From the NCBI GenBank assembly GCA_965235115.1, contig OZ249438.1, positions 40,548,001-40,612,000 of the forward strand: 64,000 bases of DNA, given 5' to 3'. The notes under the pieces were generated by a model, which saw nothing but the letters and a program-made list of their open reading frames with translations, was not told where the DNA came from and searched no databases. Shown piece after piece: positions 1 through 64,000 of this stretch. This stretch comes from Laetmonice hystrix (taxonomy: Eukaryota). A program made the position numbers and the translations under genes. Positions within the stretch are counted from its first letter, which is position 1, and each line of letters begins with the position of its first letter.

Positions 1-229
1 AATAAGGGCACTGTTCTTTGGAGAAAACGTTTAAATAGTTGCACGAGGGTTTGCAGCAGACCTTTCAAATTCTGAAACAGTCCACCATAATAAAATATGC
101 CGATGACAAAGAGCGAAGTACACAGTGTATTTCGATACCAGGTGTGAAAGGATTTGGAGATCTGTCGTACCTAAATTCCCTGGTTATGCTATATTGATCA
201 ACTTTGTGGTATAAGACAATATAACCACA

Positions 230-660
230 CCTGGGTGGGTGCGCTAATATTCACATACAGGCGCATGTGGGTGCATGCGCCTGTATGTGAGACAGTTTCT
301 AATTTCTAACGTTAAATCTATTATTCAGAATTAGGCGCACCCACGTACGTGATTATATTGTGCAGTTGTGTTACCGTAGGCATGAGAACATGAATGGACG
401 TAGCCTAGGCCCATGTTTTTCACTCGAAGGACTGTCGGTGGCAGTATTGCACTCTACCATTACTATAGGGGTGTTCATTTGCGCCTATATATGTTAATAT
501 TGGGGTGCGCAGATATTGGGGGTGTGCTTATACCCGGATATATGCGCATGCGCCTATATCTGACGATTTTTGATTTTGAAATTTCCTAAAAAAAACCCCG
601 CAAAAATCCGCTTATAGGCGCACGCGTCTAAAAGTACGTCAATACGGCAGTAATTATTAC
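230..660. repeat. Cluster of (TA)TAGGCGCA/TGCGCCTATA motifs with two hairpins; probable DNA-transposon or Helitron remnant
   Basis: Perfect 17-bp inverted repeat at 251-267/274-290 (6-nt loop). Near-perfect palindrome at 537-560. The motif recurs in both orientations near 331, 480, 549 and 613. Confidence 0.35.
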
Positions 661-883
661 GTCACAAAACCATGGGGAGAGATGACGCTACCTTGGAGAT
701 AGCCTCGATCCCATGACCCTTTGCGCGCAGAGCTTGCAGATAACGGGGCGGGTGTTCGGCCTACCTTGGAGATTGGGGAGATGACGTCACATGATCAAAC
801 TGATACCTTGGTGACCACGCGGAGATCATACTGACCTTACATGACCACAGTGGTGGGCCATCACATGTCACGCCCCAGTCCAC

Positions 884-1441
884 CCCCACTGGTTACCCCA
901 CTGGTTACCCCACTGGTTACCCCACTGGTTACCCCACTGGGTTACCCCACTGGTTACCCCACTGGGTTACCCCACTGGGTTACCCCACTGGTTACCCCAC
1001 TGGGTTACCCCACTGGTTACCCCACTGGTTACCCCACTGGTTACCCCACTGGTTACCCCACTGGTTACCCCACTGGTTACCCCACTGGTTACCCCACTGG
1101 TTACCCCACTGGTTACCCCACTGGGTTACCCCACTGGTTACCCCACTGGGTTACCCCACTGGTTACCCCACTGGTTACCCCACTGGTTACCCACTGGGTT
1201 ACCCCACTGGTTTACCCCACTGGTTACCCCACTGGTTACCCCACTGGTTACCCCACTGGGTTACCCCACTGAGTTACCCCACTGGTTTACCGCACTGGTT
1301 ACCCCACTGGGTTACCCCACTGGTTACCCCACTGGGTTACCCCACTGGTTACCCCACTGGGTTACCCCACTGGTTACCCCACTGGGTTACCCCACTGGTT
1401 ACCCCACTGGTTACCCCACTGGTTACCCCACTGGTTTACCC
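884..1441. repeat. 12/13-bp minisatellite (GGTTACCCCACT)n, about 45 copies
   Basis: Direct reading; single-base G/T insertion variants. Explains the GYPT/VTPL ORF. Confidence 0.98.
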
Positions 1442-1928
1442 GGCTGGGAGTGGGGTGACCGGAGGGGTTAGATACAGCAGGTACCAAACCAAACCCTCAC
1501 TTCCCTGACTGAGACCAGTACCTCCGGGATCCACTGGACGCCCAGTACCAACCTCCCACTGTGAGAACCAATTACCCGACCCCTCCCGGGGATCCCAGCC
1601 GGGGAAGGGGTGGGGCAGGGGGTCAGGTCAGGTGGGGTGGATGATGAGGGTTGCGGCCGTACCCTCAGTAACAGCTCGCCCGGTGAACACTCTCACACAC
1701 GTGGGGTCCCCCAGTCAGGCAGCACACCTACAGTTTGTACCAGTCTCAGGATCAGCGTCCTCCACGCAGTACCATACCTGTCCACCAGGTGGAGCACCAG
1801 TCACCTCACACCTGGAGTTTACGGTCTGTCGACCCCTGACTAAGTGAAGAGTCCATGTGACAAGGTGTACACACTGGATGACTGACACGGATTACTGTTG
1901 GATGAATGTGACCGGAGAATACGGGAAT

Positions 1929-2563
1929 CAGTGTGGGCCCAGTACCATGTACATCTGTCTGCTGGGTGTGATCCCAGCTCGGGTAGGACATTCTCTCCTC
2001 AGTGTGGGCCCAGTACCATGTACATCTGTCTGTTGGGTGTGATCCCAGCTCGGGTAGGACATTCTCTCCTCAGTGTGGGCCCAGTACCATGTACATCTGT
2101 CTGCTGGGTGTGATCCCAGCTCGGGTAGGACATTCTCTCCTCAGTGTGGGCCCAGTACCATGTACATCTGTCTGCTGGGTGTGATCCCAGCTCGGGTAGG
2201 ACATTCTCTCCTCAGTGTGGGCCCAGTACCATGTACATCTGTCTGCTGGGTGTGATCCCAGCTCGGGTAGGACATTCTCTCCTCAGTGTGGGCCCAGTAC
2301 CATGTACATCTGTCTGCTGGGTGTGATCCCAGCTCGGGTAGGACATTCTCTCCTCAGTGTGGGCCCAGTACCATGTACATCTGTCTGCTGGGTGTGATCC
2401 CAGCTCGGGTAGGACATTCTCTCCTCAGTGTGGGCCCAGTACCATGTACATCTGTCTGCTGGGTGTGATCCCAGCTCGGGTAGGACATTCTCTCCTCAGT
2501 GTGGGCCCAGTACCATGTACATCTGTCTGCTGGGTGTGATCCCAGATCGGGTAGGACATTCTC
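1929..2563. repeat. 71-bp minisatellite, about 9 copies
   Basis: Unit CAGTGTGGGCCCAGTACCATGTACATCTGTCTGCTGGGTGTGATCCCAGCTCGGGTAGGACATTCTCTCCT; ORF starts are offset by 71 bp. Confidence 0.98.
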
Positions 2564-2826
2564 CCACCAGTCAGTGTTAGGGTGTGATCCCAGCTCGGGT
2601 AGGACATTCTCCCCACCAGTCAGTGTTAAGGTGTGATCCCAGCTCGGGTAGGACATTCTCCCCACCAGTCAGTGTTAGGGTGTGATCCCAGCTCGGGTAG
2701 GACATTCTCCCCACCAGTCAGTGTTAGGGTGTGATCCCAGCTCGGGTAGGACATTCTCCCCACCAGTCAGTGTTAGCGTGTGATCCCAGCTCGGGTAGGA
2801 CATTCTCCCCACCAGTCAGTGTTAGG
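2534..2826. repeat. 49-bp minisatellite, about 6 copies, sharing a 30-bp core with the 71-bp array
   Basis: Unit GTGTGATCCCAGCTCGGGTAGGACATTCTCCCCACCAGTCAGTGTTAGG. Confidence 0.97.
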
Positions 2827-3583
2827 CCGACTTATCTCCAAAATGGGAATTGATCCGAGTAAGGTGCCGCACCATGTTGGCCTTTGTACCTAAGTAGAGG
2901 TACCATGTTAGCCTTTGTACCTAAGCAGAGGAAATGCAAGGAAAAACTCTGATATTTTATCAGGTGACGGCAGATAATAGGGGTGAAACTTGATACAATG
3001 ATTGATGGAACAAAGTTTTCCTGAGCTCCGCTAAAAGATTATTGAATTATTGAGGATTGATGGGTTTATGGGGTTTGTTTTGTTTTTGTTTTTAGATACT
3101 AAGTTGTTAATACTAAGGTAACGTCAGTTCGTACTTCTCCTTGTTCCTGACGGGGTAATCTGTAGATATATTTTATCTTCCCAACCTTATCTTGACTTTT
3201 CACGTTTGACCGTTTTCCTGTTTACAAGCTAGTTGATGTGTCAGAACGTTCAGCTCAGAGTCCCGCTTGCTATATAATTTCACATCTTTACTGCTTGGCG
3301 CTTCTTTTAAAGATAATCTAAATGTGAATGATTGTATGGTATCGATTACCTCCCTGTGTTTTTAATCACCTGACAGGTTATTGAAAAAACTTTCTGATCA
3401 TTTATGTTTGTCAAAGAATACATGTGGCCCAGTTTGAAGTTGGCTTGTGATCCATCCTGTTATTTTCGTGTAAGGGTGTATTTAGATTGATTGGCATGCC
3501 ACTTGAAGTGATGTCCTGTTATTTTCGTGTAAGATTGATTGGCATGCCACTTGAAGTCAAGTCCTGATTGATTTGATTGACAG

Positions 3584-3731
3584 ATCATCCTGAAGGTGTA
3601 TCTGGACGCCACGGCCGCCCACAGCTCCGAGGTTCCCATCACCCCGCAAACAACAGTCAGAGACGTCCTCGACTGCTGCAAGGAACCTGGAGAGGAGCAG
3701 TGCCACCTAGCGGAACTCTGGAGAGGCTGTG
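3584..3731 (+). CDS. PPP1R13B/TP53BP2-like (ASPP): ASPP-family gene, coding exon (equivalent to vertebrate exon 2), N-terminal ubiquitin-like domain
   Basis: Flanked by ttgacag| and |gtaggt; 148 nt, phase 0 to 1. Translates [49 protein letters not shown]. This matches recalled human ASPP1 [49 protein letters not shown]. Confidence 0.96.
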
Positions 3732-4066
3732 GTAGGTGGCGCCACCTGTTGGAAACATCGCGCCGACCGTGATCCTGGGTCGAGGGCGGGTTGGTCCTCT
3801 GGTGGGGAAAAGGGAAATCACTGGATCGATCTCCAGTGCCCCCTAGTGACAGTTGTGAAAGGTCCGCTTTTGGACTAGTTCTGGCACTGTGTGTTCTAAT
3901 TGGATAGGGGTTGTATCTGTTTAGCTTTTCTTCAACCAATACTATACATGCAATAATTATTAACCAACAGAAATCGACCTGATGTCAAATATTAGTAAGA
4001 ATATTGCTGTAAGTATGTATTGCCAAGTATTTAAGCAGTAAGTAATGTTGAGTTTCTGATCGACAG

Positions 4067-4186
4067 AGCGTCCCGTGAACAATGAGGAGCGTCCGTACGA
4101 AATCCTCCAACAATGGGGAATCCACCGTGACGAAGTGCGATTCTTCTTACGTCATGAGGCCACCGTCCCTGACGTCGATGATGACG
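4067..4186 (+). CDS. PPP1R13B/TP53BP2-like (ASPP): ASPP-family gene, coding exon (equivalent to vertebrate exon 3)
   Basis: Flanked by gatcgacag| and |gtatgt; 120 nt, phase 1 to 1, in frame with the previous exon. Translates ERPVNNEERPYEILQQWGIHRDEVRFFLRHEATVPDVDDD, matching recalled ASPP1 [31 protein letters not shown]. Confidence 0.96.
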
Positions 4187-4802
4187 GTATGTCACCATTG
4201 TACAGTCATCAGGCTAAATCTAAGGATAATTAATGGATAATTAGTGTTGTTCAGTTGTATGAATAAAAATAATATTCTTCTGATTAAAAATACCTAATTG
4301 TTTTTAACAAAAGAAAGAGATTAAGGGTGAAATACATGTATAGAGTGTTCCTGCCTGGTGTGTTTGGCAGAAAACTGGCTGAAAATATTTCACACCTATT
4401 TATCCTTCGATCAGAGGTGATATTTTCCGGTTTAGCTCTCGTGATAAGGTCATGTTTCTGGACAGGGGTCCATGGAACTAATCAATGGTAGATTTCAAGC
4501 GTGTTATGGGGGCTGAGATTTCCAGACTGTATAGTTTCGAAATCTCTGTGTAGGTAACATGTGGGCCAGTGGAAGTTATCAAAGGTAATTTGTAACCTAA
4601 TAGCCAGCATGGTGACATGATACGACGCCGAAAGGCTGGTCACTGGGGTGGTTTAATTGAAAACACGGCCTCTAAATAAATTGAAAGATGTGTGTAAAGA
4701 CGAACTATTGACATCACCAGGGCATCATTTGTTTCTGATGATAATTGGTGGCAGATGGTGAAGGTGGGGGGTTCGAGAACGTGATTTATCAAAGGATATA
4801 TA

Positions 4803-6910
4803 TTATATTGTACTGGCAGCATCAGGCTGAGATAAACAGCCTCAGGATGTTATATTGTACTGGCAGCATCAGGCTGAGATAAACAGCCTCAGGATGTGGT
4901 GTACTGGCAGCATCAGGCTGAGATAAACAGCCTCAGGATGTGGTGTACTGGCAGCATCAGGCCGAGATAAACAGCCTCAGGATGTTATATTGTACTGGAA
5001 GCATCAGGCTGAGATAAACAGCCTCAGGATGTGGTGTACTGGCAGCATCAGGCCGAGATAAACAGCCTCAGGATGTTATATTGTACTGGCAGCATCAGGC
5101 TGAGATAAACAGCCTCAGGATGTGGTGTACTGGCAGCATCAGGCCGAGATAAACAGCCTCAGGATGTTATATTGTACTGGAAGCATCAGGCTGAGATAAA
5201 CAGTCTCAGGATGTTATATTGTACTGGCAGCATCAGGCTGAGATAAACAGCCTCAGGATGTGGTGTACTGGCAGCATCAGGCTGAGATAAACAGCCTCAG
5301 GATGTGGTGTACTGGCAGCATCAGGCCGAGATAAACAGCCTCAGGATGTGGTGTACTGGCAGCATCAGGCTGAGATAAACAGCCTCAGGATGTTATATTG
5401 TACTGGCAGCATCAGGCTGAGATAAACAGCCTCAGGATGTTATATTGTACTGGCAGCATCAGGCTGAGATAAACAGCCTCAGGATGTTATATTGTACTGG
5501 CAGCATCAGGCTGAGATAAACAGCCTCAGGATGTTATATTGTACTGGCAGCATCAGGCTGAGATAAACAGCCTCAGGATGTTATATTGTACTGGCAGCAT
5601 CAGGCTGAGATAAACAGCCTCAGGATGTTATATTGTACTGGCAGCATCAGGCTGAGATAAACAGCCTCAGGATGTGGTGTACTGGCAGCATCAGGCTGAG
5701 ATAAACAGCCGCAGGATGTTATATTGTACTGGCAGCATCAGGCTGAGATAAACAGCCTCAGGATGTGGTGTACTGGCAGCATCAGGCTGAGATAAACAGC
5801 CTCAGGATGTGGTGTACTGGCAGCATCAGGCCGAGATAAACAGCCTCAGGATGTGGTGTACTGGCAGCATCAGGCTGAGATAAACAGTCTCAGGATGTTA
5901 TATTGTACTGGCAGCATCAGGCTGAGATAAACAGCCTCAGGATGTTATATTGTACTGGCAGCATCAGGCTGAGATAAACAGCCTCAGGATGTGGTGTACT
6001 GGCAGCATCAGGCTTAGATAAACAGCCGCAGGATGTTATATTGTACTGGCAGCATCAGGCTGAGATAAACAGCCTCAGGATGTTATATTGTACTGGCAGC
6101 ATCAGGCTGAGATAAACAGCCTCATGATGTGGTGTACTGGCAGCATCAGGCTGAGATAAACAGCCTCATGATGCGGTGTACTGGCAGCATCAGGCTGAGA
6201 TAAACAGCCTCAGGATGTTATATCGTACTGGCAGCATCAGGCTGGGATGAACAGCCTCAGGATGTGGTGTACTGGCAGCATCAGGCTGAGATAAACAGCC
6301 TCAGGATGTGGTGTACTGGCAGCATCAGGCTGAGATAAACAGCCTCAGGATGTGGTGTACTGGCAGCATCAGGCTGAGATAAACAGCCTCAGGATGTTAT
6401 ATTGTACTGGCAGCATCAGGCTGAGATAAACAGCCTCAGGATGTTATATTGTACTGGCAGCATTAGGCTGAGATAAACAGCCTCAGGATGTGGTGTACTG
6501 GCAGCATCAGGCTGAGATAAACAGCCGCAGGATGTTATATTGTACTGGCAGCATCAGGCTGAGATAAACAGCCTCAGGATGTGGTGTACTGGCAGCATCA
6601 GGCTGAGATAAACAGCCTCAGGATGTTATATTGTACTGGCAGCATCAGGCTGAGATAAACAGCCTCAGGATGTGGTGTACTGGCAGCATCAGGCTGAGAT
6701 AAACAGCCTCAGGATGTTATATTGTACTGGCAGCATCAGGCTGAGATAAACAGCCTCAGGATGTTATATTGTACTGGCAGCATCAGGCTGAGATAAACAG
6801 CCTCAGGATGTTATATTGTACTGGCAGCATCAGGCTGAGATAAACAGCCTCAGGATGTTATATTGTACTGGCAGCATCAGGCTGAGATAAACAGCCTCAG
6901 GATGTGGTGT
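4803..6910. repeat. 44/47-bp minisatellite, about 46 copies, two interspersed variants
   Basis: Unit GTACTGGCAGCATCAGGCTGAGATAAACAGCCTCAGGATG followed by TTATATT or TGGT. Confidence 0.98.
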
Positions 6911-7221
6911 TTGAGTGGTCTGATTTCATCTCAACATAAACAGTTACGAGAGTTGTTTTATCCAAACTTTAGTGCAGGTATGTAACTGTAACGTTAGTCT
7001 AGGGATAGGTGTTAAAATCGAGGTAAGACTACATCTAAGACGACTTTGGTATGAAGCTGTTGTGAGGCTGGTATGCGCGGCTATATGGACTGGTGATTGC
7101 CATGCCAGACACGTGGACTGCATGCCGACGACTGACCAGAGAAACCCGACCACGGTTAGCGTGAGGTAAGACATGGGACTAACCCGCCCACCACTCCGGC
7201 CTGACCAGCCGTCTGTGCCGG

Positions 7222-9583
7222 TGTGAGATGCAAAATGGACCCCCCATAATATATGGACCCCCGGTCCATATTTCACAGTGAAATATGGACTCCCCCCATA
7301 CGATATGGACCCCCCTCCGTTTTGCCTCTATTTTATATACAATGACTTGCCAAACTAGCAATATTATACAAAACAATCATTTCTGTCAGTTTCCATAAAA
7401 AAGTTGCTTATTAGTAGGCCTAGGATTTAGGCCTACATTATGCCCTAAGCCTGGACTCCCACCACTCATCCAACATTGTTTATGGCAGCTGGGTCCTGAA
7501 TTAAAGACAGTATAAATGTGTTAAAGGAGCTATACTATATTACTAGCTTTGAGTAGCATATGAAGTTATCCCTCTATTTTTCCGGGATGTGGGTCGAATT
7601 TAAATAGCGGAATGTGGACAATGACAATTTTGACAATGAGCATAATCAAGTACCAAGGAGACGCGGAGTGCCAAGGAGTATACCAAGTGACAAGGGGACA
7701 CGAATGCTTCCGTCCACCATATATATTTGCTTTTGGCTATCCTAAAAACGTTTCCTCCTCATGTATTTTCGTTAAAAAAAACATTCGTAGTCACATCTGT
7801 TGAGTACAACATTATATCGTATTGCGAAAACACGTACGACACGGTGAGTGTTATGGAACCTAATTTGTATTAACAGTGATGTTAACGGAGCCGTAGACGA
7901 CCATTGTGTGTACAGTGTATAGGTACAGTGCACGGTAGCTCCTGACCAAACATGAGGCACGTGCCGCAATCAACGACTTGATCAGTGTGTTAAATTCTTG
8001 ACCCCCAATAATAAGTGAGGCTTTTGACCAATCGAGGTAAAATTGTTGGCAAGAAAAGCAAATTTCTGACTAGAAGGACTTCACTCTTTGGTGGAGGCCA
8101 CTTCACTTGTTTAAGAACACAATGCCAGTTATATCACTGTTTTAGGCCCTTTTGTAATTGCCCGCTAAATGACACTAAGTTTATATATAAACAAGTAAGT
8201 GACAGGTAGACACGATTGCATCCGCCATAAAAATCGTTGATTGTCCTCTCAACCCCAATAATAAGTGAGATGGGGGGGGGGGGGGGGTGTGTGTCCATAT
8301 TTCATAGTGTAATATGCCCCCCCCCCCCCGAAGAATGAGAGGGTTCCATATCCATACCAGCTCACTGCGAGATTGAGGGGGGGGGGTCTATATTTCATAG
8401 TGTAATATGGACCCCCCCCAAAGAATAAGAGAGGGTTCCATATTCATACCAGCTCACTGAGAGATTAGGGGAGGGGTGGCCATAGTCACCTAGAGATTGG
8501 GGGTGGGTCCAAATTTCATAGTGTAATATGGACACCCCCCCACCCACCCGTGAAGAATGAGAGGTACCCATATTTCTACCAGCTCACTGTGAAATTGGGG
8601 GGAGGGTCCAAATTTCATAGTGTAATATGGACCCCCCCCCCCCAGAAAATATGCCAATGTTCGCCGGCGACAATATTTGCACGGCGCAATATATATGCCG
8701 TAAAAAAGTACCCATATTTCTACCAGCTCACTGTGAGATTGGGAGGGGGGAGGTCTATATTTCATAGTGTAATATGGACACCCCTCTCCCAAGAATGAGA
8801 GGGTTCAATATTCATACCAGTTCACTGAGAGATTGGAGGGAGGGGTTCCATAGTCACCTAGACATTGGGGGGGGGGTCCAAATTTCAGAGTGTAATATGG
8901 ACCCCCCCTGAAGAATGAGAGGTACCCATATTTCTACCAGCTCACTGAAAGATTGGGGGGGGGGGGGTGCATAGTCACCTAGTGAAAATTCCCCCCAATG
9001 AGAGGCTTCCATATCTATATTCCGACTATATTCCGACTAACATGACCATCAAGAAATTGCTTTCGATTATCCTATGAACCTTCAACGTTAGTGCAAGAGG
9101 TGGGTGTTATGGAACTTAATTGTGTTAACGGTAATGTTAATGGAGCCATCAGGGGCGGATCTAGCTTTCAGAAGGGTCGGGGGTGATGTTTGAGTGAAGG
9201 TGTCGAAAAGGGTCTGGAAGCATGCCGCCCAGCTAGCCTGTTGTCTAGTTTTTTGGCTCCATTTTGCAACCCCCCCCCCCCCAACCCTTAGATCCGCCAC
9301 TGACCATACGACCATTGTATAGGTATACGGTGCGCGGTAGCTGCTGACCAAACTTGAGGCACGTGCCACAATCAACGCCTTGCTCATTGTCATCTCAACC
9401 CCAATAATGCTTTCCTGTGGTTGGTTGATCATTGTCCATAAAATGAACAAAAAATCGAAGGGGGTCCATATTTCATGGGGGGAGTCCATATTTCATAGTG
9501 AAATATGGACCGGGGGGTCCAACTGTCACTATGAAATATGGACCGGGGGTCCATAATATGGGGGGTCCAATTTTCATATCACA
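7222..9583. mobile_element. Non-autonomous DNA transposon, Ginger1-like (2362 bp)
   Basis: Ends are TGTGAGATGCAAAATGGACCCCCC and GGGGGGTCCAATTTTCATATCACA, with imperfect TIRs of about 100 bp. CCGG flanks both sides (7218-7221, 9584-9587). Removing the element restores a 21-bp tandem duplication. No transposase ORF. Confidence 0.8.
9150..9302. mobile_element. 153-bp MITE nested in the Ginger1-like element
   Basis: 14-bp TIRs CAGGGGCGGATCTA / TAGATCCGCCACTG. It interrupts one of two internally duplicated segments (compare about 7845-7980 with about 9105-9385). TSD unclear; superfamily unassigned. Confidence 0.7.
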
Positions 9584-9741
9584 CCGGGATTACCGCTCTC
9601 TGTGCCGGGATTACAGCTCTCCAGGCCGGGCGGCTGACCCTCAACCTCCGTCTATCCTCCAGTGTCTGCCTGGAGACATATCGTCATCAGTAACTGTCAG
9701 TGTATGAATGAACGCTCCTCCGTCTGCCGACTGACCGACAG

Positions 9742-9759
9742 GTACACGGAGGGACAGTA
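9742..9759 (+). CDS. Putative 18-nt frame-preserving microexon of the ASPP gene (G-T-R-R-D-S)
   Basis: ctgaccgacag|GTACACGGAGGGACAGTA|gtaagt. Consensus donor; phase 1 to 1; no stop in the ASPP frame. Confidence 0.5.
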
Positions 9760-11044
9760 GTAAGTATTTGCAGTGTTTTTTATCGTGTCATTTCGACATC
9801 CTGTTTTGAGCCAGCCTGACTATGCTGAAGGCTGAGGAGTCACACAACTGACCTACTTAAAGTTTGTGTCCGCATACCTGTGTTACCTATGGTTTCCCCA
9901 TTCCCCAGGTACACACATATACAAAGTATGTACATACATCTGTGTATATTAGATGAGTACTTGTGAGCACTTGGTGTCACTTTGTGATGACCAGTGAGTT
10001 GTAGACTCGGGTTGTAGCAGTCTCCGTGGTCCTCACAATGAACCAGTCCATTGTCTGTGGAGATCAACGTGTTTCTTGTTCAAACAGTAACGGCTGACAA
10101 GGAAATAGGACGTGTGATATTCTGTCTGTTGTGTGCTAGGAAGTGACAGGTTGACTCTATGGGTATATCAACCCTTCTATCATCCACCCATTCACCCTCC
10201 CACTTGACAACCCTCACAGAGGGCACTCAAGCGTCCAGTGGGGGTGCGGGAGGGGGTATTCACTCAGCTGAGATAATTGGTTAGTTCAGTTATAACTGGT
10301 CACTATAGAGTCACCTTAATAGAAATGGTCACTATCGCGGCTGGTTGATCACTGATTGTCACACGTGGATCGGTAGAGAGGACACGACAGGCGCTCTCAA
10401 TTAAGCCAGTTGCCTTAATTGCCGAGTTAGTCTCGGCAGCGTGCATGGTCAGACCTGTAGGTTAGCCTTGTAAGGCTGGTTAGACGTGGGCATGTCCTTG
10501 GTCATGTTGGACGAGTGGTACCTAGTCAGACCGAGAGGGGGCGCGGTTCAGTTGGCCCGGACAGATGGTCACTGCCGACCCCCAGTGGTACCGTGTATCG
10601 GCAGGGGTTGCTGATTTACCCCAACTGATTCACCCTGCCCCACCCTCCTCATGTCACCTCACACCAGTGCTCGCTGAAATCACCCACGTACACCCCACCC
10701 CCTTCATATACACCCCCCTCCCCCACAAATACTTCAAATACCCCACTCGCCTTCTCAAGTTTCCTTAGTTTTTTGTAAAGCTTTTGGCTGAACAACTCGT
10801 GGAAAAATGGATCGCCTTATCCATTTTTCCAACGCCTACTTCAGAAACTGCCAATAACTACCAGTGTGTGTGTGCCTTTTTTAGGGACATTTATCATTTT
10901 GCTTATCTGATACCTACCGTTCGTTTTTAGACAACCTTATCTTCCTCTCCGTGAGTTGTTTGAAAGGGAAATGAATTTGATTACTTTAAATAGATTTTAA
11001 AACGATTATGTCGCCTTTCTGTTTGCTTCGGATAAAAAAAGGTA

Positions 11045-11335
11045 GGGGTCGTGAGCGAGGTCTGGCTCCCCTGTCCGGGTCGTGGTCATAAAACTGAGCA
11101 GGAAAGTCCTCAAACTGGACATGGAAGTCCTCGGACTGGACATGAAAGTCCTCAAACTGGACATGGAAGTCCTCAGACTGGACATGGGTCGTGAGCGAGG
11201 AGGTCTGGCTCCCCTGTCCGGGTCGTGGTCATAAAACTGAGCAGGAACGTCCTCAAACTGGACATGGAAAGCCATCAGTGGACATGAAAGTCCTGAGTAA
11301 ACATGAAAGCCCTCAGACTTGACATGAAAGTGAGC
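11045..11335. repeat. Compound degenerate repeat (21-bp AAAGTCCTCAAACTGGACATG units plus a duplicated ~55-bp block)
   Basis: Direct reading; explains the SMSSLRT periodic ORF. Confidence 0.85.
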
Positions 11336-11764
11336 CAGCCGAGTGCCAAGTTGAAGGACAGACAGTGAAGTCGTTGTAACGATGACGAATTAAAGGGTCA
11401 AGTTTAGTTTGGGGCGGGGGGAGACACGAGCCGGCCTGTGTCCGGGTACCTGCGTGTCCCACAGCCGCCTACCCACAGACAAACGCTAGCGTCCAGTCCA
11501 GGCCGGCACGCTTTGATCAGTGGTGGCAGGTGTGTAGAGATGACGGTATGGTACAGGTATCCGCTCACGTGTCGTCCGTTGAGGAGGAGAAGGAGGAGTT
11601 TGAGTACTGTGTGACAGGCAGGCAAGTATGGTACCAGGTGTGGCTGAGTATTAGCTCCGTCTGGTGGTGACTGCCAACAACACACACACCGTACCTACTC
11701 AGGTGTGCAGCGACACGCATGCTACACGCCACAGACGCTGATTATCTTTACCTGTGCTTTGTCA

Positions 11765-12150
11765 CAACAACCAATGACGCGGCGTCTCCGTGACCCGGGG
11801 TCATGGACGCGGTTCGAGCTGTTGAATTCAAACCGAGCTCTGTCAGTGGTAGTGACTTGTAAAAAGTCGTCCGCACACCACGTACGACTTTGAATGTCAC
11901 CTGACGAACAGTACAGAACGTAACTTTTTACGATGACGTCTCTTTACGCCGAGTCAAACCGAGATGGTTAACTTCTAGACCGCACTCGCCAGGATCTAAG
12001 CGACCAATTGGGATTGCTCACCTGTTCAAAGGCGGGGAGTTAATCAAGTTGTACTCCCATTGAAGGGCTTACCCTCTGTCAGCGTGTGCGGTGGCTGCTC
12101 ACCTGAGCGGTCACACCTGAGCGGTCACACCTGAGCGGTCACACCTGAGT
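11765..12150 (+). promoter_or_regulatory. Possible internal promoter upstream of the 12173 exon
   Basis: CpG-rich. CCAAT near 11771 and 12004, TGACGT near 11934, four CACCTG E-boxes in a 14-bp repeat (12100-12149). Motifs only. Confidence 0.3.
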
Positions 12151-12172
12151 ACGACTGGTGATACCGACCGAG

Positions 12173-13102
12173 ATGAAGGGTTCCAGGACGACTAGCCGGG
12201 CGGTGTCGGCGCCGGTACGGACCGTCGTGTTGGATAGGTCGGACCTGGAGCTCCGCTGTAGCCAGGGACCACTGAACGTGGTCGGTCTGACAGCCAAGAT
12301 CCTCCGCAACATTGACTTGCCCAGGATGAGGGCCAAGCGTCTCCGACACAAACAACCCTCCCTCACCGACCTCCTCCAGGCGAAGGGGACGGTCCTCACA
12401 CAGGAGGACGCCGCGGGAGGATTCGTCACCGTGTCCCCACAGAAACCGGCAGTCCCTGTCATCAAGGACATGGTCACGAAACAAAAACCAGGAGTTTTAT
12501 CTGAGCAACTACCGGCTGAGTACATGAAGGAGTTAACAGAGTACATTAAGAAAGGGAAGTTAGATAGTGATGATAGCGGAGCGTCCTCAGGGACTATCAC
12601 CTCCTCAGACAAGGACAGCAGTGGCAGCAGTCACACACAGAGTTCTCCAGCATCCTCCAGGAGCACGGACGCTGAGGATGACCTGGAGGATGACGGAGGG
12701 TTCAGTGAGTGCTCCAGGAACGCCAGGAGGAGGAGGACTCTGACCAAAGCCTCCAGTGTTCATGGTGTCGACCCCAAGCCGACGTGTGTGAGATCACACG
12801 ACAGACTCAAAGATAGCGGCGAACTGAAGATGGAACATCTTACCGGGACAGACCTGGGGCCGACCCGGGGTGCGGTCCGCCACCCCCGGCCGCCTCGACC
12901 CCATGGCAGGGTTCTCCCTGATTATAAACCGGGATCTAAACGTAAGGGTACCAACCGGCCCCCGACTGCCCGCAGACCCGACCCTCTGACCACCTCAGAC
13001 AGCCAGGATGATGCCGGCTTTCTTTCTTCTTCTTCCACAGGGCGGAGGGTGAGACGGAATCGGAACGGGATGAGGGACGTCAACCAAGACGTCGACAATA
13101 TG
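12173..13102 (+). CDS. Large coding exon (310 aa, mostly disordered, S/D/R-rich); probable alternative first exon of the ASPP gene
   Basis: 930-nt non-repetitive open frame from ATG 12173 (in-frame stop at 12146) to ATG|gtgagt at 13102/13103, phase 0. Coding-like composition. I found no acceptor compatible with the phase-1 end of the upstream ASPP exon. Assignment to ASPP is inferred from position, strand and phase. Confidence 0.65.
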
Positions 13103-13756
13103 GTGAGTACGAAACCTTTACTCACCGGGAAATGGTGGCTTTAACATAATGGATTTATACAGTCACGACTTCCTGATCATGTTGTCTCACTCGGGAAATC
13201 ATTAAGGTATTAAAAAACAGTGTTTGAGCGTCCTTCCAAATAGCCGAAAGAGTCGACTTGTTTTGATGCCGCCTCTTACAGGTTGACATGGAAACACGCC
13301 AGACGCCCCCAGTGAAAACCTGCAGAGTGACTTTAACCAGCCAAATCAACCACTGTATTCCTTTGGGTATTTTGGAATGGTTCCTGATTTTATACATACC
13401 TGGGCAAAAGGCATTAGTAATGAGGTTGAAGGTGTCCTTGACAGTGATTGATGAAACTTAGAGAGATGAAACACTAAGGTAAGCTACAGGTCAGTACAGG
13501 TAAGTTACAGGTGTTTCCATAACTGTGACTTATATCTGAAGTAATCAATTCAGTTGAATTGCGCAGAACACTTACAGCTTGGGGCAATGAAGAAATTCCT
13601 TATATATAAACTGTTCAAAAGATATTCTATCTTTGGGAAGGCTTTCTTGGGGCGTAGTGAATGCGTGCGTTCTGTTGTTCTCTTGCCAAGGGACTTTCCC
13701 AATCTGTCCTGGAACCAGAACTAAAGATAAACAGAAGTGGGTGGATTCTATCTTTG

Positions 13757-14346
13757 TTAGGGAGTCAAAGAAGTGAAAGCTTTTCATCTGCCAGATTACC
13801 ACAGATTCTTAGGGAGTCAAAGAAGTGAATACTTATCATCTATCAGATTACCACAAATCATATTCTTAGGGAGTCAAAGAAGTCAAAACTTATCATCTAT
13901 CAGATTACCACAAATCGTATTCTTAGGGAGTCAAAGATGTCAAAACTTATCATCTATCAGATTACCACAAATCATATTCTTAGGGAGTCAAAGATGTCAA
14001 AACTTATCATCTATCAGATTACCACAAATCGTATTCTTAGGGAGTCAAAGAAGTCAAAACTTATCATCTATCAGATTACCACAAATCATATTCTGAGGGA
14101 GTCCAAGAAGTCAAAACTTATCATCTATCAAATTACATGTACCACAAATCAGATTCTTAGGGAGTCAAAGAGGTCAAAACTTATCATCTATCAGATTACC
14201 ACAAATCATATTCTTAGGGAGTCAAAGAAGTCAAAACTTATCATCTATCAGATTACCACAAATCAGATTCTTAGGGAGTCCAAGAAGTCAAAACTTATCA
14301 TCTATCTACCACAAATCATATTCTCAGGGAGTCAAAGAAGTGAAAT
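13757..14346. repeat. 57-bp minisatellite, about 10 copies
   Basis: Unit ATCTATCAGATTACCACAAATCATATTCTTAGGGAGTCAAAGAAGTCAAAACTTATC; gives 19-aa periodic ORFs. Confidence 0.96.
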
Positions 14347-14529
14347 TACCACAATCAGATGTGGCCTTCAATCCACCCCGCTACAGCCAATATCTGTAAC
14401 CATCCCTATCTCTATTCTAATCCCCATCCCATCCCATAATATTTGTACATGACTTTAAGGTGGCTATTATCTGATGACGTAACCGTGAGAGCCTCCTCTA
14501 TCGATAAAATTGATAGATAAGTCAATTAG

Positions 14530-14725
14530 GGGTACGGTGAGACAGGTGCCCGGCGTGGGGTCAGGTATGGTGGGAGATCAGGGTTCTCCACAGGTAACTA
14601 AGTACGGTGAGACAGAAGGTGCCCAGTGTGGGGTCAGGGTTCTCCACAGGTAACTCGGTATGGTGAGACAGGTGCCCAGTGTGGGGTCAGGTATGGTGGG
14701 AGGTCAGGGCTCTCCACAGGTGAGA
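14530..14725. repeat. Degenerate ~55-70-bp repeat, 3 copies, each containing CTCCACAG|GT
   Basis: Direct reading. Confidence 0.75.
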
Positions 14726-15671
14726 CATGTCTGACAATAAAGAGATGACCCTCTATTGTCAGTGAATGTCAGGTGGGTTGGGCTTGGACCACCCGGCATG
14801 CGTGAATCACACCCCACTCGGTGAATTGACACCCCAAACCATAACGGGGTATCCAGTCACACCCCGAAATCTTGACAGGGGGATTCTTTCACACCCCGGG
14901 CCTGGCAGGGTAATTAAACACCACCCCAAACCTCTAGGTAATCTTATCACGTCTAGAATCTTGGCAGATAATGTAATGAGTGTTAAAAAACACGAAGATC
15001 ATATTGTTTGGCCTCTGGCGGTGGTATAGTATTAAAAGAAAATATCTCGGGTGCCGCCAACTTTCGGTATGATTCCCATCGGAAGGAGAGACGTCATTTT
15101 TTCTTGGAATATTTTCTAAGAAGCGAAAAGGAAATGAAGTGACAATTGCCTGTGGACATTAACAGTGATGAAATATTCATAGAATGAATCACTTATGGGA
15201 CCTAGGATCAAACGATGCGTGGACCCACCAACCCAGGAATTCCTCACTGCTGTCTGGGACTTTGTCATTATGGGTCCGGTAATGAGCGCTCGCCCCGCCC
15301 CCTGGGGAGAAACCAACACATTACAGAGACAGTGAGTGACTGACCACTCGATGTGGGCCTCCATGTCCCGGCGGCCTGCTGCGGGCCTCGTAATATGAAG
15401 GTGAGCGTTGAGGTAACCGCCATGCAGGTGGGCGGGGGTGGGGGGGGTACTCCCAGGTAATCCCACCTGGTACAACCCTAAGGTCCGTTACCTTTGATTT
15501 CCACAGGTATAGCGACGTACCAGGCCACATGGGGTGGAGTGATACAAATAGAAAAGAATAAATAATTTGAAGTTCAAAGCAATGTCCTTTTAATGGCGCC
15601 CATCGCGTCATGAAAATGTTCACCTATGTCCGTTTAAATTGTGTGATGCGCGGGCATGTAGGAGGCGGCCT

Positions 15672-16447
15672 GACCCAGGTGGTGGGTCAGTGAGTCTGAC
15701 CGGCCGCCTTAGGTCGTGTAGGACCCAGGGGGTGGGTCAGTGACGGCCGCCTCAGGCCGTGCAGGACCCAGGGGGTGGGTCAGTGAGTCTGAACGGCCGC
15801 CTCAGGCCGTGTAGGACCCAGGGGGTGGGTCAGTGAGTCTGAACGGTCGCCTCAGGTCGTGTAGGACCCAGGGGGTGGGTCAGTGAGTCTGAACGGCCGC
15901 CTCAGGCCGTGTAGGACCCAGGGGGTGGGTCAGTGAGTCTGAACGGCCGCCTCAAGCCGTGCAGGACCCAGGGGGTGGGTCAGTGAGTCTGAACGGCCGT
16001 GCAGGACCCAGGGGGTGGGTCAGTGAGTCTGAACGGCCGTGCAGGACCCAGGGGGTGGGTCAGTGAGTCTGAACGGCCGTGCAGGACCCAGGGGGTGGGT
16101 CAGTGAGTCTGAACGGCCGTGCAGGACCCAGGGGGTGGGTCAGTGAGTCTGAACGGCCGTGCAGGACCCAGGGGGTGGGTCAGTGAGTCTGAACGGCCGC
16201 CTCAGGCCGTGCAGGACCCAGGGGTGGGTCAGTGAGCCTTAGGCCGTGAAGGACCCAGGGGGTGGGTCAGTGAGTCTGAACGGCCGCCTCAGGCCGTGCA
16301 GGACCCAGGGGGTGGGTCAGTGACGGCCGCCTCAGGCCGTGCAGGACCCAGGGGGTGGGTCAGTGAGTTTGAACGGCTGCCTCAGGCCGTGCAGGACCCA
16401 GGGGGTGGGTCAGTGAGTTTGAAAGGCCGCCTCAGGCCGTGCAGGAC
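15672..16447. repeat. 50/40-bp GC-rich minisatellite
   Basis: Unit GGACCCAGGGGGTGGGTCAGTGAGTCTGAACGGCCGCCTCAGGCCGTGYA, with a central run of 40-bp deletion variants. Confidence 0.97.
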
Positions 16448-19400
16448 AACTAACCGTTTCCAGGTTTCCGTGAATACGTTAAACACATAATTGAGGCCCT
16501 CGTGACCAGCACATTGACCAGGTCGCTGGAACAACCTGACACTCATTAAGTCACGTGTGGATATGACTCATGCCAGAAAAATAATTTTAAAGTACCCTTT
16601 TAAGAACTTGCATTTGAGTTTTGGTTATTTATCATGTCATTTGATGATTTCATGATATATCATGAAATGGGCTCCAAGGAGTTTCAAAATCGGATGTATA
16701 TGCGCCTGATCAAAGTAAAAAATCTTGAATACACAAACCAAAATAATCATATATATTAATGTCCAAGTGGCCTGTGTCGGTACTGAGTCTGCAGCTTACA
16801 GTAGTTAAGATCAGGTGTTGCGCAGTTCGTACCTGTCACCTGACACCTATTATCATGGTCATGTTCGCACCTGGAAGTATTTACTTATCAATGTCAGCAG
16901 TTCGGAGTCCACCTTGGATGTAATACCTGTTATAACACACCACCACTTAACAGTGCCCGAGCATGGGACAACTGGCGTCAGCTATAGTAACGTGAAAAAG
17001 TCGCCAGTCATGTCAATAGTTGTTTCTGGGTAACTGTCGTTTGGTGGTGAGTGGGATGAGACAGGATGACCATTGTGGTCACAGTGTGACGGAATGTGTG
17101 ACATTGGACGAGAATGGCAAACCACAATAGGTTCGCGTTCAGCGCACGCTAGTTTTGACTTCAAACTCAACGCCGCTGCCACTTGCATAAGAGCCGACAC
17201 TTCCGAACTGTCAGAAGCAATTTGAAGAAGAAATTGGAGATGTTGAAGGGTTAGGAGCACTTTGTTAGGCGCCTGCTGCTCAATTGTGAGCCATTAACGG
17301 GGTACTTTTAGGTCACTCAAGTGTGACCTTACCTGTGGGCCAAAGTGGTCACACTTGACGCATGGGCCATAAACTGTACGGGTCCTATCTTCATCACCTC
17401 TAACGTGGCAAGGGGAAACTTCTATACGATCATTCCGAATTGTCCCAGAGTTTTGTGGGAGTGTGCTCGTTGAGCTGATGTTTCATTAAACCCCTATGAG
17501 GAGTACATTAATGGCCAGCTTGGAGTACGGCGAGGAGGTCATTGAGCTCTCCGTTATATAAGTACATAGAGATCATGACTGACTGATGTATATACCGGAC
17601 CTTTCATTGCCACGGTAATTATAGCAATATATCTACATTACCAACGTAATCACAGAGCTACGCCTTCATGACCAACGACCTTAGACACGTATAGGAGCAC
17701 AGTTATGTGAGCATTTGGCTAAAATTACTCGTATAATTAAAGACCTTGGCCTGCATCAATGGCCACCAAGAATTTCCGCTTTCAATCAAGCAACCCGAAA
17801 TGGAGATCTTTCTCTCTCTCCAGATTTGTCACACCAAACAAACCAATTCACAGCATTGACCCTGTAACTTGTAACTGACCCTAGGGTACCAGGGTGTAAC
17901 ACTCGACCCAGGGATTGTAGCTTGGTCCGGTCTGTAAGCTGTGACGATGACAAAACTGTCCCAGGAACAGGCCACAACGACCTCCGTTATTCATGGACAC
18001 AACCAGAATGGTAGTTTACTCATTTCAAGAGAAGAAACTGACAATGATGAAGATGTATGGTCCCATCTGATGGCCTCAAAGTACCCATTTAACGCCATGC
18101 GCTAAAAGTCGAAAATTGGTTCAATTATTGTCCGTTTGGATCGTTGCATCTAGGAAAAGAGGGTCAAATGAGCTTTTGACACATATTGCCCTTTTCTCCT
18201 TCGTTTAACCTTGTGTTTGATGTGATATAGGACAATACATTAAACGTTATATCCAATGCCGGATAAGAAATGGATTCGATCTCGTGGTTTGGAATGGACA
18301 GGGGCGGGGCCCCGAACCTCACACACAGAGTTCAACACGGTAGTTTGGGGTTACCTTGAAAACATCAGGAATGCCCAAGGGGTAATTCGGGGTCCTGACC
18401 AGTCTATGCCCCTGCTCCATGCCTGCCTTCATGTTGGCCCTCAATCAGTGCACCCACACGCCCATCTACACCCGCTACGACCTGCCATCATGGGGTCACA
18501 CACCCCACTACTTCATGATGTATGGATCCAAGTGGTCAGAGTATAGATCCTACCGCTTTATGTCAGAAACAACGGTCGTATTGCCCCATGGTCTCACTCC
18601 CACTTAGTGTTGGCAGAGAGGGAAGGATCTCACAGGTAGACCTTGGCGGTCAGAGATACGGTTCGTTCTCTTATGGCGGCAAGTGATAGATAGCGGGAAA
18701 TCCTTGAATACACTGTGGCAGAACTTTGACAAATAATAACAATGGTTCAGTTGTTCCTCTCGGCACAGTCCCGTTGCTCAGCCTGTAAAGGGGAGATTGT
18801 GACATTTTCCGGTCTAGTTTATCCCTGTAAGGTATAAAGATTATTGGGGATTCATTGTTCATCCCTGTAAGGTATAGAGATTATGATCCATTCTCTGGCT
18901 GTCCCCGCGGGGTAAGGATTACATGTGTAGCACCGTCTCTGATTTCCTGACTCCTTTTCACCTTTTTGAAGTCAGATCTTAAAACTTACAGGATAGAGGC
19001 AGTCCTGAATCGAGCGTATAAAGTCAGATACATGTTGTGTATATTATTAATGCTCTTCATATCAGACCCAGGTGAATCGTGCTGTTTCAGCAGATCATGG
19101 TCTCCCTGACGGTCCAGCTGACTCAAGTCCTCAATCTAAAAACGGATTCAGCGAAAAGTTATTTTTCCACCTTACCGACTTGAGAACGACGCAGTACTGG
19201 ACTGTGAAACCGCCTCGTGCTGACCCAGAGGGTGTCAATTGTTGGCAGAACGATCCAGCAAGGAGAAAGATGCATTGTGCTTTGGCACAACACTTGTTAC
19301 TTGCGGCAAGAGTGTGGCCATTGTCCGAGGGTACTGATCGGGGGGGGGGGAGAAGTGAATGAAGTGGTAGTGAAGGTCCTGAGGCCTGTTACCTGACAGG

Positions 19401-19562
19401 TGGCACGAGGTCTGTGGTACATGGATATAGAAACCAGCACTCTAAACGCTTGCATGTTCCAGGGCTCTAAGCTTGTAGGAAGGACATGGGCCCAGTTCGT
19501 AAAAACTTAAGATCTTGCTAAAGCTGATTCGAAACTTACGTTTGATTGGCCGGTGTAAGCAG

Positions 19563-19693
19563 ACCAGCCAATCAGAAGCGTTAAGCTCTGCTTGGAGAGA
19601 GGTTCACCAGCCAATCAGAAGCGTTAAGCTCTGCTTGGAGAGAGGTTCACCAGCCAATCAGAAGCGTTAAGCTCTGCTTGGAGAGAGGTTCAC
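19563..19693. repeat. 43-bp triplication carrying CCAAT boxes
   Basis: ACCAGCCAATCAGAAGCGTTAAGCTCTGCTTGGAGAGAGGTTC x3. Confidence 0.95.
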
Positions 19694-20123
19694 TGGGACA
19701 TGATTCTGGTCCTTCCAGTACTGTTGTTGAAGGCGGACACTAAAGTTTAAAGTATGTGGTCGCGCGTGTGTATGGGAGGGAAGGGGTGATAAAAGAAGCA
19801 GGCCTGCCATTATTTATACAAATTCTCCTGATCTCAGCGAGAGACAAGGCACATGGCAGGTCGGCGTGCCAGCAGAGAGTGAGAAGTAGAAATGTGAAGG
19901 CATTAGCCGGGAGGAAAGTGATACTGTTCTGGTGGCTGAAGTAACGGGAAACCTGATCAGGTGGTAGTTATAGCTGGGTGGCATGTTGGTTGGTTGGTTG
20001 TGGAGTGGGGTGGGGGTTGGTAGGCTGGCGGGGCCGGCGGCAAGCGGAGGGGAGGAGGAGGAGGAGGAGAGGCTGACGTACTCAGTAGTAAGAATTGCAT
20101 CTTTCGCCTCAGTCCGGACGAGT

Positions 20124-20144
20124 ATGGCTGGGCTGTCATGGCAG
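20124..20144 (+). CDS. Candidate short alternative first coding exon (MAGLSWQ)
   Basis: agtATGG start context; CAG|gtgagt donor in phase 0; GC-rich sequence and a CCAAT array upstream. Could be chance given its length. Confidence 0.3.
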
Positions 20145-21669
20145 GTGAGTCACATAAACCGGCTTTGTTTTGGATGTCAAGAAACGGTGTGGATTATCGT
20201 TTATAACGCACGGTCATACAGGCAGGTTTTCATAGCGAGGATCACCACAGTAATGACCAAATTGGAGGATTATTCTGGCTCAATATCGTGGCACAAGTCC
20301 ACGCCAACTGCCCTCTTATATGATGTTGGAAATCAAGAGGCGAGTCCAATCTGGAGCAGTGGTAGGGGTGGCAGGCAGGTGGAGGGGTTGGCGGGAGGAT
20401 TGGGATGTTTCAGGCTTGTCGTGACTTGTACTCGTTGAGCTGGAGGCGAGGCGTACAGGAGAAGTTGGTTGTAGAGGTTCAATCATCATCCCGGAGGTGG
20501 CCATAGCCGCCCGGCAATCTATAAACAAGAGGCGGAGAGCCAGCCTGGCCCGGCCACTGTGCCGAATGCCGCCAGGCGGCGCTGTTTACCCACACCGTCG
20601 GCCCTTCCCTCCAGGTCTACCCCTGCCGACTACAACCGAAATCCTGCCGAGTCTGGGAATGTTTGCAGCAGTCTGTCATCGACCTCTCATTATTAATCTC
20701 ATGGCCGATTGACAATGTTAATATCATCAGGGAGTTATCGGTTATTAACTAACAAAGACGGGGGTTCAGTGTTTGTCTAGATCCCAGTGGTGAGCCTCAT
20801 CTCTGTCCACTCGGTTCACTCGTCCCTGAAGTAAAGTCAGTGCAGTTTGGCATCGTGCCCGGCCCACATGCCATCGGGGGCCGAGGCAGCTGGGTTTGTT
20901 TACCGTAGAGAAGTTACTATCTCACAACTACAAGCAAATCTAGCCTCAAGAAATATCTCAAGCGTTACATCGGTGGTGCAGACAGTATTATCATCAGTGA
21001 GCGATAGTTTCCTGACGAATGATATGGTGATCATTCAGTGTGTGTATGTGCCGGCATGTCGTCTACAGGCATTGGGCGGTGTATTATGTAGCGTACGTAT
21101 ATGTCCAGACAACAGGCCGAGTTCTGAAGTTGAGAAATGGCGTAAAACCTGTGAGAATCTTTTTGTACGACTGATAAGCTGTGAGGTTGGCTCCTGAATA
21201 GTCGTGTGGTGACCTTGAGTGGTCAGTTGAAGGTCACATTTTCAGCGATATGTGCATGAAGTGAGAAATATTTTGTGTGATGAAGGCATATCTCCCGACT
21301 ACCCCACTTTGATCTGTTGGTTTCCTTTGGTCAGTGTAAATTGACCCCGACTGTGTTCAGCGTTTGATTCCGATAAGTCAGCGTCTCAGATCTCAGCAGG
21401 GGGTCCAATACATGGTCAATGTCTTGTTTCCCGTATGTAGGTCGTGGGAGAGTTGTAATGTACGTCATTGGAAATACATACGGCTCTAGCGGCATACTCA
21501 CGTCAGACTGGCGTGTCAAATGACCTACCTCCTGACCCCGCCCAAGTGGTAGTCGGAGCCAACTGCCATAGCAACGGTAGCCATGACATTCTTCTCTTTT
21601 TTTATACTGCGCGCAGTGCATTGGTCGATACAAGTGGGCAGAAGGAGGAGAGTGTAGAGGACACGCCTG

Positions 21670-23431
21670 GGGGCGAAATGTGTGATTGTCTGGTGGAATA
21701 CTGCCATGATATCAGGCCGTTAGTGCCACGTCTGAGGGCGAAATGTGGGATTGTCTGGTGGAATACTGCCATGATATCAGGCCGTTAGTGCCACGTCTGA
21801 GGGCGAAATGTGTGATTGTCTGGTGGAATACTGCCATGATATCAGGCCGTTAGTGCCACGTCTGAAATGTGTGATTGTCTGGTGGAATACTGCCATGATA
21901 TCAGGCCGTTAGTGCCACGTCTGAGGGCGAAATGTGGGATTGTCTGGTGGAATACTGCCATGATATCAGGCCGTTAGTGCCACGTGTGCTTAATGTAAAC
22001 AAACTGTCACTGAATGTAAAAAAATCTAATTACATAATTTTTCCTTATAACACTCAACCCTCAACGCCAATCGATAACATTATAATCAACGGACAAAAAA
22101 TTGAACGTGTGGCCCAGACTAAATTTTTAGGTTTTGTGATAGAAAGTGATTTATCCTGGAAATGTCACATAAAATATCTCTGTAATAAAATAGCTAAGTC
22201 GATTGGTATTATCTCAAAGGCAAGGACTGTGTTAGACACTGATACCCTGATCAAACTATACTATTCTTTTTTGTATTCTTACTTTCATAATGGCATTATA
22301 GTTTGGGGAAAGGCTAACAAAACCTTATTACTCCCAATGTTTAAACTTCAGAAAAGAGCAATTAGATTAATATTTAATAAACCTCAGAGAACTCATACAA
22401 ATCCATTATTCCTTAAAGCCAATATTTTACCATTAGATGATATTTACAATTACTCATTAGTGGTTTTCATGTTTAAAGTATATCAGGAACTAACTCCTGA
22501 GCCAATCTCAGACCTTTTCATTAAAAGAAGGGAGCTTGTTCAGAGGACAACTAGACAATCACACCACTTTTCCCTTCCGCCCATAGGAGGGCAGCTACTA
22601 GAAAAATCTGTATTCTACCAGGGTCCCAAGCTTCTTAACAAATTCCTTACAGATGGCTCTATTCAAATGAATTCATCAATCCATACCTTTAAACGTAGAT
22701 TGAAAATGAAACTACTCAATGACCTGTGTGGGCATGCCACTATGAAGTGATCATGATCATGATGGTGTGTCTTCCTATGCTAAATGCTAAACTAATATAT
22801 ATCTCAAGCAATCATCCATTCTCATTTTCATCAGCTGTAAATTCTCATATTATTTGTTTGTATCGTATCTCTTGTTTATATTTTGTTTCTCACCTTGTTT
22901 TGTAAAATTTAAATCACTTTATTTCTTTAATAGACTAACCTATCTCTACCATAGAAAGGATCACGCTTGTGTATAATTATCGCTAATGTATACAACGTAA
23001 TAACAGCAGGATGTATATAAGTTTTCATGTATAAACTTCTTCATCCCTACGTAACAGTTGTACAGGCCAACATATTAGAAAATAAACAATCAATCAATCA
23101 AATCAATCAATCAACGTCTGAGGGCGAAATGTGTGATTGTCTGGTGGAATACTGCCGTTAGTGCCACGTCTGAGGGCGAAATGTGTGATTGTCTGGTGGA
23201 ATACTGCCATGATATCAGGCCGTTAGTGCCACGTCTGAGGGCGAAATGTGGGATTGTCTGGTGGAATACTGCCATGATATCAGGACGTTAGTGCCACGTC
23301 TGAGGGCGAAATGTGTGATTGTCTGGTGGAATACTGCCATGATATCAGGCCGTTAGTGCCACGTCTGAGGGCGAAATGTGTGATTGTCTGGTGGAATACT
23401 GCCATGATATCAGGCCGTTAGTGCCACGTCT
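21670..23431. repeat. 65-bp minisatellite split by a LINE insertion (21670-21985 and 23114-23431)
   Basis: Unit TCTGAGGGCGAAATGTGTGATTGTCTGGTGGAATACTGCCATGATATCAGGCCGTTAGTGCCACG on both sides of the insert. Confidence 0.96.
21986..23113 (+). mobile_element. 5'-truncated non-LTR retrotransposon (CR1/L2 group, Crack-like): ORF2 C-terminus, 3' UTR and (TCAA)n tail
   Basis: Uninterrupted frame to 22750 with NKLSLNVKKS, KFLG..I...LSW..HI, LQKRAIR and Y.GPKL.N motifs typical of the end of the RT region. AATAAA at 23081, then a microsatellite tail. ACGT occurs at both junctions. Confidence 0.9.
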
Positions 23432-24083
23432 CGGCAGTTACAGGCCTGTGTCTCATTCACTGCCAGACTTTGGCTCTGTGCCAGCACCAGGGGTCAGTCT
23501 CACTCGACCAGATTATTTAGCGTATGCTAATGTCAAACAGCTTCATCTATTTCATATATTGCTGCATTAAAGGAGACATATTAGTTAGCTTTTGTTGGAA
23601 GAGAAGCACGATGATTCATAGGGGACTAAAAAAACTGGTGAAAGTTACGAATAGAAGGAAAATACATGTCGTAGGTCTGGATTTATACTTGCTCTGTGAT
23701 CGATTATATGTTGATGCTTACAACGTGGGTGAATATAGTTAGCTGGGGTCACCAAGGACAACCTAAACATGTAATATATGTTGAGCAGCTGTCGACCCGA
23801 AAGTGGACTGGCAAATGCTAGAGCAGCAGCTCCACCGGTACTTTTTAAAGGATTCGGATGAAGTAGTACTAATAGTTGAGACATTTTCATTAATTGATGA
23901 CATATTTGCTATCTATATCTTAAGGATCCCTATAAATGGTAGATAGATTATATTAAGAGTAGCAAACTTTCAGTGTGAGCCTGAGAAATTAGTTTCCTGT
24001 TTGACAAGTTCTATTTGAAAAGATTTATTGAACATCTTCAGTTCAACCGATGGTTCTAGCCGCCAGGTGACCTGTGGATGGGT

Positions 24084-24210
24084 GGGTACAAATAATCGTA
24101 GGTCAGAATTATTATTTCAATAGATGGTGCTGCTCTAAGATGTTGGGTACAAATAATAGTGGTAGGTCAGAATTATTATTTCAATAGATGGTGCTGCTCT
24201 AAGATGTTGT
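24084..24210. repeat. ~62-66-bp tandem duplication
   Basis: GGGTACAAATAAT..TAGGTCAGAATTATTATTTCAATAGATGGTGCTGCTCTAAGATGTT x2. Confidence 0.9.
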
Positions 24211-24468
24211 TCAGCCCGGTTGTTTCCTGGTTGATCCGTTACTCCACTCCATGCCTCAGTCTCACGCAGAGCAGGAGGAGGAGCAGGAGGAGGAGCAGGA
24301 GCAGGGGGAGGGGGTGCTGGAAGACCGTAGTTCTTACATAACATGGCCATTCCTCCGGCTGGGTTGTTTTTTCCCAGTAAGCTCTGGGTACCTCGAGTCC
24401 CTCTCACTCCCCTGTACGTGTGATTGCTCCACTATGTGTCTGGTGGGTGTTGTTGGCTGGTCTCAGCC

Positions 24469-25632
24469 CCAGCTAAGGCCCAGTTAAGTCTATGCTGATC
24501 TCAGCCCCAGCCCAGGCCCATGCAGCTAAGTCCATGCTGATCTCAGCCCCAGCCCAGGCCCAGCTAAGTCCATGCTGGTCTCAGCCCCAGCCCAGGCCCA
24601 TGCAGCTAAGTCCATGCTGATCTCAGCCCTAGCCCAGGCCCAGCTAAGTCCATGCTGGTCTCAGCCCCAGCCAAGGCCCAGCTAAGTCCATGCTGATCTC
24701 AGCCCCAGCCCAGGCCCAGCTAAGTCTATGCTGATCTCAGCCCCAGCCCAGGCCCAGCTAAGTCCATGCTGATCTCAGCCCCAGCCCAGGCCCAGCTAAG
24801 TCTATGCTGATCTCAGCCCCAGCCCAGGCCCAGCTAAGTCCATGCTGATCTCAGCCCCAGCCCAGGCCCAGCTAAGTCCATGCTGATCTCAGCCCTAGCC
24901 CAGGCCCAGCTAAGTCCATGCTGGTCTCAGCCCCAGCCAAGGCCCAGCTAAGTCCATGCTGATCTCAGCCCCAGCCCAGGCCCAGCTAAGTCTATGCTGA
25001 TCTCAGCCCCAGCCCAGGCCCAGCTAAGTCCATGCTGATCTCAGCCCCAGCCCAGGCCCAGCTAAGTCTATGCTGATCTCAGCCCCAGCCCAGGCCCAGC
25101 TAAGTCCATGCTGATCTCAGCCCCAGCCCAGGCCCAGCTAAGTCCATGCTGGTCTCAGCCCCAGCCAAGGCCCAGCTAAGTCCATGCTGGTCTCAGCCCC
25201 AGCCCAGGCCCAGCTAAGTCCATGCTGGTCTCAGCCCCAGCCAAGGCCCAGCTAAATCCATGCTGATCTCAGCCCCAGCCCAGGCCCAGCTAAGTCCATG
25301 CTGATCTCAGCCCCAGCCCAGGCCCAGCTAAGTCCATGCTGGTCTCAGCCCCAGCCCAGGCCCAGCTAAGTCTATGCTGATCTCAGCCCCAGCCCAAGCC
25401 CAGCTAAGTCCATGCTGATCTCAGCCCCAGCCCAGGCCCAGCTAAGTCTATGCTGATCTCAGCCCCAGCCCAGGCCCAGCTAAGTCCATGCTGATCTCAG
25501 CCCCAGCCCATGCCCAGCTAAGTCCATGCTGATCTCAGCCCCGGCCCCAGCCCCAGCCCCAGCCCCAGCCCCAGCCCCAGCCCCAGCCCCAGGCCCAGCT
25601 AAGTCTATGCTGGTCTCAGCCCCAGCTAAGTC
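24469..25632. repeat. 38-bp minisatellite, about 30 copies, with an internal (CCCCAG)n expansion near 25545-25592
   Basis: Unit CTCAGCCCCAGCCCAGGCCCAGCTAAGTCCATGCTGAT. Confidence 0.98.
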
Positions 25633-27091
25633 CACACCCTAACCCACAGGTGACGTCCACTCACCCCCTAAAACACTACTCTCACCACCATCGTAGGTAA
25701 GGTGAGAACAGGTGTATCTGTCAGTGCCATCAGGACCATCAGGACATCAGGGTGGGGGGTGTTAGCCACAGGTGACGTCCACTCACCTCCTAACCCTACT
25801 CTCACCACCATCGGTATTTCCGCCGACAGAAGAACGGAAGTGACAACCATAAGAGCTGATAGCTTTCACATATATTCTTTCTAGTACAGCTTCAGGTCAA
25901 GATAATGAGGCGAGATAAGATATTATCTTATCTTTTATTTCTTGTCAGCACAGTCACAGAGGTCGTTGTCCCTGAAGGGAGAAGCGCGGTGATTTACGTG
26001 GTTACACAGACGTTTGAAATCTTACATTGGTGATTACGACGACACAACAATTGTCATTATAAAACAGGAACCGATCTCAGGAGGAAGATACGCGCGCCTC
26101 ACAGCGGCAATGAAGCGAACTACAGCCAGGTGACAGGCGTGGGTGTGGATCATCTGAGGGTTGACCACTTCAGGTGTGTGTGATGGGAGGCGGGCCCCTG
26201 ATGGTGTATGACCACTGGTCAGTGGAGATGACCACTGGTCAGTGGAGACAGATAATGACAGGTATGGGCGGGGTGTTAATCACTGTCCATGACGGGGGTA
26301 GGCCGGCCGGCCGGGGTAGGCCACTTCCCGCCTCCCCCCGGGCCCCCCGGCCGTGTCATCCCGGGACCCTACAAACACTGAGCGACCCCGGACAAATTAC
26401 TCCACCCTCACACAATGGGAGACTGGAGATGGGCTGTATTAGACTGGGATAATAACAGGGGCATGGGAACATCTCGGCAGGGAGACGGACAGGATGTGGT
26501 CCCTGGGACCCGCCCTCACATACTCGGGACGTGGTAATGAAAACACTAATGATAATAGAAAACGTCGGGTGTTAGGCGCTACCAATGGTGGCCGAGTGGA
26601 TGGCGTACATTTGTAACATACACTCACCTCATTTGTGTTGGCATCAAAAGAAACGATTGCCTCAACCGTTTCTGATCGCGGTTCATTTTTCAAACCAGTG
26701 CCTCGGGTTAGAACTGACGATTTGGGTGGTAAAAAAACTGGGTGACACATCATTCAGAGCCCCTGGTTTCTATACTACTAGTTAAACACCTACAAACTAA
26801 AAAAAACTCTGTTCAGAAATGTTTTAATCGGGATGAATAGAAGCATTAATTGGCAATCCATCCTGGGTAAAATGTACATTTCGTACTGTTTGCGCCTTAG
26901 GTCACATAGCAGTGGCATTGGTCGTATAACGATTAGTCAGGGGAAAAATAGGACATGTCTAGCGGAACGTTTCTTTAACATTTCAGCCTGACAGATTGAT
27001 GCAAGAGGTTTCATCTTTTTTGACCAGCCTCTAGGTACCTGGCATTAAGTTGTCTTACAGATACATATGGTCGTAAATGTTAATGTACTTA

Positions 27092-27401
27092 GTAGAAAAA
27101 TAACAGTGACATGTTCCACTCTGTAAAAAATAACAGTGGCATGTTCCACTCTGTAAAAAAATATCAGTGACATGGTCCACTCTGTAAAAAAATATCAGTG
27201 ACATGTTCCACTCTGTAAAAAAAATAACAGTGGCATGTTCCACTCTGTAAAAAAATAACAGTGACATGTTCCACCCTGTAGAAAAATAACAGTGACATGT
27301 TCCACCCTGTAAAAAAATAACAGTGACATGGTCCACTCTGTAAAAAAATAACAGTGACATGTTCCACTCTGTAAAAAAATATCAGTGACATGGTCCACTC
27401 T
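27092..27401. repeat. 30-32-bp minisatellite, about 10 copies
   Basis: Unit AAAAAATAACAGTGACATGTTCCACTCTGT with a variable A run. Confidence 0.96.
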
Positions 27402-27494
27402 GACTGTAACATGCCCAGATTTAGGTGTGAGACTGGTCTTGATCCCCACAGAGCCTCAGAAAAAGTTCACATAGTATTTTACTGCCGCTAAGGT

Positions 27495-27950
27495 CAGGCT
27501 CTGACCAAAGCGAGAGGTCCTCATGTCCAGGGGCAGGCTCTGACCAAAGCGAGAGGTTCTCATGTCCAGGGGCAGGCTCTGACCAAAGCCAGAGGTCCTC
27601 ATGTCCATGGTCAGGCTCTGACCAAAGCCAGAGGTCCTCATGTCCAGGGGCAGGCTCTGACCAAAGCGACAGGTCCTCATGTCCAGGGGCAGGCTGTGAC
27701 CAAAGCGAGAGGTCCTCTTGTCCAGGGGCAGGCTGTGACCAAAGCGAGAGGTCCTTATGTCCAGGGGCAGGCTCTGATCAAACCGAGAGGTCCTCATGTC
27801 CAGGGGCAGGCTCTGACCAAAGCGAGAGGTCCTCTTGTCCAGGGGCAGGCTGTGACCAAAGCGAGAGGTCCTTATGTCCAGGGGCAGGCTCTGATCAAAC
27901 CGAGAGGTCCTCATGTACAGGGGCAGGTTGACCAAAGCCAGAAGTCCTGA
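27495..27950. repeat. 39-bp minisatellite, about 12 copies
   Basis: Unit GGCAGGCTCTGACCAAAGCGAGAGGTCCTCATGTCCAGG; gives 13-aa periodic ORFs on both strands. Confidence 0.96.
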
Positions 27951-28526
27951 TGTTTAGGGTCAGGCTTCAGACGGGAGGAGGGCGGAGGGGGGGGGGGGGT
28001 CCTTCAACGTGATCGCCATAGCTTTCAATGCCGATGTCCTCACACTGGCTGACAGTTTTACCACCACATGTCTGAGCCAAAGATCGGACATCCATGACAG
28101 GATTTCCACGACCCAAACATTCAGCTCAGCTCCACGAGCGTTTATATGTGTTCTCCCATCATCAGTCACTACTGAGTGATAGTTTTCAACAAGTACACAC
28201 ACAAACATTCTCCGGTCCATCTCCTAGGAAAGCGTAAACTTTCCAGGCTATCGGATTACAGTGGGCTCAGGACGATCTTCCTGTTGGCATGTAACATGCT
28301 GCCCAAAGTGGTAGTGATGACATGTTAAACATGTAACATGCTCCCCAGTGGTAGTGATGACATGTTAAGCATGTGAAGGCATTTTCTCCATTCCATACGA
28401 TACTGTGATAGAAATTGTGACGGACAAAAATGAGAGCAATATTTCAAAAAGCATTCTGTATTCAGTGTTTTTATTTCCGTCCTTCCAGTATCTTTTCTTG
28501 GGCAGAGTTTCTAGTAATTAGGACAA

Positions 28527-29907
28527 TTATGATGTGATAGGATGGAGCCAGTGGTCAGTGTGTGAACAGTATCTTTAGTTATGATATGATAGGATGGAGC
28601 CAGTGTGTGAACAGTATCTTTAGTTATGATGTGATATGATGGAGTCAGTGTGTGAACAGTATCTTTAGTCATGATGTGATAGGATGGAGCCAGTGGTCAG
28701 TGTGTGAACAGTATCTTTAGTTATGATGTGATAGGATGGAGTCAGTGGTCGGTGTGTGAACAGTATCTTTAGTTATGATGTGATAGGATAGAGCCAGTGG
28801 TCAGTGTGTGAACAGTATCTTTAGTCATGATGTGATAGGATGGAGCCAGTGGTCGGTGTGTAAACAGTATCTTTAGTTATGATGTGATAGGATGGAGCCA
28901 GTGGTCAGTGTGTGAACAGTATCTTTAGTTATGATGTGATAGGATGGAGTCAGTGGTCGGTGTGTGAACAGTATCTTTAGTTATGATGTGATAGGATGGA
29001 GCCAGTGGTCAGTGTGTGAACAGTATCTTTAGTCATGATGTGATAGGATGGAGCCAGTGGTCGGTGTGTGAACAGTATCTTTAGTTATGATGTGGTAGGA
29101 TGGAGCCAGTGGTCGGTGTGTGAACAGTATCTTTAGTTATGATGTGATATGATGGAGCCAGTGGTCAGTGTGTGAACAGTATCTTTAGTTATGATGTGAT
29201 AGGATGGAGTCAATGTGTGAACAGTATCTTTAGTTATGATGTGATAGGATGGAGCCAGGGGTCAGTGTGTGAACAGTATCTTTAGTTATGATGTAATAGG
29301 ATGGAGCCAGTGGTCAGTGTGTGAACAGTATCTTTAGTTATGATGTGATAGGATGGAGCCAGTGGTCAGTGTGTGAACAGTATCTTTAGTTATGATGTTA
29401 TATGATGGAGCCAGTGGTCAGTGTGTGAACAGTATCTTTAGTTATGATGTGATAGGATGGAGCCAGTGGTCAGTGTGTGAACAGTATCTTTAGTTATGAT
29501 GTGATAGGATGGAGCCAGTGGTCAGTGTGTGAACAGTATCTTTAGTTATGATGTGATAGGATGGAGCCAGTGGTCAGTGTGTGAACAGTATCTTTAGTTA
29601 TGATGTGATAGGATGGAGCCAGTGGTCAGTGTGTGAACAGTATCTTTAGTTATGATGTGATAGGATGGAGCCAGTGGTCAGTGTGTGAACAGTATCTTTA
29701 GTTATGATGTGATGTGATGGAGCCAGTGGCCAGTGTGTGAACAGTATCTTTAGTTATGATGTGATAGGATGGAGCCAGTGGTCGGTGTGTGAACAGTATC
29801 TTTAGTTATGATGTGATAGGATGGAGCCAGTGGTCAGTGTGTGAACAGTATCTTTAGTTATGATGTGATAGGATGGAGCCAGTGTGTGAACAGTATCTTT
29901 AGTCATG
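28527..29907. repeat. 52-bp minisatellite, about 27 copies
   Basis: Unit TGATGTGATAGGATGGAGCCAGTGGTCAGTGTGTGAACAGTATCTTTAGTTA. Confidence 0.98.
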
Positions 29908-31431
29908 TGAGTAACATGATTTAGAAGTGGTTTCACAAACTGTCGACAACCAAAGACCAGATTCTTGGTGACAACAATAGTTAGCCCTGAGGCGAGGTAT
30001 AAAAACATTGTAAGAAATACTTGAGTCAAACCACTCTACATTACTACGGTGTAAAAAGTATGTAATAAATGTCAGTACGTTCGTATCTCACAGACTATTG
30101 AGGAGCCAATATGAGTGGTTACGTAAGAGATAATAACAAACGACCATTCTCGGGAACACAACCCGGGGAGGGGGTAGGCGGAGATCTAGGATACTTAGGG
30201 AACCGCTGCCTATTGAAAATGACATCCCAGGACGAGATGGGCTCCCTTCACGATTCATTCAGCCAGATCTAAGACCATGGTTAGCTGGGCAAGGCTGGGA
30301 TTCCTCAAATCAAATAGTTGGAATCCGGTCCTGTAAAGGCAGGGGTTTCTTATGTCAGTGTCGTTTTAAACTTTATCACTGTTAATAACGTCACCTTCAG
30401 ATGGCTTGGCAGGTGGGAGTGATGGATTGGTGTGGACAAAGACATTGCGAGGTTTTACCGAGAGTTTCAAGTATTAAAAGATTGTACCCAGGCCCTGTTG
30501 GCACACTGCCCGCCGTGCTGACATTAGCCCACCGATTACCTCTTACCACCGTACATCTTGGTTTTATTTCCCTCATGGAATGTTAACACAGATATGCCGC
30601 TATAATGGCCGCCTATTGAAAACTTGTTTGGATAACGAGTTCTGTTAAAGGTTAACGTTTGAATATTGTTCAGCGAGAGATTCCGATGTCAAGACTACAG
30701 GCCGCTAGGGCTGCCCTCTGGTGGCGAGTTGCCGTACTACCGCTTGGCTCAGCAGGAGTTATATGTCATCAATCATGTCGTGTGACAGAATCATAATAGT
30801 ACACTCAGACTACTACTCACAACATCGCTGGTCCTCAAACTTTGCATTGTTATTACAGTGTTTATTGGAGTTTTCATATTCTAGCGTTGTATCTGTTATC
30901 CACCTTGGATTCCTATCAGTTTGAAACATTTTATTGTTTTATTTTGACTATCATAATATCATCGTAATGGATGGAATCTCAAATTTCTTTTGGTGTTTTG
31001 CCTCAGAGAGTCTTAGCATGCCGCGAAAAAAGAAAAAGGAAAACTATCTCTGAAGTAAAAAAAGCAAGGAATGACACGCCCCTTTGAAATCCGATCGCTG
31101 ACCCTGGACCAGACGTGGATGTAATACTTGCATGTCGTCTTGTTGAGATAAGTACTCACTCATGTTGGAAGACCAAATATATTTCTTTTCATACTACATC
31201 ACCAAGGCAACATCGAAATGTAAGGTTTTACCAATGTTTTATGGAGGATTCCCTGTTTTTTAAGAAGTGGGTGTGAGATACTCCATCGGAACTCCCGTCA
31301 GTTAGGAGAAAACGGGTCGCATTCTAAGGATATTGAAAATGATAACGGCGACAATCAGAAATACCCAGGAGAGGAGTAGAACAGATGAAACTTTGATCAG
31401 ATTGATGGCTGCTGGGGGTGTTAATGTATCA

Positions 31432-32729
31432 GTGATAAGTACAGAATATTGCTGTGTTTACGGATCGTCAGGAAGTACCATTGATAAGTACAGAATAAAG
31501 GTTTAAACACATTGCTGTGTTTACGGATCGCCAGCAGTATCATTGATAAGTACAGAATAAAGGTTTAAACACATTGCTGTGTTTACGGATCCTCACGCAG
31601 TATCATTGATAAGTACAGAATAAAGGTTTAAACACATTGCTGTGTTTACGGATCCTCACGCAGTATCATTGATAAGTACAGAATAAAGGTTTAAACACAT
31701 TGCTGTGTTTACGGACCGTCAGCAGTATCATTGATCATTGATAAGTACAGAATAAAGGTTTAAACACATTGCTGTGTTTACGGATCGTCAGCAGTATCAT
31801 TGATAAGTACAGAATAAAGGTTTAAACACATTGCTGTGTTTACGGATCGTCAGGCAGTATCATTGATAAGTACAGAATAAAGATTTAAACACATTGCTGT
31901 GTTTACGGATCGTCAGCAGTATCATTGATAAGTACAGAATAAAGGTTTAAACACATTGCTGTGTTTACGGATCGTCACGCAGTATCATTGATAAGTACAG
32001 AATAAAGGTTTAAACACATTGCTGTGTTTACGGATCCTCACGCAGTGTCATTGATAAGTACAGAATAAAGGTTTAAACACATTGTTGTGTTTACGGATCG
32101 TCAGCAGTATCATTGATAAGTACAGAATAAAGGTTTAAACACATTGCTGTGTTTACGGATCGTCACGCAGTATCATTGATAAGTACAGAATAAAGGTTTA
32201 AAACACATTGCTGTGTTTACGGATCGTCAGCAGTATCATTGATAAGTACAGAATAAAGGTTTAAACACATTGCTGTGTTTACGGATCGTCAGCAGTATCA
32301 TTGATAAGTACAGAATAAAGGTTTAAACACATTGTTGTGTTTACGGATCGTCAGGCAGTATCATTGATAAGTACAGAATAAAGGTTTAAACACATTGCTG
32401 TGTTTACGGGGCGTCAGGCAGTATCATTGATAAGTACAGAATAAAGGTTTAAACACATTGCTGTGTTTACGGGGCGTCAGGCAGTATCATTGATAAGTAC
32501 AGAATAAAGGTTTAAACACATTGCTGTGTTTACGGATCGTCAGGCAGTACCATTGATAAGTACAGAATAAAGGTTTAAACACATTGCTGTGTTTACGGAT
32601 CGTCAGGCAGTACCATTGATAAGTACAGAATAAAGGTTTAAACACATTGCTGTGTTTACGGATCGTCAGGCAGTACCATTGATAAGTACAGAATAAAGGT
32701 TTAAACACATTGCTGTGTTTACGGATCGT
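31432..32729. repeat. 62/63-bp minisatellite, about 21 copies
   Basis: Unit TTGATAAGTACAGAATAAAGGTTTAAACACATTGCTGTGTTTACGGATCGTCAGCAGTATCA. Confidence 0.98.
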
Positions 32730-33289
32730 CCCGTGGTCGTAGTGCTGACGTTGAAGTCACTCGTACGTGAGATTACCATAGAAAGTGCCGGAGAACACAT
32801 AGCGATGTAAACACCATGTCTGGATTTGACGTCTGCCAAGTATATATAGGAGATAATTACCACGTTACGGCGTTAAATGGGCCTAATGTTGGAAGGATCT
32901 TTATCTGGGTCTCCCGGGGGGCTGGGAACCCGGGGTATGAAACGATCCGGCTAGTGACCTTTACCCCTGAGGTCATTGCACCGTTATGTGTGCAGTGTCA
33001 CGGTTCACTGGCGATGATGTCGTTAACGTTAACCCAACGTAGATTTGTTTCCCCCTAAAGACATAAAATGTTATATTGGAATGTTTGTGCCATGGGCTTC
33101 TTGCATAGTTTTACCATGAGAATATTTAAGACAGACTTGAGCAGAAATGGAGATCTCCTGAGTCAGTGACTGCCAGTAGAATACTGCGCACCCAATACTG
33201 CCATTACGAATGACTGACTGCTGCAGAGCTGCTATGACAATTAGTGATGAGTGGTATGACATGTCTGTGATCACCATGGGTGATTGTTA

Positions 33290-33931
33290 GGAGAACTCTG
33301 TAACTAGTGTGACCCCAACGCCACCCGTCAGTGTTAGTAGAACTCTGTAACTAGTGTGACCCCAACGCCACCCGTCAGTGTTAGTAGAACTCTGTAACTA
33401 GTGTGACCCCAACGCCACCCGTCAGTGTTAGTAGAACTCTGTAACTAGTGTGACCCCAACACCACCCGTCAGTATTAGAACTCTGTAACTAGTGTGACCC
33501 CAACGCCACCCGTCAGTGTTAGTAGAACTCTGTAACTAGTGTGACCCCAACGCCACCCGTCAGTGTTAGTAGAACTCTGTAACTAGTGTGACCCCAACGC
33601 CACCCGTCAGTGTTAGTAAAACTCTGTAACTAGTGTGACCCCAACGCCACCCGTCAGTGTTAGTAGAACTCTGTAACTAGTGTGACCCCAACGCCACCCG
33701 TCAGTGTTAGTAGAACTCTGTAACTAGTGTGACCCCAACGCCACCCGTCAGTGTTAGAACTCTGTAACTAGTGTGACCCAACGCCACCCGTCAGTGTTAG
33801 TAGAACTCTGTAACTAGTGTGACCCCAACGCCACCCGTCAGTGTTAGAACTCTGTAACTAGTGTGACCCAACGCCACCCGTCAGTGTTAGTAGAACTCTG
33901 TAACTAGTGTGACCCCAACGCCACCCGTCAG
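33290..33931. repeat. 47-bp minisatellite, about 14 copies (43-44-bp variants)
   Basis: Unit AGAACTCTGTAACTAGTGTGACCCCAACGCCACCCGTCAGTGTTAGT. Confidence 0.98.
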
Positions 33932-33954
33932 TATAACTAACAAGGTTATTAGTC

Positions 33955-34449
33955 TGTTACCAGTACTACATGTCCAATGTTATACCAGAGGTGATTGGTC
34001 GTGCATTTCCAACGTTACCAGTCTGACTTCATGGTACTTTTCCAACGTTACCAGTCAGTGATTTCGTAGTACATGTCCAAATTTACCAGTCAGTGATTTC
34101 GTAGTACATTTCCAACGTTACCAGTCAGTGATTTCGTAGTACATTTCCAACGTTACCAGTCAGTCATTTCGTAGTACATTTCCAACGTTACCAGTCAGTG
34201 ATTTCGTAGTACATGTCCAACTTTACCAGTCAGTGATTTCGTAGTACATTTCCAACGTTACCAGTCAGTGATTTCGTAGTACATTTTCAACGTTACCCGT
34301 CAGTGATTTCGTAGTACAACGTTACCAGTCAGCGATTGGTAGTACATGTCCAACGTTACCAGTCTGATTTCATAGTACATTTCCAACGTTACCAGTCAGT
34401 GATTTCGTAGTACATTTTCAACGTTACCAGTCAGTGATTGGTAGTACAG
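33955..34449. repeat. 35-bp minisatellite, about 14 copies, degenerate at the edges
   Basis: Unit CCAACGTTACCAGTCAGTGATTTCGTAGTACATTT. Confidence 0.95.
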
Positions 34450-34929
34450 CTGTAGAGGTAGTACAAACATCATGAGTAGAGGTTAATTCCGCCATCAGTA
34501 ATCGGTGGCGGTCCATAGTTTGTGCCATCCACGACAGTCAGGGAGCGTGCAGGAGGTGGTTTCCCGCCCTGTGTGTGGAGGCGTCAGCCGACGCTTGCAG
34601 CAGTCGGCCGGCGCTTGTATTGGATCCTGGCCAGGGCGCTGACTGGATCCTCGGCCATCGAGAGGGGTCATCGAAACGCTGCTGCTGACCTGCGTGAGAT
34701 CTGCAGGAGGTCAGGTAGCGTGCCTGTTGCGGGCGGGCGGGTGGAAGGGTCTATCCCGGCCGGCCATGCGTCCAGGCCCCGATCACAACCACCACCCTGC
34801 CGTGTACGACTGGGGGTACCCGTGGTCGGGTGGGGATGTAGCGGCGGTGGTTACCCGCTCTGGGTGACAGTCAGCCGCCGTCATACCGACAGCCACTTGT
34901 AGTGACAGGATCCGGAGGCAGGTGGAGCC

Positions 34930-34980
34930 ATGGATAAGTACCTGTTCCACGGCTACAACATCCTCATAAAACCGGCACAG
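34930..34980 (+). CDS. Candidate alternative first coding exon (MDKYLFHGYNILIKPAQ)
   Basis: gccATGG strong start context; 17 codons rich in C-ending codons; CAG|gtaggt donor in phase 0; CpG-rich ~400 bp upstream. Confidence 0.5.
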
Positions 34981-36727
34981 GTAGGTACAGGTAGGATGGG
35001 TGGGGAGAGGACAGGTGTGGCGGGCAGGCACACAGGTGTGTTAGACAGTAGAGTGGTGGGGGCGGGATCCACGGAACTTGGCAGAGTTTGTCAGTTCTCA
35101 GGGCCACTGTGGACCGAGGGCAGCCCCTCCGGAGTAGCCTCCTGTCAGAGATGTATTGTACAATTCCCAGGTCAACACTGGCACAAGGACACTACGCCTC
35201 CACTGCACGGCCAGGCCACACCTGACTTACAGACGGTTTGTTCTTGGTCTTTACAGATTACGTAATAATGTATAGAGATTACGTAATAGTATTGTGTCGA
35301 CTTAAAAAGCCATGTTTAAGTCATGTGACCTTAATGGGTCACGGTGACCCAAACCTGTGGTTTGTGTCACGGGGACCTAAACCAGTGGTTTAGGTAATTT
35401 GTTCAAGGAGAATGGTCTCTCACGCCGCCGTGCCAGCCAATACACGTGTGACGTAACAGTTTTGTTTCCGTAGCTTGGTGCTCCAATTGGAATCTAAACA
35501 ATGTCACACCAGTTTCTGATTGAGACGCTCAGCCTGATTTGTGAATCACAGAGAACAACAGAGGTGTGAACAGTCGTGTCTGGCTAGAGAACGGTTTGTC
35601 GCCGACAGGAAAGTGTGTTTATGTTGTGGATTATTTCGGAAGAAATTCGCCGTCCTATATTCTGGCCATTCCTATTGTCAGTCGTTCAGCAGACATGCCA
35701 AACCGAAATGGGCACGAACAAAAAAGCCACAAGTATGCTGCGTGGACATTACATTGAGGCGGTAGTTAGTGGTGTTGCTCGGAGCCAATGCATAACATGA
35801 GAAAATGATGGGTAGCGTGACATGAAGAGACAATTACTGGGGGGGGGGGGGGGGGGGGGGGGTAGCGCTGGGAGTGGGTCAGGCTGGGCAGGCCGCCGCT
35901 GTCTATGACTGGGGCCCGTCAACCTTACCTCTGACCTATCCCAGACATATCAGACGGGCTGTAAGATAAAAACATTTATTGGTACCAGTAGGTCTGCAGA
36001 TACCTGATCTAGGTAAATGTAGAGTGATAATTATATTTACATATATTATATACTTTGACTTCACAATTACTGTACATCTAAAGGTGCGGCATCCTCGTGA
36101 TGTTCCCTTCATAATAATTCATTACTTTTGAAAACTTTTATTCATGACACAACAATGTCAGGTAAATTGCCTGCAGCGATTTGGCAAATAGTTCACTTAT
36201 GATTCTGCATTTTCTGACAGCTCTTTTTGAGTTATGATTCGTCTGGATGTAGGCGGTAGCAGTTGAATGCAGTGGTGGCATTGCGCCATGTCGTAAAAAG
36301 AAAGGAATGTGGATGAAGATCTGGGTTAATTCGCGCGGTGTATTACGGTAGCTATATCCGCTACGATGATAATCCTTAGATTTACGGATTGGCCACTTGT
36401 GTCCCGTGCGATGTGAACCCCGATCGGTACACAGGGCCATGCCTTCAAACTTTGAACATTACGACTCGTTTGATTCAGACTGATATAATGTTGAAGCAAT
36501 GATATTAAATATTTCCTTGAGATTTAGGATTCTGGTTGGATGGTTACGCTTCAGTCGTAGCTTGCTGAGACTAGGAGGGTTGCAGGTATTATTATGTCAT
36601 AAAACCTCGCCATGTGACCAAACTGTACGGCGGCACTGGTCACACGAACATTGAGGAGTGGTCAGTCTGAGGACTGGTCACGTTCAACTTCACTGGACGC
36701 CCTGTCAAAATAAGGAGGGAAGAGAAG

Positions 36728-37049
36728 CTAGCCACGATACGCAGGGAAATCCTTTGAAGGAAGCCACGATACGCAGGGAAGTCCCTGGAAGAAAAGCCAG
36801 CCACGATACGCAGGGAAGTCCCTGGAAGAAAAGCCAGCCACGATACGCAGGGAAATCCCCGGAAGGAAAGCCAGCCACGATACGCAGGGAAATCCTTGGA
36901 AGAAAAGCCAGCCACGATACGCAGGGAAATCCTTGGAAGAAAAGCCAGCCACGATACGCAGGGAAATCCCTGGAAGACAAGCCAGCCACGATACGCAGGG
37001 AAATCCCTGGAAGGAAAGCCAGCCACGATACGCAGGGAAATCCCTGGAA
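36728..37049. repeat. 37/38-bp minisatellite, 9 copies, each with GGGAA(A/G)TCC(C/T)
   Basis: Unit AGCCAGCCACGATACGCAGGGAAATCCCTGGAAGAAA. Confidence 0.97.
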
Positions 37050-37455
37050 GTTTGACATTCCACCTTTACTTCTTCCAGGCTCTTAAAAAAGGAGGGAATC
37101 CCCGCTGTCTCAAAGAAAGATATTACAAAATGTCTTGAATCTTGTCATTCAACACTTGAAGCTGTATTTTGTAAGGCATTCAAAGGAAAGTAAGCGTGTA
37201 AAAGTGGACATTGAAAGGGTTTTGTGTGTGATAGCAAAAAGATGTGAGATTTGTAGTCGTCGCCATACCTCGCTCTGAGCCGGCCGTCCCACTGGGTCCG
37301 TACAGGGGCCACGGGACACTTTTTAACAGGGGAGAAAGTATATGCTCTGATTACTGCTCTGAAAAACAATCCTCTCCATGGGGGCTGCAGCGTGAAGGGC
37401 TCACCTGGCGGAGCTAGGCGGGACCGTAGTCAAACAGGACAGGTGTGTGAACGAC

Positions 37456-38269
37456 AGTCTACGTCTACTCCAGGGGGCGGGTACCTGTCTACGTCTACGT
37501 CTACGTCTACTCCAGGGGGCGGGTACCTATCTACGTCTACTCCAGGGGCGGGTACCTGTCTACGTCTACGTCTACTCCAGGGGGCGGGTACCTGTCTACG
37601 TCTACGTCTACTCCAGGGGGCGGGTACCTGTCTACGTCTACTCCAGGGGGCGGGTACCTGTCTACGTCTACGTCTACTCCAGGGGGCGGGTACCTGTCTA
37701 CGTCTACTCCAGGGGGCGGGTACCTGTCTACGTCTACTCCAGGGGCGGGTACCTGTCTACGTCTACTCCAGGGGGCGGGTACCTGTCTACGTCTACTCCA
37801 GGGGGCCGGTACCTGTCTACGTCTACTCCAGGGGGCGGGTACCTGTCTACGTCTACTCCAGGGGGCGGGTACCTGTCTACGTCTACTCCAGGGGGCCGGT
37901 ACCTGTCTACGTCTACTCCAGGGGGCGGGTACCTGTCTACGTCTACTCCAGGGGGCCGGTACCTGTCTACGTCTACTCCAGGGGGCCGGTACCTGTCTAC
38001 GTCTACTCCAGGGGGCGGGTACCTGCTGTCTACGTCTACTCCAGGGGGCGGGTACCTGTCTACGTCTACTCCAGGGGGCGGGTACCTGTCTACGTCTACT
38101 CCAGGGGGCGGGTACCTGTCTACGTCTACTCCAGGGGGCGGGTACCTGTCTACGTCTACTCCAGGGGGCGGGTACCTGTCTACGTCTACTCCAGGGGGCG
38201 GGTACCTGTCTACGTCTACTCCAGGGGGCGGGTACCTGTCTACGTCTACTCCAGGGGGCGGGTACCTGT
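37456..38269. repeat. 30-bp G-rich minisatellite, about 26 copies, with CTACGT slippage at the 5' end
   Basis: Unit CTACGTCTACTCCAGGGGGCGGGTACCTGT; explains both 300-aa ORFs. Confidence 0.98.
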
Positions 38270-39447
38270 CACCATCTCACCTCGGAGGACCTGTTGACGG
38301 GGACGTGTTGACGGGGACATGTTCACGGGGACGTGTTCACGGTGTGTAAAGGAAAGTTTTGAAATGACGGAGAGTAACAGGAATACGTGAGAGATTTTGA
38401 AGACTGCCGTATGGAGGACTGACGTGGGATTGCTGAGGTCCGCCTTGATGTAGTGTACGGTGAGTAGGGACCACAAACTGACCCAGTGTTACGCGAGGAG
38501 AAGCAGGCGAGTGTTGTTTGGTTCTGTGTATAGTGAACCAGTTCTCGAGGAATCATATTGTAATCGGTTGTCAGTTTGAATTGTCCTAGAAGTAACGGGT
38601 CGCATGTGTTGGACTCACTCGGTAATATCGATAAGGCTAACCAAGGTGATCTCAACTCCCTACTCAGTACATGTGTATAGGTACACCCAAACATACTTAC
38701 CAACGTCTGGTGGTAAATATTGGTCAAGGTTTACACTGGTCTACTCTGTGAAAACACAGAGTAACTTTTGCTGGCAGTTAGTACTGGCAGGTTATGTAAC
38801 TGATACTGTTGTATAAGTTAGTACTGGCAGGTTATGTAACTGATACTGTTGTATAAATTACATGATGAAAGGTGTATGATTATGTAGCTTTCAGCTTTCA
38901 AAATACGTTACTCATTTGTTCTCGGAGTCGTAGACCTAGAAAAAAACTGAATCCCCCCTCCCCGGTCCAAGTCCGAGTGGTTCTGCTGCTCGGGTCTCGA
39001 TCTTGGCCAGCCTGGTGTGTACTGACAGCTTTGACCGTCATTGTTTTCTATCCACGAACTGAGGTACTCTTGGCACAGGTCCCCAGGGTTGTTGTGGCAG
39101 TAGTGCTCGTGACATGGCCGAGTGGTCGTTATGCATTGTCATAGGGACTAAACACAGTCTCATTGATTAGAGGAAGAAATACTGACTGGAGGGTCAGTCC
39201 ATGATAGGAGATCTGACGAGTTAAACTCCCCAGGTATTGGCCCAGTCATTGGTCCATGGTGTTGGTCAACAGGATACTTGACCCCACAACCGTCTGTAAA
39301 CACCTGAAAATTAACCAAACTGTCATCTGAGATAGACTTTGCCAAACCATGCCTGGATTTCCCTTTTTATCTAGATAAATATATTTGTATGTATATCTGT
39401 AGGGCTGGATCAGTATGCGAGGATAGAACCCCCTATCATTAATCTAT

Positions 39448-40172
39448 GTTAGAGACTGTGGGCTGAGACTGTGATATTATTGGTTGAGTAGGACATTACG
39501 CCCCAGTCCATCTGTTAGAGACTGTGGGCTGAGACGGTGATATTATTGGTTGAGTAGGACATTACGCCCCAGTCCACCTGTTAGAGACTGTGGGCTGACA
39601 GTCCACCTGTTAGAGACTGTGGGCTGAGACTGTGATATTATTGGTTGAGTAGGACATTACGCCCCAGTCCACCTGTTAGAGACTGTGGGCTGAGACGGTG
39701 ATATTATTGGTTGAGTAGGACATTACGCCCCAGTCCATCTGTTAGAGACTGTGGGCTGAGACGGTGATATTATTGGTTGAGTAGGACACTACGCCCCAGT
39801 CCACCTGTTAGAGACTGTGGGCTGAGACTGTGATATTATTGGTTGAGTAGGACGCCCCAGTCCACCTGTTAGAGACTGTGGGCTGAGACGGTGATATTAT
39901 TGGTTGAGTAGGACATTACGCCCCAGTCCACCTGTTAGAGACTGTGGGCTGAGACGGTGATATTATTGGTTGAGTAGGACATTACGCCCCAGTCCACCTG
40001 TTAGAGACTGTGGGCTGAGACGGTGATGTTATTGGTTGAGTAGGACATTACGCCCCAGTCCACCTGTTAGAGACTGTGGGCTGAGACGGTGATATTATTG
40101 GTTGAGTAGGACATTACGCCCCAGTCCACCTGTTAGACTTAGAGACTGTGGGCTGAGACGGTGATATTATTG
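39448..40172. repeat. 66-bp minisatellite, about 11 copies
   Basis: Unit CTGTTAGAGACTGTGGGCTGAGACGGTGATATTATTGGTTGAGTAGGACATTACGCCCCAGTCCAC. Confidence 0.97.
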
Positions 40173-40713
40173 GGACCCCCTAGTTCACCTATGGCCCAAT
40201 CATTGACTGCGTGCCGAGTGTGAGGAATGTGACGGTCCGCTTCCCGCCACTTCCTGGATTGTTTACCGGAATCTGTAATCAGCGTCTCCCGGCCAGGTAC
40301 ACGGCCAGGTACACGGCCAGGTACACGTACAGACACGGTCGGGCTGGGGTTTTCAAATAACGCCAGTCACTTACTCGAGTCGTAAAGATGCCACAGACTG
40401 ACTGGAATCGTAAATAGGTGTAGGGACATGAGGCTAACGTCAATATCTAGGACCGAGTCAATATTTGGCACCAGGTGCTCCCCCTACACTGTTATTATAT
40501 CTATGTGTGTATGTGTGCCAGGACTCCCGGGTTCCGAGGTGGTGGGGGGGGGGGGCAGTTTGAGGGCAATGGGCCTTTCAACCACCAGGGCGTTCCCAGT
40601 GACCGACGACACAGGACGAGAATTTCTGGGACATGAAAACGTTTTGTATGAGGCTGAGACTGAAAGAACTATGAACTGATATAGGCCAGAGTAAGCATCA
40701 CGGGAAGAGATAT

Positions 40714-41719
40714 AGGCTAGACATGAGACTGGTTGTAAGGGACACCAAAGATAAAGGCTAGACATGAGACTGGTTGTAAGGGATACCAAAGATAAAAGCT
40801 AGACATGAGACTGGTTGTAAGGGATACCAAAGATAAAGGCTAGACATGAGACTGGTTGTAAGGGACACCAAAGATAAAAGCTAAACATGAGACTGGTTGT
40901 AAGGGACACCAAAGATAAAGGCTAGACATGAGACTGGTTGTAAGGGACACCAAAGATAAAGGTTAGACATGAGACTGGTTGTAAGGGACACCAAAGATAA
41001 AAGCTAAACATGAGACTGGTTGTAAGGGACACCAAAGATAAAGGCTAGACATGAGACTGGTTGTAAGGGACACCAGAGATAAAGGCTAGACATGAGACTG
41101 GTTGTAAGGGACACCAGAGATAAAGGCTAGACATGAGACTGGTTGTAAGGGACACCAAGGATAAAGGCTAGACATGAGACTGGTTGTAAGGGACACCAAA
41201 GATAAAGGCTAGACATGAGACTGGTTGTAAGGGACACCAAAGATAAAAGCTAGACATGAGACTGGTTGTAAGGGATACCAAAGATAAAGGCTAGATATGA
41301 GACTGGTTGTAGTGGACACCAAAGATAAAGGCTAGACATGAGACTGGTTGTAAGGGACACCAAAGATAAAGGCTAGACATGAGACTGGTTGTAAGGGACA
41401 CCAAAGATAAAGGCTAGACATGAGACTGGTTGTAAGGGACACCAAAGATAAAGGCTAGACATGAGACTAGTTGTAAGGGACACCAAAGATAAAGGCTAGA
41501 CATGAGACTGGTTGTAAGGGACACCAAAGATAAAGGCTAGACATGAGACTGGTTGTAAGGGACACCAGAGATAAAGGCTAGACATGAGACTGGTTGTAAG
41601 GGACACCAAAGATAAAGGCTAGACATGAGACTGGTTGTAAGGGATACCAACGATAAAGGCTAGACATGAGACTGGTTGTAAGGGACACCAAAGATAAAGG
41701 CTAGATATGAGACTGGTTT
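40714..41719. repeat. 41-bp minisatellite, about 24 copies
   Basis: Unit GGCTAGACATGAGACTGGTTGTAAGGGACACCAAAGATAAA. Confidence 0.98.
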
Positions 41720-42723
41720 TATTGGACACTAAAGATAACGACATGTATAGTAAAGAAAAGTCCTTAGATGAGGAGAATTGATTGCTTTCAGCCGTCCGGT
41801 GGTTTAGATTGAGTACATTGGTAATCTGAAAGGACGTTATCGTTGAGAATCCAGTGGAAGAGCTAGACTTACTGGTACCCCGGTACATGTGAAATACTAC
41901 CGTGTTACATTTCCATAATGGATGGGTCGGTTACACGGATAGATGATACATAAAATTTGAAGTCAGTCGTACACAGTATGAATGCATTAGCATTTCCAAG
42001 GTATGCAAATAATTTGTAATTTAAAATTCTGATTGAAGTCAGGCTCAAAAAATATGACAAAGAATATTATTTGTAAATAGTTCCTCGTGCTTGTACACGT
42101 ACTTCCAGTGAGTCTCACAGTTGTGATAAATCTATTCCATGGTTAATTCATTTCTTGACTGTCGGAGCATTGCTTTCAGTCATTAAATTCTTTGATCTCT
42201 TCAATTTGATTTTTGAAAAGATTGCTCATGGAGTTTTTGTTGTTCTCCTTGGCTGGCTGCAGAGGTTGTTTACCGAGATTTACAGAGAAAAGTCGGGCAG
42301 CCAGTCGTTGGAAGCCTTATGAATGCAATCAGTGAGAAGTCACGGAGGACCCTGAAGTGGTCTAGAGTGGCGTGTCCGTGATTTTGATTGGTGGCTGCTA
42401 GTTGAGTGTGGAGACAGACCTAGCCATGTTTATCAAGCTGTCTGTACTTGGATGTAGTTCAGGGTTTGCTGCACACTAACCGACTCATGTACAGGCTCAA
42501 CTCGTCGGATTCCATCATTGTCACCACCTCATGTATTTATGTAGTCAGTTTTCGGAATCAAATTCTCAGGACTATCTTTGACATCTGGTTGGAGAGTTCC
42601 AGCTATGATAGAAGTCGTACATGGGAAACTCCAGTGTCAGATAGCTGGTGACTGGTCAACTTCTCCTGCAGTCGGTAAGCATCACCCCTGACATTTTAAA
42701 ATTCGCTGATATATCAGCATTGA

Positions 42724-43822
42724 TATTTAACCTCATGTTTGGTCCAAGGGACGAGGATATTTGACCTCATGATTGGTCCAAGGAACGAGAATATTTAACG
42801 TCATGATTGGTCCAAGGGACGAGGATATTTAACCTCATGATTGGTCCAAGGGACGAGGATATTTAACCGCATGATTGGTCCAAGGGACAAGGATATTTAA
42901 CCTCATGATTGGTCCAAGGGACGAGGATATTTAACCTGATTGGTCCAAGGGACAAGGATATTTAACCTCATGATTGGTCCAAGGGACAAGGATATTTAAC
43001 CTCATGATTGGTCCAAGGGACGAGGATATTTAACCTCATGATTGGTCCAAGGGACGAGGATATTTAACCTTATGATTGGTCCAAGAGACGAGGATATTTA
43101 ACCTCATGATTGGTCCAAGGGACGAGGATATTTAACCTCATGATTGGTCCAAGGGACGAAGATATTTAACCTCATGATTGGTCCAAGGGACGAGGATATT
43201 TAACCTCATGATTGGTCCGAGGGACGAGGATATTTAACCTCATGATTGGTCCACGGGACGAGGATATTTAACCTCATGATTGGTCCAAGGGACGAGGATA
43301 TATGATTGGTCCAAGGGACGAGGATATTTAACCTCATGATTGGTCCAAGGCACGAGGATATTTAACCTCATGATTGGTCCAAGAGACGAGGATATTTAAC
43401 CTCATGATTGGTCCAAGAGACGAGGATATTTAACCTCATGATTGGTCCAAGGGACGAGGATATTTAACCTCATGATTGGTCCAAGGCACGAGGATATTTA
43501 ACCTCATGATTGGTCCAAGAGACGAGGATATATGATTGGTCCAAGAGACGAGGATATTTAACCTCATGATTGGTCCAAGGGACGAGGATATTTTACCTCA
43601 TGATCGGTCCAAGGGACGAGGATATTTAACCTCATGATTGGTCCATGGGACCAGGGTATTTGACCTCATGATTGGTCCAAGGGGCGAGGATATTTAACCT
43701 GATTGGTCCAAGGGACGAGGATATTTAACCTCATGATTGGTCCAAGGGACGAGGATATTTAACCTCATGATGGGTCCAAGGGACGAGGATATTTAACCTC
43801 ATGATTGGTCCAAAGGACGAGG
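42724..43822. repeat. 34-bp minisatellite, about 32 copies
   Basis: Unit ATATTTAACCTCATGATTGGTCCAAGGGACGAGG. Confidence 0.98.
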
Positions 43823-44186
43823 TAATTCAAGAATTATTTGAACGGAAACCGGTAGTTTTATGGCGCATATATGAAGTGAATAATTTGTAAAATGTCTCAA
43901 TCCATTGTATACTAAATACATATAGACATGCTTACATTAATGGCTGATCTGATAAAATATCAGATAGTAAAGTGGATGTAAATGAATTCAATTCTGGAGC
44001 TGTCACTCAGTGCCATTATTACCGGCGCCCCTGAGGCCAGTCTAGGGTTGATTACTGACTTTGTGTCGGTCTCCGGTTGGCCGTGCAATCATTGACAGAC
44101 TTAATTCATAAAGTCAAAGTGGCGTGAAAGTGGAACAAGATGAACAACTAACCAACCCCCACGGGCATCCGTAGTATCGGTGGGAA

Positions 44187-44496
44187 GATCTGTGGTTTGA
44201 TGGTATTAGAAATAGTCGATCTGTGGTTTGATGGTATTAGAAATAGTCGATCTGTGGTTTGATGGTATTAGAAATAGTCGATCTGTGGTTTGATGGTATT
44301 AGAAATAGTCGATCTGTGGTTTGATGGTATTAGAAATAGTCGATCTGTGGTTTGATGGTATTAGAAATAGTCGATCTGTGGTTTGATGGTATTAGAAATA
44401 GTCGATCTGTGGTTTGATGGTATTAGAAATAGTCGATCTGTGGTTTGATGGTATTAGAAATAGTCGATCTGTGGTTTGATGGTATTAGAAATAGTC
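44187..44496. repeat. 31-bp minisatellite, 10 identical copies
   Basis: Unit GATCTGTGGTTTGATGGTATTAGAAATAGTC. Confidence 0.98.
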
Positions 44497-46464
44497 ATAC
44501 CATGACTTTTCAGTTTATTAATCTGGTTATGCTGCCATGGAAAGTTAGACACGATGGTTGTCTTCAGGGCTGCAGGTTCCCAGCCTGGCCGGCACAAAGC
44601 TGATTGGTCAGGCCAAGTGTCCTGTCAGTCCGAGTGAAAACTGTGTCATTGTGATTACCGTCATGACCTTGTATGACCTCTATTAATCTGATAAGGATGT
44701 CTCTGTGAGTTTTGTTAACATGCTGCTGCACTTCGGGTAAGAGTAGAATGTCTGTCTCTGACGCTAGTCTTCTCAGGTTTAGATTCTTTTCACAGGCTCG
44801 TCGCGATGCCCGCCTGGATTTTTGGAGGGTCATGGTTAGAGGTCAAGGTCTAAGGTCAGGGCAGAGATCATTAATCAAATTTGGGTCTCGGTGACCTTCT
44901 GAATGCGACAAAACTATATGGCACGGCCTAAAGGCATAAGAAAATGAGTCTTGCTAACAAAAGGCCAAGAGTTGCAGACGTTGGAAGAAGCATAGGAAGG
45001 TCTTGCCAACAGCAGAATGAGAGGCAGAGATCTTGCGGAGGCCGTTTCTCCCCCCCCCCCCCCTCCAAATCAGAGTCAGTGGTCCTTTAATGGGACCTGC
45101 AGCCCCACCTGGTGGTGTTCAAGGGACCAATCAGCAGATCTGACACTAAACGGTACCAGAGAGTCATTGAGAGATAAGAGGGCCCAGGAGGTACTTCTCT
45201 CAGCAATCCTGGCCGACCTTATCACCTCCGACTCATGTCTCCTGACGTAAGGCCCATCGAGTAGTTGATATCAGATCACAGATAGTTCCGACCTCCAGCC
45301 GCCAGACGTCGCTTTGGTCAGCAGAGGTCTGGTGATCAGCCGGCGTTCATTACGGTGACCCGGATGAGGAGGTTGATGTTGATTGGCCGCGTTGATTGAT
45401 TGATCTTGAACTAAGATATATTTGATGCTGACAAGGACCCATGGTGACGTGCCCCCACTGTGAGGTAATCGTTGAGTAACGAGGTGTGTTCAGTGTCAAG
45501 GACCACACGCCAGCGTATACATACAGCGTTCTTCTATTGCCTAGGAGATCCGTCAGCTGGGCTGCGATCGAGAAAATGTAGAGTGCTTTTCACCAAACTT
45601 AGGATCTTCCATCGAATCCATGTCGAAATTACTGCTGTCGTAATTAGGAGTTGTCTGCACCATTATCAGATTTTTTTTTATGAAATTCAGTCTAAACGGT
45701 GAGACTAATGAATGTACCATGCCTTACAAATGCTGACTTGAATAGCGGCCCGGGCAAGGTGAGGTTTGGTTTGAGCCGTGGTTATCGTTAGTGAGAACGA
45801 ATCTGACGAGGACGGGTCATAAAGAACCACGTAGTGTGTATTGTCACCTACAGATGGCGCCCGACACCACCCAGTGTGAGGGCGGCCGGATGGGGAACCC
45901 GTTACCATGACACCCGACCCATTCTACACCCCTCACCTTCCCTCAATGGGAGGGGTCACAGCGTGGGACACCCACCATCGGCCAGGTACCTGTAGGGTCA
46001 GGTGTAAACATACCCCACCCCACACAGACACCCCCTGAATGACGGCACTCACCCTGGGGGTAATTAAAGCAGTTTGTGATCCTGGCTGGGCCGTTGTACA
46101 GCTCAGCGGGGGTGGTCACGGCATAGTGTTCCTGTCAGTTGTCATGGCTATCAGTAACCCACACTAATTTGACCGTTCGCCAGGTTCCCAGGTCATTATG
46201 TAAGCAAAGTCTGAGAGGTTGGCGCTTCCCAGGCTGTTTTGCACAATGAGAGTGAAAGAATGTGCTCACAGTCACAGGACAGTTCAGTAGTACTTAGCAA
46301 AGCAGCACGTTGGCAACAGCTTTAAGTTGACTAAGGCAGAAGATAACAGCAACAAAAGAAAGAAAATTGTGCTAAAAGAGACATCGTGAGCCGATATCCA
46401 CATTAGATATCATGGAGTCGATGATGATCTTTGAGAGAAAATCCAATAAAGGTCCCTACAGTTC

Positions 46465-46515
46465 AGTGTCTCTCTCTCTCCCTCTGTCTCTCTGTCTCTG
46501 TCTCTGTCTCCGTGT
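46465..46515. repeat. (CT)n/(CTGTCT)n microsatellite
   Basis: Direct reading. Confidence 0.9.
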
Positions 46516-47040
46516 AAGGGAGTGACCAGTCCATAGAACACTGGAAATCATCGGACTTCTTCAGTTTCTAGATTTTGTTTTAGGATTTCTACAAATATTC
46601 TGTGTGTATAACTTATGCCCTGGTTGAGTCGTGCTGTGTGGTGTGTTGGCCAGTAGTTGTAGGTGGATACCAGGATAGTTAGAGATATAGTTATAGATAT
46701 TTTACCTCAACCACTAGTAAAATGTTAATGCCAGTGGTCTGATGTTACACATTCCTGATGCTGTGGATCCTGGACCGTTACCGTAGACTCGTGTCATGAT
46801 GTAGTGCCTATTGTGTTTACAATAAAGCATTATGAAGTGTGCGTGTGGAGTTGTGTCATACATGCCGGTCACATATAGAATCTTGAACGTCTGACTAACA
46901 AAGTTGTTATAATTGTAAATGTTTTCCAATTCAGTCCGTCAGAACGAAGTACCGGTACTCGAGCCAGATCTATCTAAGATTGTCGGTGTATATTCTGTGT
47001 GTGTATAACTTAGCGTGTATAAATTAATTTGTTTGTAATC

Positions 47041-47082
47041 GTTTTATAATTTCCGTATGATTTTCTGTACTTTCAGGTGAGT
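47041..47082 (+). other. Juxtaposed 3'/5' splice-site motif (candidate recursive splice site)
   Basis: gttttataatttccgtatgattttctgtactttcAG|GTGAGT: long pyrimidine tract and CAG immediately followed by a consensus donor; junction 47076/47077. Confidence 0.45.
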
Positions 47083-47435
47083 ATCTCATCTCAACACGTG
47101 GTGTTGATTGTGTGTGACCGATTGATTGGATTATACCTGGGAATTCCTGGAATTACTAGGATTTTACTGCGCAGACAAGGAGAAAATGGAGCCACCATTC
47201 AGATAAGTCAGAAATGAAAATCGTATTCTGTCTTCTTCCTGTTGTTCCGAATGTGGTTTGATCAAGGAAAGGGGGAAAAGGATGGCTGGGTCCCGGTGGC
47301 TGGAGATTGAGTAATGATTGAGTGGTTTTGCTCAATTAATGACTGAATTAAAACGTTGAAACCAGAACCAATGGATTGAATCGGAGATATCAGAGCCTGA
47401 GGATTCACTGATTTCAGAGCCAGAGACTTGGATAT

Positions 47436-47746
47436 CAGAGACTTGAACTATGTGGATTTACAAAATGATAGTCAGAGATTTGAACAATGTGGATTTACAA
47501 AATGATAGTCAGAAACTTGAACAATGGGGATTTACAAAATGATAGTCAGAGACTTGAACAATGGGGATTTACAAAATGATAGTCAGAGACTTGAACAATG
47601 GGGATTTACAAAATGATAGTTAGAGACTTGAACAATGGGGGTTTACAAAATGATAGTTAGAGACTTGAACCATGTGAATTTACAAAATGATAGTCAGAGA
47701 CTTGAACAATGGGGATTTACAAAATGATAGTTAGAGTCTTGAACCA
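47436..47746. repeat. 37-bp minisatellite, about 8 copies
   Basis: Unit AGAGACTTGAACAATGGGGATTTACAAAATGATAGTC. Confidence 0.96.
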
Positions 47747-48569
47747 AGTAAGAGCCACAACCTCCCCATATCAAAGACTTACGAATAATACATAATATCA
47801 CAGCTTACCAACATTTATGAGATTCGCTATTTCATGAAAAGCTGATCTAGCTCCACCTTGACCCAGCTGGACGGTAGCAGCTGTGTCGGTGTACACATGA
47901 AAGGAACACACCCACTGCTGCTCCTCCTGCCACACACCGCCCTCGGCCATGGAGAGAGACAGCTCTCAACGCACACTACCAGAGGGCGCCCCTGGGGGCC
48001 TAAAGTTCACTGGGAATTAAAAAGGGTCAAAGGGGAGGCGGGGGAGGGGGCCTAGACACGAGTTTTGTAAATTAAAAGATATATATATCTCAGATTGTAT
48101 TGTAGGTGATTGCTAGAACGAAAAAATAATAACTCTTTTACCGCATGATATACACCTCAGCCTGTCATAGCCAGGGAGTGTCTAGTCATGTAGGTGTTTG
48201 GGAAGAATGGCTGCCGGTCGGAAACTGGTCAGCAAGTATTCCATTCAGATTTTACGGATCCTATTTTACCTGGTTTATTGAAGGAACGTTTGTGAAAGGA
48301 ATGATACGTGAATAGTGACCGATATACCGCACCTTGGTTGGAGGGAGAGGGTTGTCTGGTACCATGTATGGCAGAATAAATAGGATTAAACGTGTGGGCG
48401 GGATGACGTGGGTCAACAGGGATCGAGAGACAAGGAATGGTGGGTTGAGATTACCATGTTGATCCGTTTACCTCCATTAACCAGGACCGATAGATTGGTT
48501 ACCCGTCTTATTCAGTCCGTGTCCGTGTGTCTCTGATTGAAACCGGTATGTTGATACTGAGCCACCGGC

Positions 48570-48720
48570 CCCGGGCCATTGCCCACCGGCGGCCCGCCCC
48601 CGGAGACCGGCCGGCCGGGTCCCGTCCCGTCGGTCGGTCAGTGACGGACTGACTGTACGGCTGAGGAACCCGTACAGCGGCCTGCTCAAACAGCGCCCGT
48701 GGCGCCACCTAGTATGCAGG
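48570..48720 (+). promoter_or_regulatory. CpG/GC-rich patch upstream of the 48866 exon; possible internal promoter or 5' UTR
   Basis: Very high GC and CpG density (CCGGCCCCGGGCC..CCGGCGGCCCGCCCCCGG). Composition only. Confidence 0.3.
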
Positions 48721-48865
48721 TCAGATCCTAGCCTGGCGTGGGTCTGTGCGGCAGTCGGCTGGGACTCAGCCAGAGGAGCGAGGTCAAGCGAGGTTGGCCT
48801 GAGCTCCGACCAGCGGGACTGAGCACAAGTTGAACGAGTGGAATTAGTGATTGATTAACACACAG

Positions 48866-48900
48866 GATCGATGAGGTATGAGGACATCGACAACATGATG
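48866..48900 (+). CDS. Putative ASPP linker exon, 35 nt ([G/R]SMRYEDIDNMM), with an internal in-frame ATG at 48871
   Basis: ttgattaacacacag|GATCGATGAGGTATGAGGACATCGACAACATGATG|gtgagt. Phase 1 to 0, the connector needed after exon 4067-4186 or the microexon. The acceptor resembles those of the confirmed exons (tgatt..cag). Confidence 0.55.
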
Positions 48901-49814
48901 GTGAGTGGTGTGATCATTGTACACCTCCAGGGTGTGCTACCTGTGTGTGTGTGGTAGAGGACCAGTGGTGGGACAGGACGGTAGTGTGGTGGAGGTAGGC
49001 GACCAGCGCTGGTGGGGCAGGACGGTAGTGTGGTAGGGACGGGGTACGAGACAGACGCCAAGCGTTTGGTGGGAGGTGGACGCTCCACTCTCCAGACAGA
49101 CGCCGGGGTGCCCTAATGAAGACGCTGTAAGCGTGGGAGGGGTGTGTGAGGTGGCCGGACAAACCGACAGACGAGGCGGGGACCGTGGGGTAGATACCCC
49201 CTTGTTGGGGTTCATACAGACTCTGTCAGTGGACTAGCCGTGAGAACCACGGAGAGCTGCCAGCGTTCGCTCACTGATTGCCATGGTGTTCGTACACCCT
49301 CAGTGTCCAGGTAGATACAGGTAGTCATCTATCTACCTGTCGGGATACCTGACAGCGGGATGGGCTCTACCACCAGCCAAGTCATGGTTTAATCCCCACA
49401 GATACACAAGCCTGGCCCCATGTGGGTAAGGGTTATTAGGGTTGGGGGGTGGTGGCGATAGTGTAGCCGCTGATGAATGAACTCTAAACATGCAACACTG
49501 GCGGCCAGTCGGGGACAGACCGGGTTTGAGATTGTGTAGCGGCAGGCGGCGTGCGCCAACATTCATTGTATGTCACGATGACCTACATATGTCAGATAGG
49601 GGTAGAGGTTTGGCCCACCACCCCGGCCCGCGGACCAGCCGACGGTCCGTGGGCCTTCAAAGGCTGGGGTTTCATGGCGGCCTGTGGCATCCATTGGCAT
49701 CTGTTACATGGACCCGCCATCATACATCACCCACCACCCACCCACCCCAACCCTGTCATTCAATATCCAGTAATCATCATTTGATACCAACCGTACGACC
49801 GCTATCTATCTGAC

Positions 49815-50119
49815 TCTCCGTGCACCTATACCAGCTGTGAACTCCGTGCACCTAGTATACCAGCTGTGAACTGCGTGCACCTATACCAGCTGTGAACTCC
49901 GTGCACCTAGTATACCAGCTGTGAACTCCGTGCACCTAGTATACCAGCTGTGAACTCCGTGCACCTAGTATACCAGCTGTGAACTCCGTGCACCTATACC
50001 AGCTGTGAACTCCATGCACCTATACCAGCTGTGAACTCCGTGCACCTAGTATACCAGCTGTGAACTCCGTGCACCTAGTATACCAGCTGTGAACTCCGTG
50101 CACCTATACCAGCTGTGAA
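49815..50119. repeat. 26/29-bp minisatellite, about 11 copies
   Basis: Unit ATACCAGCTGTGAACTCCGTGCACCT(AGT). Confidence 0.97.
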
Positions 50120-52306
50120 CGCGTTGTGCACACTCGCCACATTTTCTAAAACTCCACACATGAACCCACTCCCAGCCGCCCCCCCCCCCAAAAAAAAAAA
50201 AAAAAACCGGACCGTAGCAAAGAAGGGGTATAAGAAACAGATTGTGGGCCACAGTGGGGCAGCCGCTTGGAAATGTATTTATGGCTGCCTGGATCCCAGT
50301 GATTACAGGGTCATCTGTTTTCATCGTGGATCAACTCAGCTGTTGGTAAAGTGTACATGCTATACAGACGTCCTCTACTATATACGGGTATTAATCAATG
50401 ATCTGAACACATGCCTAGTGAACTGTGTTCAAACGTATGAACATCAGACTGTACTGAACATATTGTGTGTGTATGAACCCGGGCTGAATGTCATGAACAA
50501 GTCAGTGACACAGACCAGTCGTCAATATCCCGTCATGCATTGTTGATCGATTTCTCCAAATAAGATGGCAACATGCAAGGCAGTAATAGAAATGATTGTG
50601 ATTGAACCCATTCTTTACCTGTGGTATAAATGTTTAATTGTCATCAATCATTGAGCAGGGTAAGCTGAGGTGACTGACTGGCACGAGGTTTGTCAGATGA
50701 AGAGCCGGTTTTGTTGTGTGTAAGATTGAATACCTGGTAGATTGCTACTAAACTGACCTCATGTCGACTGACAGAAGAGGTAGGCTGGGGCATGTAGATA
50801 TCTAGGTCATGACGATTGATGGATATGTTATAGAATCGTTTGGTTACCAAGGAAACCGGACTCCTTCAATGGGGAGAAGTCCTCCATCGACGCCCCCTCT
50901 GGTGACAAAAGAAACAACTAATCGCAAAGGGTGAGGCTGGGTGTCTGAAGGTTAGAGCCCCTTCTCAGGGAAATAAAAACAATTGGAGTAGGCATGAGAT
51001 AATGGGCGGAGAACGGGGCCTGGATAACCACCCCATCCTGGTTGTTTGTGAGAGGAGGTTTTCAGGTCACGTGGTGGCACTGCTTATTAAAAGTTACCTT
51101 ATAATAATAATTATAATCTTCAGAAACTTGATGCATGGATTAGGATCTATAGAACCGGTTGATAATTACACTAATTGTGCTGTGTTAATGAGAGTGTGCG
51201 TGGTTGTTATGTGGGACACAGGTAAGGTGGTACAATTGGTTTAGACGTGGGTCATTAAGTAAGGTAATGAATCCCAGGTGGGATTGGGTGTCCAGGCTTT
51301 GATCCAGCCTGTGGTTGCTCATTGTGCTATAGTAAGTAGATAATTGTGTTAATTACTATGGGATTGGTAGAGAAAAACTGGAGCCAACTGGCAGAAAGTA
51401 TGACATGACTAAATTATAGTGTGATTTAGAAAATACTGTGGTCACGCTAATTAGGATGTCCAAAGAGTTCATGTAGAATCTGTAGGGAATGATTTGACCC
51501 CAATCTCACATCTGTTGGGGTAACTTTCGAGCTAAAATCCCGTTAATAAATAGGGAAATTGTACTTGGGAGAGTATTATGGGTCATGAGCGAGAGTTGCA
51601 GGTGTATTATGCCGTAGTTTGGGGATTTAGGATGAATCTGTGGAGATCTGCTGTCAATGCATATGGTGGGTGAGGAAAAGTTGAAAACGATGGAGCTTGA
51701 AGTAATCGATGGCAATCTGTACCAGAGACCTGAGCTTACTATTGATTACCTGACCCAGAGATCAATGACGACTCGGCTGGGGTATTCTAACCTCACCTCA
51801 AACACACTGCTGCGGTCTATGTCAGTCTACATGTGGCACCGTGTCGGGAGGTCTCTCTCAGGGAGCACCTAGTTATAACATGTTAATAAATATGTCGAAT
51901 GAAAATCACCAGGCATCTAGTCATGGAAAGACTGTATTTGTGTAAGTCCTGACTACACGAGTGTGTGATGGTGGTATGTTAGAGTGTAGTGGTGGTATGT
52001 TATAGCTTCAGTCTAACTGTGATCGACTCGAAGGTTGATACAGTGCCAGTTTGGTACTTGGCGTGGATGAAAGATGTAGCATTGCTAGTGGAGGTTTGTA
52101 GTCAGGCGTTGGGTTAGTCCCTGGTGCTGTAATCAGTGCTGATGATGCAGTCTTTGTCTGAAATCGAAGACAGGAGTCTGGGTGGCTCACCTGGGGAAAC
52201 CCCCCAGGTGGGTCACCCCCAGGGTGAGCATCACCACCCTCTCCACGTCTCTGATCGGGCAGTAACGTCGCTGGAACCGATGGGGACACATCGGTCGGGA
52301 GGTCGG

Positions 52307-53096
52307 GCATAACGGCAGAGGGGACGAGATAACGGCAGATCTAGCACAGAACCGAGATAACGGCAGAGGGGACGAGATAACGGCAGATCTAGGACAGAAC
52401 GAGATATCGACAGATCTAGGACAGAACCGAGATAACGACAGATCTAGGACAGAACCGAGATAACGGCAGATCTAGGACAGAACGAGATATCGACAAATCT
52501 AGGACAGAACCGAGATACCGGCAAATCTAGGACAGAACCGAGATAACGGCAGATCTAGGACAGAACCGAGATAACCACAGATCTAGGGCAGAACCGAGAT
52601 AACGGCAGATCTAGGACAGAACCGAGATAACGGCAGATCTAGGACAGAACCGAGATAACGGCAAATATAGGACAGAACCGAGATAACGGCAGATCTAGGA
52701 CAGAACCGAGATAACGGCAGATCTAGAACAGAACCGAGATAACGGCAGATCTAGGACAGAACCGAGATAATGGCAGATCTAGGACAGAACCGAGATAACG
52801 GCAGATCTAGGACACAACCGAGATAACGGCAAATCTAGGACACAACCGAGATAACGGCAGATCTAGGACACAACCGAGATAACGGCAGATCTAGGACAGA
52901 ACCGAGATAACGGCAGATCTAGGACACAACCGAGATATCGGCAGATCTAGCACAGAACCGAGATAACCACAGATCTAGCACAGAACCGAGATAACCACAG
53001 ATCTAGGACAGAACCGAGATAACCACAGATCTAGGACAGAACGAGATAACCACAGATCTAGGACAAAACGAGATATCGACAGAAACAGGGCAGAGA
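52307..53096. repeat. 28-bp minisatellite, about 28 copies
   Basis: Unit GATAACGGCAGATCTAGGACAGAACCGA. Confidence 0.98.
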
Positions 53097-53460
53097 GAAG
53101 ATATCGTGGTAGTTCATGGAAAAGGTAAGAGATTTAGGAACAGTATCACTTATCAGTGAACGTTGTGATTACAGCTAGTGCTCCACTAAGGAGTGCCTGT
53201 CTCAGTGAATGTGAACCAAACGACACAGTATGACTAGATATTAACCAAAGTGTCTTGATACCAAAGGTATTGTTGGTATTAAGTCATGAGATATGTTACA
53301 AAGGGGCTGAGGTTGGGTGCGGGGGCGGGGCGGTGTCGTTGTTAGTGCACTGTGCTGTGGTCAGGTAGGAACATAAACTGAACATAGCGGATGAGATCAA
53401 AGTGTTCCAGCGAGGCGACTGTCTGTCTGTGTGTGTACTTGGATCAGACAGTCACTGATA

Positions 53461-53675
53461 AAATACCGGTCTGCTCCCTCAGTGTCTGGTAGAGTAATAT
53501 CCCCAGCCTGTCACCCCTCACAGGTACTGGTACAATACTGGTCTGCTCCCTCAGTGTCTGGTAGAGTAATATCCCCAGCCTGTCACCCCTCACAGGTACT
53601 GGTACAAATTACAATACTGGTCTGCTCCCTTAGTGTCTGGTAGAGTAAGATCCTCAGCCTGTCACCCCTCACAGG
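53461..53675. repeat. ~72-bp triplication
   Basis: 24-aa periodic ORF; unit begins AATACTGGTCTGCTCCCTCAGTGTCTGGTAGAG. Confidence 0.92.
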
Positions 53676-54257
53676 AAAGAACTTTATATTATTATCGATG
53701 CTCTAACTGTGCTCTTATTTTGTGATTATGAGGATGAATCCGTTTTGTCCTGTCATATTTACCCTGTCAAATCAGGTGCGAGAAGGATTTCCTCTTTGAT
53801 GTAACATGGCTTGGATAACTGGGGCGGGGGAGGGGATTCAGACGTACATCTTATACCGGGTAAATCACATTTCAACCCCACTGGTTGCTGTCAATGTGGA
53901 TTGTATTGGATTTATCAAAACCTTCACGGTTTGTCTGAGGTGGGGGCGGTAAGGAAGGAAGTCTATACCCGGGTGTATGTGTGTGGGTGGGGGTGTGAAT
54001 AGGGGTACCCCCCTCGCCCCATGGCTAGGGGGGCCTGTATCACACCCAACAAAACCTGACTGACACCGGGAACAATGGCCCTGAAGGAGGCCGGCGCGAG
54101 TCTCACAACGACTTCTTTTTGTACGGAGTGGAATGTCATTCAGACAGAGGTCAACATTTTACACATACTGTGAGAGTTTGACGAAAACGTCCACAGTCGG
54201 CACATATTGTAGGGCTGTCTGAAATAGAACATTGCTGTCCTAGTGACAGATTTATAA

Positions 54258-54940
54258 TGACAGAAACAGGGCAGAGCCGAGATAAAGGCAGACCCAGGAC
54301 AGAGCTGAGACAATGGCAGAAACAGGGCAGAGCCGAGATAAAGGCAGACCCAGGGCTGAGACAATGGCAGAAACAGGGCAGAGCCGAGATAAAGGCAGAC
54401 CCAGGGCAGAGCTGAGACAATGGCAGAAACAGGGCAGAGCCGAGATAAAGGCAGACCCAGGGCAGAGCTGAGACAATGGCAGAAACAGGGCAGAGCCGAG
54501 AAAAAGGCAGACCCAGGACAGAGCTGAGACAATGGCAGAAACAGGGCAGAGCCGAGATAAAGGCAGACCCAGGGCAGAGCTGAGACAATGGCAGAAACAG
54601 GGCATAGCCAAAGGCAGACCCAGGGCAGAGCTGAGACAATGGCAGAAACAAGGCAGGGCCAACGGCAGACCCAGGGCAGAGCTGAGACAATGGCAGAAAC
54701 AGGGCAGAGCTAAGATAAAGGCAGATCCAGCAGGGCAGAGCTAAGACAATGGCAGACCCATGGCAGAGCCAAAGGCAGACCCAGTGCAGAGCTAAGACAA
54801 TGGCAGAAACAGGGCAGAGCTAAGATAAAGGCAGACCCAGCAGGGCAGAGCTAAGACAATGGCAGACCCAGAGCAGAGCCAAAGGCAGACCCAGGGCAGA
54901 GCTAAGACAATGGCACTTTGGCAGAAACAGGGCAGAGCTG
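54258..54940. repeat. 56-bp higher-order repeat made of two alternating 28-bp monomers
   Basis: A = AGGGCAGAGCCGAGATAAAGGCAGACCC, B = AGGGCAGAGCTGAGACAATGGCAGAAAC; alternate ABAB and decay towards the 3' end. Confidence 0.95.
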
Positions 54941-55422
54941 ATATTAAGATATATGAGATAGATGCAGACCCGGAGCAAAGTTAGGATGTGAACCCAGAGC
55001 AGAAGATACTAACCATGGCCCCAGGATTTAGCCAAATCATTGCACGGAACACAGTATGTGGTGACAGTTTTCAATACAAAAACAAAAACAGAAAATATTA
55101 TTGCTCCATCTGTGTTTGAATTCCTGCGCCGTGGGTAAGGTGAGCAGGTGGGCATAGCGGCCGTGGTATCCATGACAACGAGTGGACGCTGGCCAGCTAG
55201 CTGTGACCTGGAGGAACCGATGGTAGTAGTAGATGGAGGAGTAGGACTGGAGGAGTATATGGAGCCGTGACTCACAGCGGGGTGGAGAAGTGGATGGGAG
55301 ATGGCGGGACAGAAAATAGCCACCGGGATAGATGGTTGGTGATTTGATATAGTTTTATCAGAACTACAGCCGCCGCCGTCTAGCGTGGGGTACGGTAGTT
55401 TGGGTTCAGTGTACGGGCACCG

Positions 55423-55667
55423 ATATAGCAGGTGCCCGTCATGCAGGTCCGACCTGTATATTGATATAGCAGGTGCCCGTCATGCAGGTCCGACCTGTAT
55501 ATTGATATAGCAGGTGCCCGTCATGCAGGTCCGACCTGTATATTGATTTAGCAGGTGCCCGTCATGCAGGTCCGACCTGTATATTGATATAGCAGGTGCC
55601 CGTCATGCAGGTCCGACCTGTATATTGATATAGCAGGTGCCCGTCATGCAGGTCCCACCTGTATATT
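55423..55667. repeat. 41-bp minisatellite, 6 copies
   Basis: Unit GATATAGCAGGTGCCCGTCATGCAGGTCCGACCTGTATATT. Confidence 0.97.
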
Positions 55668-56944
55668 CAAACCTAAAGTGTCCTCCTTATGTTGGGGCCT
55701 GGACGCCCTGTCTGTACCGAGGGGACTCAGTGCTCGTGTACTTATCTCAGGGATTTGCTAACGGTGGGGGGCTAATAATATTAATGTGACCTTTTTTTGA
55801 GGTGGGACATAATAATAATATAATGTTGCTTATATCGAGATGTTACAATAATATAATGTGACTGTCTTATATCGATATGTGACCTATAATATAATGGGAC
55901 TTATATCGAGATGTGACATACATATGTATCCCCATGCTTTTAGTCAGTGACGGTTGAAGGGAATGATACATGACTCGTAACCCCGGCGTCAATAGGAGCG
56001 TGGTAGGTAGATGTTCCTGGTTGATTGAATAGAAATACTGCCCGACATTAAGGTATCCAGGTACTCGAGGTGGGTAGACCTGGGTCTGACAGGAATGTGA
56101 CCAGCACCCCATAACCGGACACCCTGAAACTATTCCTGGCTAAATCACTCGACAATATTGGAATACACGCGGTTACCTTTCAGCACCATGACCTGTGGGT
56201 TTAGTACACATGTTGGGTGGATTTCTTATTGACTATAAATCTGATGTTGAATAGAAACTAGCCATAAATTCTGCCCTTGCCGTCTGGTGACATTTCTGTC
56301 CTAAACGCTGACGGCATCGGGGTGATCAGGAAAATATTGTGAAAGATTTTTGGATCGAATCCACTAGTTCCGTGTTTATACGTGTATTTTCTCTTCTCGG
56401 GACAAAGCAGGTGTTTCTATTTCTGTTAACAATAGTTAGGGGTCACACGGAAAGGTTAGTGGACCTAGAAGTTGTGGCACTAATGACCAGGATACGGTGG
56501 ACAAGTGGGGATTAGAGAGAGAGGGCCCTCGGTATGCTTGGAACCTGTCATTATAGACCGGCAGTGGACCGAGAAGTTGGCATTGGTACAGGGATGTTTT
56601 TATATTCTGTCTGATGTAGCAATATTCGGCCCAGGTTGTCGGTGTAGATCTGGCTACAAGGCTTGATTTCCTGGTATATACTTCTCACAGTGCTATGTGT
56701 GGAGGTTATTACAGCAAGGTCACGGTCCCAAAACTAGGCCACAGCATTCCATAACAAGGTTCTCTGTGACCTGGAGGTGAATTATCGCCAGTAGGTGTGC
56801 ACTCAGCTGTGACCACGTGGTTACCCATGTGTAACGGCCGTTATTAAAGTGATCATCACGGTTCTCAGTTGGATCTTATAAACACTTTACAAATCCTCAT
56901 CCCTGTCGGGGTGAGCAGGTTTGTATGTCTCGCTTACCGTGGCT

Positions 56945-57959
56945 TACGGCATGTAATAACCCTGTCAGTGGGTCTGTGTACACGATCCCCAGATAAACCA
57001 AGGATTACCGGGAATGTCATATTGATAGGTACGACATGTAATAACCCTGTCAGTGGGTCTGTGTACACGATCCCCAGATAAACCAAGGATTACCGGGAAT
57101 GTCATATTGATAGGTACGACATGTAATAACCCTGTCAGTGGGTCTGTGTACACGATCCCCAGATAAACCAAGGATTACCGGGAATGTCATATTGATAGGT
57201 ACGACATGTAATAACCCTGTCAGTGGGTCTGTGTACACTATCCCGAGATAAACCAAGGATTACCGGGAATGTCATATTGATAGGTACGACATGTAATAAC
57301 CCTGTCAGTGGGTCTGTGTACACGATCCCCAGATAAACCAAGGATTACCGGGAATGTCATATTGATAGGTACGACATGTAATAACCCTGTCAGTGGGTCT
57401 GTGTACACGATCCCCAGATAAACCAAGGATTACCGGGAATGTCATATTGATAGGTACGACATGTAATAACCCTGTCAGTGGGTCTGTGTACACGATCCCC
57501 AGATAAACCAAGGATTACCGGGAATGTCATATTGATAGGTACGACATGTAATAACCCTGTCAGTGGGTCTGTGCACACGATCCCCAGATAAACCAAGGAT
57601 TACCGGGAATGTCATATTGATAGGTACGACATGTAATAACCCTGTCAGTGGGTCTGTGTACCTGATCCCCAGATAAACCAAGGATTACCGGGAATGTCAT
57701 ATTGATAGGTACGGCATGTAATAACCCTGTCAGTGGGTCTGTGTACACGATCCCCAGATAAACCAAGGATTACCGGGAATGTCATATTGATAGGTACGGC
57801 ATGTAATAACCCTGTCAGTGGGTCTGTGTACACGATCCCCAGATAAACCAAGGATTACCGGGAATGTCATATTGATAGGTACGACATGTAATAACCCTGT
57901 CAGTGGGTCTGTGTACACGATCCCCAGATAAACCAAGGATTACCGGGAATGTCGTATTG
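56945..57959. repeat. 85-bp minisatellite, about 12 copies
   Basis: ORF starts are offset by exactly 85 bp; near-identical units. Confidence 0.98.
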
Positions 57960-58145
57960 CAGGACGACCCTGACAGAAGTCGCCAGTCAATACTGACCAT
58001 GTTGGTGAGGGAGTGTGCCCCAGCCGTCCGTCACACCCAGTCAGGGAGTGTGCCCCATCCGTCACACCCAGCCACCTGTCACACTCACACAATGCGTCAC
58101 ATCTCGCATTCACTGTGTCCCCAGTCAAACCTCCTTCTATGAACG

Positions 58146-58488
58146 GTTTACTGATTGAAACTTAATGATGGGTGAAATGTCCTGTTCAGACTGGCAAGGT
58201 TTGATTGGGATTGACGGGGAGGGTGGGGAGAAACCCGTTAATGCTGAGCCCTCAAGGTGTGATCTGATTGGTTGACGGGTATAGAAACCAACTGATTGCA
58301 TGATAGATGGGCTGATGTTTACTGATTGAAACTTAATGACGGGTGAAATGTCCTGTTGAGACTGGCAAGGTTTGATTGGGATTGACGGGGAGGGTGGGGA
58401 GAAACCCCTTGATGCTGAGCCCTCAAGGTGTGATCTGATTGGTTGACGGGTGTAGAAACCAACTGATTGCATGATAGATGGGCTGATG
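58146..58488. repeat. 171-bp tandem duplication
   Basis: 57-aa periodic ORF; GTTTACTGATTGAAAC at 58146 and 58317. Confidence 0.96.
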
Positions 58489-60136
58489 AACTTAGGACGT
58501 CGTTAAACTATCTACGCCTTATCTCACAGTGTTAGATTCTCAACGCCGAGTTACATAGAGGCCTCACACCCAAATCTTAAATATGGATCAGTGATTCTGA
58601 TCTCAACACTGGTCGTCATTCCAAACCAGTCAACACAAAAACAACTATTGATGAAAAGATTATATATGCCTCGTTCACCGGCGCCGACACTTTGTCCTTG
58701 GATAATGAACATGATGGAAGATTACACCGTATCGACCTCATCCTAACGAGATGGCCAAACAAACTGTGAAATGTTATCATCGGTGGACTTTGTCAAACCG
58801 AGCCGTGCTTGGCGGCGGGACGCTGCTCAATGCAGACGACATTTTTGTGGTTTCATTAATTGCCGCCAGAGATCAGAGAGACCAGCTGGTCAGATTAGGT
58901 GGACGCCAAGGTCCTGAAGTTACCGAGCTATAAATAGAGACTTGAAAGTGGCCACAGAAGGGGTCGGCATTCCTCTGATTCTGCCGTCAATCACCAAAAT
59001 ACTTAACATCTTTCAGTAAATGAGAGAACCCAGCGGGATGGTGGCGTGTTGGGGCGGGTTTACTTAGCAAATCATCCATTAAATCGGCCTGTCTGGTGTC
59101 AAGTTAATGCTGCTAGTTTCAGTGGTCGACGGTCGTGAACTGATGAAAGAATCATTACAGGTGTCTGAGCGGACCTAATGTGTCTGCAGGTTAAGCCTCT
59201 TGTTCTCATCGTAGATTTCTAGATGGCTCCTTCAATAATACTGTATATTTCCAGCCGACATCAAGGAAGTCTTGGTCTGGATTGAAATTAATTGAAAATT
59301 GAACGGAAGTGTAAAGATATTCATGGAAAGTACAGAGACGCCAAATTTATACACCAGAAAGAGCTCAGAGAATCTGCTCTGTTCTCTCCGAGAGAACACG
59401 GTAATCTTTAATCTAGGTTAATTAGGTTACAGTAATGAAGAACAGTAAGCATTTAGTAAAGGATTCAATCAGTTTTGACAGGAAAACAGTGCAATTAGGA
59501 TCAAACAGAGAGAAAATAATGCTATTGATTTTATAGACGAGGAGAAGGAAGTATGAAGGCTTGTTCACTGTACATGTATATCTGTCTGTAGTCCATGTAT
59601 GTCTCTGCTGACGTCGAGGTGTTCTGGTTGCAGTGGTGTTACGTCGAGGTGTTCTGGCTGCAGTGGTGTTGCTGTTTTTCAGTAGGTTGTCGGCCTGAGG
59701 GAGTGAGAGAGGTTTCCATGAAGGTGCACAGTCTGACATAGCTCTATATAATAGTGCATGATGCCGCCAGCTCTCCACAACCCACAACACGTGACCTGAG
59801 GTCATGGCGCCTGTAGGAGAACACTGCTGACTGTGAGAGCCTTGGCATTGTTTGTGCTCGTCCAGTTTGACCTACCAGTTCGCTGCCATCGAGGAGCGGG
59901 CCAGTTTGTGGGAACAAAGGCCGAAAACCAGATCTGCCCCACCCTCGAAAAAATATATTATTGAAATTGGTTCTAGCGGCCACTTGGAAAAATACTTTAC
60001 TTGTGACTCAGTAGCAAGATGGCTTGAGATAAAGTGGGTTACATTTCGTCACTGGGATTCCAAGAAAGGAGTCGGTCGGCAATCAAGATCCAAATACGGG
60101 TAGCTCGTTCAAATGGTCGGTTGGAATGCCATGTCG

Positions 60137-60691
60137 CAATGAGGTTTTAAAACTCGGTGTCCACCGTCCGATTGGTGGCGAGTCTGTGGTGTCCGGTGAT
60201 GGTATCAATGAGGTTTTAAAACTCGCTGCCCACCGTCGGATTGGTGGTGAGTCTGTGGTGTCTGGTTGATGGTATCAATGAGGTTTTAAAACTCGCTGCC
60301 CACCGTCGGATTGGTGGTGAGTCTGTGGTGTCTGGTTGATGGTATCAATGAGGTTTTAAAACTCGGTGTCCACCGTCCGATTGGTGGTGAGTCTGTGGTG
60401 TCTGGTTGATGGTATCAATGAGGTTTTAAAACTCGGTGTCCACCGTCCGATTGGTGGCGAGTCTGTGGTGTCCGGTTGATGGTATCAATGAGGTTTTAAA
60501 ACTCGGTGTCCACCGTCCGATTGGTGGTGAGTCTGTGGTGTCTGGTTGATGGTATCAATGAGGTTTTAAAACTCGGTGTCCACCGTCCGATTGGTGGTGA
60601 GTCTGTGGTGTCTGGTTGATGGTATCAATGAGGTTTTAAAACTCGCTGGCCGATTGGTGGTGAGTCTGTTGATGGTGTCCGGTTGATGGTA
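60137..60691. repeat. 70-bp minisatellite, about 8 copies
   Basis: Unit CAATGAGGTTTTAAAACTCGGTGTCCACCGTCCGATTGGTGGTGAGTCTGTGGTGTCTGGTTGATGGTAT. Confidence 0.97.
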
Positions 60692-60695
60692 TGGG

Positions 60696-61408
60696 CAAGC
60701 AAAGGTTCACTTCTCTCAGTGATCGGACCGGGTTAGCTGTCAATACCAAGCAAAGGTTCACTTCTCTCAGTGATCGGACCGGGTTAGCTGTCAATACCAA
60801 GCAAAGGTTCACTTCTCTCAGTGATCGGACCGGGTTAGCTGTCAGTACCAAGCAAAGGTTCACTTCTCTCAGTGATCGGACCGGGTTAGCTGTCAATACC
60901 AAGCAAAGGTTCACTTCTCTCAGTGATCGGACCGGGTTAGCTGTCAGTACCAAGCAAAGGTTCACTTCTCTCAGTGATCGGACCGGGTTAGCTGTCAGTA
61001 CCAAGCAAAGGTTCACTTCTCTCAGTGATCGGACCGGGTTAGCTGTCAATACCAAGCAAAGGTTCACTTCTCTCAGTGATCGGACCGGGTTAGCTGTCAG
61101 TACCAAGCAAAGGTTCACTTCTCTCAGTGATCGGACCGGGTTAGCTGTCAGTACCAAGCAAAGGTTCACTTCTCTCAGTGATCGGACCGGGTTAGCTGTC
61201 AATACCAAGCAAAGGTTCACTTCTCTCAGTGATCGGACCGGGTTAGCTGTCAATACCAAGCAAAGGTTCACTTCTCTCAGTGATCGGACCGGGTTAGCTG
61301 TCAGTACCAAGCAAAGGTTCACTTCTCTCAGTGATCGGACCGGGTTAGCTGTCAGTACCAAGCAAAGGTTCACTTACTCTCAGTGATCGGACCGGGTTAG
61401 CTGTCAAT
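60696..61408. repeat. 51-bp minisatellite, 14 copies
   Basis: Unit CAAGCAAAGGTTCACTTCTCTCAGTGATCGGACCGGGTTAGCTGTCA(A/G)TAC; gives 17-aa periodic ORFs on both strands. Confidence 0.98.
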
Positions 61409-63640
61409 TAGAGAGGAACGCCGTCCTAGTTAGTGCCCATTTAGCACGTGCCTGTCGGTGTTTCCAATTCAAACTTTGAACAGTTGCGACCAATCTGAAA
61501 GCGGTTATAGCCTTAAGGAGGAGGAGGACCGTTGTACTGTGTGAGCCGATTGGCCTTGTACTTCTATCAGGGTCATGGCGGCACGTCAAAGGTGACATTC
61601 ATTCATGTGAGAGGTGGAGACAGGGACGCTACTCACCGTTTTGTTACTGTCAGTAATCAAGGTGTGCACCATGCCCTGATGTGACAGGTATTTTGAAGGT
61701 AGTTTTTATATAGAGCCAAGGGTGGAAACCGCTGAGGTGGTCTGGGTGGTATTATATTGATACTCGGGACGGGTATAGTACACCACAAGTACGTGTTAAG
61801 TGCCCCCCTCCCGGACTATAGGCGGGTGGCACACCTCGTGAACCGGGAACCGTAAGTGGGGAGGTCTGCCGCTTAGTACCATACACACACGGGGAGAGGG
61901 AACCCCCCGGTCTCCCCCCAATCACCACCTCATCCCGCCCCTCATAGATCACCCTGGTCGGTAGGGGAGGAGTGGTACCTGATAGATTGATCAACCGACT
62001 GTACAGATAAACAAAGGCGGAAAAGGTACGCAAAGATTGAGGTAAACAAAATAAGAGGACCTCCTGGTCACACCCGGCGTCTCAAAGGTAGCGCCCACTG
62101 ACTAAATGGTCCTAGGACCACAGAGTTGAAAATTTAATGGTTACTAAAGTGTCTTCGTGGGAGCTTTCAAACGTGAAAGTCACTCTCCCATCGACAGAAT
62201 CAATTCTCCATTGATAAGTTGACCCCTGGATGACCTTCAGCTGGTATTTACCGTTTTACATCGATATGATTGCTTGTGTTCTTTGTAAGGACAAGGCCTG
62301 AAGGGAATTCAGACGTTTTATGTATTTATCAGTCTCAGATAACGTGATAATTAATGAAGAGGATTAGGTAGGTTAAAGAGGTACTGTATAGACTTTCCTC
62401 AACCGTTAACTTGTCTACAAAATCTAGGTGGAGCCCCCTAGTGACTGCGAAGATGCATCGTTTTTCATCAGTTACTGTGTGTTGTTGAATATTATCTTGC
62501 CTTGAAGTAAACCTTGACTGTGGTGAGACTTATAAAACTGCAATACTGGGGGTTTCCTGCTGCCTCTTGGAGACAGACAACACCCGTGTCGTAATAGTTC
62601 TCCAAGTATCCACTAGGTGGTTCATGATCATAGATCCACCAGAACCCATAAAGGAACCAACAGTTGGCAGATTGGCTAAAGCAGACGACATTTTCTGACG
62701 TACTGTGACGTCACGGTGATAAGGAGTGACGTATAATGACTTGAATGACCACCAGGTGTCTCTAGTTTCGTCGTGTGGCCCTCTCAGACCTCGGTAAAGT
62801 GCGCCTCTGATCACGGAGATACACACAAGTCATTTTAACCTACTGTAAGAATATCTGTCTCCCTCCCACACCCGTGACTGTGGTAGCATCTTGCCGGTGT
62901 TTACTCTGACAACAGTGTCAAACTCTGCTGAGATTTAATAAGCCCTCCCCTGACTCCTTCCATGGAGATTCCAAAGTGGTTCCTAGTAATCTTATATCTT
63001 GATGGTGTTTCCCTGCTGTTATCGGTCGCCACGTGGTCAGAGTATCAGACCCCCCTAGCGGCCAGCAGGTGAACTATCAAAGAAAGCATAATATTGGTCC
63101 AGATTAGCTATTATTCACAAGTGAGGAATGTTAGCACATGTGTGGTACGAGTTCGGCAGCGTGCAGCACGTGCCAGACCCCAGGCAGAGTTAGGCGCATT
63201 CAAACTTGATGAGTTAGGTAGAGTACACAGTTTTTCGCGATTCGGTCAAGTGCAGTCTAGTTACTTTCTCTGTCAAGTTGCCACGACAAATAAAAATGTT
63301 TCCTGAGTTGAAAGTAGTTGAGTTGAAATACAAATTTAGACCACTCCTTGTGTATAAGTGAGAAGAGGGGATGTTTGGGAGTCGACCGGAGAACTTCGAT
63401 ATATTTATACTTATGTCCTCATAGAGTTGGACCAGGGTGAGTGAACTGTGTGAGAACGAAATCGTTCGTCTGGGAACTGTACGGGAATCAGGTTTTTACA
63501 TGGAGTATAAAGGATATCCACACTACAGGGGTCCACAACGATCAGTGCAGCCAGTTGTAGGGTTATAGTTAGTACGCCTGACCCCGGGTCTGCTCCCGAT
63601 CATCATTGTCAGCACTACTTCAAGGGGGCATTGGTTTTGA

Positions 63641-63695
63641 GGAGTCGAACCCAACCAGTGTGCTATGTAAGTCACAGAGCCGACTTAGCCATATC
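63641..63695 (-). mobile_element. Possible tRNA-derived SINE head (Pol III A and B boxes)
   Basis: Minus strand reads TGGCTAAGTCGG-N28-GGTTCGACTCC. No cloverleaf, tail or TSD identified. Confidence 0.25.
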
Positions 63696-63702
63696 TGAGA
63701 GG

Positions 63703-64000
63703 GCCGTGTTTAAGGGACTGGGCCTTGTTTAAGCCGTGTTTGAGGACTGGGCCGTGTTTGAGGGGTTCATGTCTGAGGACTGGACCGTGTCTGAGGGACC
63801 AGGCCGTGTCTGGCAGGGTCATGTCTGCAGACTGGGCCGTGTCTGACAAGGTCATGTCTGTGGCTGGGTCGTGTCTGCAGACAGGGTCATGCCTGCAGAC
63901 TGGGCCGTGTCTGAAGACTGGGTCGTGTCTGCAGACTGGGCCGTGTCTGACAGGGTCGTGTCTGACAGGGTCATGTCTGCAGACTGGGCCGTGTCTGACA
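63703..64000. repeat. Degenerate short-unit repeat (GACTGGGCCGTGTCTG / CAGGGTCATGTCTG) running off the window end
   Basis: Direct reading. Confidence 0.9.

What the first reader, a model, noticed from the sequence alone, without database searches (positions are those of the whole stretch)
12173..48900. Best candidate system: an array of alternative first exons giving ASPP swappable N-termini
Seen: four + strand segments in unique DNA each begin with an ATG, end at a GT donor in phase 0 and have GC/CpG-rich or CCAAT-rich upstream DNA. They are 12173-13102 (310 aa), 20124-20144 (MAGLSWQ), 34930-34980 (MDKYLFHGYNILIKPAQ) and 48871-48900 (MRYEDIDNMM). The canonical path (3584, 4067, 9742, 48866) also ends in phase 0. 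Known: variable-first-exon cassettes exist in plectin, UGT1A and clustered protocadherins, and N-terminally truncated ASPP2 isoforms exist in mammals. Inference: up to five N-termini could join one common coiled-coil/ankyrin/SH3 body beyond the window, by promoter choice.
Basis: inference. Interest (0 to 1): 0.75.

Follow-up and report, generated by a model that had tools for sequence, protein, structure and literature searches.

The report
ASPP gene: one real alternative N-terminus
This invertebrate ASPP gene very probably makes two protein versions, one with the usual Ras-association domain and one that swaps it for a lineage-specific 289-residue start; the proposed array of five swappable starts is not supported, so this is ordinary gene architecture.

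Summary
All four ATG-to-GT segments exist at the stated coordinates, in single-copy DNA. The common coiled-coil exon lies 21 kb beyond the window (window coordinate 85256) and starts in phase 0, as predicted.

Only one segment has real support. The 310-codon ORF 12173-13102 is coding. A relative carries a 322-aa homologue (E 5e-48) downstream of its ASPP RA exon on the same contig. Of 18 allelic variants listed in the ORF, 16 are synonymous (P about 2e-8).

Its last 62 bases (13041-13102) follow a strong internal acceptor. They are the orthologue of the normal ASPP exon that precedes the coiled coil (GRRxRRNG motif, as in Lingula). The long ORF is a 5'-extended version of that exon, probably a first exon driven by a CpG-rich intronic promoter near 12.0 kb.

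Segment 48866-48900 is a plausible but unproven third option. Segments 20124 and 34930 are at chance level. No RNA data were available, so no junction was observed.

RA-less ASPP isoforms are already annotated in many invertebrates and known in mammals.

The parts
3584..3731 (+). ASPP RA (ubiquitin-like) domain exon, first part; phase-1 donor
   Evidence: Pfam PF21801 ASPP2-like_RA E 3.5e-21. Matches Lingula ASPP residues 2-58. Splice sites read.
4067..4186 (+). ASPP RA domain exon, second part; phase-1 donor (GACG|gtatgt)
   Evidence: PF21801 E 1.2e-9, profile positions 52-80 of 80. Lingula residues 54-92. Splice sites.
9742..9759 (+).
   Evidence: The 4186 donor joins either 13041 or 48866 in frame without it. 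It has no homology support.
11500..12172 (+). Candidate intronic promoter and 5' leader of the long RA-less isoform
   Evidence: CpG o/e 1.06, in the top 5% of 500-nt windows. CCAAT at 11771 and 12004, TGACGTC at 11934, and no ATG from 11967 to 12172. A CACCTG-containing 14-mer is repeated 3.6 times at 12100-12149. Inferred only; no start-site data.
12173..13102 (+). 310-codon coding exon: a 289-residue lineage-specific N-terminal extension read in frame into exon 3A
   Evidence: Homologue P0001 (322 aa, E 4.7e-48) is the only real hit among 1.84 billion representatives; alignment. In the relative it lies downstream of an ASPP RA ORF on the contig that also carries the big exon, Ank and SH3. 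Of 18 listed allelic variants, 16 are synonymous and at codon position 3. Single copy.
13020..13040 (+). Internal 3' splice site: a run of about 17 pyrimidines followed by acag, which also encodes FLSSSST
   Evidence: Sequence read. The acceptor is phase 1, matching the phase-1 donor at 4186.
13041..13102 (+). Exon 3A: the canonical ASPP exon between the RA domain and the coiled coil; phase 1 in, phase 0 out
Evidence: The splice model translates in frame.
20124..20144 (+). ATG-to-GT segment (MAGLSWQ); chance level
   Evidence: Strong Kozak context and CAG|gtgagt donor, but such combinations are expected by chance. CpG o/e 0.70. Upstream ATGs at 19853, 19892 and 19983. The nearby CCAAT boxes lie in a 43-mer repeated three times at 100% identity.
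34930..34980 (+). ATG-to-GT segment (17 codons); chance level
   Evidence: Good Kozak context and CAG|gtaggt donor, at chance frequency. CpG o/e 0.78. No Pfam hit for the surrounding ORFs.
48201..48700 (+). CpG-rich stretch upstream of exon 3B; possible second internal promoter
   Evidence: CpG o/e 0.995. With 11.5-12.3 kb this is one of only two such peaks in non-repeat DNA of the window.
48866..48900 (+). Candidate exon 3B: weak phase-1 acceptor, phase-0 gtgagt donor, internal ATG at 48871; either an alternative to 3A or a short first exon
   Evidence: In frame from 4186 and into 85256. It cannot follow 3A, because that junction gives a stop. Its last 15 nt match 13 of 15 with 3A, and it ranks 2nd of 813 donors for similarity. 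Single copy. No conservation or RNA test was possible.

Best explanation
The window holds the 5' part of the genome's single ASPP gene (PPP1R13B/TP53BP2 family). The standard isoform most likely runs from the RA-domain exons 3584-3731 and 4067-4186 to exon 3A (13041-13102), entered through a strong internal acceptor. It then crosses a 72-kb intron to the phase-0 coiled-coil exon at window coordinate 85256. A second isoform most likely starts at an intronic promoter near 12.0-12.1 kb and begins translation at ATG 12173. It reads 289 new codons straight through that acceptor into exon 3A and uses the same donor at 13102. This replaces the RA domain with a mostly disordered, lineage-specific N-terminus on the same coiled-coil, ankyrin and SH3 body. 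Shown here: the ORF is under purifying selection in this frame up to the donor, it is conserved in position in a relative, and exon 3A is the orthologue of the exon used in other lophotrochozoan ASPPs. Inferred: the transcription start and the 13102-to-85256 junction for the long form. Exon 48866-48900 may be a third, short alternative. Segments 20124 and 34930 are most likely chance.
For: ASPP identity: RA, Ank and SH3 Pfam hits, and exon-by-exon match to Lingula ASPP with no second locus. Common exon in phase 0. ORF is coding: homologue at E 4.7e-48 with blockwise conservation. Same gene context in the relative. 16 synonymous versus 2 nonsynonymous variants, binomial P 1.6e-8, and the two variants just past the donor fall at codon positions 2 and 1. 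Exon 3A orthology. The same architecture, a start codon just upstream of this exon read through its acceptor, appears in RA-less models of Crassostrea virginica X6, Littorina X2 and Sinanodonta. The promoter-like CpG peak and the 208-nt ATG-free leader fit an intronic start.
Against: No RNA evidence at all: the three runs found are DNA contigs of one sample that cross the exon-intron border. The transcription start is inferred only from composition and motifs. The relative's DNA was not retrievable, so neither acceptor conservation nor dN/dS between species could be checked. The variant set comes from one sample, and 4 further variants on the laid stretch were not listed. The mollusc models used for comparison are computational annotations.
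Confidence: 0.65

Rival explanations
1. One reading: an array of up to five alternative first exons (RA path, 12173, 20124, 34930, 48871), each with its own promoter, all spliced to one common exon as in UGT1A, protocadherins or plectin.
For: All donors are phase 0 and the common acceptor is phase 0. All segments are single copy. 20124 and 34930 have strong Kozak contexts and good donors. Three CCAAT boxes lie at 19.57-19.65 kb.
Against: Equivalent ATG-to-donor combinations occur at chance frequency, about 8-10 distinct places per 194 kb on the + strand. There is no CpG peak at 20.0 or 34.8 kb. The CCAAT boxes sit in a 100%-identical three-copy minisatellite in a genome full of minisatellites. 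Upstream ATGs precede 20124. There is no homology to any ASPP N-terminus.
Confidence: 0.05
2. Three N-termini: besides the two forms above, exon 48866-48900 is real. It would be either a mutually exclusive alternative to exon 3A in RA-containing transcripts, or a short first exon giving an RA-less protein that starts at MRYEDIDNMM.
For: It has the same phases as 3A (1 in, 0 out) and is in frame from 4186. Its 3' end resembles 3A, ranking 2nd of 813 donors. A CpG peak lies at 48.2-48.7 kb. Short RA-less N-termini are common in annotated invertebrate ASPPs.
Against: The polypyrimidine tract is weak, the ATG has a pyrimidine at -3, and a uATG lies at 48714. A random donor on the opposite strand scored higher in the similarity test. 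Similarity to other species' peptides is low (scores 9-15). No conservation or RNA test was possible.
Confidence: 0.3
3. The ORF makes a stand-alone protein of about 323 aa. Transcripts would ignore the 13102 donor, read 13 more codons to the stop at 13142 and end at an intronic poly(A) site, so the product shares only 21 residues with ASPP.
For: The read-through tail is short here (13 codons) and in the relative (12 codons). An ATTAAA lies at 13209.
Against: The tail is not conserved beyond the donor triplets. The two variants just past the donor are at codon positions 2 and 1. The ATTAAA is changed by the 13214 A>C allele carried in all three runs. The donor is a consensus gtgagt used by the canonical exon.
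Confidence: 0.12
4. The 310-codon ORF is non-functional: a chance ORF or retained intron sequence.
For: No Pfam family. AlphaFold gives a mean pLDDT of 45. Only one relative carries it.
Against: 16 of 18 listed variants are synonymous. The frame is preserved at 43-51% identity in a relative whose large ASPP exon is itself only 67% identical.
Confidence: 0.02

Closest known systems
RA-less ASPP isoform models in molluscs that start just upstream of the equivalent exon (Crassostrea virginica isoform X6 P0045, Littorina saxatilis X2 P0035, Sinanodonta woodiana P0025)
   Same: The start codon lies in the intron immediately upstream of the GRRxRRNG exon. It is read through that exon's acceptor and joined to the LPxGxDLTLSELQ exon, so the RA domain is absent.
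   Different: Those models add only 1-3 residues before the shared exon. Here 289 conserved, selected codons are added. The mollusc models are automatic annotations.
Delta-N-ASPP2 and BBP/53BP2S of mammalian TP53BP2
   Same: N-terminally altered ASPP isoforms from the same locus. Delta-N-ASPP2 arises from an alternative transcription start site (as summarised in PMC6491939).
   Different: From my own knowledge, the mammalian forms are truncations that add little or no new protein sequence and start further downstream. Here the RA domain is replaced by a new 289-residue region. No homology links the two.
Separate alternative first exon of Mercenaria mercenaria X2 (P0031) and Babylonia areolata X1 (P0051), with the motif EEDWDL...KM
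   Same: A true stand-alone alternative first exon ending in phase 0 and joined to the same common exon.
   Different: No counterpart of that exon was found in 194 kb around this gene.
Variable-first-exon arrays (UGT1A, clustered protocadherins, plectin)
   Same: One common body with a choice of 5' exons by promoter use; phases are compatible here.
   Different: Those arrays have many independently verified first exons, which are paralogous in UGT1A and Pcdh. Here one is well supported, one is doubtful and two are at chance level.

Membership tests
ASPP (PPP1R13B/TP53BP2) family | N-terminal RA/ubiquitin-like domain | tested here: met
   PF21801 E 3.5e-21 and 1.2e-9 on the two exons, which together cover the profile.
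ASPP (PPP1R13B/TP53BP2) family | Conserved coiled-coil region (DLTLSELQEM...) after the RA domain | tested here: met
   The exon at window coordinate 85256 is 79% identical to Lingula ASPP residues 118-212.
ASPP (PPP1R13B/TP53BP2) family | C-terminal ankyrin repeats followed by an SH3 domain | tested here: met
   Ank E 3.9e-9 and SH3_1 E 2.9e-13 on downstream exons in L004. The exon order matches Lingula.
Variable-first-exon array (UGT1A / protocadherin / plectin type) | Three or more independently supported alternative first exons | tested here: not met
   Only 12173-13102 has conservation and selection support. 48871 is doubtful. 20124 and 34930 are at chance level.
Variable-first-exon array (UGT1A / protocadherin / plectin type) | Each first exon has its own promoter | tested here: inconclusive
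   CpG o/e peaks lie only at 11.5-12.3 kb and 48.2-48.7 kb. No start-site data exist.
Variable-first-exon array (UGT1A / protocadherin / plectin type) | All first-exon donors join one common acceptor | not testable with these tools
   Phases are compatible in silico, but the only runs found are DNA.
RA-less / N-terminally altered ASPP isoforms from an internal promoter | An open frame lacking the RA domain and continuous with the ASPP body | tested here: met
   12173-13102 joined to 85256 translates without a stop. The frame through the internal acceptor is kept in the relative.
RA-less / N-terminally altered ASPP isoforms from an internal promoter | The isoform-specific sequence is functional (under selection) | tested here: met
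   16 synonymous versus 2 nonsynonymous variants. Blockwise conservation with P0001.
RA-less / N-terminally altered ASPP isoforms from an internal promoter | Transcription start inside the intron downstream of the RA exons | not testable with these tools
   Indirect only: CpG peak, CCAAT and CRE motifs, and an ATG-free 208-nt leader.

The most novel reading that the evidence does not exclude
A lineage-specific 289-residue disordered module has been recruited as an alternative ASPP N-terminus by extending exon 3A upstream. It carries one confident helix (about residues 111-131), a basic NIDLPRM-RLR-KQPSLTDLL block and an acidic serine cluster containing a DSGxxS-like motif. The same 21 bases would then serve both as the polypyrimidine tract and acceptor for the RA isoform and as codons (FLSSSST) for the long isoform. 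With exon 3B as a second internal start, the single ASPP gene of this animal would produce ASPP1/2-like (RA) and iASPP-like (RA-less) proteins, a split that vertebrates achieve with separate genes.
Probability: 0.3. Interest if true: 0.4.

Novelty: new member of a known kind. Interest (0 to 1): 0.28.

Why it matters
The work corrects the gene model. Exon 13041-13102, not 9742/48866, links the RA domain to the coiled coil. The gene spans more than 93 kb with a 72-kb intron. It also identifies a selected, previously unannotated coding extension that would give an RA-less ASPP with a new N-terminus. In ASPP proteins the RA domain region mediates junctional and Ras-related targeting (general knowledge). 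An isoform that replaces it could redirect the PP1-binding Ank-SH3 body. The same start position just upstream of this exon is annotated in several molluscs, which suggests an old internal promoter in lophotrochozoan ASPP genes. This is useful for annotation and for ASPP/iASPP evolution, but it is not surprising in kind.

Tried and rejected
- RNA evidence: the look-up of sequencing runs returned only three runs of one sample. Read laying showed they are DNA contigs crossing the 13102 border, with no joints. Expression and junctions therefore remain untested.
Intron conservation of 20124, 34930 and 48866 and between-species dN/dS could not be done.
- Family searches: Pfam on the 310-aa ORF and on other ORFs gave nothing real. 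Hits on ORFs over tandem repeats are artefacts. Rfam gave nothing in the window. ESM Atlas gave no hit above 0.80, which is not informative.
- Homologue searches: a second word-based search with the ORF gave only P0001 again. BLASTP of the 289-residue extension against the N-termini of 61 ASPP proteins showed no similarity (E above 1).
- Mollusc EEDWDL first exon: not found in 194 kb around the gene.
- Structure: AlphaFold2 on a 3-sequence alignment gave a low-confidence, mostly disordered model, so no fold search was run.
- Rejected: the 18-nt microexon 9742-9759, as unnecessary and unsupported. Also rejected: inclusion of 3B after 3A, which gives an in-frame stop.
Full report
**Setting.** The window is G000:C3:40548001-40612000 of a 627-Mb, 35-contig animal genome. 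Its introns are packed with minisatellites. The + strand carries the 5' part of an ASPP gene.
- Exons 3584-3731 and 4067-4186 together cover Pfam PF21801 (ASPP2-like RA), E 3.5e-21 and 1.2e-9.
- I fetched 100 kb downstream and 30 kb upstream.
- The coiled-coil exon starts at window coordinate 85256 (L004:1256). It lies behind a ttgttgttgcag acceptor and opens in phase 0 with LPHGVDLTLSELQEM.
- A 905-codon exon follows, then ankyrin and SH3 exons.
- A search of the whole genome with Lingula ASPP maps every part to this locus. Elsewhere it finds only generic ankyrin repeats, so the gene is single copy.
- The nearest named relatives are brachiopod, nemertean and mollusc ASPPs, so the animal is a lophotrochozoan.

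**Checking the observation.** All four segments are as described, are single copy, and translate in frame into the common exon.

Chance is a separate question. In the window's + strand, 6 of 44 GTRAGT sites have an in-frame upstream ATG. On the - strand the figure is 5 of 21. Strong-Kozak ATGs that run open to a good phase-0 donor occur at about 8-10 distinct places on the + strand of the 194 kb examined. Two or three are therefore expected by chance in the 72-kb intron.

**The 310-codon ORF is real coding sequence.** An exhaustive HMMER search of 1.84 billion representatives found one true homologue, P0001 (322 aa, E 4.7e-48).
- P0001 is a prokaryote-style ORF call on an ENA assembly. It reads through the same donor triplets.
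- The alignment shows conserved blocks: LRCS, NIDLPRM..RLR.KQPSLTDLL, IKD.VTK.K, EY..ELTEY..K.K.DS.DSGASSGT.TSSDK.SSG, DDGGFSE, and DDAGFL...GRRVRRNRNG.
- In that species the ORF lies 4.5-6 kb downstream of an ORF hitting ASPP2-like_RA. It sits on the same 257-kb contig as the large exon (67% identical to ours), Ank and SH3.

Within this species, the three public runs are DNA contigs of one sample. They carry allelic differences. Of 18 listed inside the ORF, 16 are at codon position 3 and 16 are synonymous, against 24.6% expected (binomial P 1.6e-8). These span codons 7 to 309. The two variants just beyond the donor (13113, 13124) fall at positions 2 and 1. The coding constraint therefore covers the whole ORF and appears to stop at the donor.

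At 13020-13040 the ORF contains a run of about 17 pyrimidines followed by acag. This makes a phase-1 acceptor at 13041. The RA exon donor at 4186 is also phase 1.
- Joining them gives ...DVDDD-G-RRVRRNRNGMRDVNQDVDNM | LPHGVDL.... This matches the segment that precedes the common exon in Lingula (...LGRRNRRRNGVREVTADNG | LPSGVDL) and in Sinanodonta.
- BLOSUM62 local scores are 49 and 47 for this 21-residue exon.
- The homology-supported canonical path is therefore 3584, 4067, 13041-13102 (exon 3A), 85256.
- The long ORF is exon 3A extended 868 bases upstream, with its own ATG.
- An in-frame TGA at 12146 and the lack of a usable in-frame acceptor argue that it holds the start codon.

**Same layout in molluscs.** RA-less ASPP models of Crassostrea virginica (X6, MRAGQRAQQRNG...), Littorina (X2) and Sinanodonta start one to three codons upstream of the equivalent exon. 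Many invertebrate ASPP entries lack the RA domain. By a crude motif-based classification, 48 of 61 retrieved proteins had no RA-like N-terminus, and most of those have only 6-49 residues before the DLTLSEL motif. In mammals, delta-N-ASPP2 arises from an alternative start site (PMC6491939). The kind of thing is therefore known. What is particular here is the long, selected, lineage-specific extension. It has no similarity to other ASPP N-termini and no Pfam family. AlphaFold2 predicts it mostly disordered: mean pLDDT 45, with one helix at residues 115-131 at pLDDT 70-76 and the exon-3A end at about 71.

**Promoter evidence is indirect.**
- The 500-nt windows with CpG o/e of at least 0.95 in non-repeat DNA of the window lie at 11.5-12.3 kb (1.06) and 48.2-48.7 kb (0.995). 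The median is 0.59.
- Upstream of 12173 there are CCAAT boxes at 11771 and 12004 and a TGACGTC at 11934.
- The 208 bases before the ATG contain no other ATG.

**Exon 48866-48900 (3B).** It has the same phases as 3A and is in frame directly from 4186, so the 18-nt microexon at 9742 is not needed. It cannot follow 3A, because that junction reads GAT CGA TGA. Its last 15 bases match 3A at 13 of 15 positions, and it ranks second of 813 donors for similarity to 3A. However, a donor on the opposite strand ranks first. Its acceptor tract is purine-rich, its ATG has a poor context, and a uATG lies at 48714. I rate it possible (about 0.3), either as a mutually exclusive partner of 3A or as a short first exon.

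**Segments 20124 and 34930.** They have good Kozak contexts and donors but nothing else.
- CpG o/e is 0.70 and 0.78.
- Upstream ATGs precede 20124.
- The CCAAT boxes near 19.6 kb belong to a perfectly repeated 43-mer minisatellite.
- There is no Pfam or homology signal.
- Their frequency matches chance.

**Verdict.** The gene very probably encodes at least two N-termini: an RA form through the internal acceptor, and a 310-residue RA-less start from an intronic promoter. I put ORF translation at about 0.95 and its junction to the ASPP body at about 0.75. It is not an array of five. The main rival for the long ORF is a stand-alone 323-aa product ended by intronic polyadenylation. That rival is weakened by the non-conserved tail and by an allele that destroys the only ATTAAA. 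All transcript-level statements remain inferences, because no RNA data were reachable.

Noticed in passing
L004:1480-1700 (window coordinates about 85480-85700, outside the window): The 3' end of the coiled-coil exon lies in a tandem triplication of about 59 bp. The unit includes the last ~27 exon bases and the CTGA|gtaagt donor, so three identical donors lie in a row and could act as alternative donors.
   Followed up: no
window 12100-12149: A 14-mer (CACCTGAGCGGTCA, containing the E-box CACCTG) is repeated 3.6 times directly upstream of ATG 12173. Contig depth there is about double in all three runs, and contigs break there, which suggests copy-number variation.
   Followed up: partly
window 19563-19693: Three 100%-identical copies of a 43-mer, each carrying a consensus CCAAT box (AGCCAATCAG), lie about 450-550 nt upstream of the 20124 ATG. 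This is either a recent minisatellite expansion or a promoter element.
   Followed up: partly
window 60636-61408: A 51-mer repeated 14 times creates long ORFs on both strands. These give spurious above-threshold Pfam hits (Galanin, HTH_IclR and others), an artefact to ignore in automated annotation.
   Followed up: yes
window 3741-3751 and 48697-48707: The 11-mer TGGCGCCACCT, which resembles a CTCF-type core, occurs just after the first RA exon donor and in the CpG-rich stretch before exon 3B. Two copies of an 11-mer in 64 kb are expected by chance.
   Followed up: no
I did not examine it.
   Followed up: no
window 13103-64000 and on to coordinate 85255: Intron 3 of the gene is about 72 kb long. 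It consists largely of dozens of distinct minisatellite arrays (periods 28-188 nt, up to 2 kb each).
   Followed up: no
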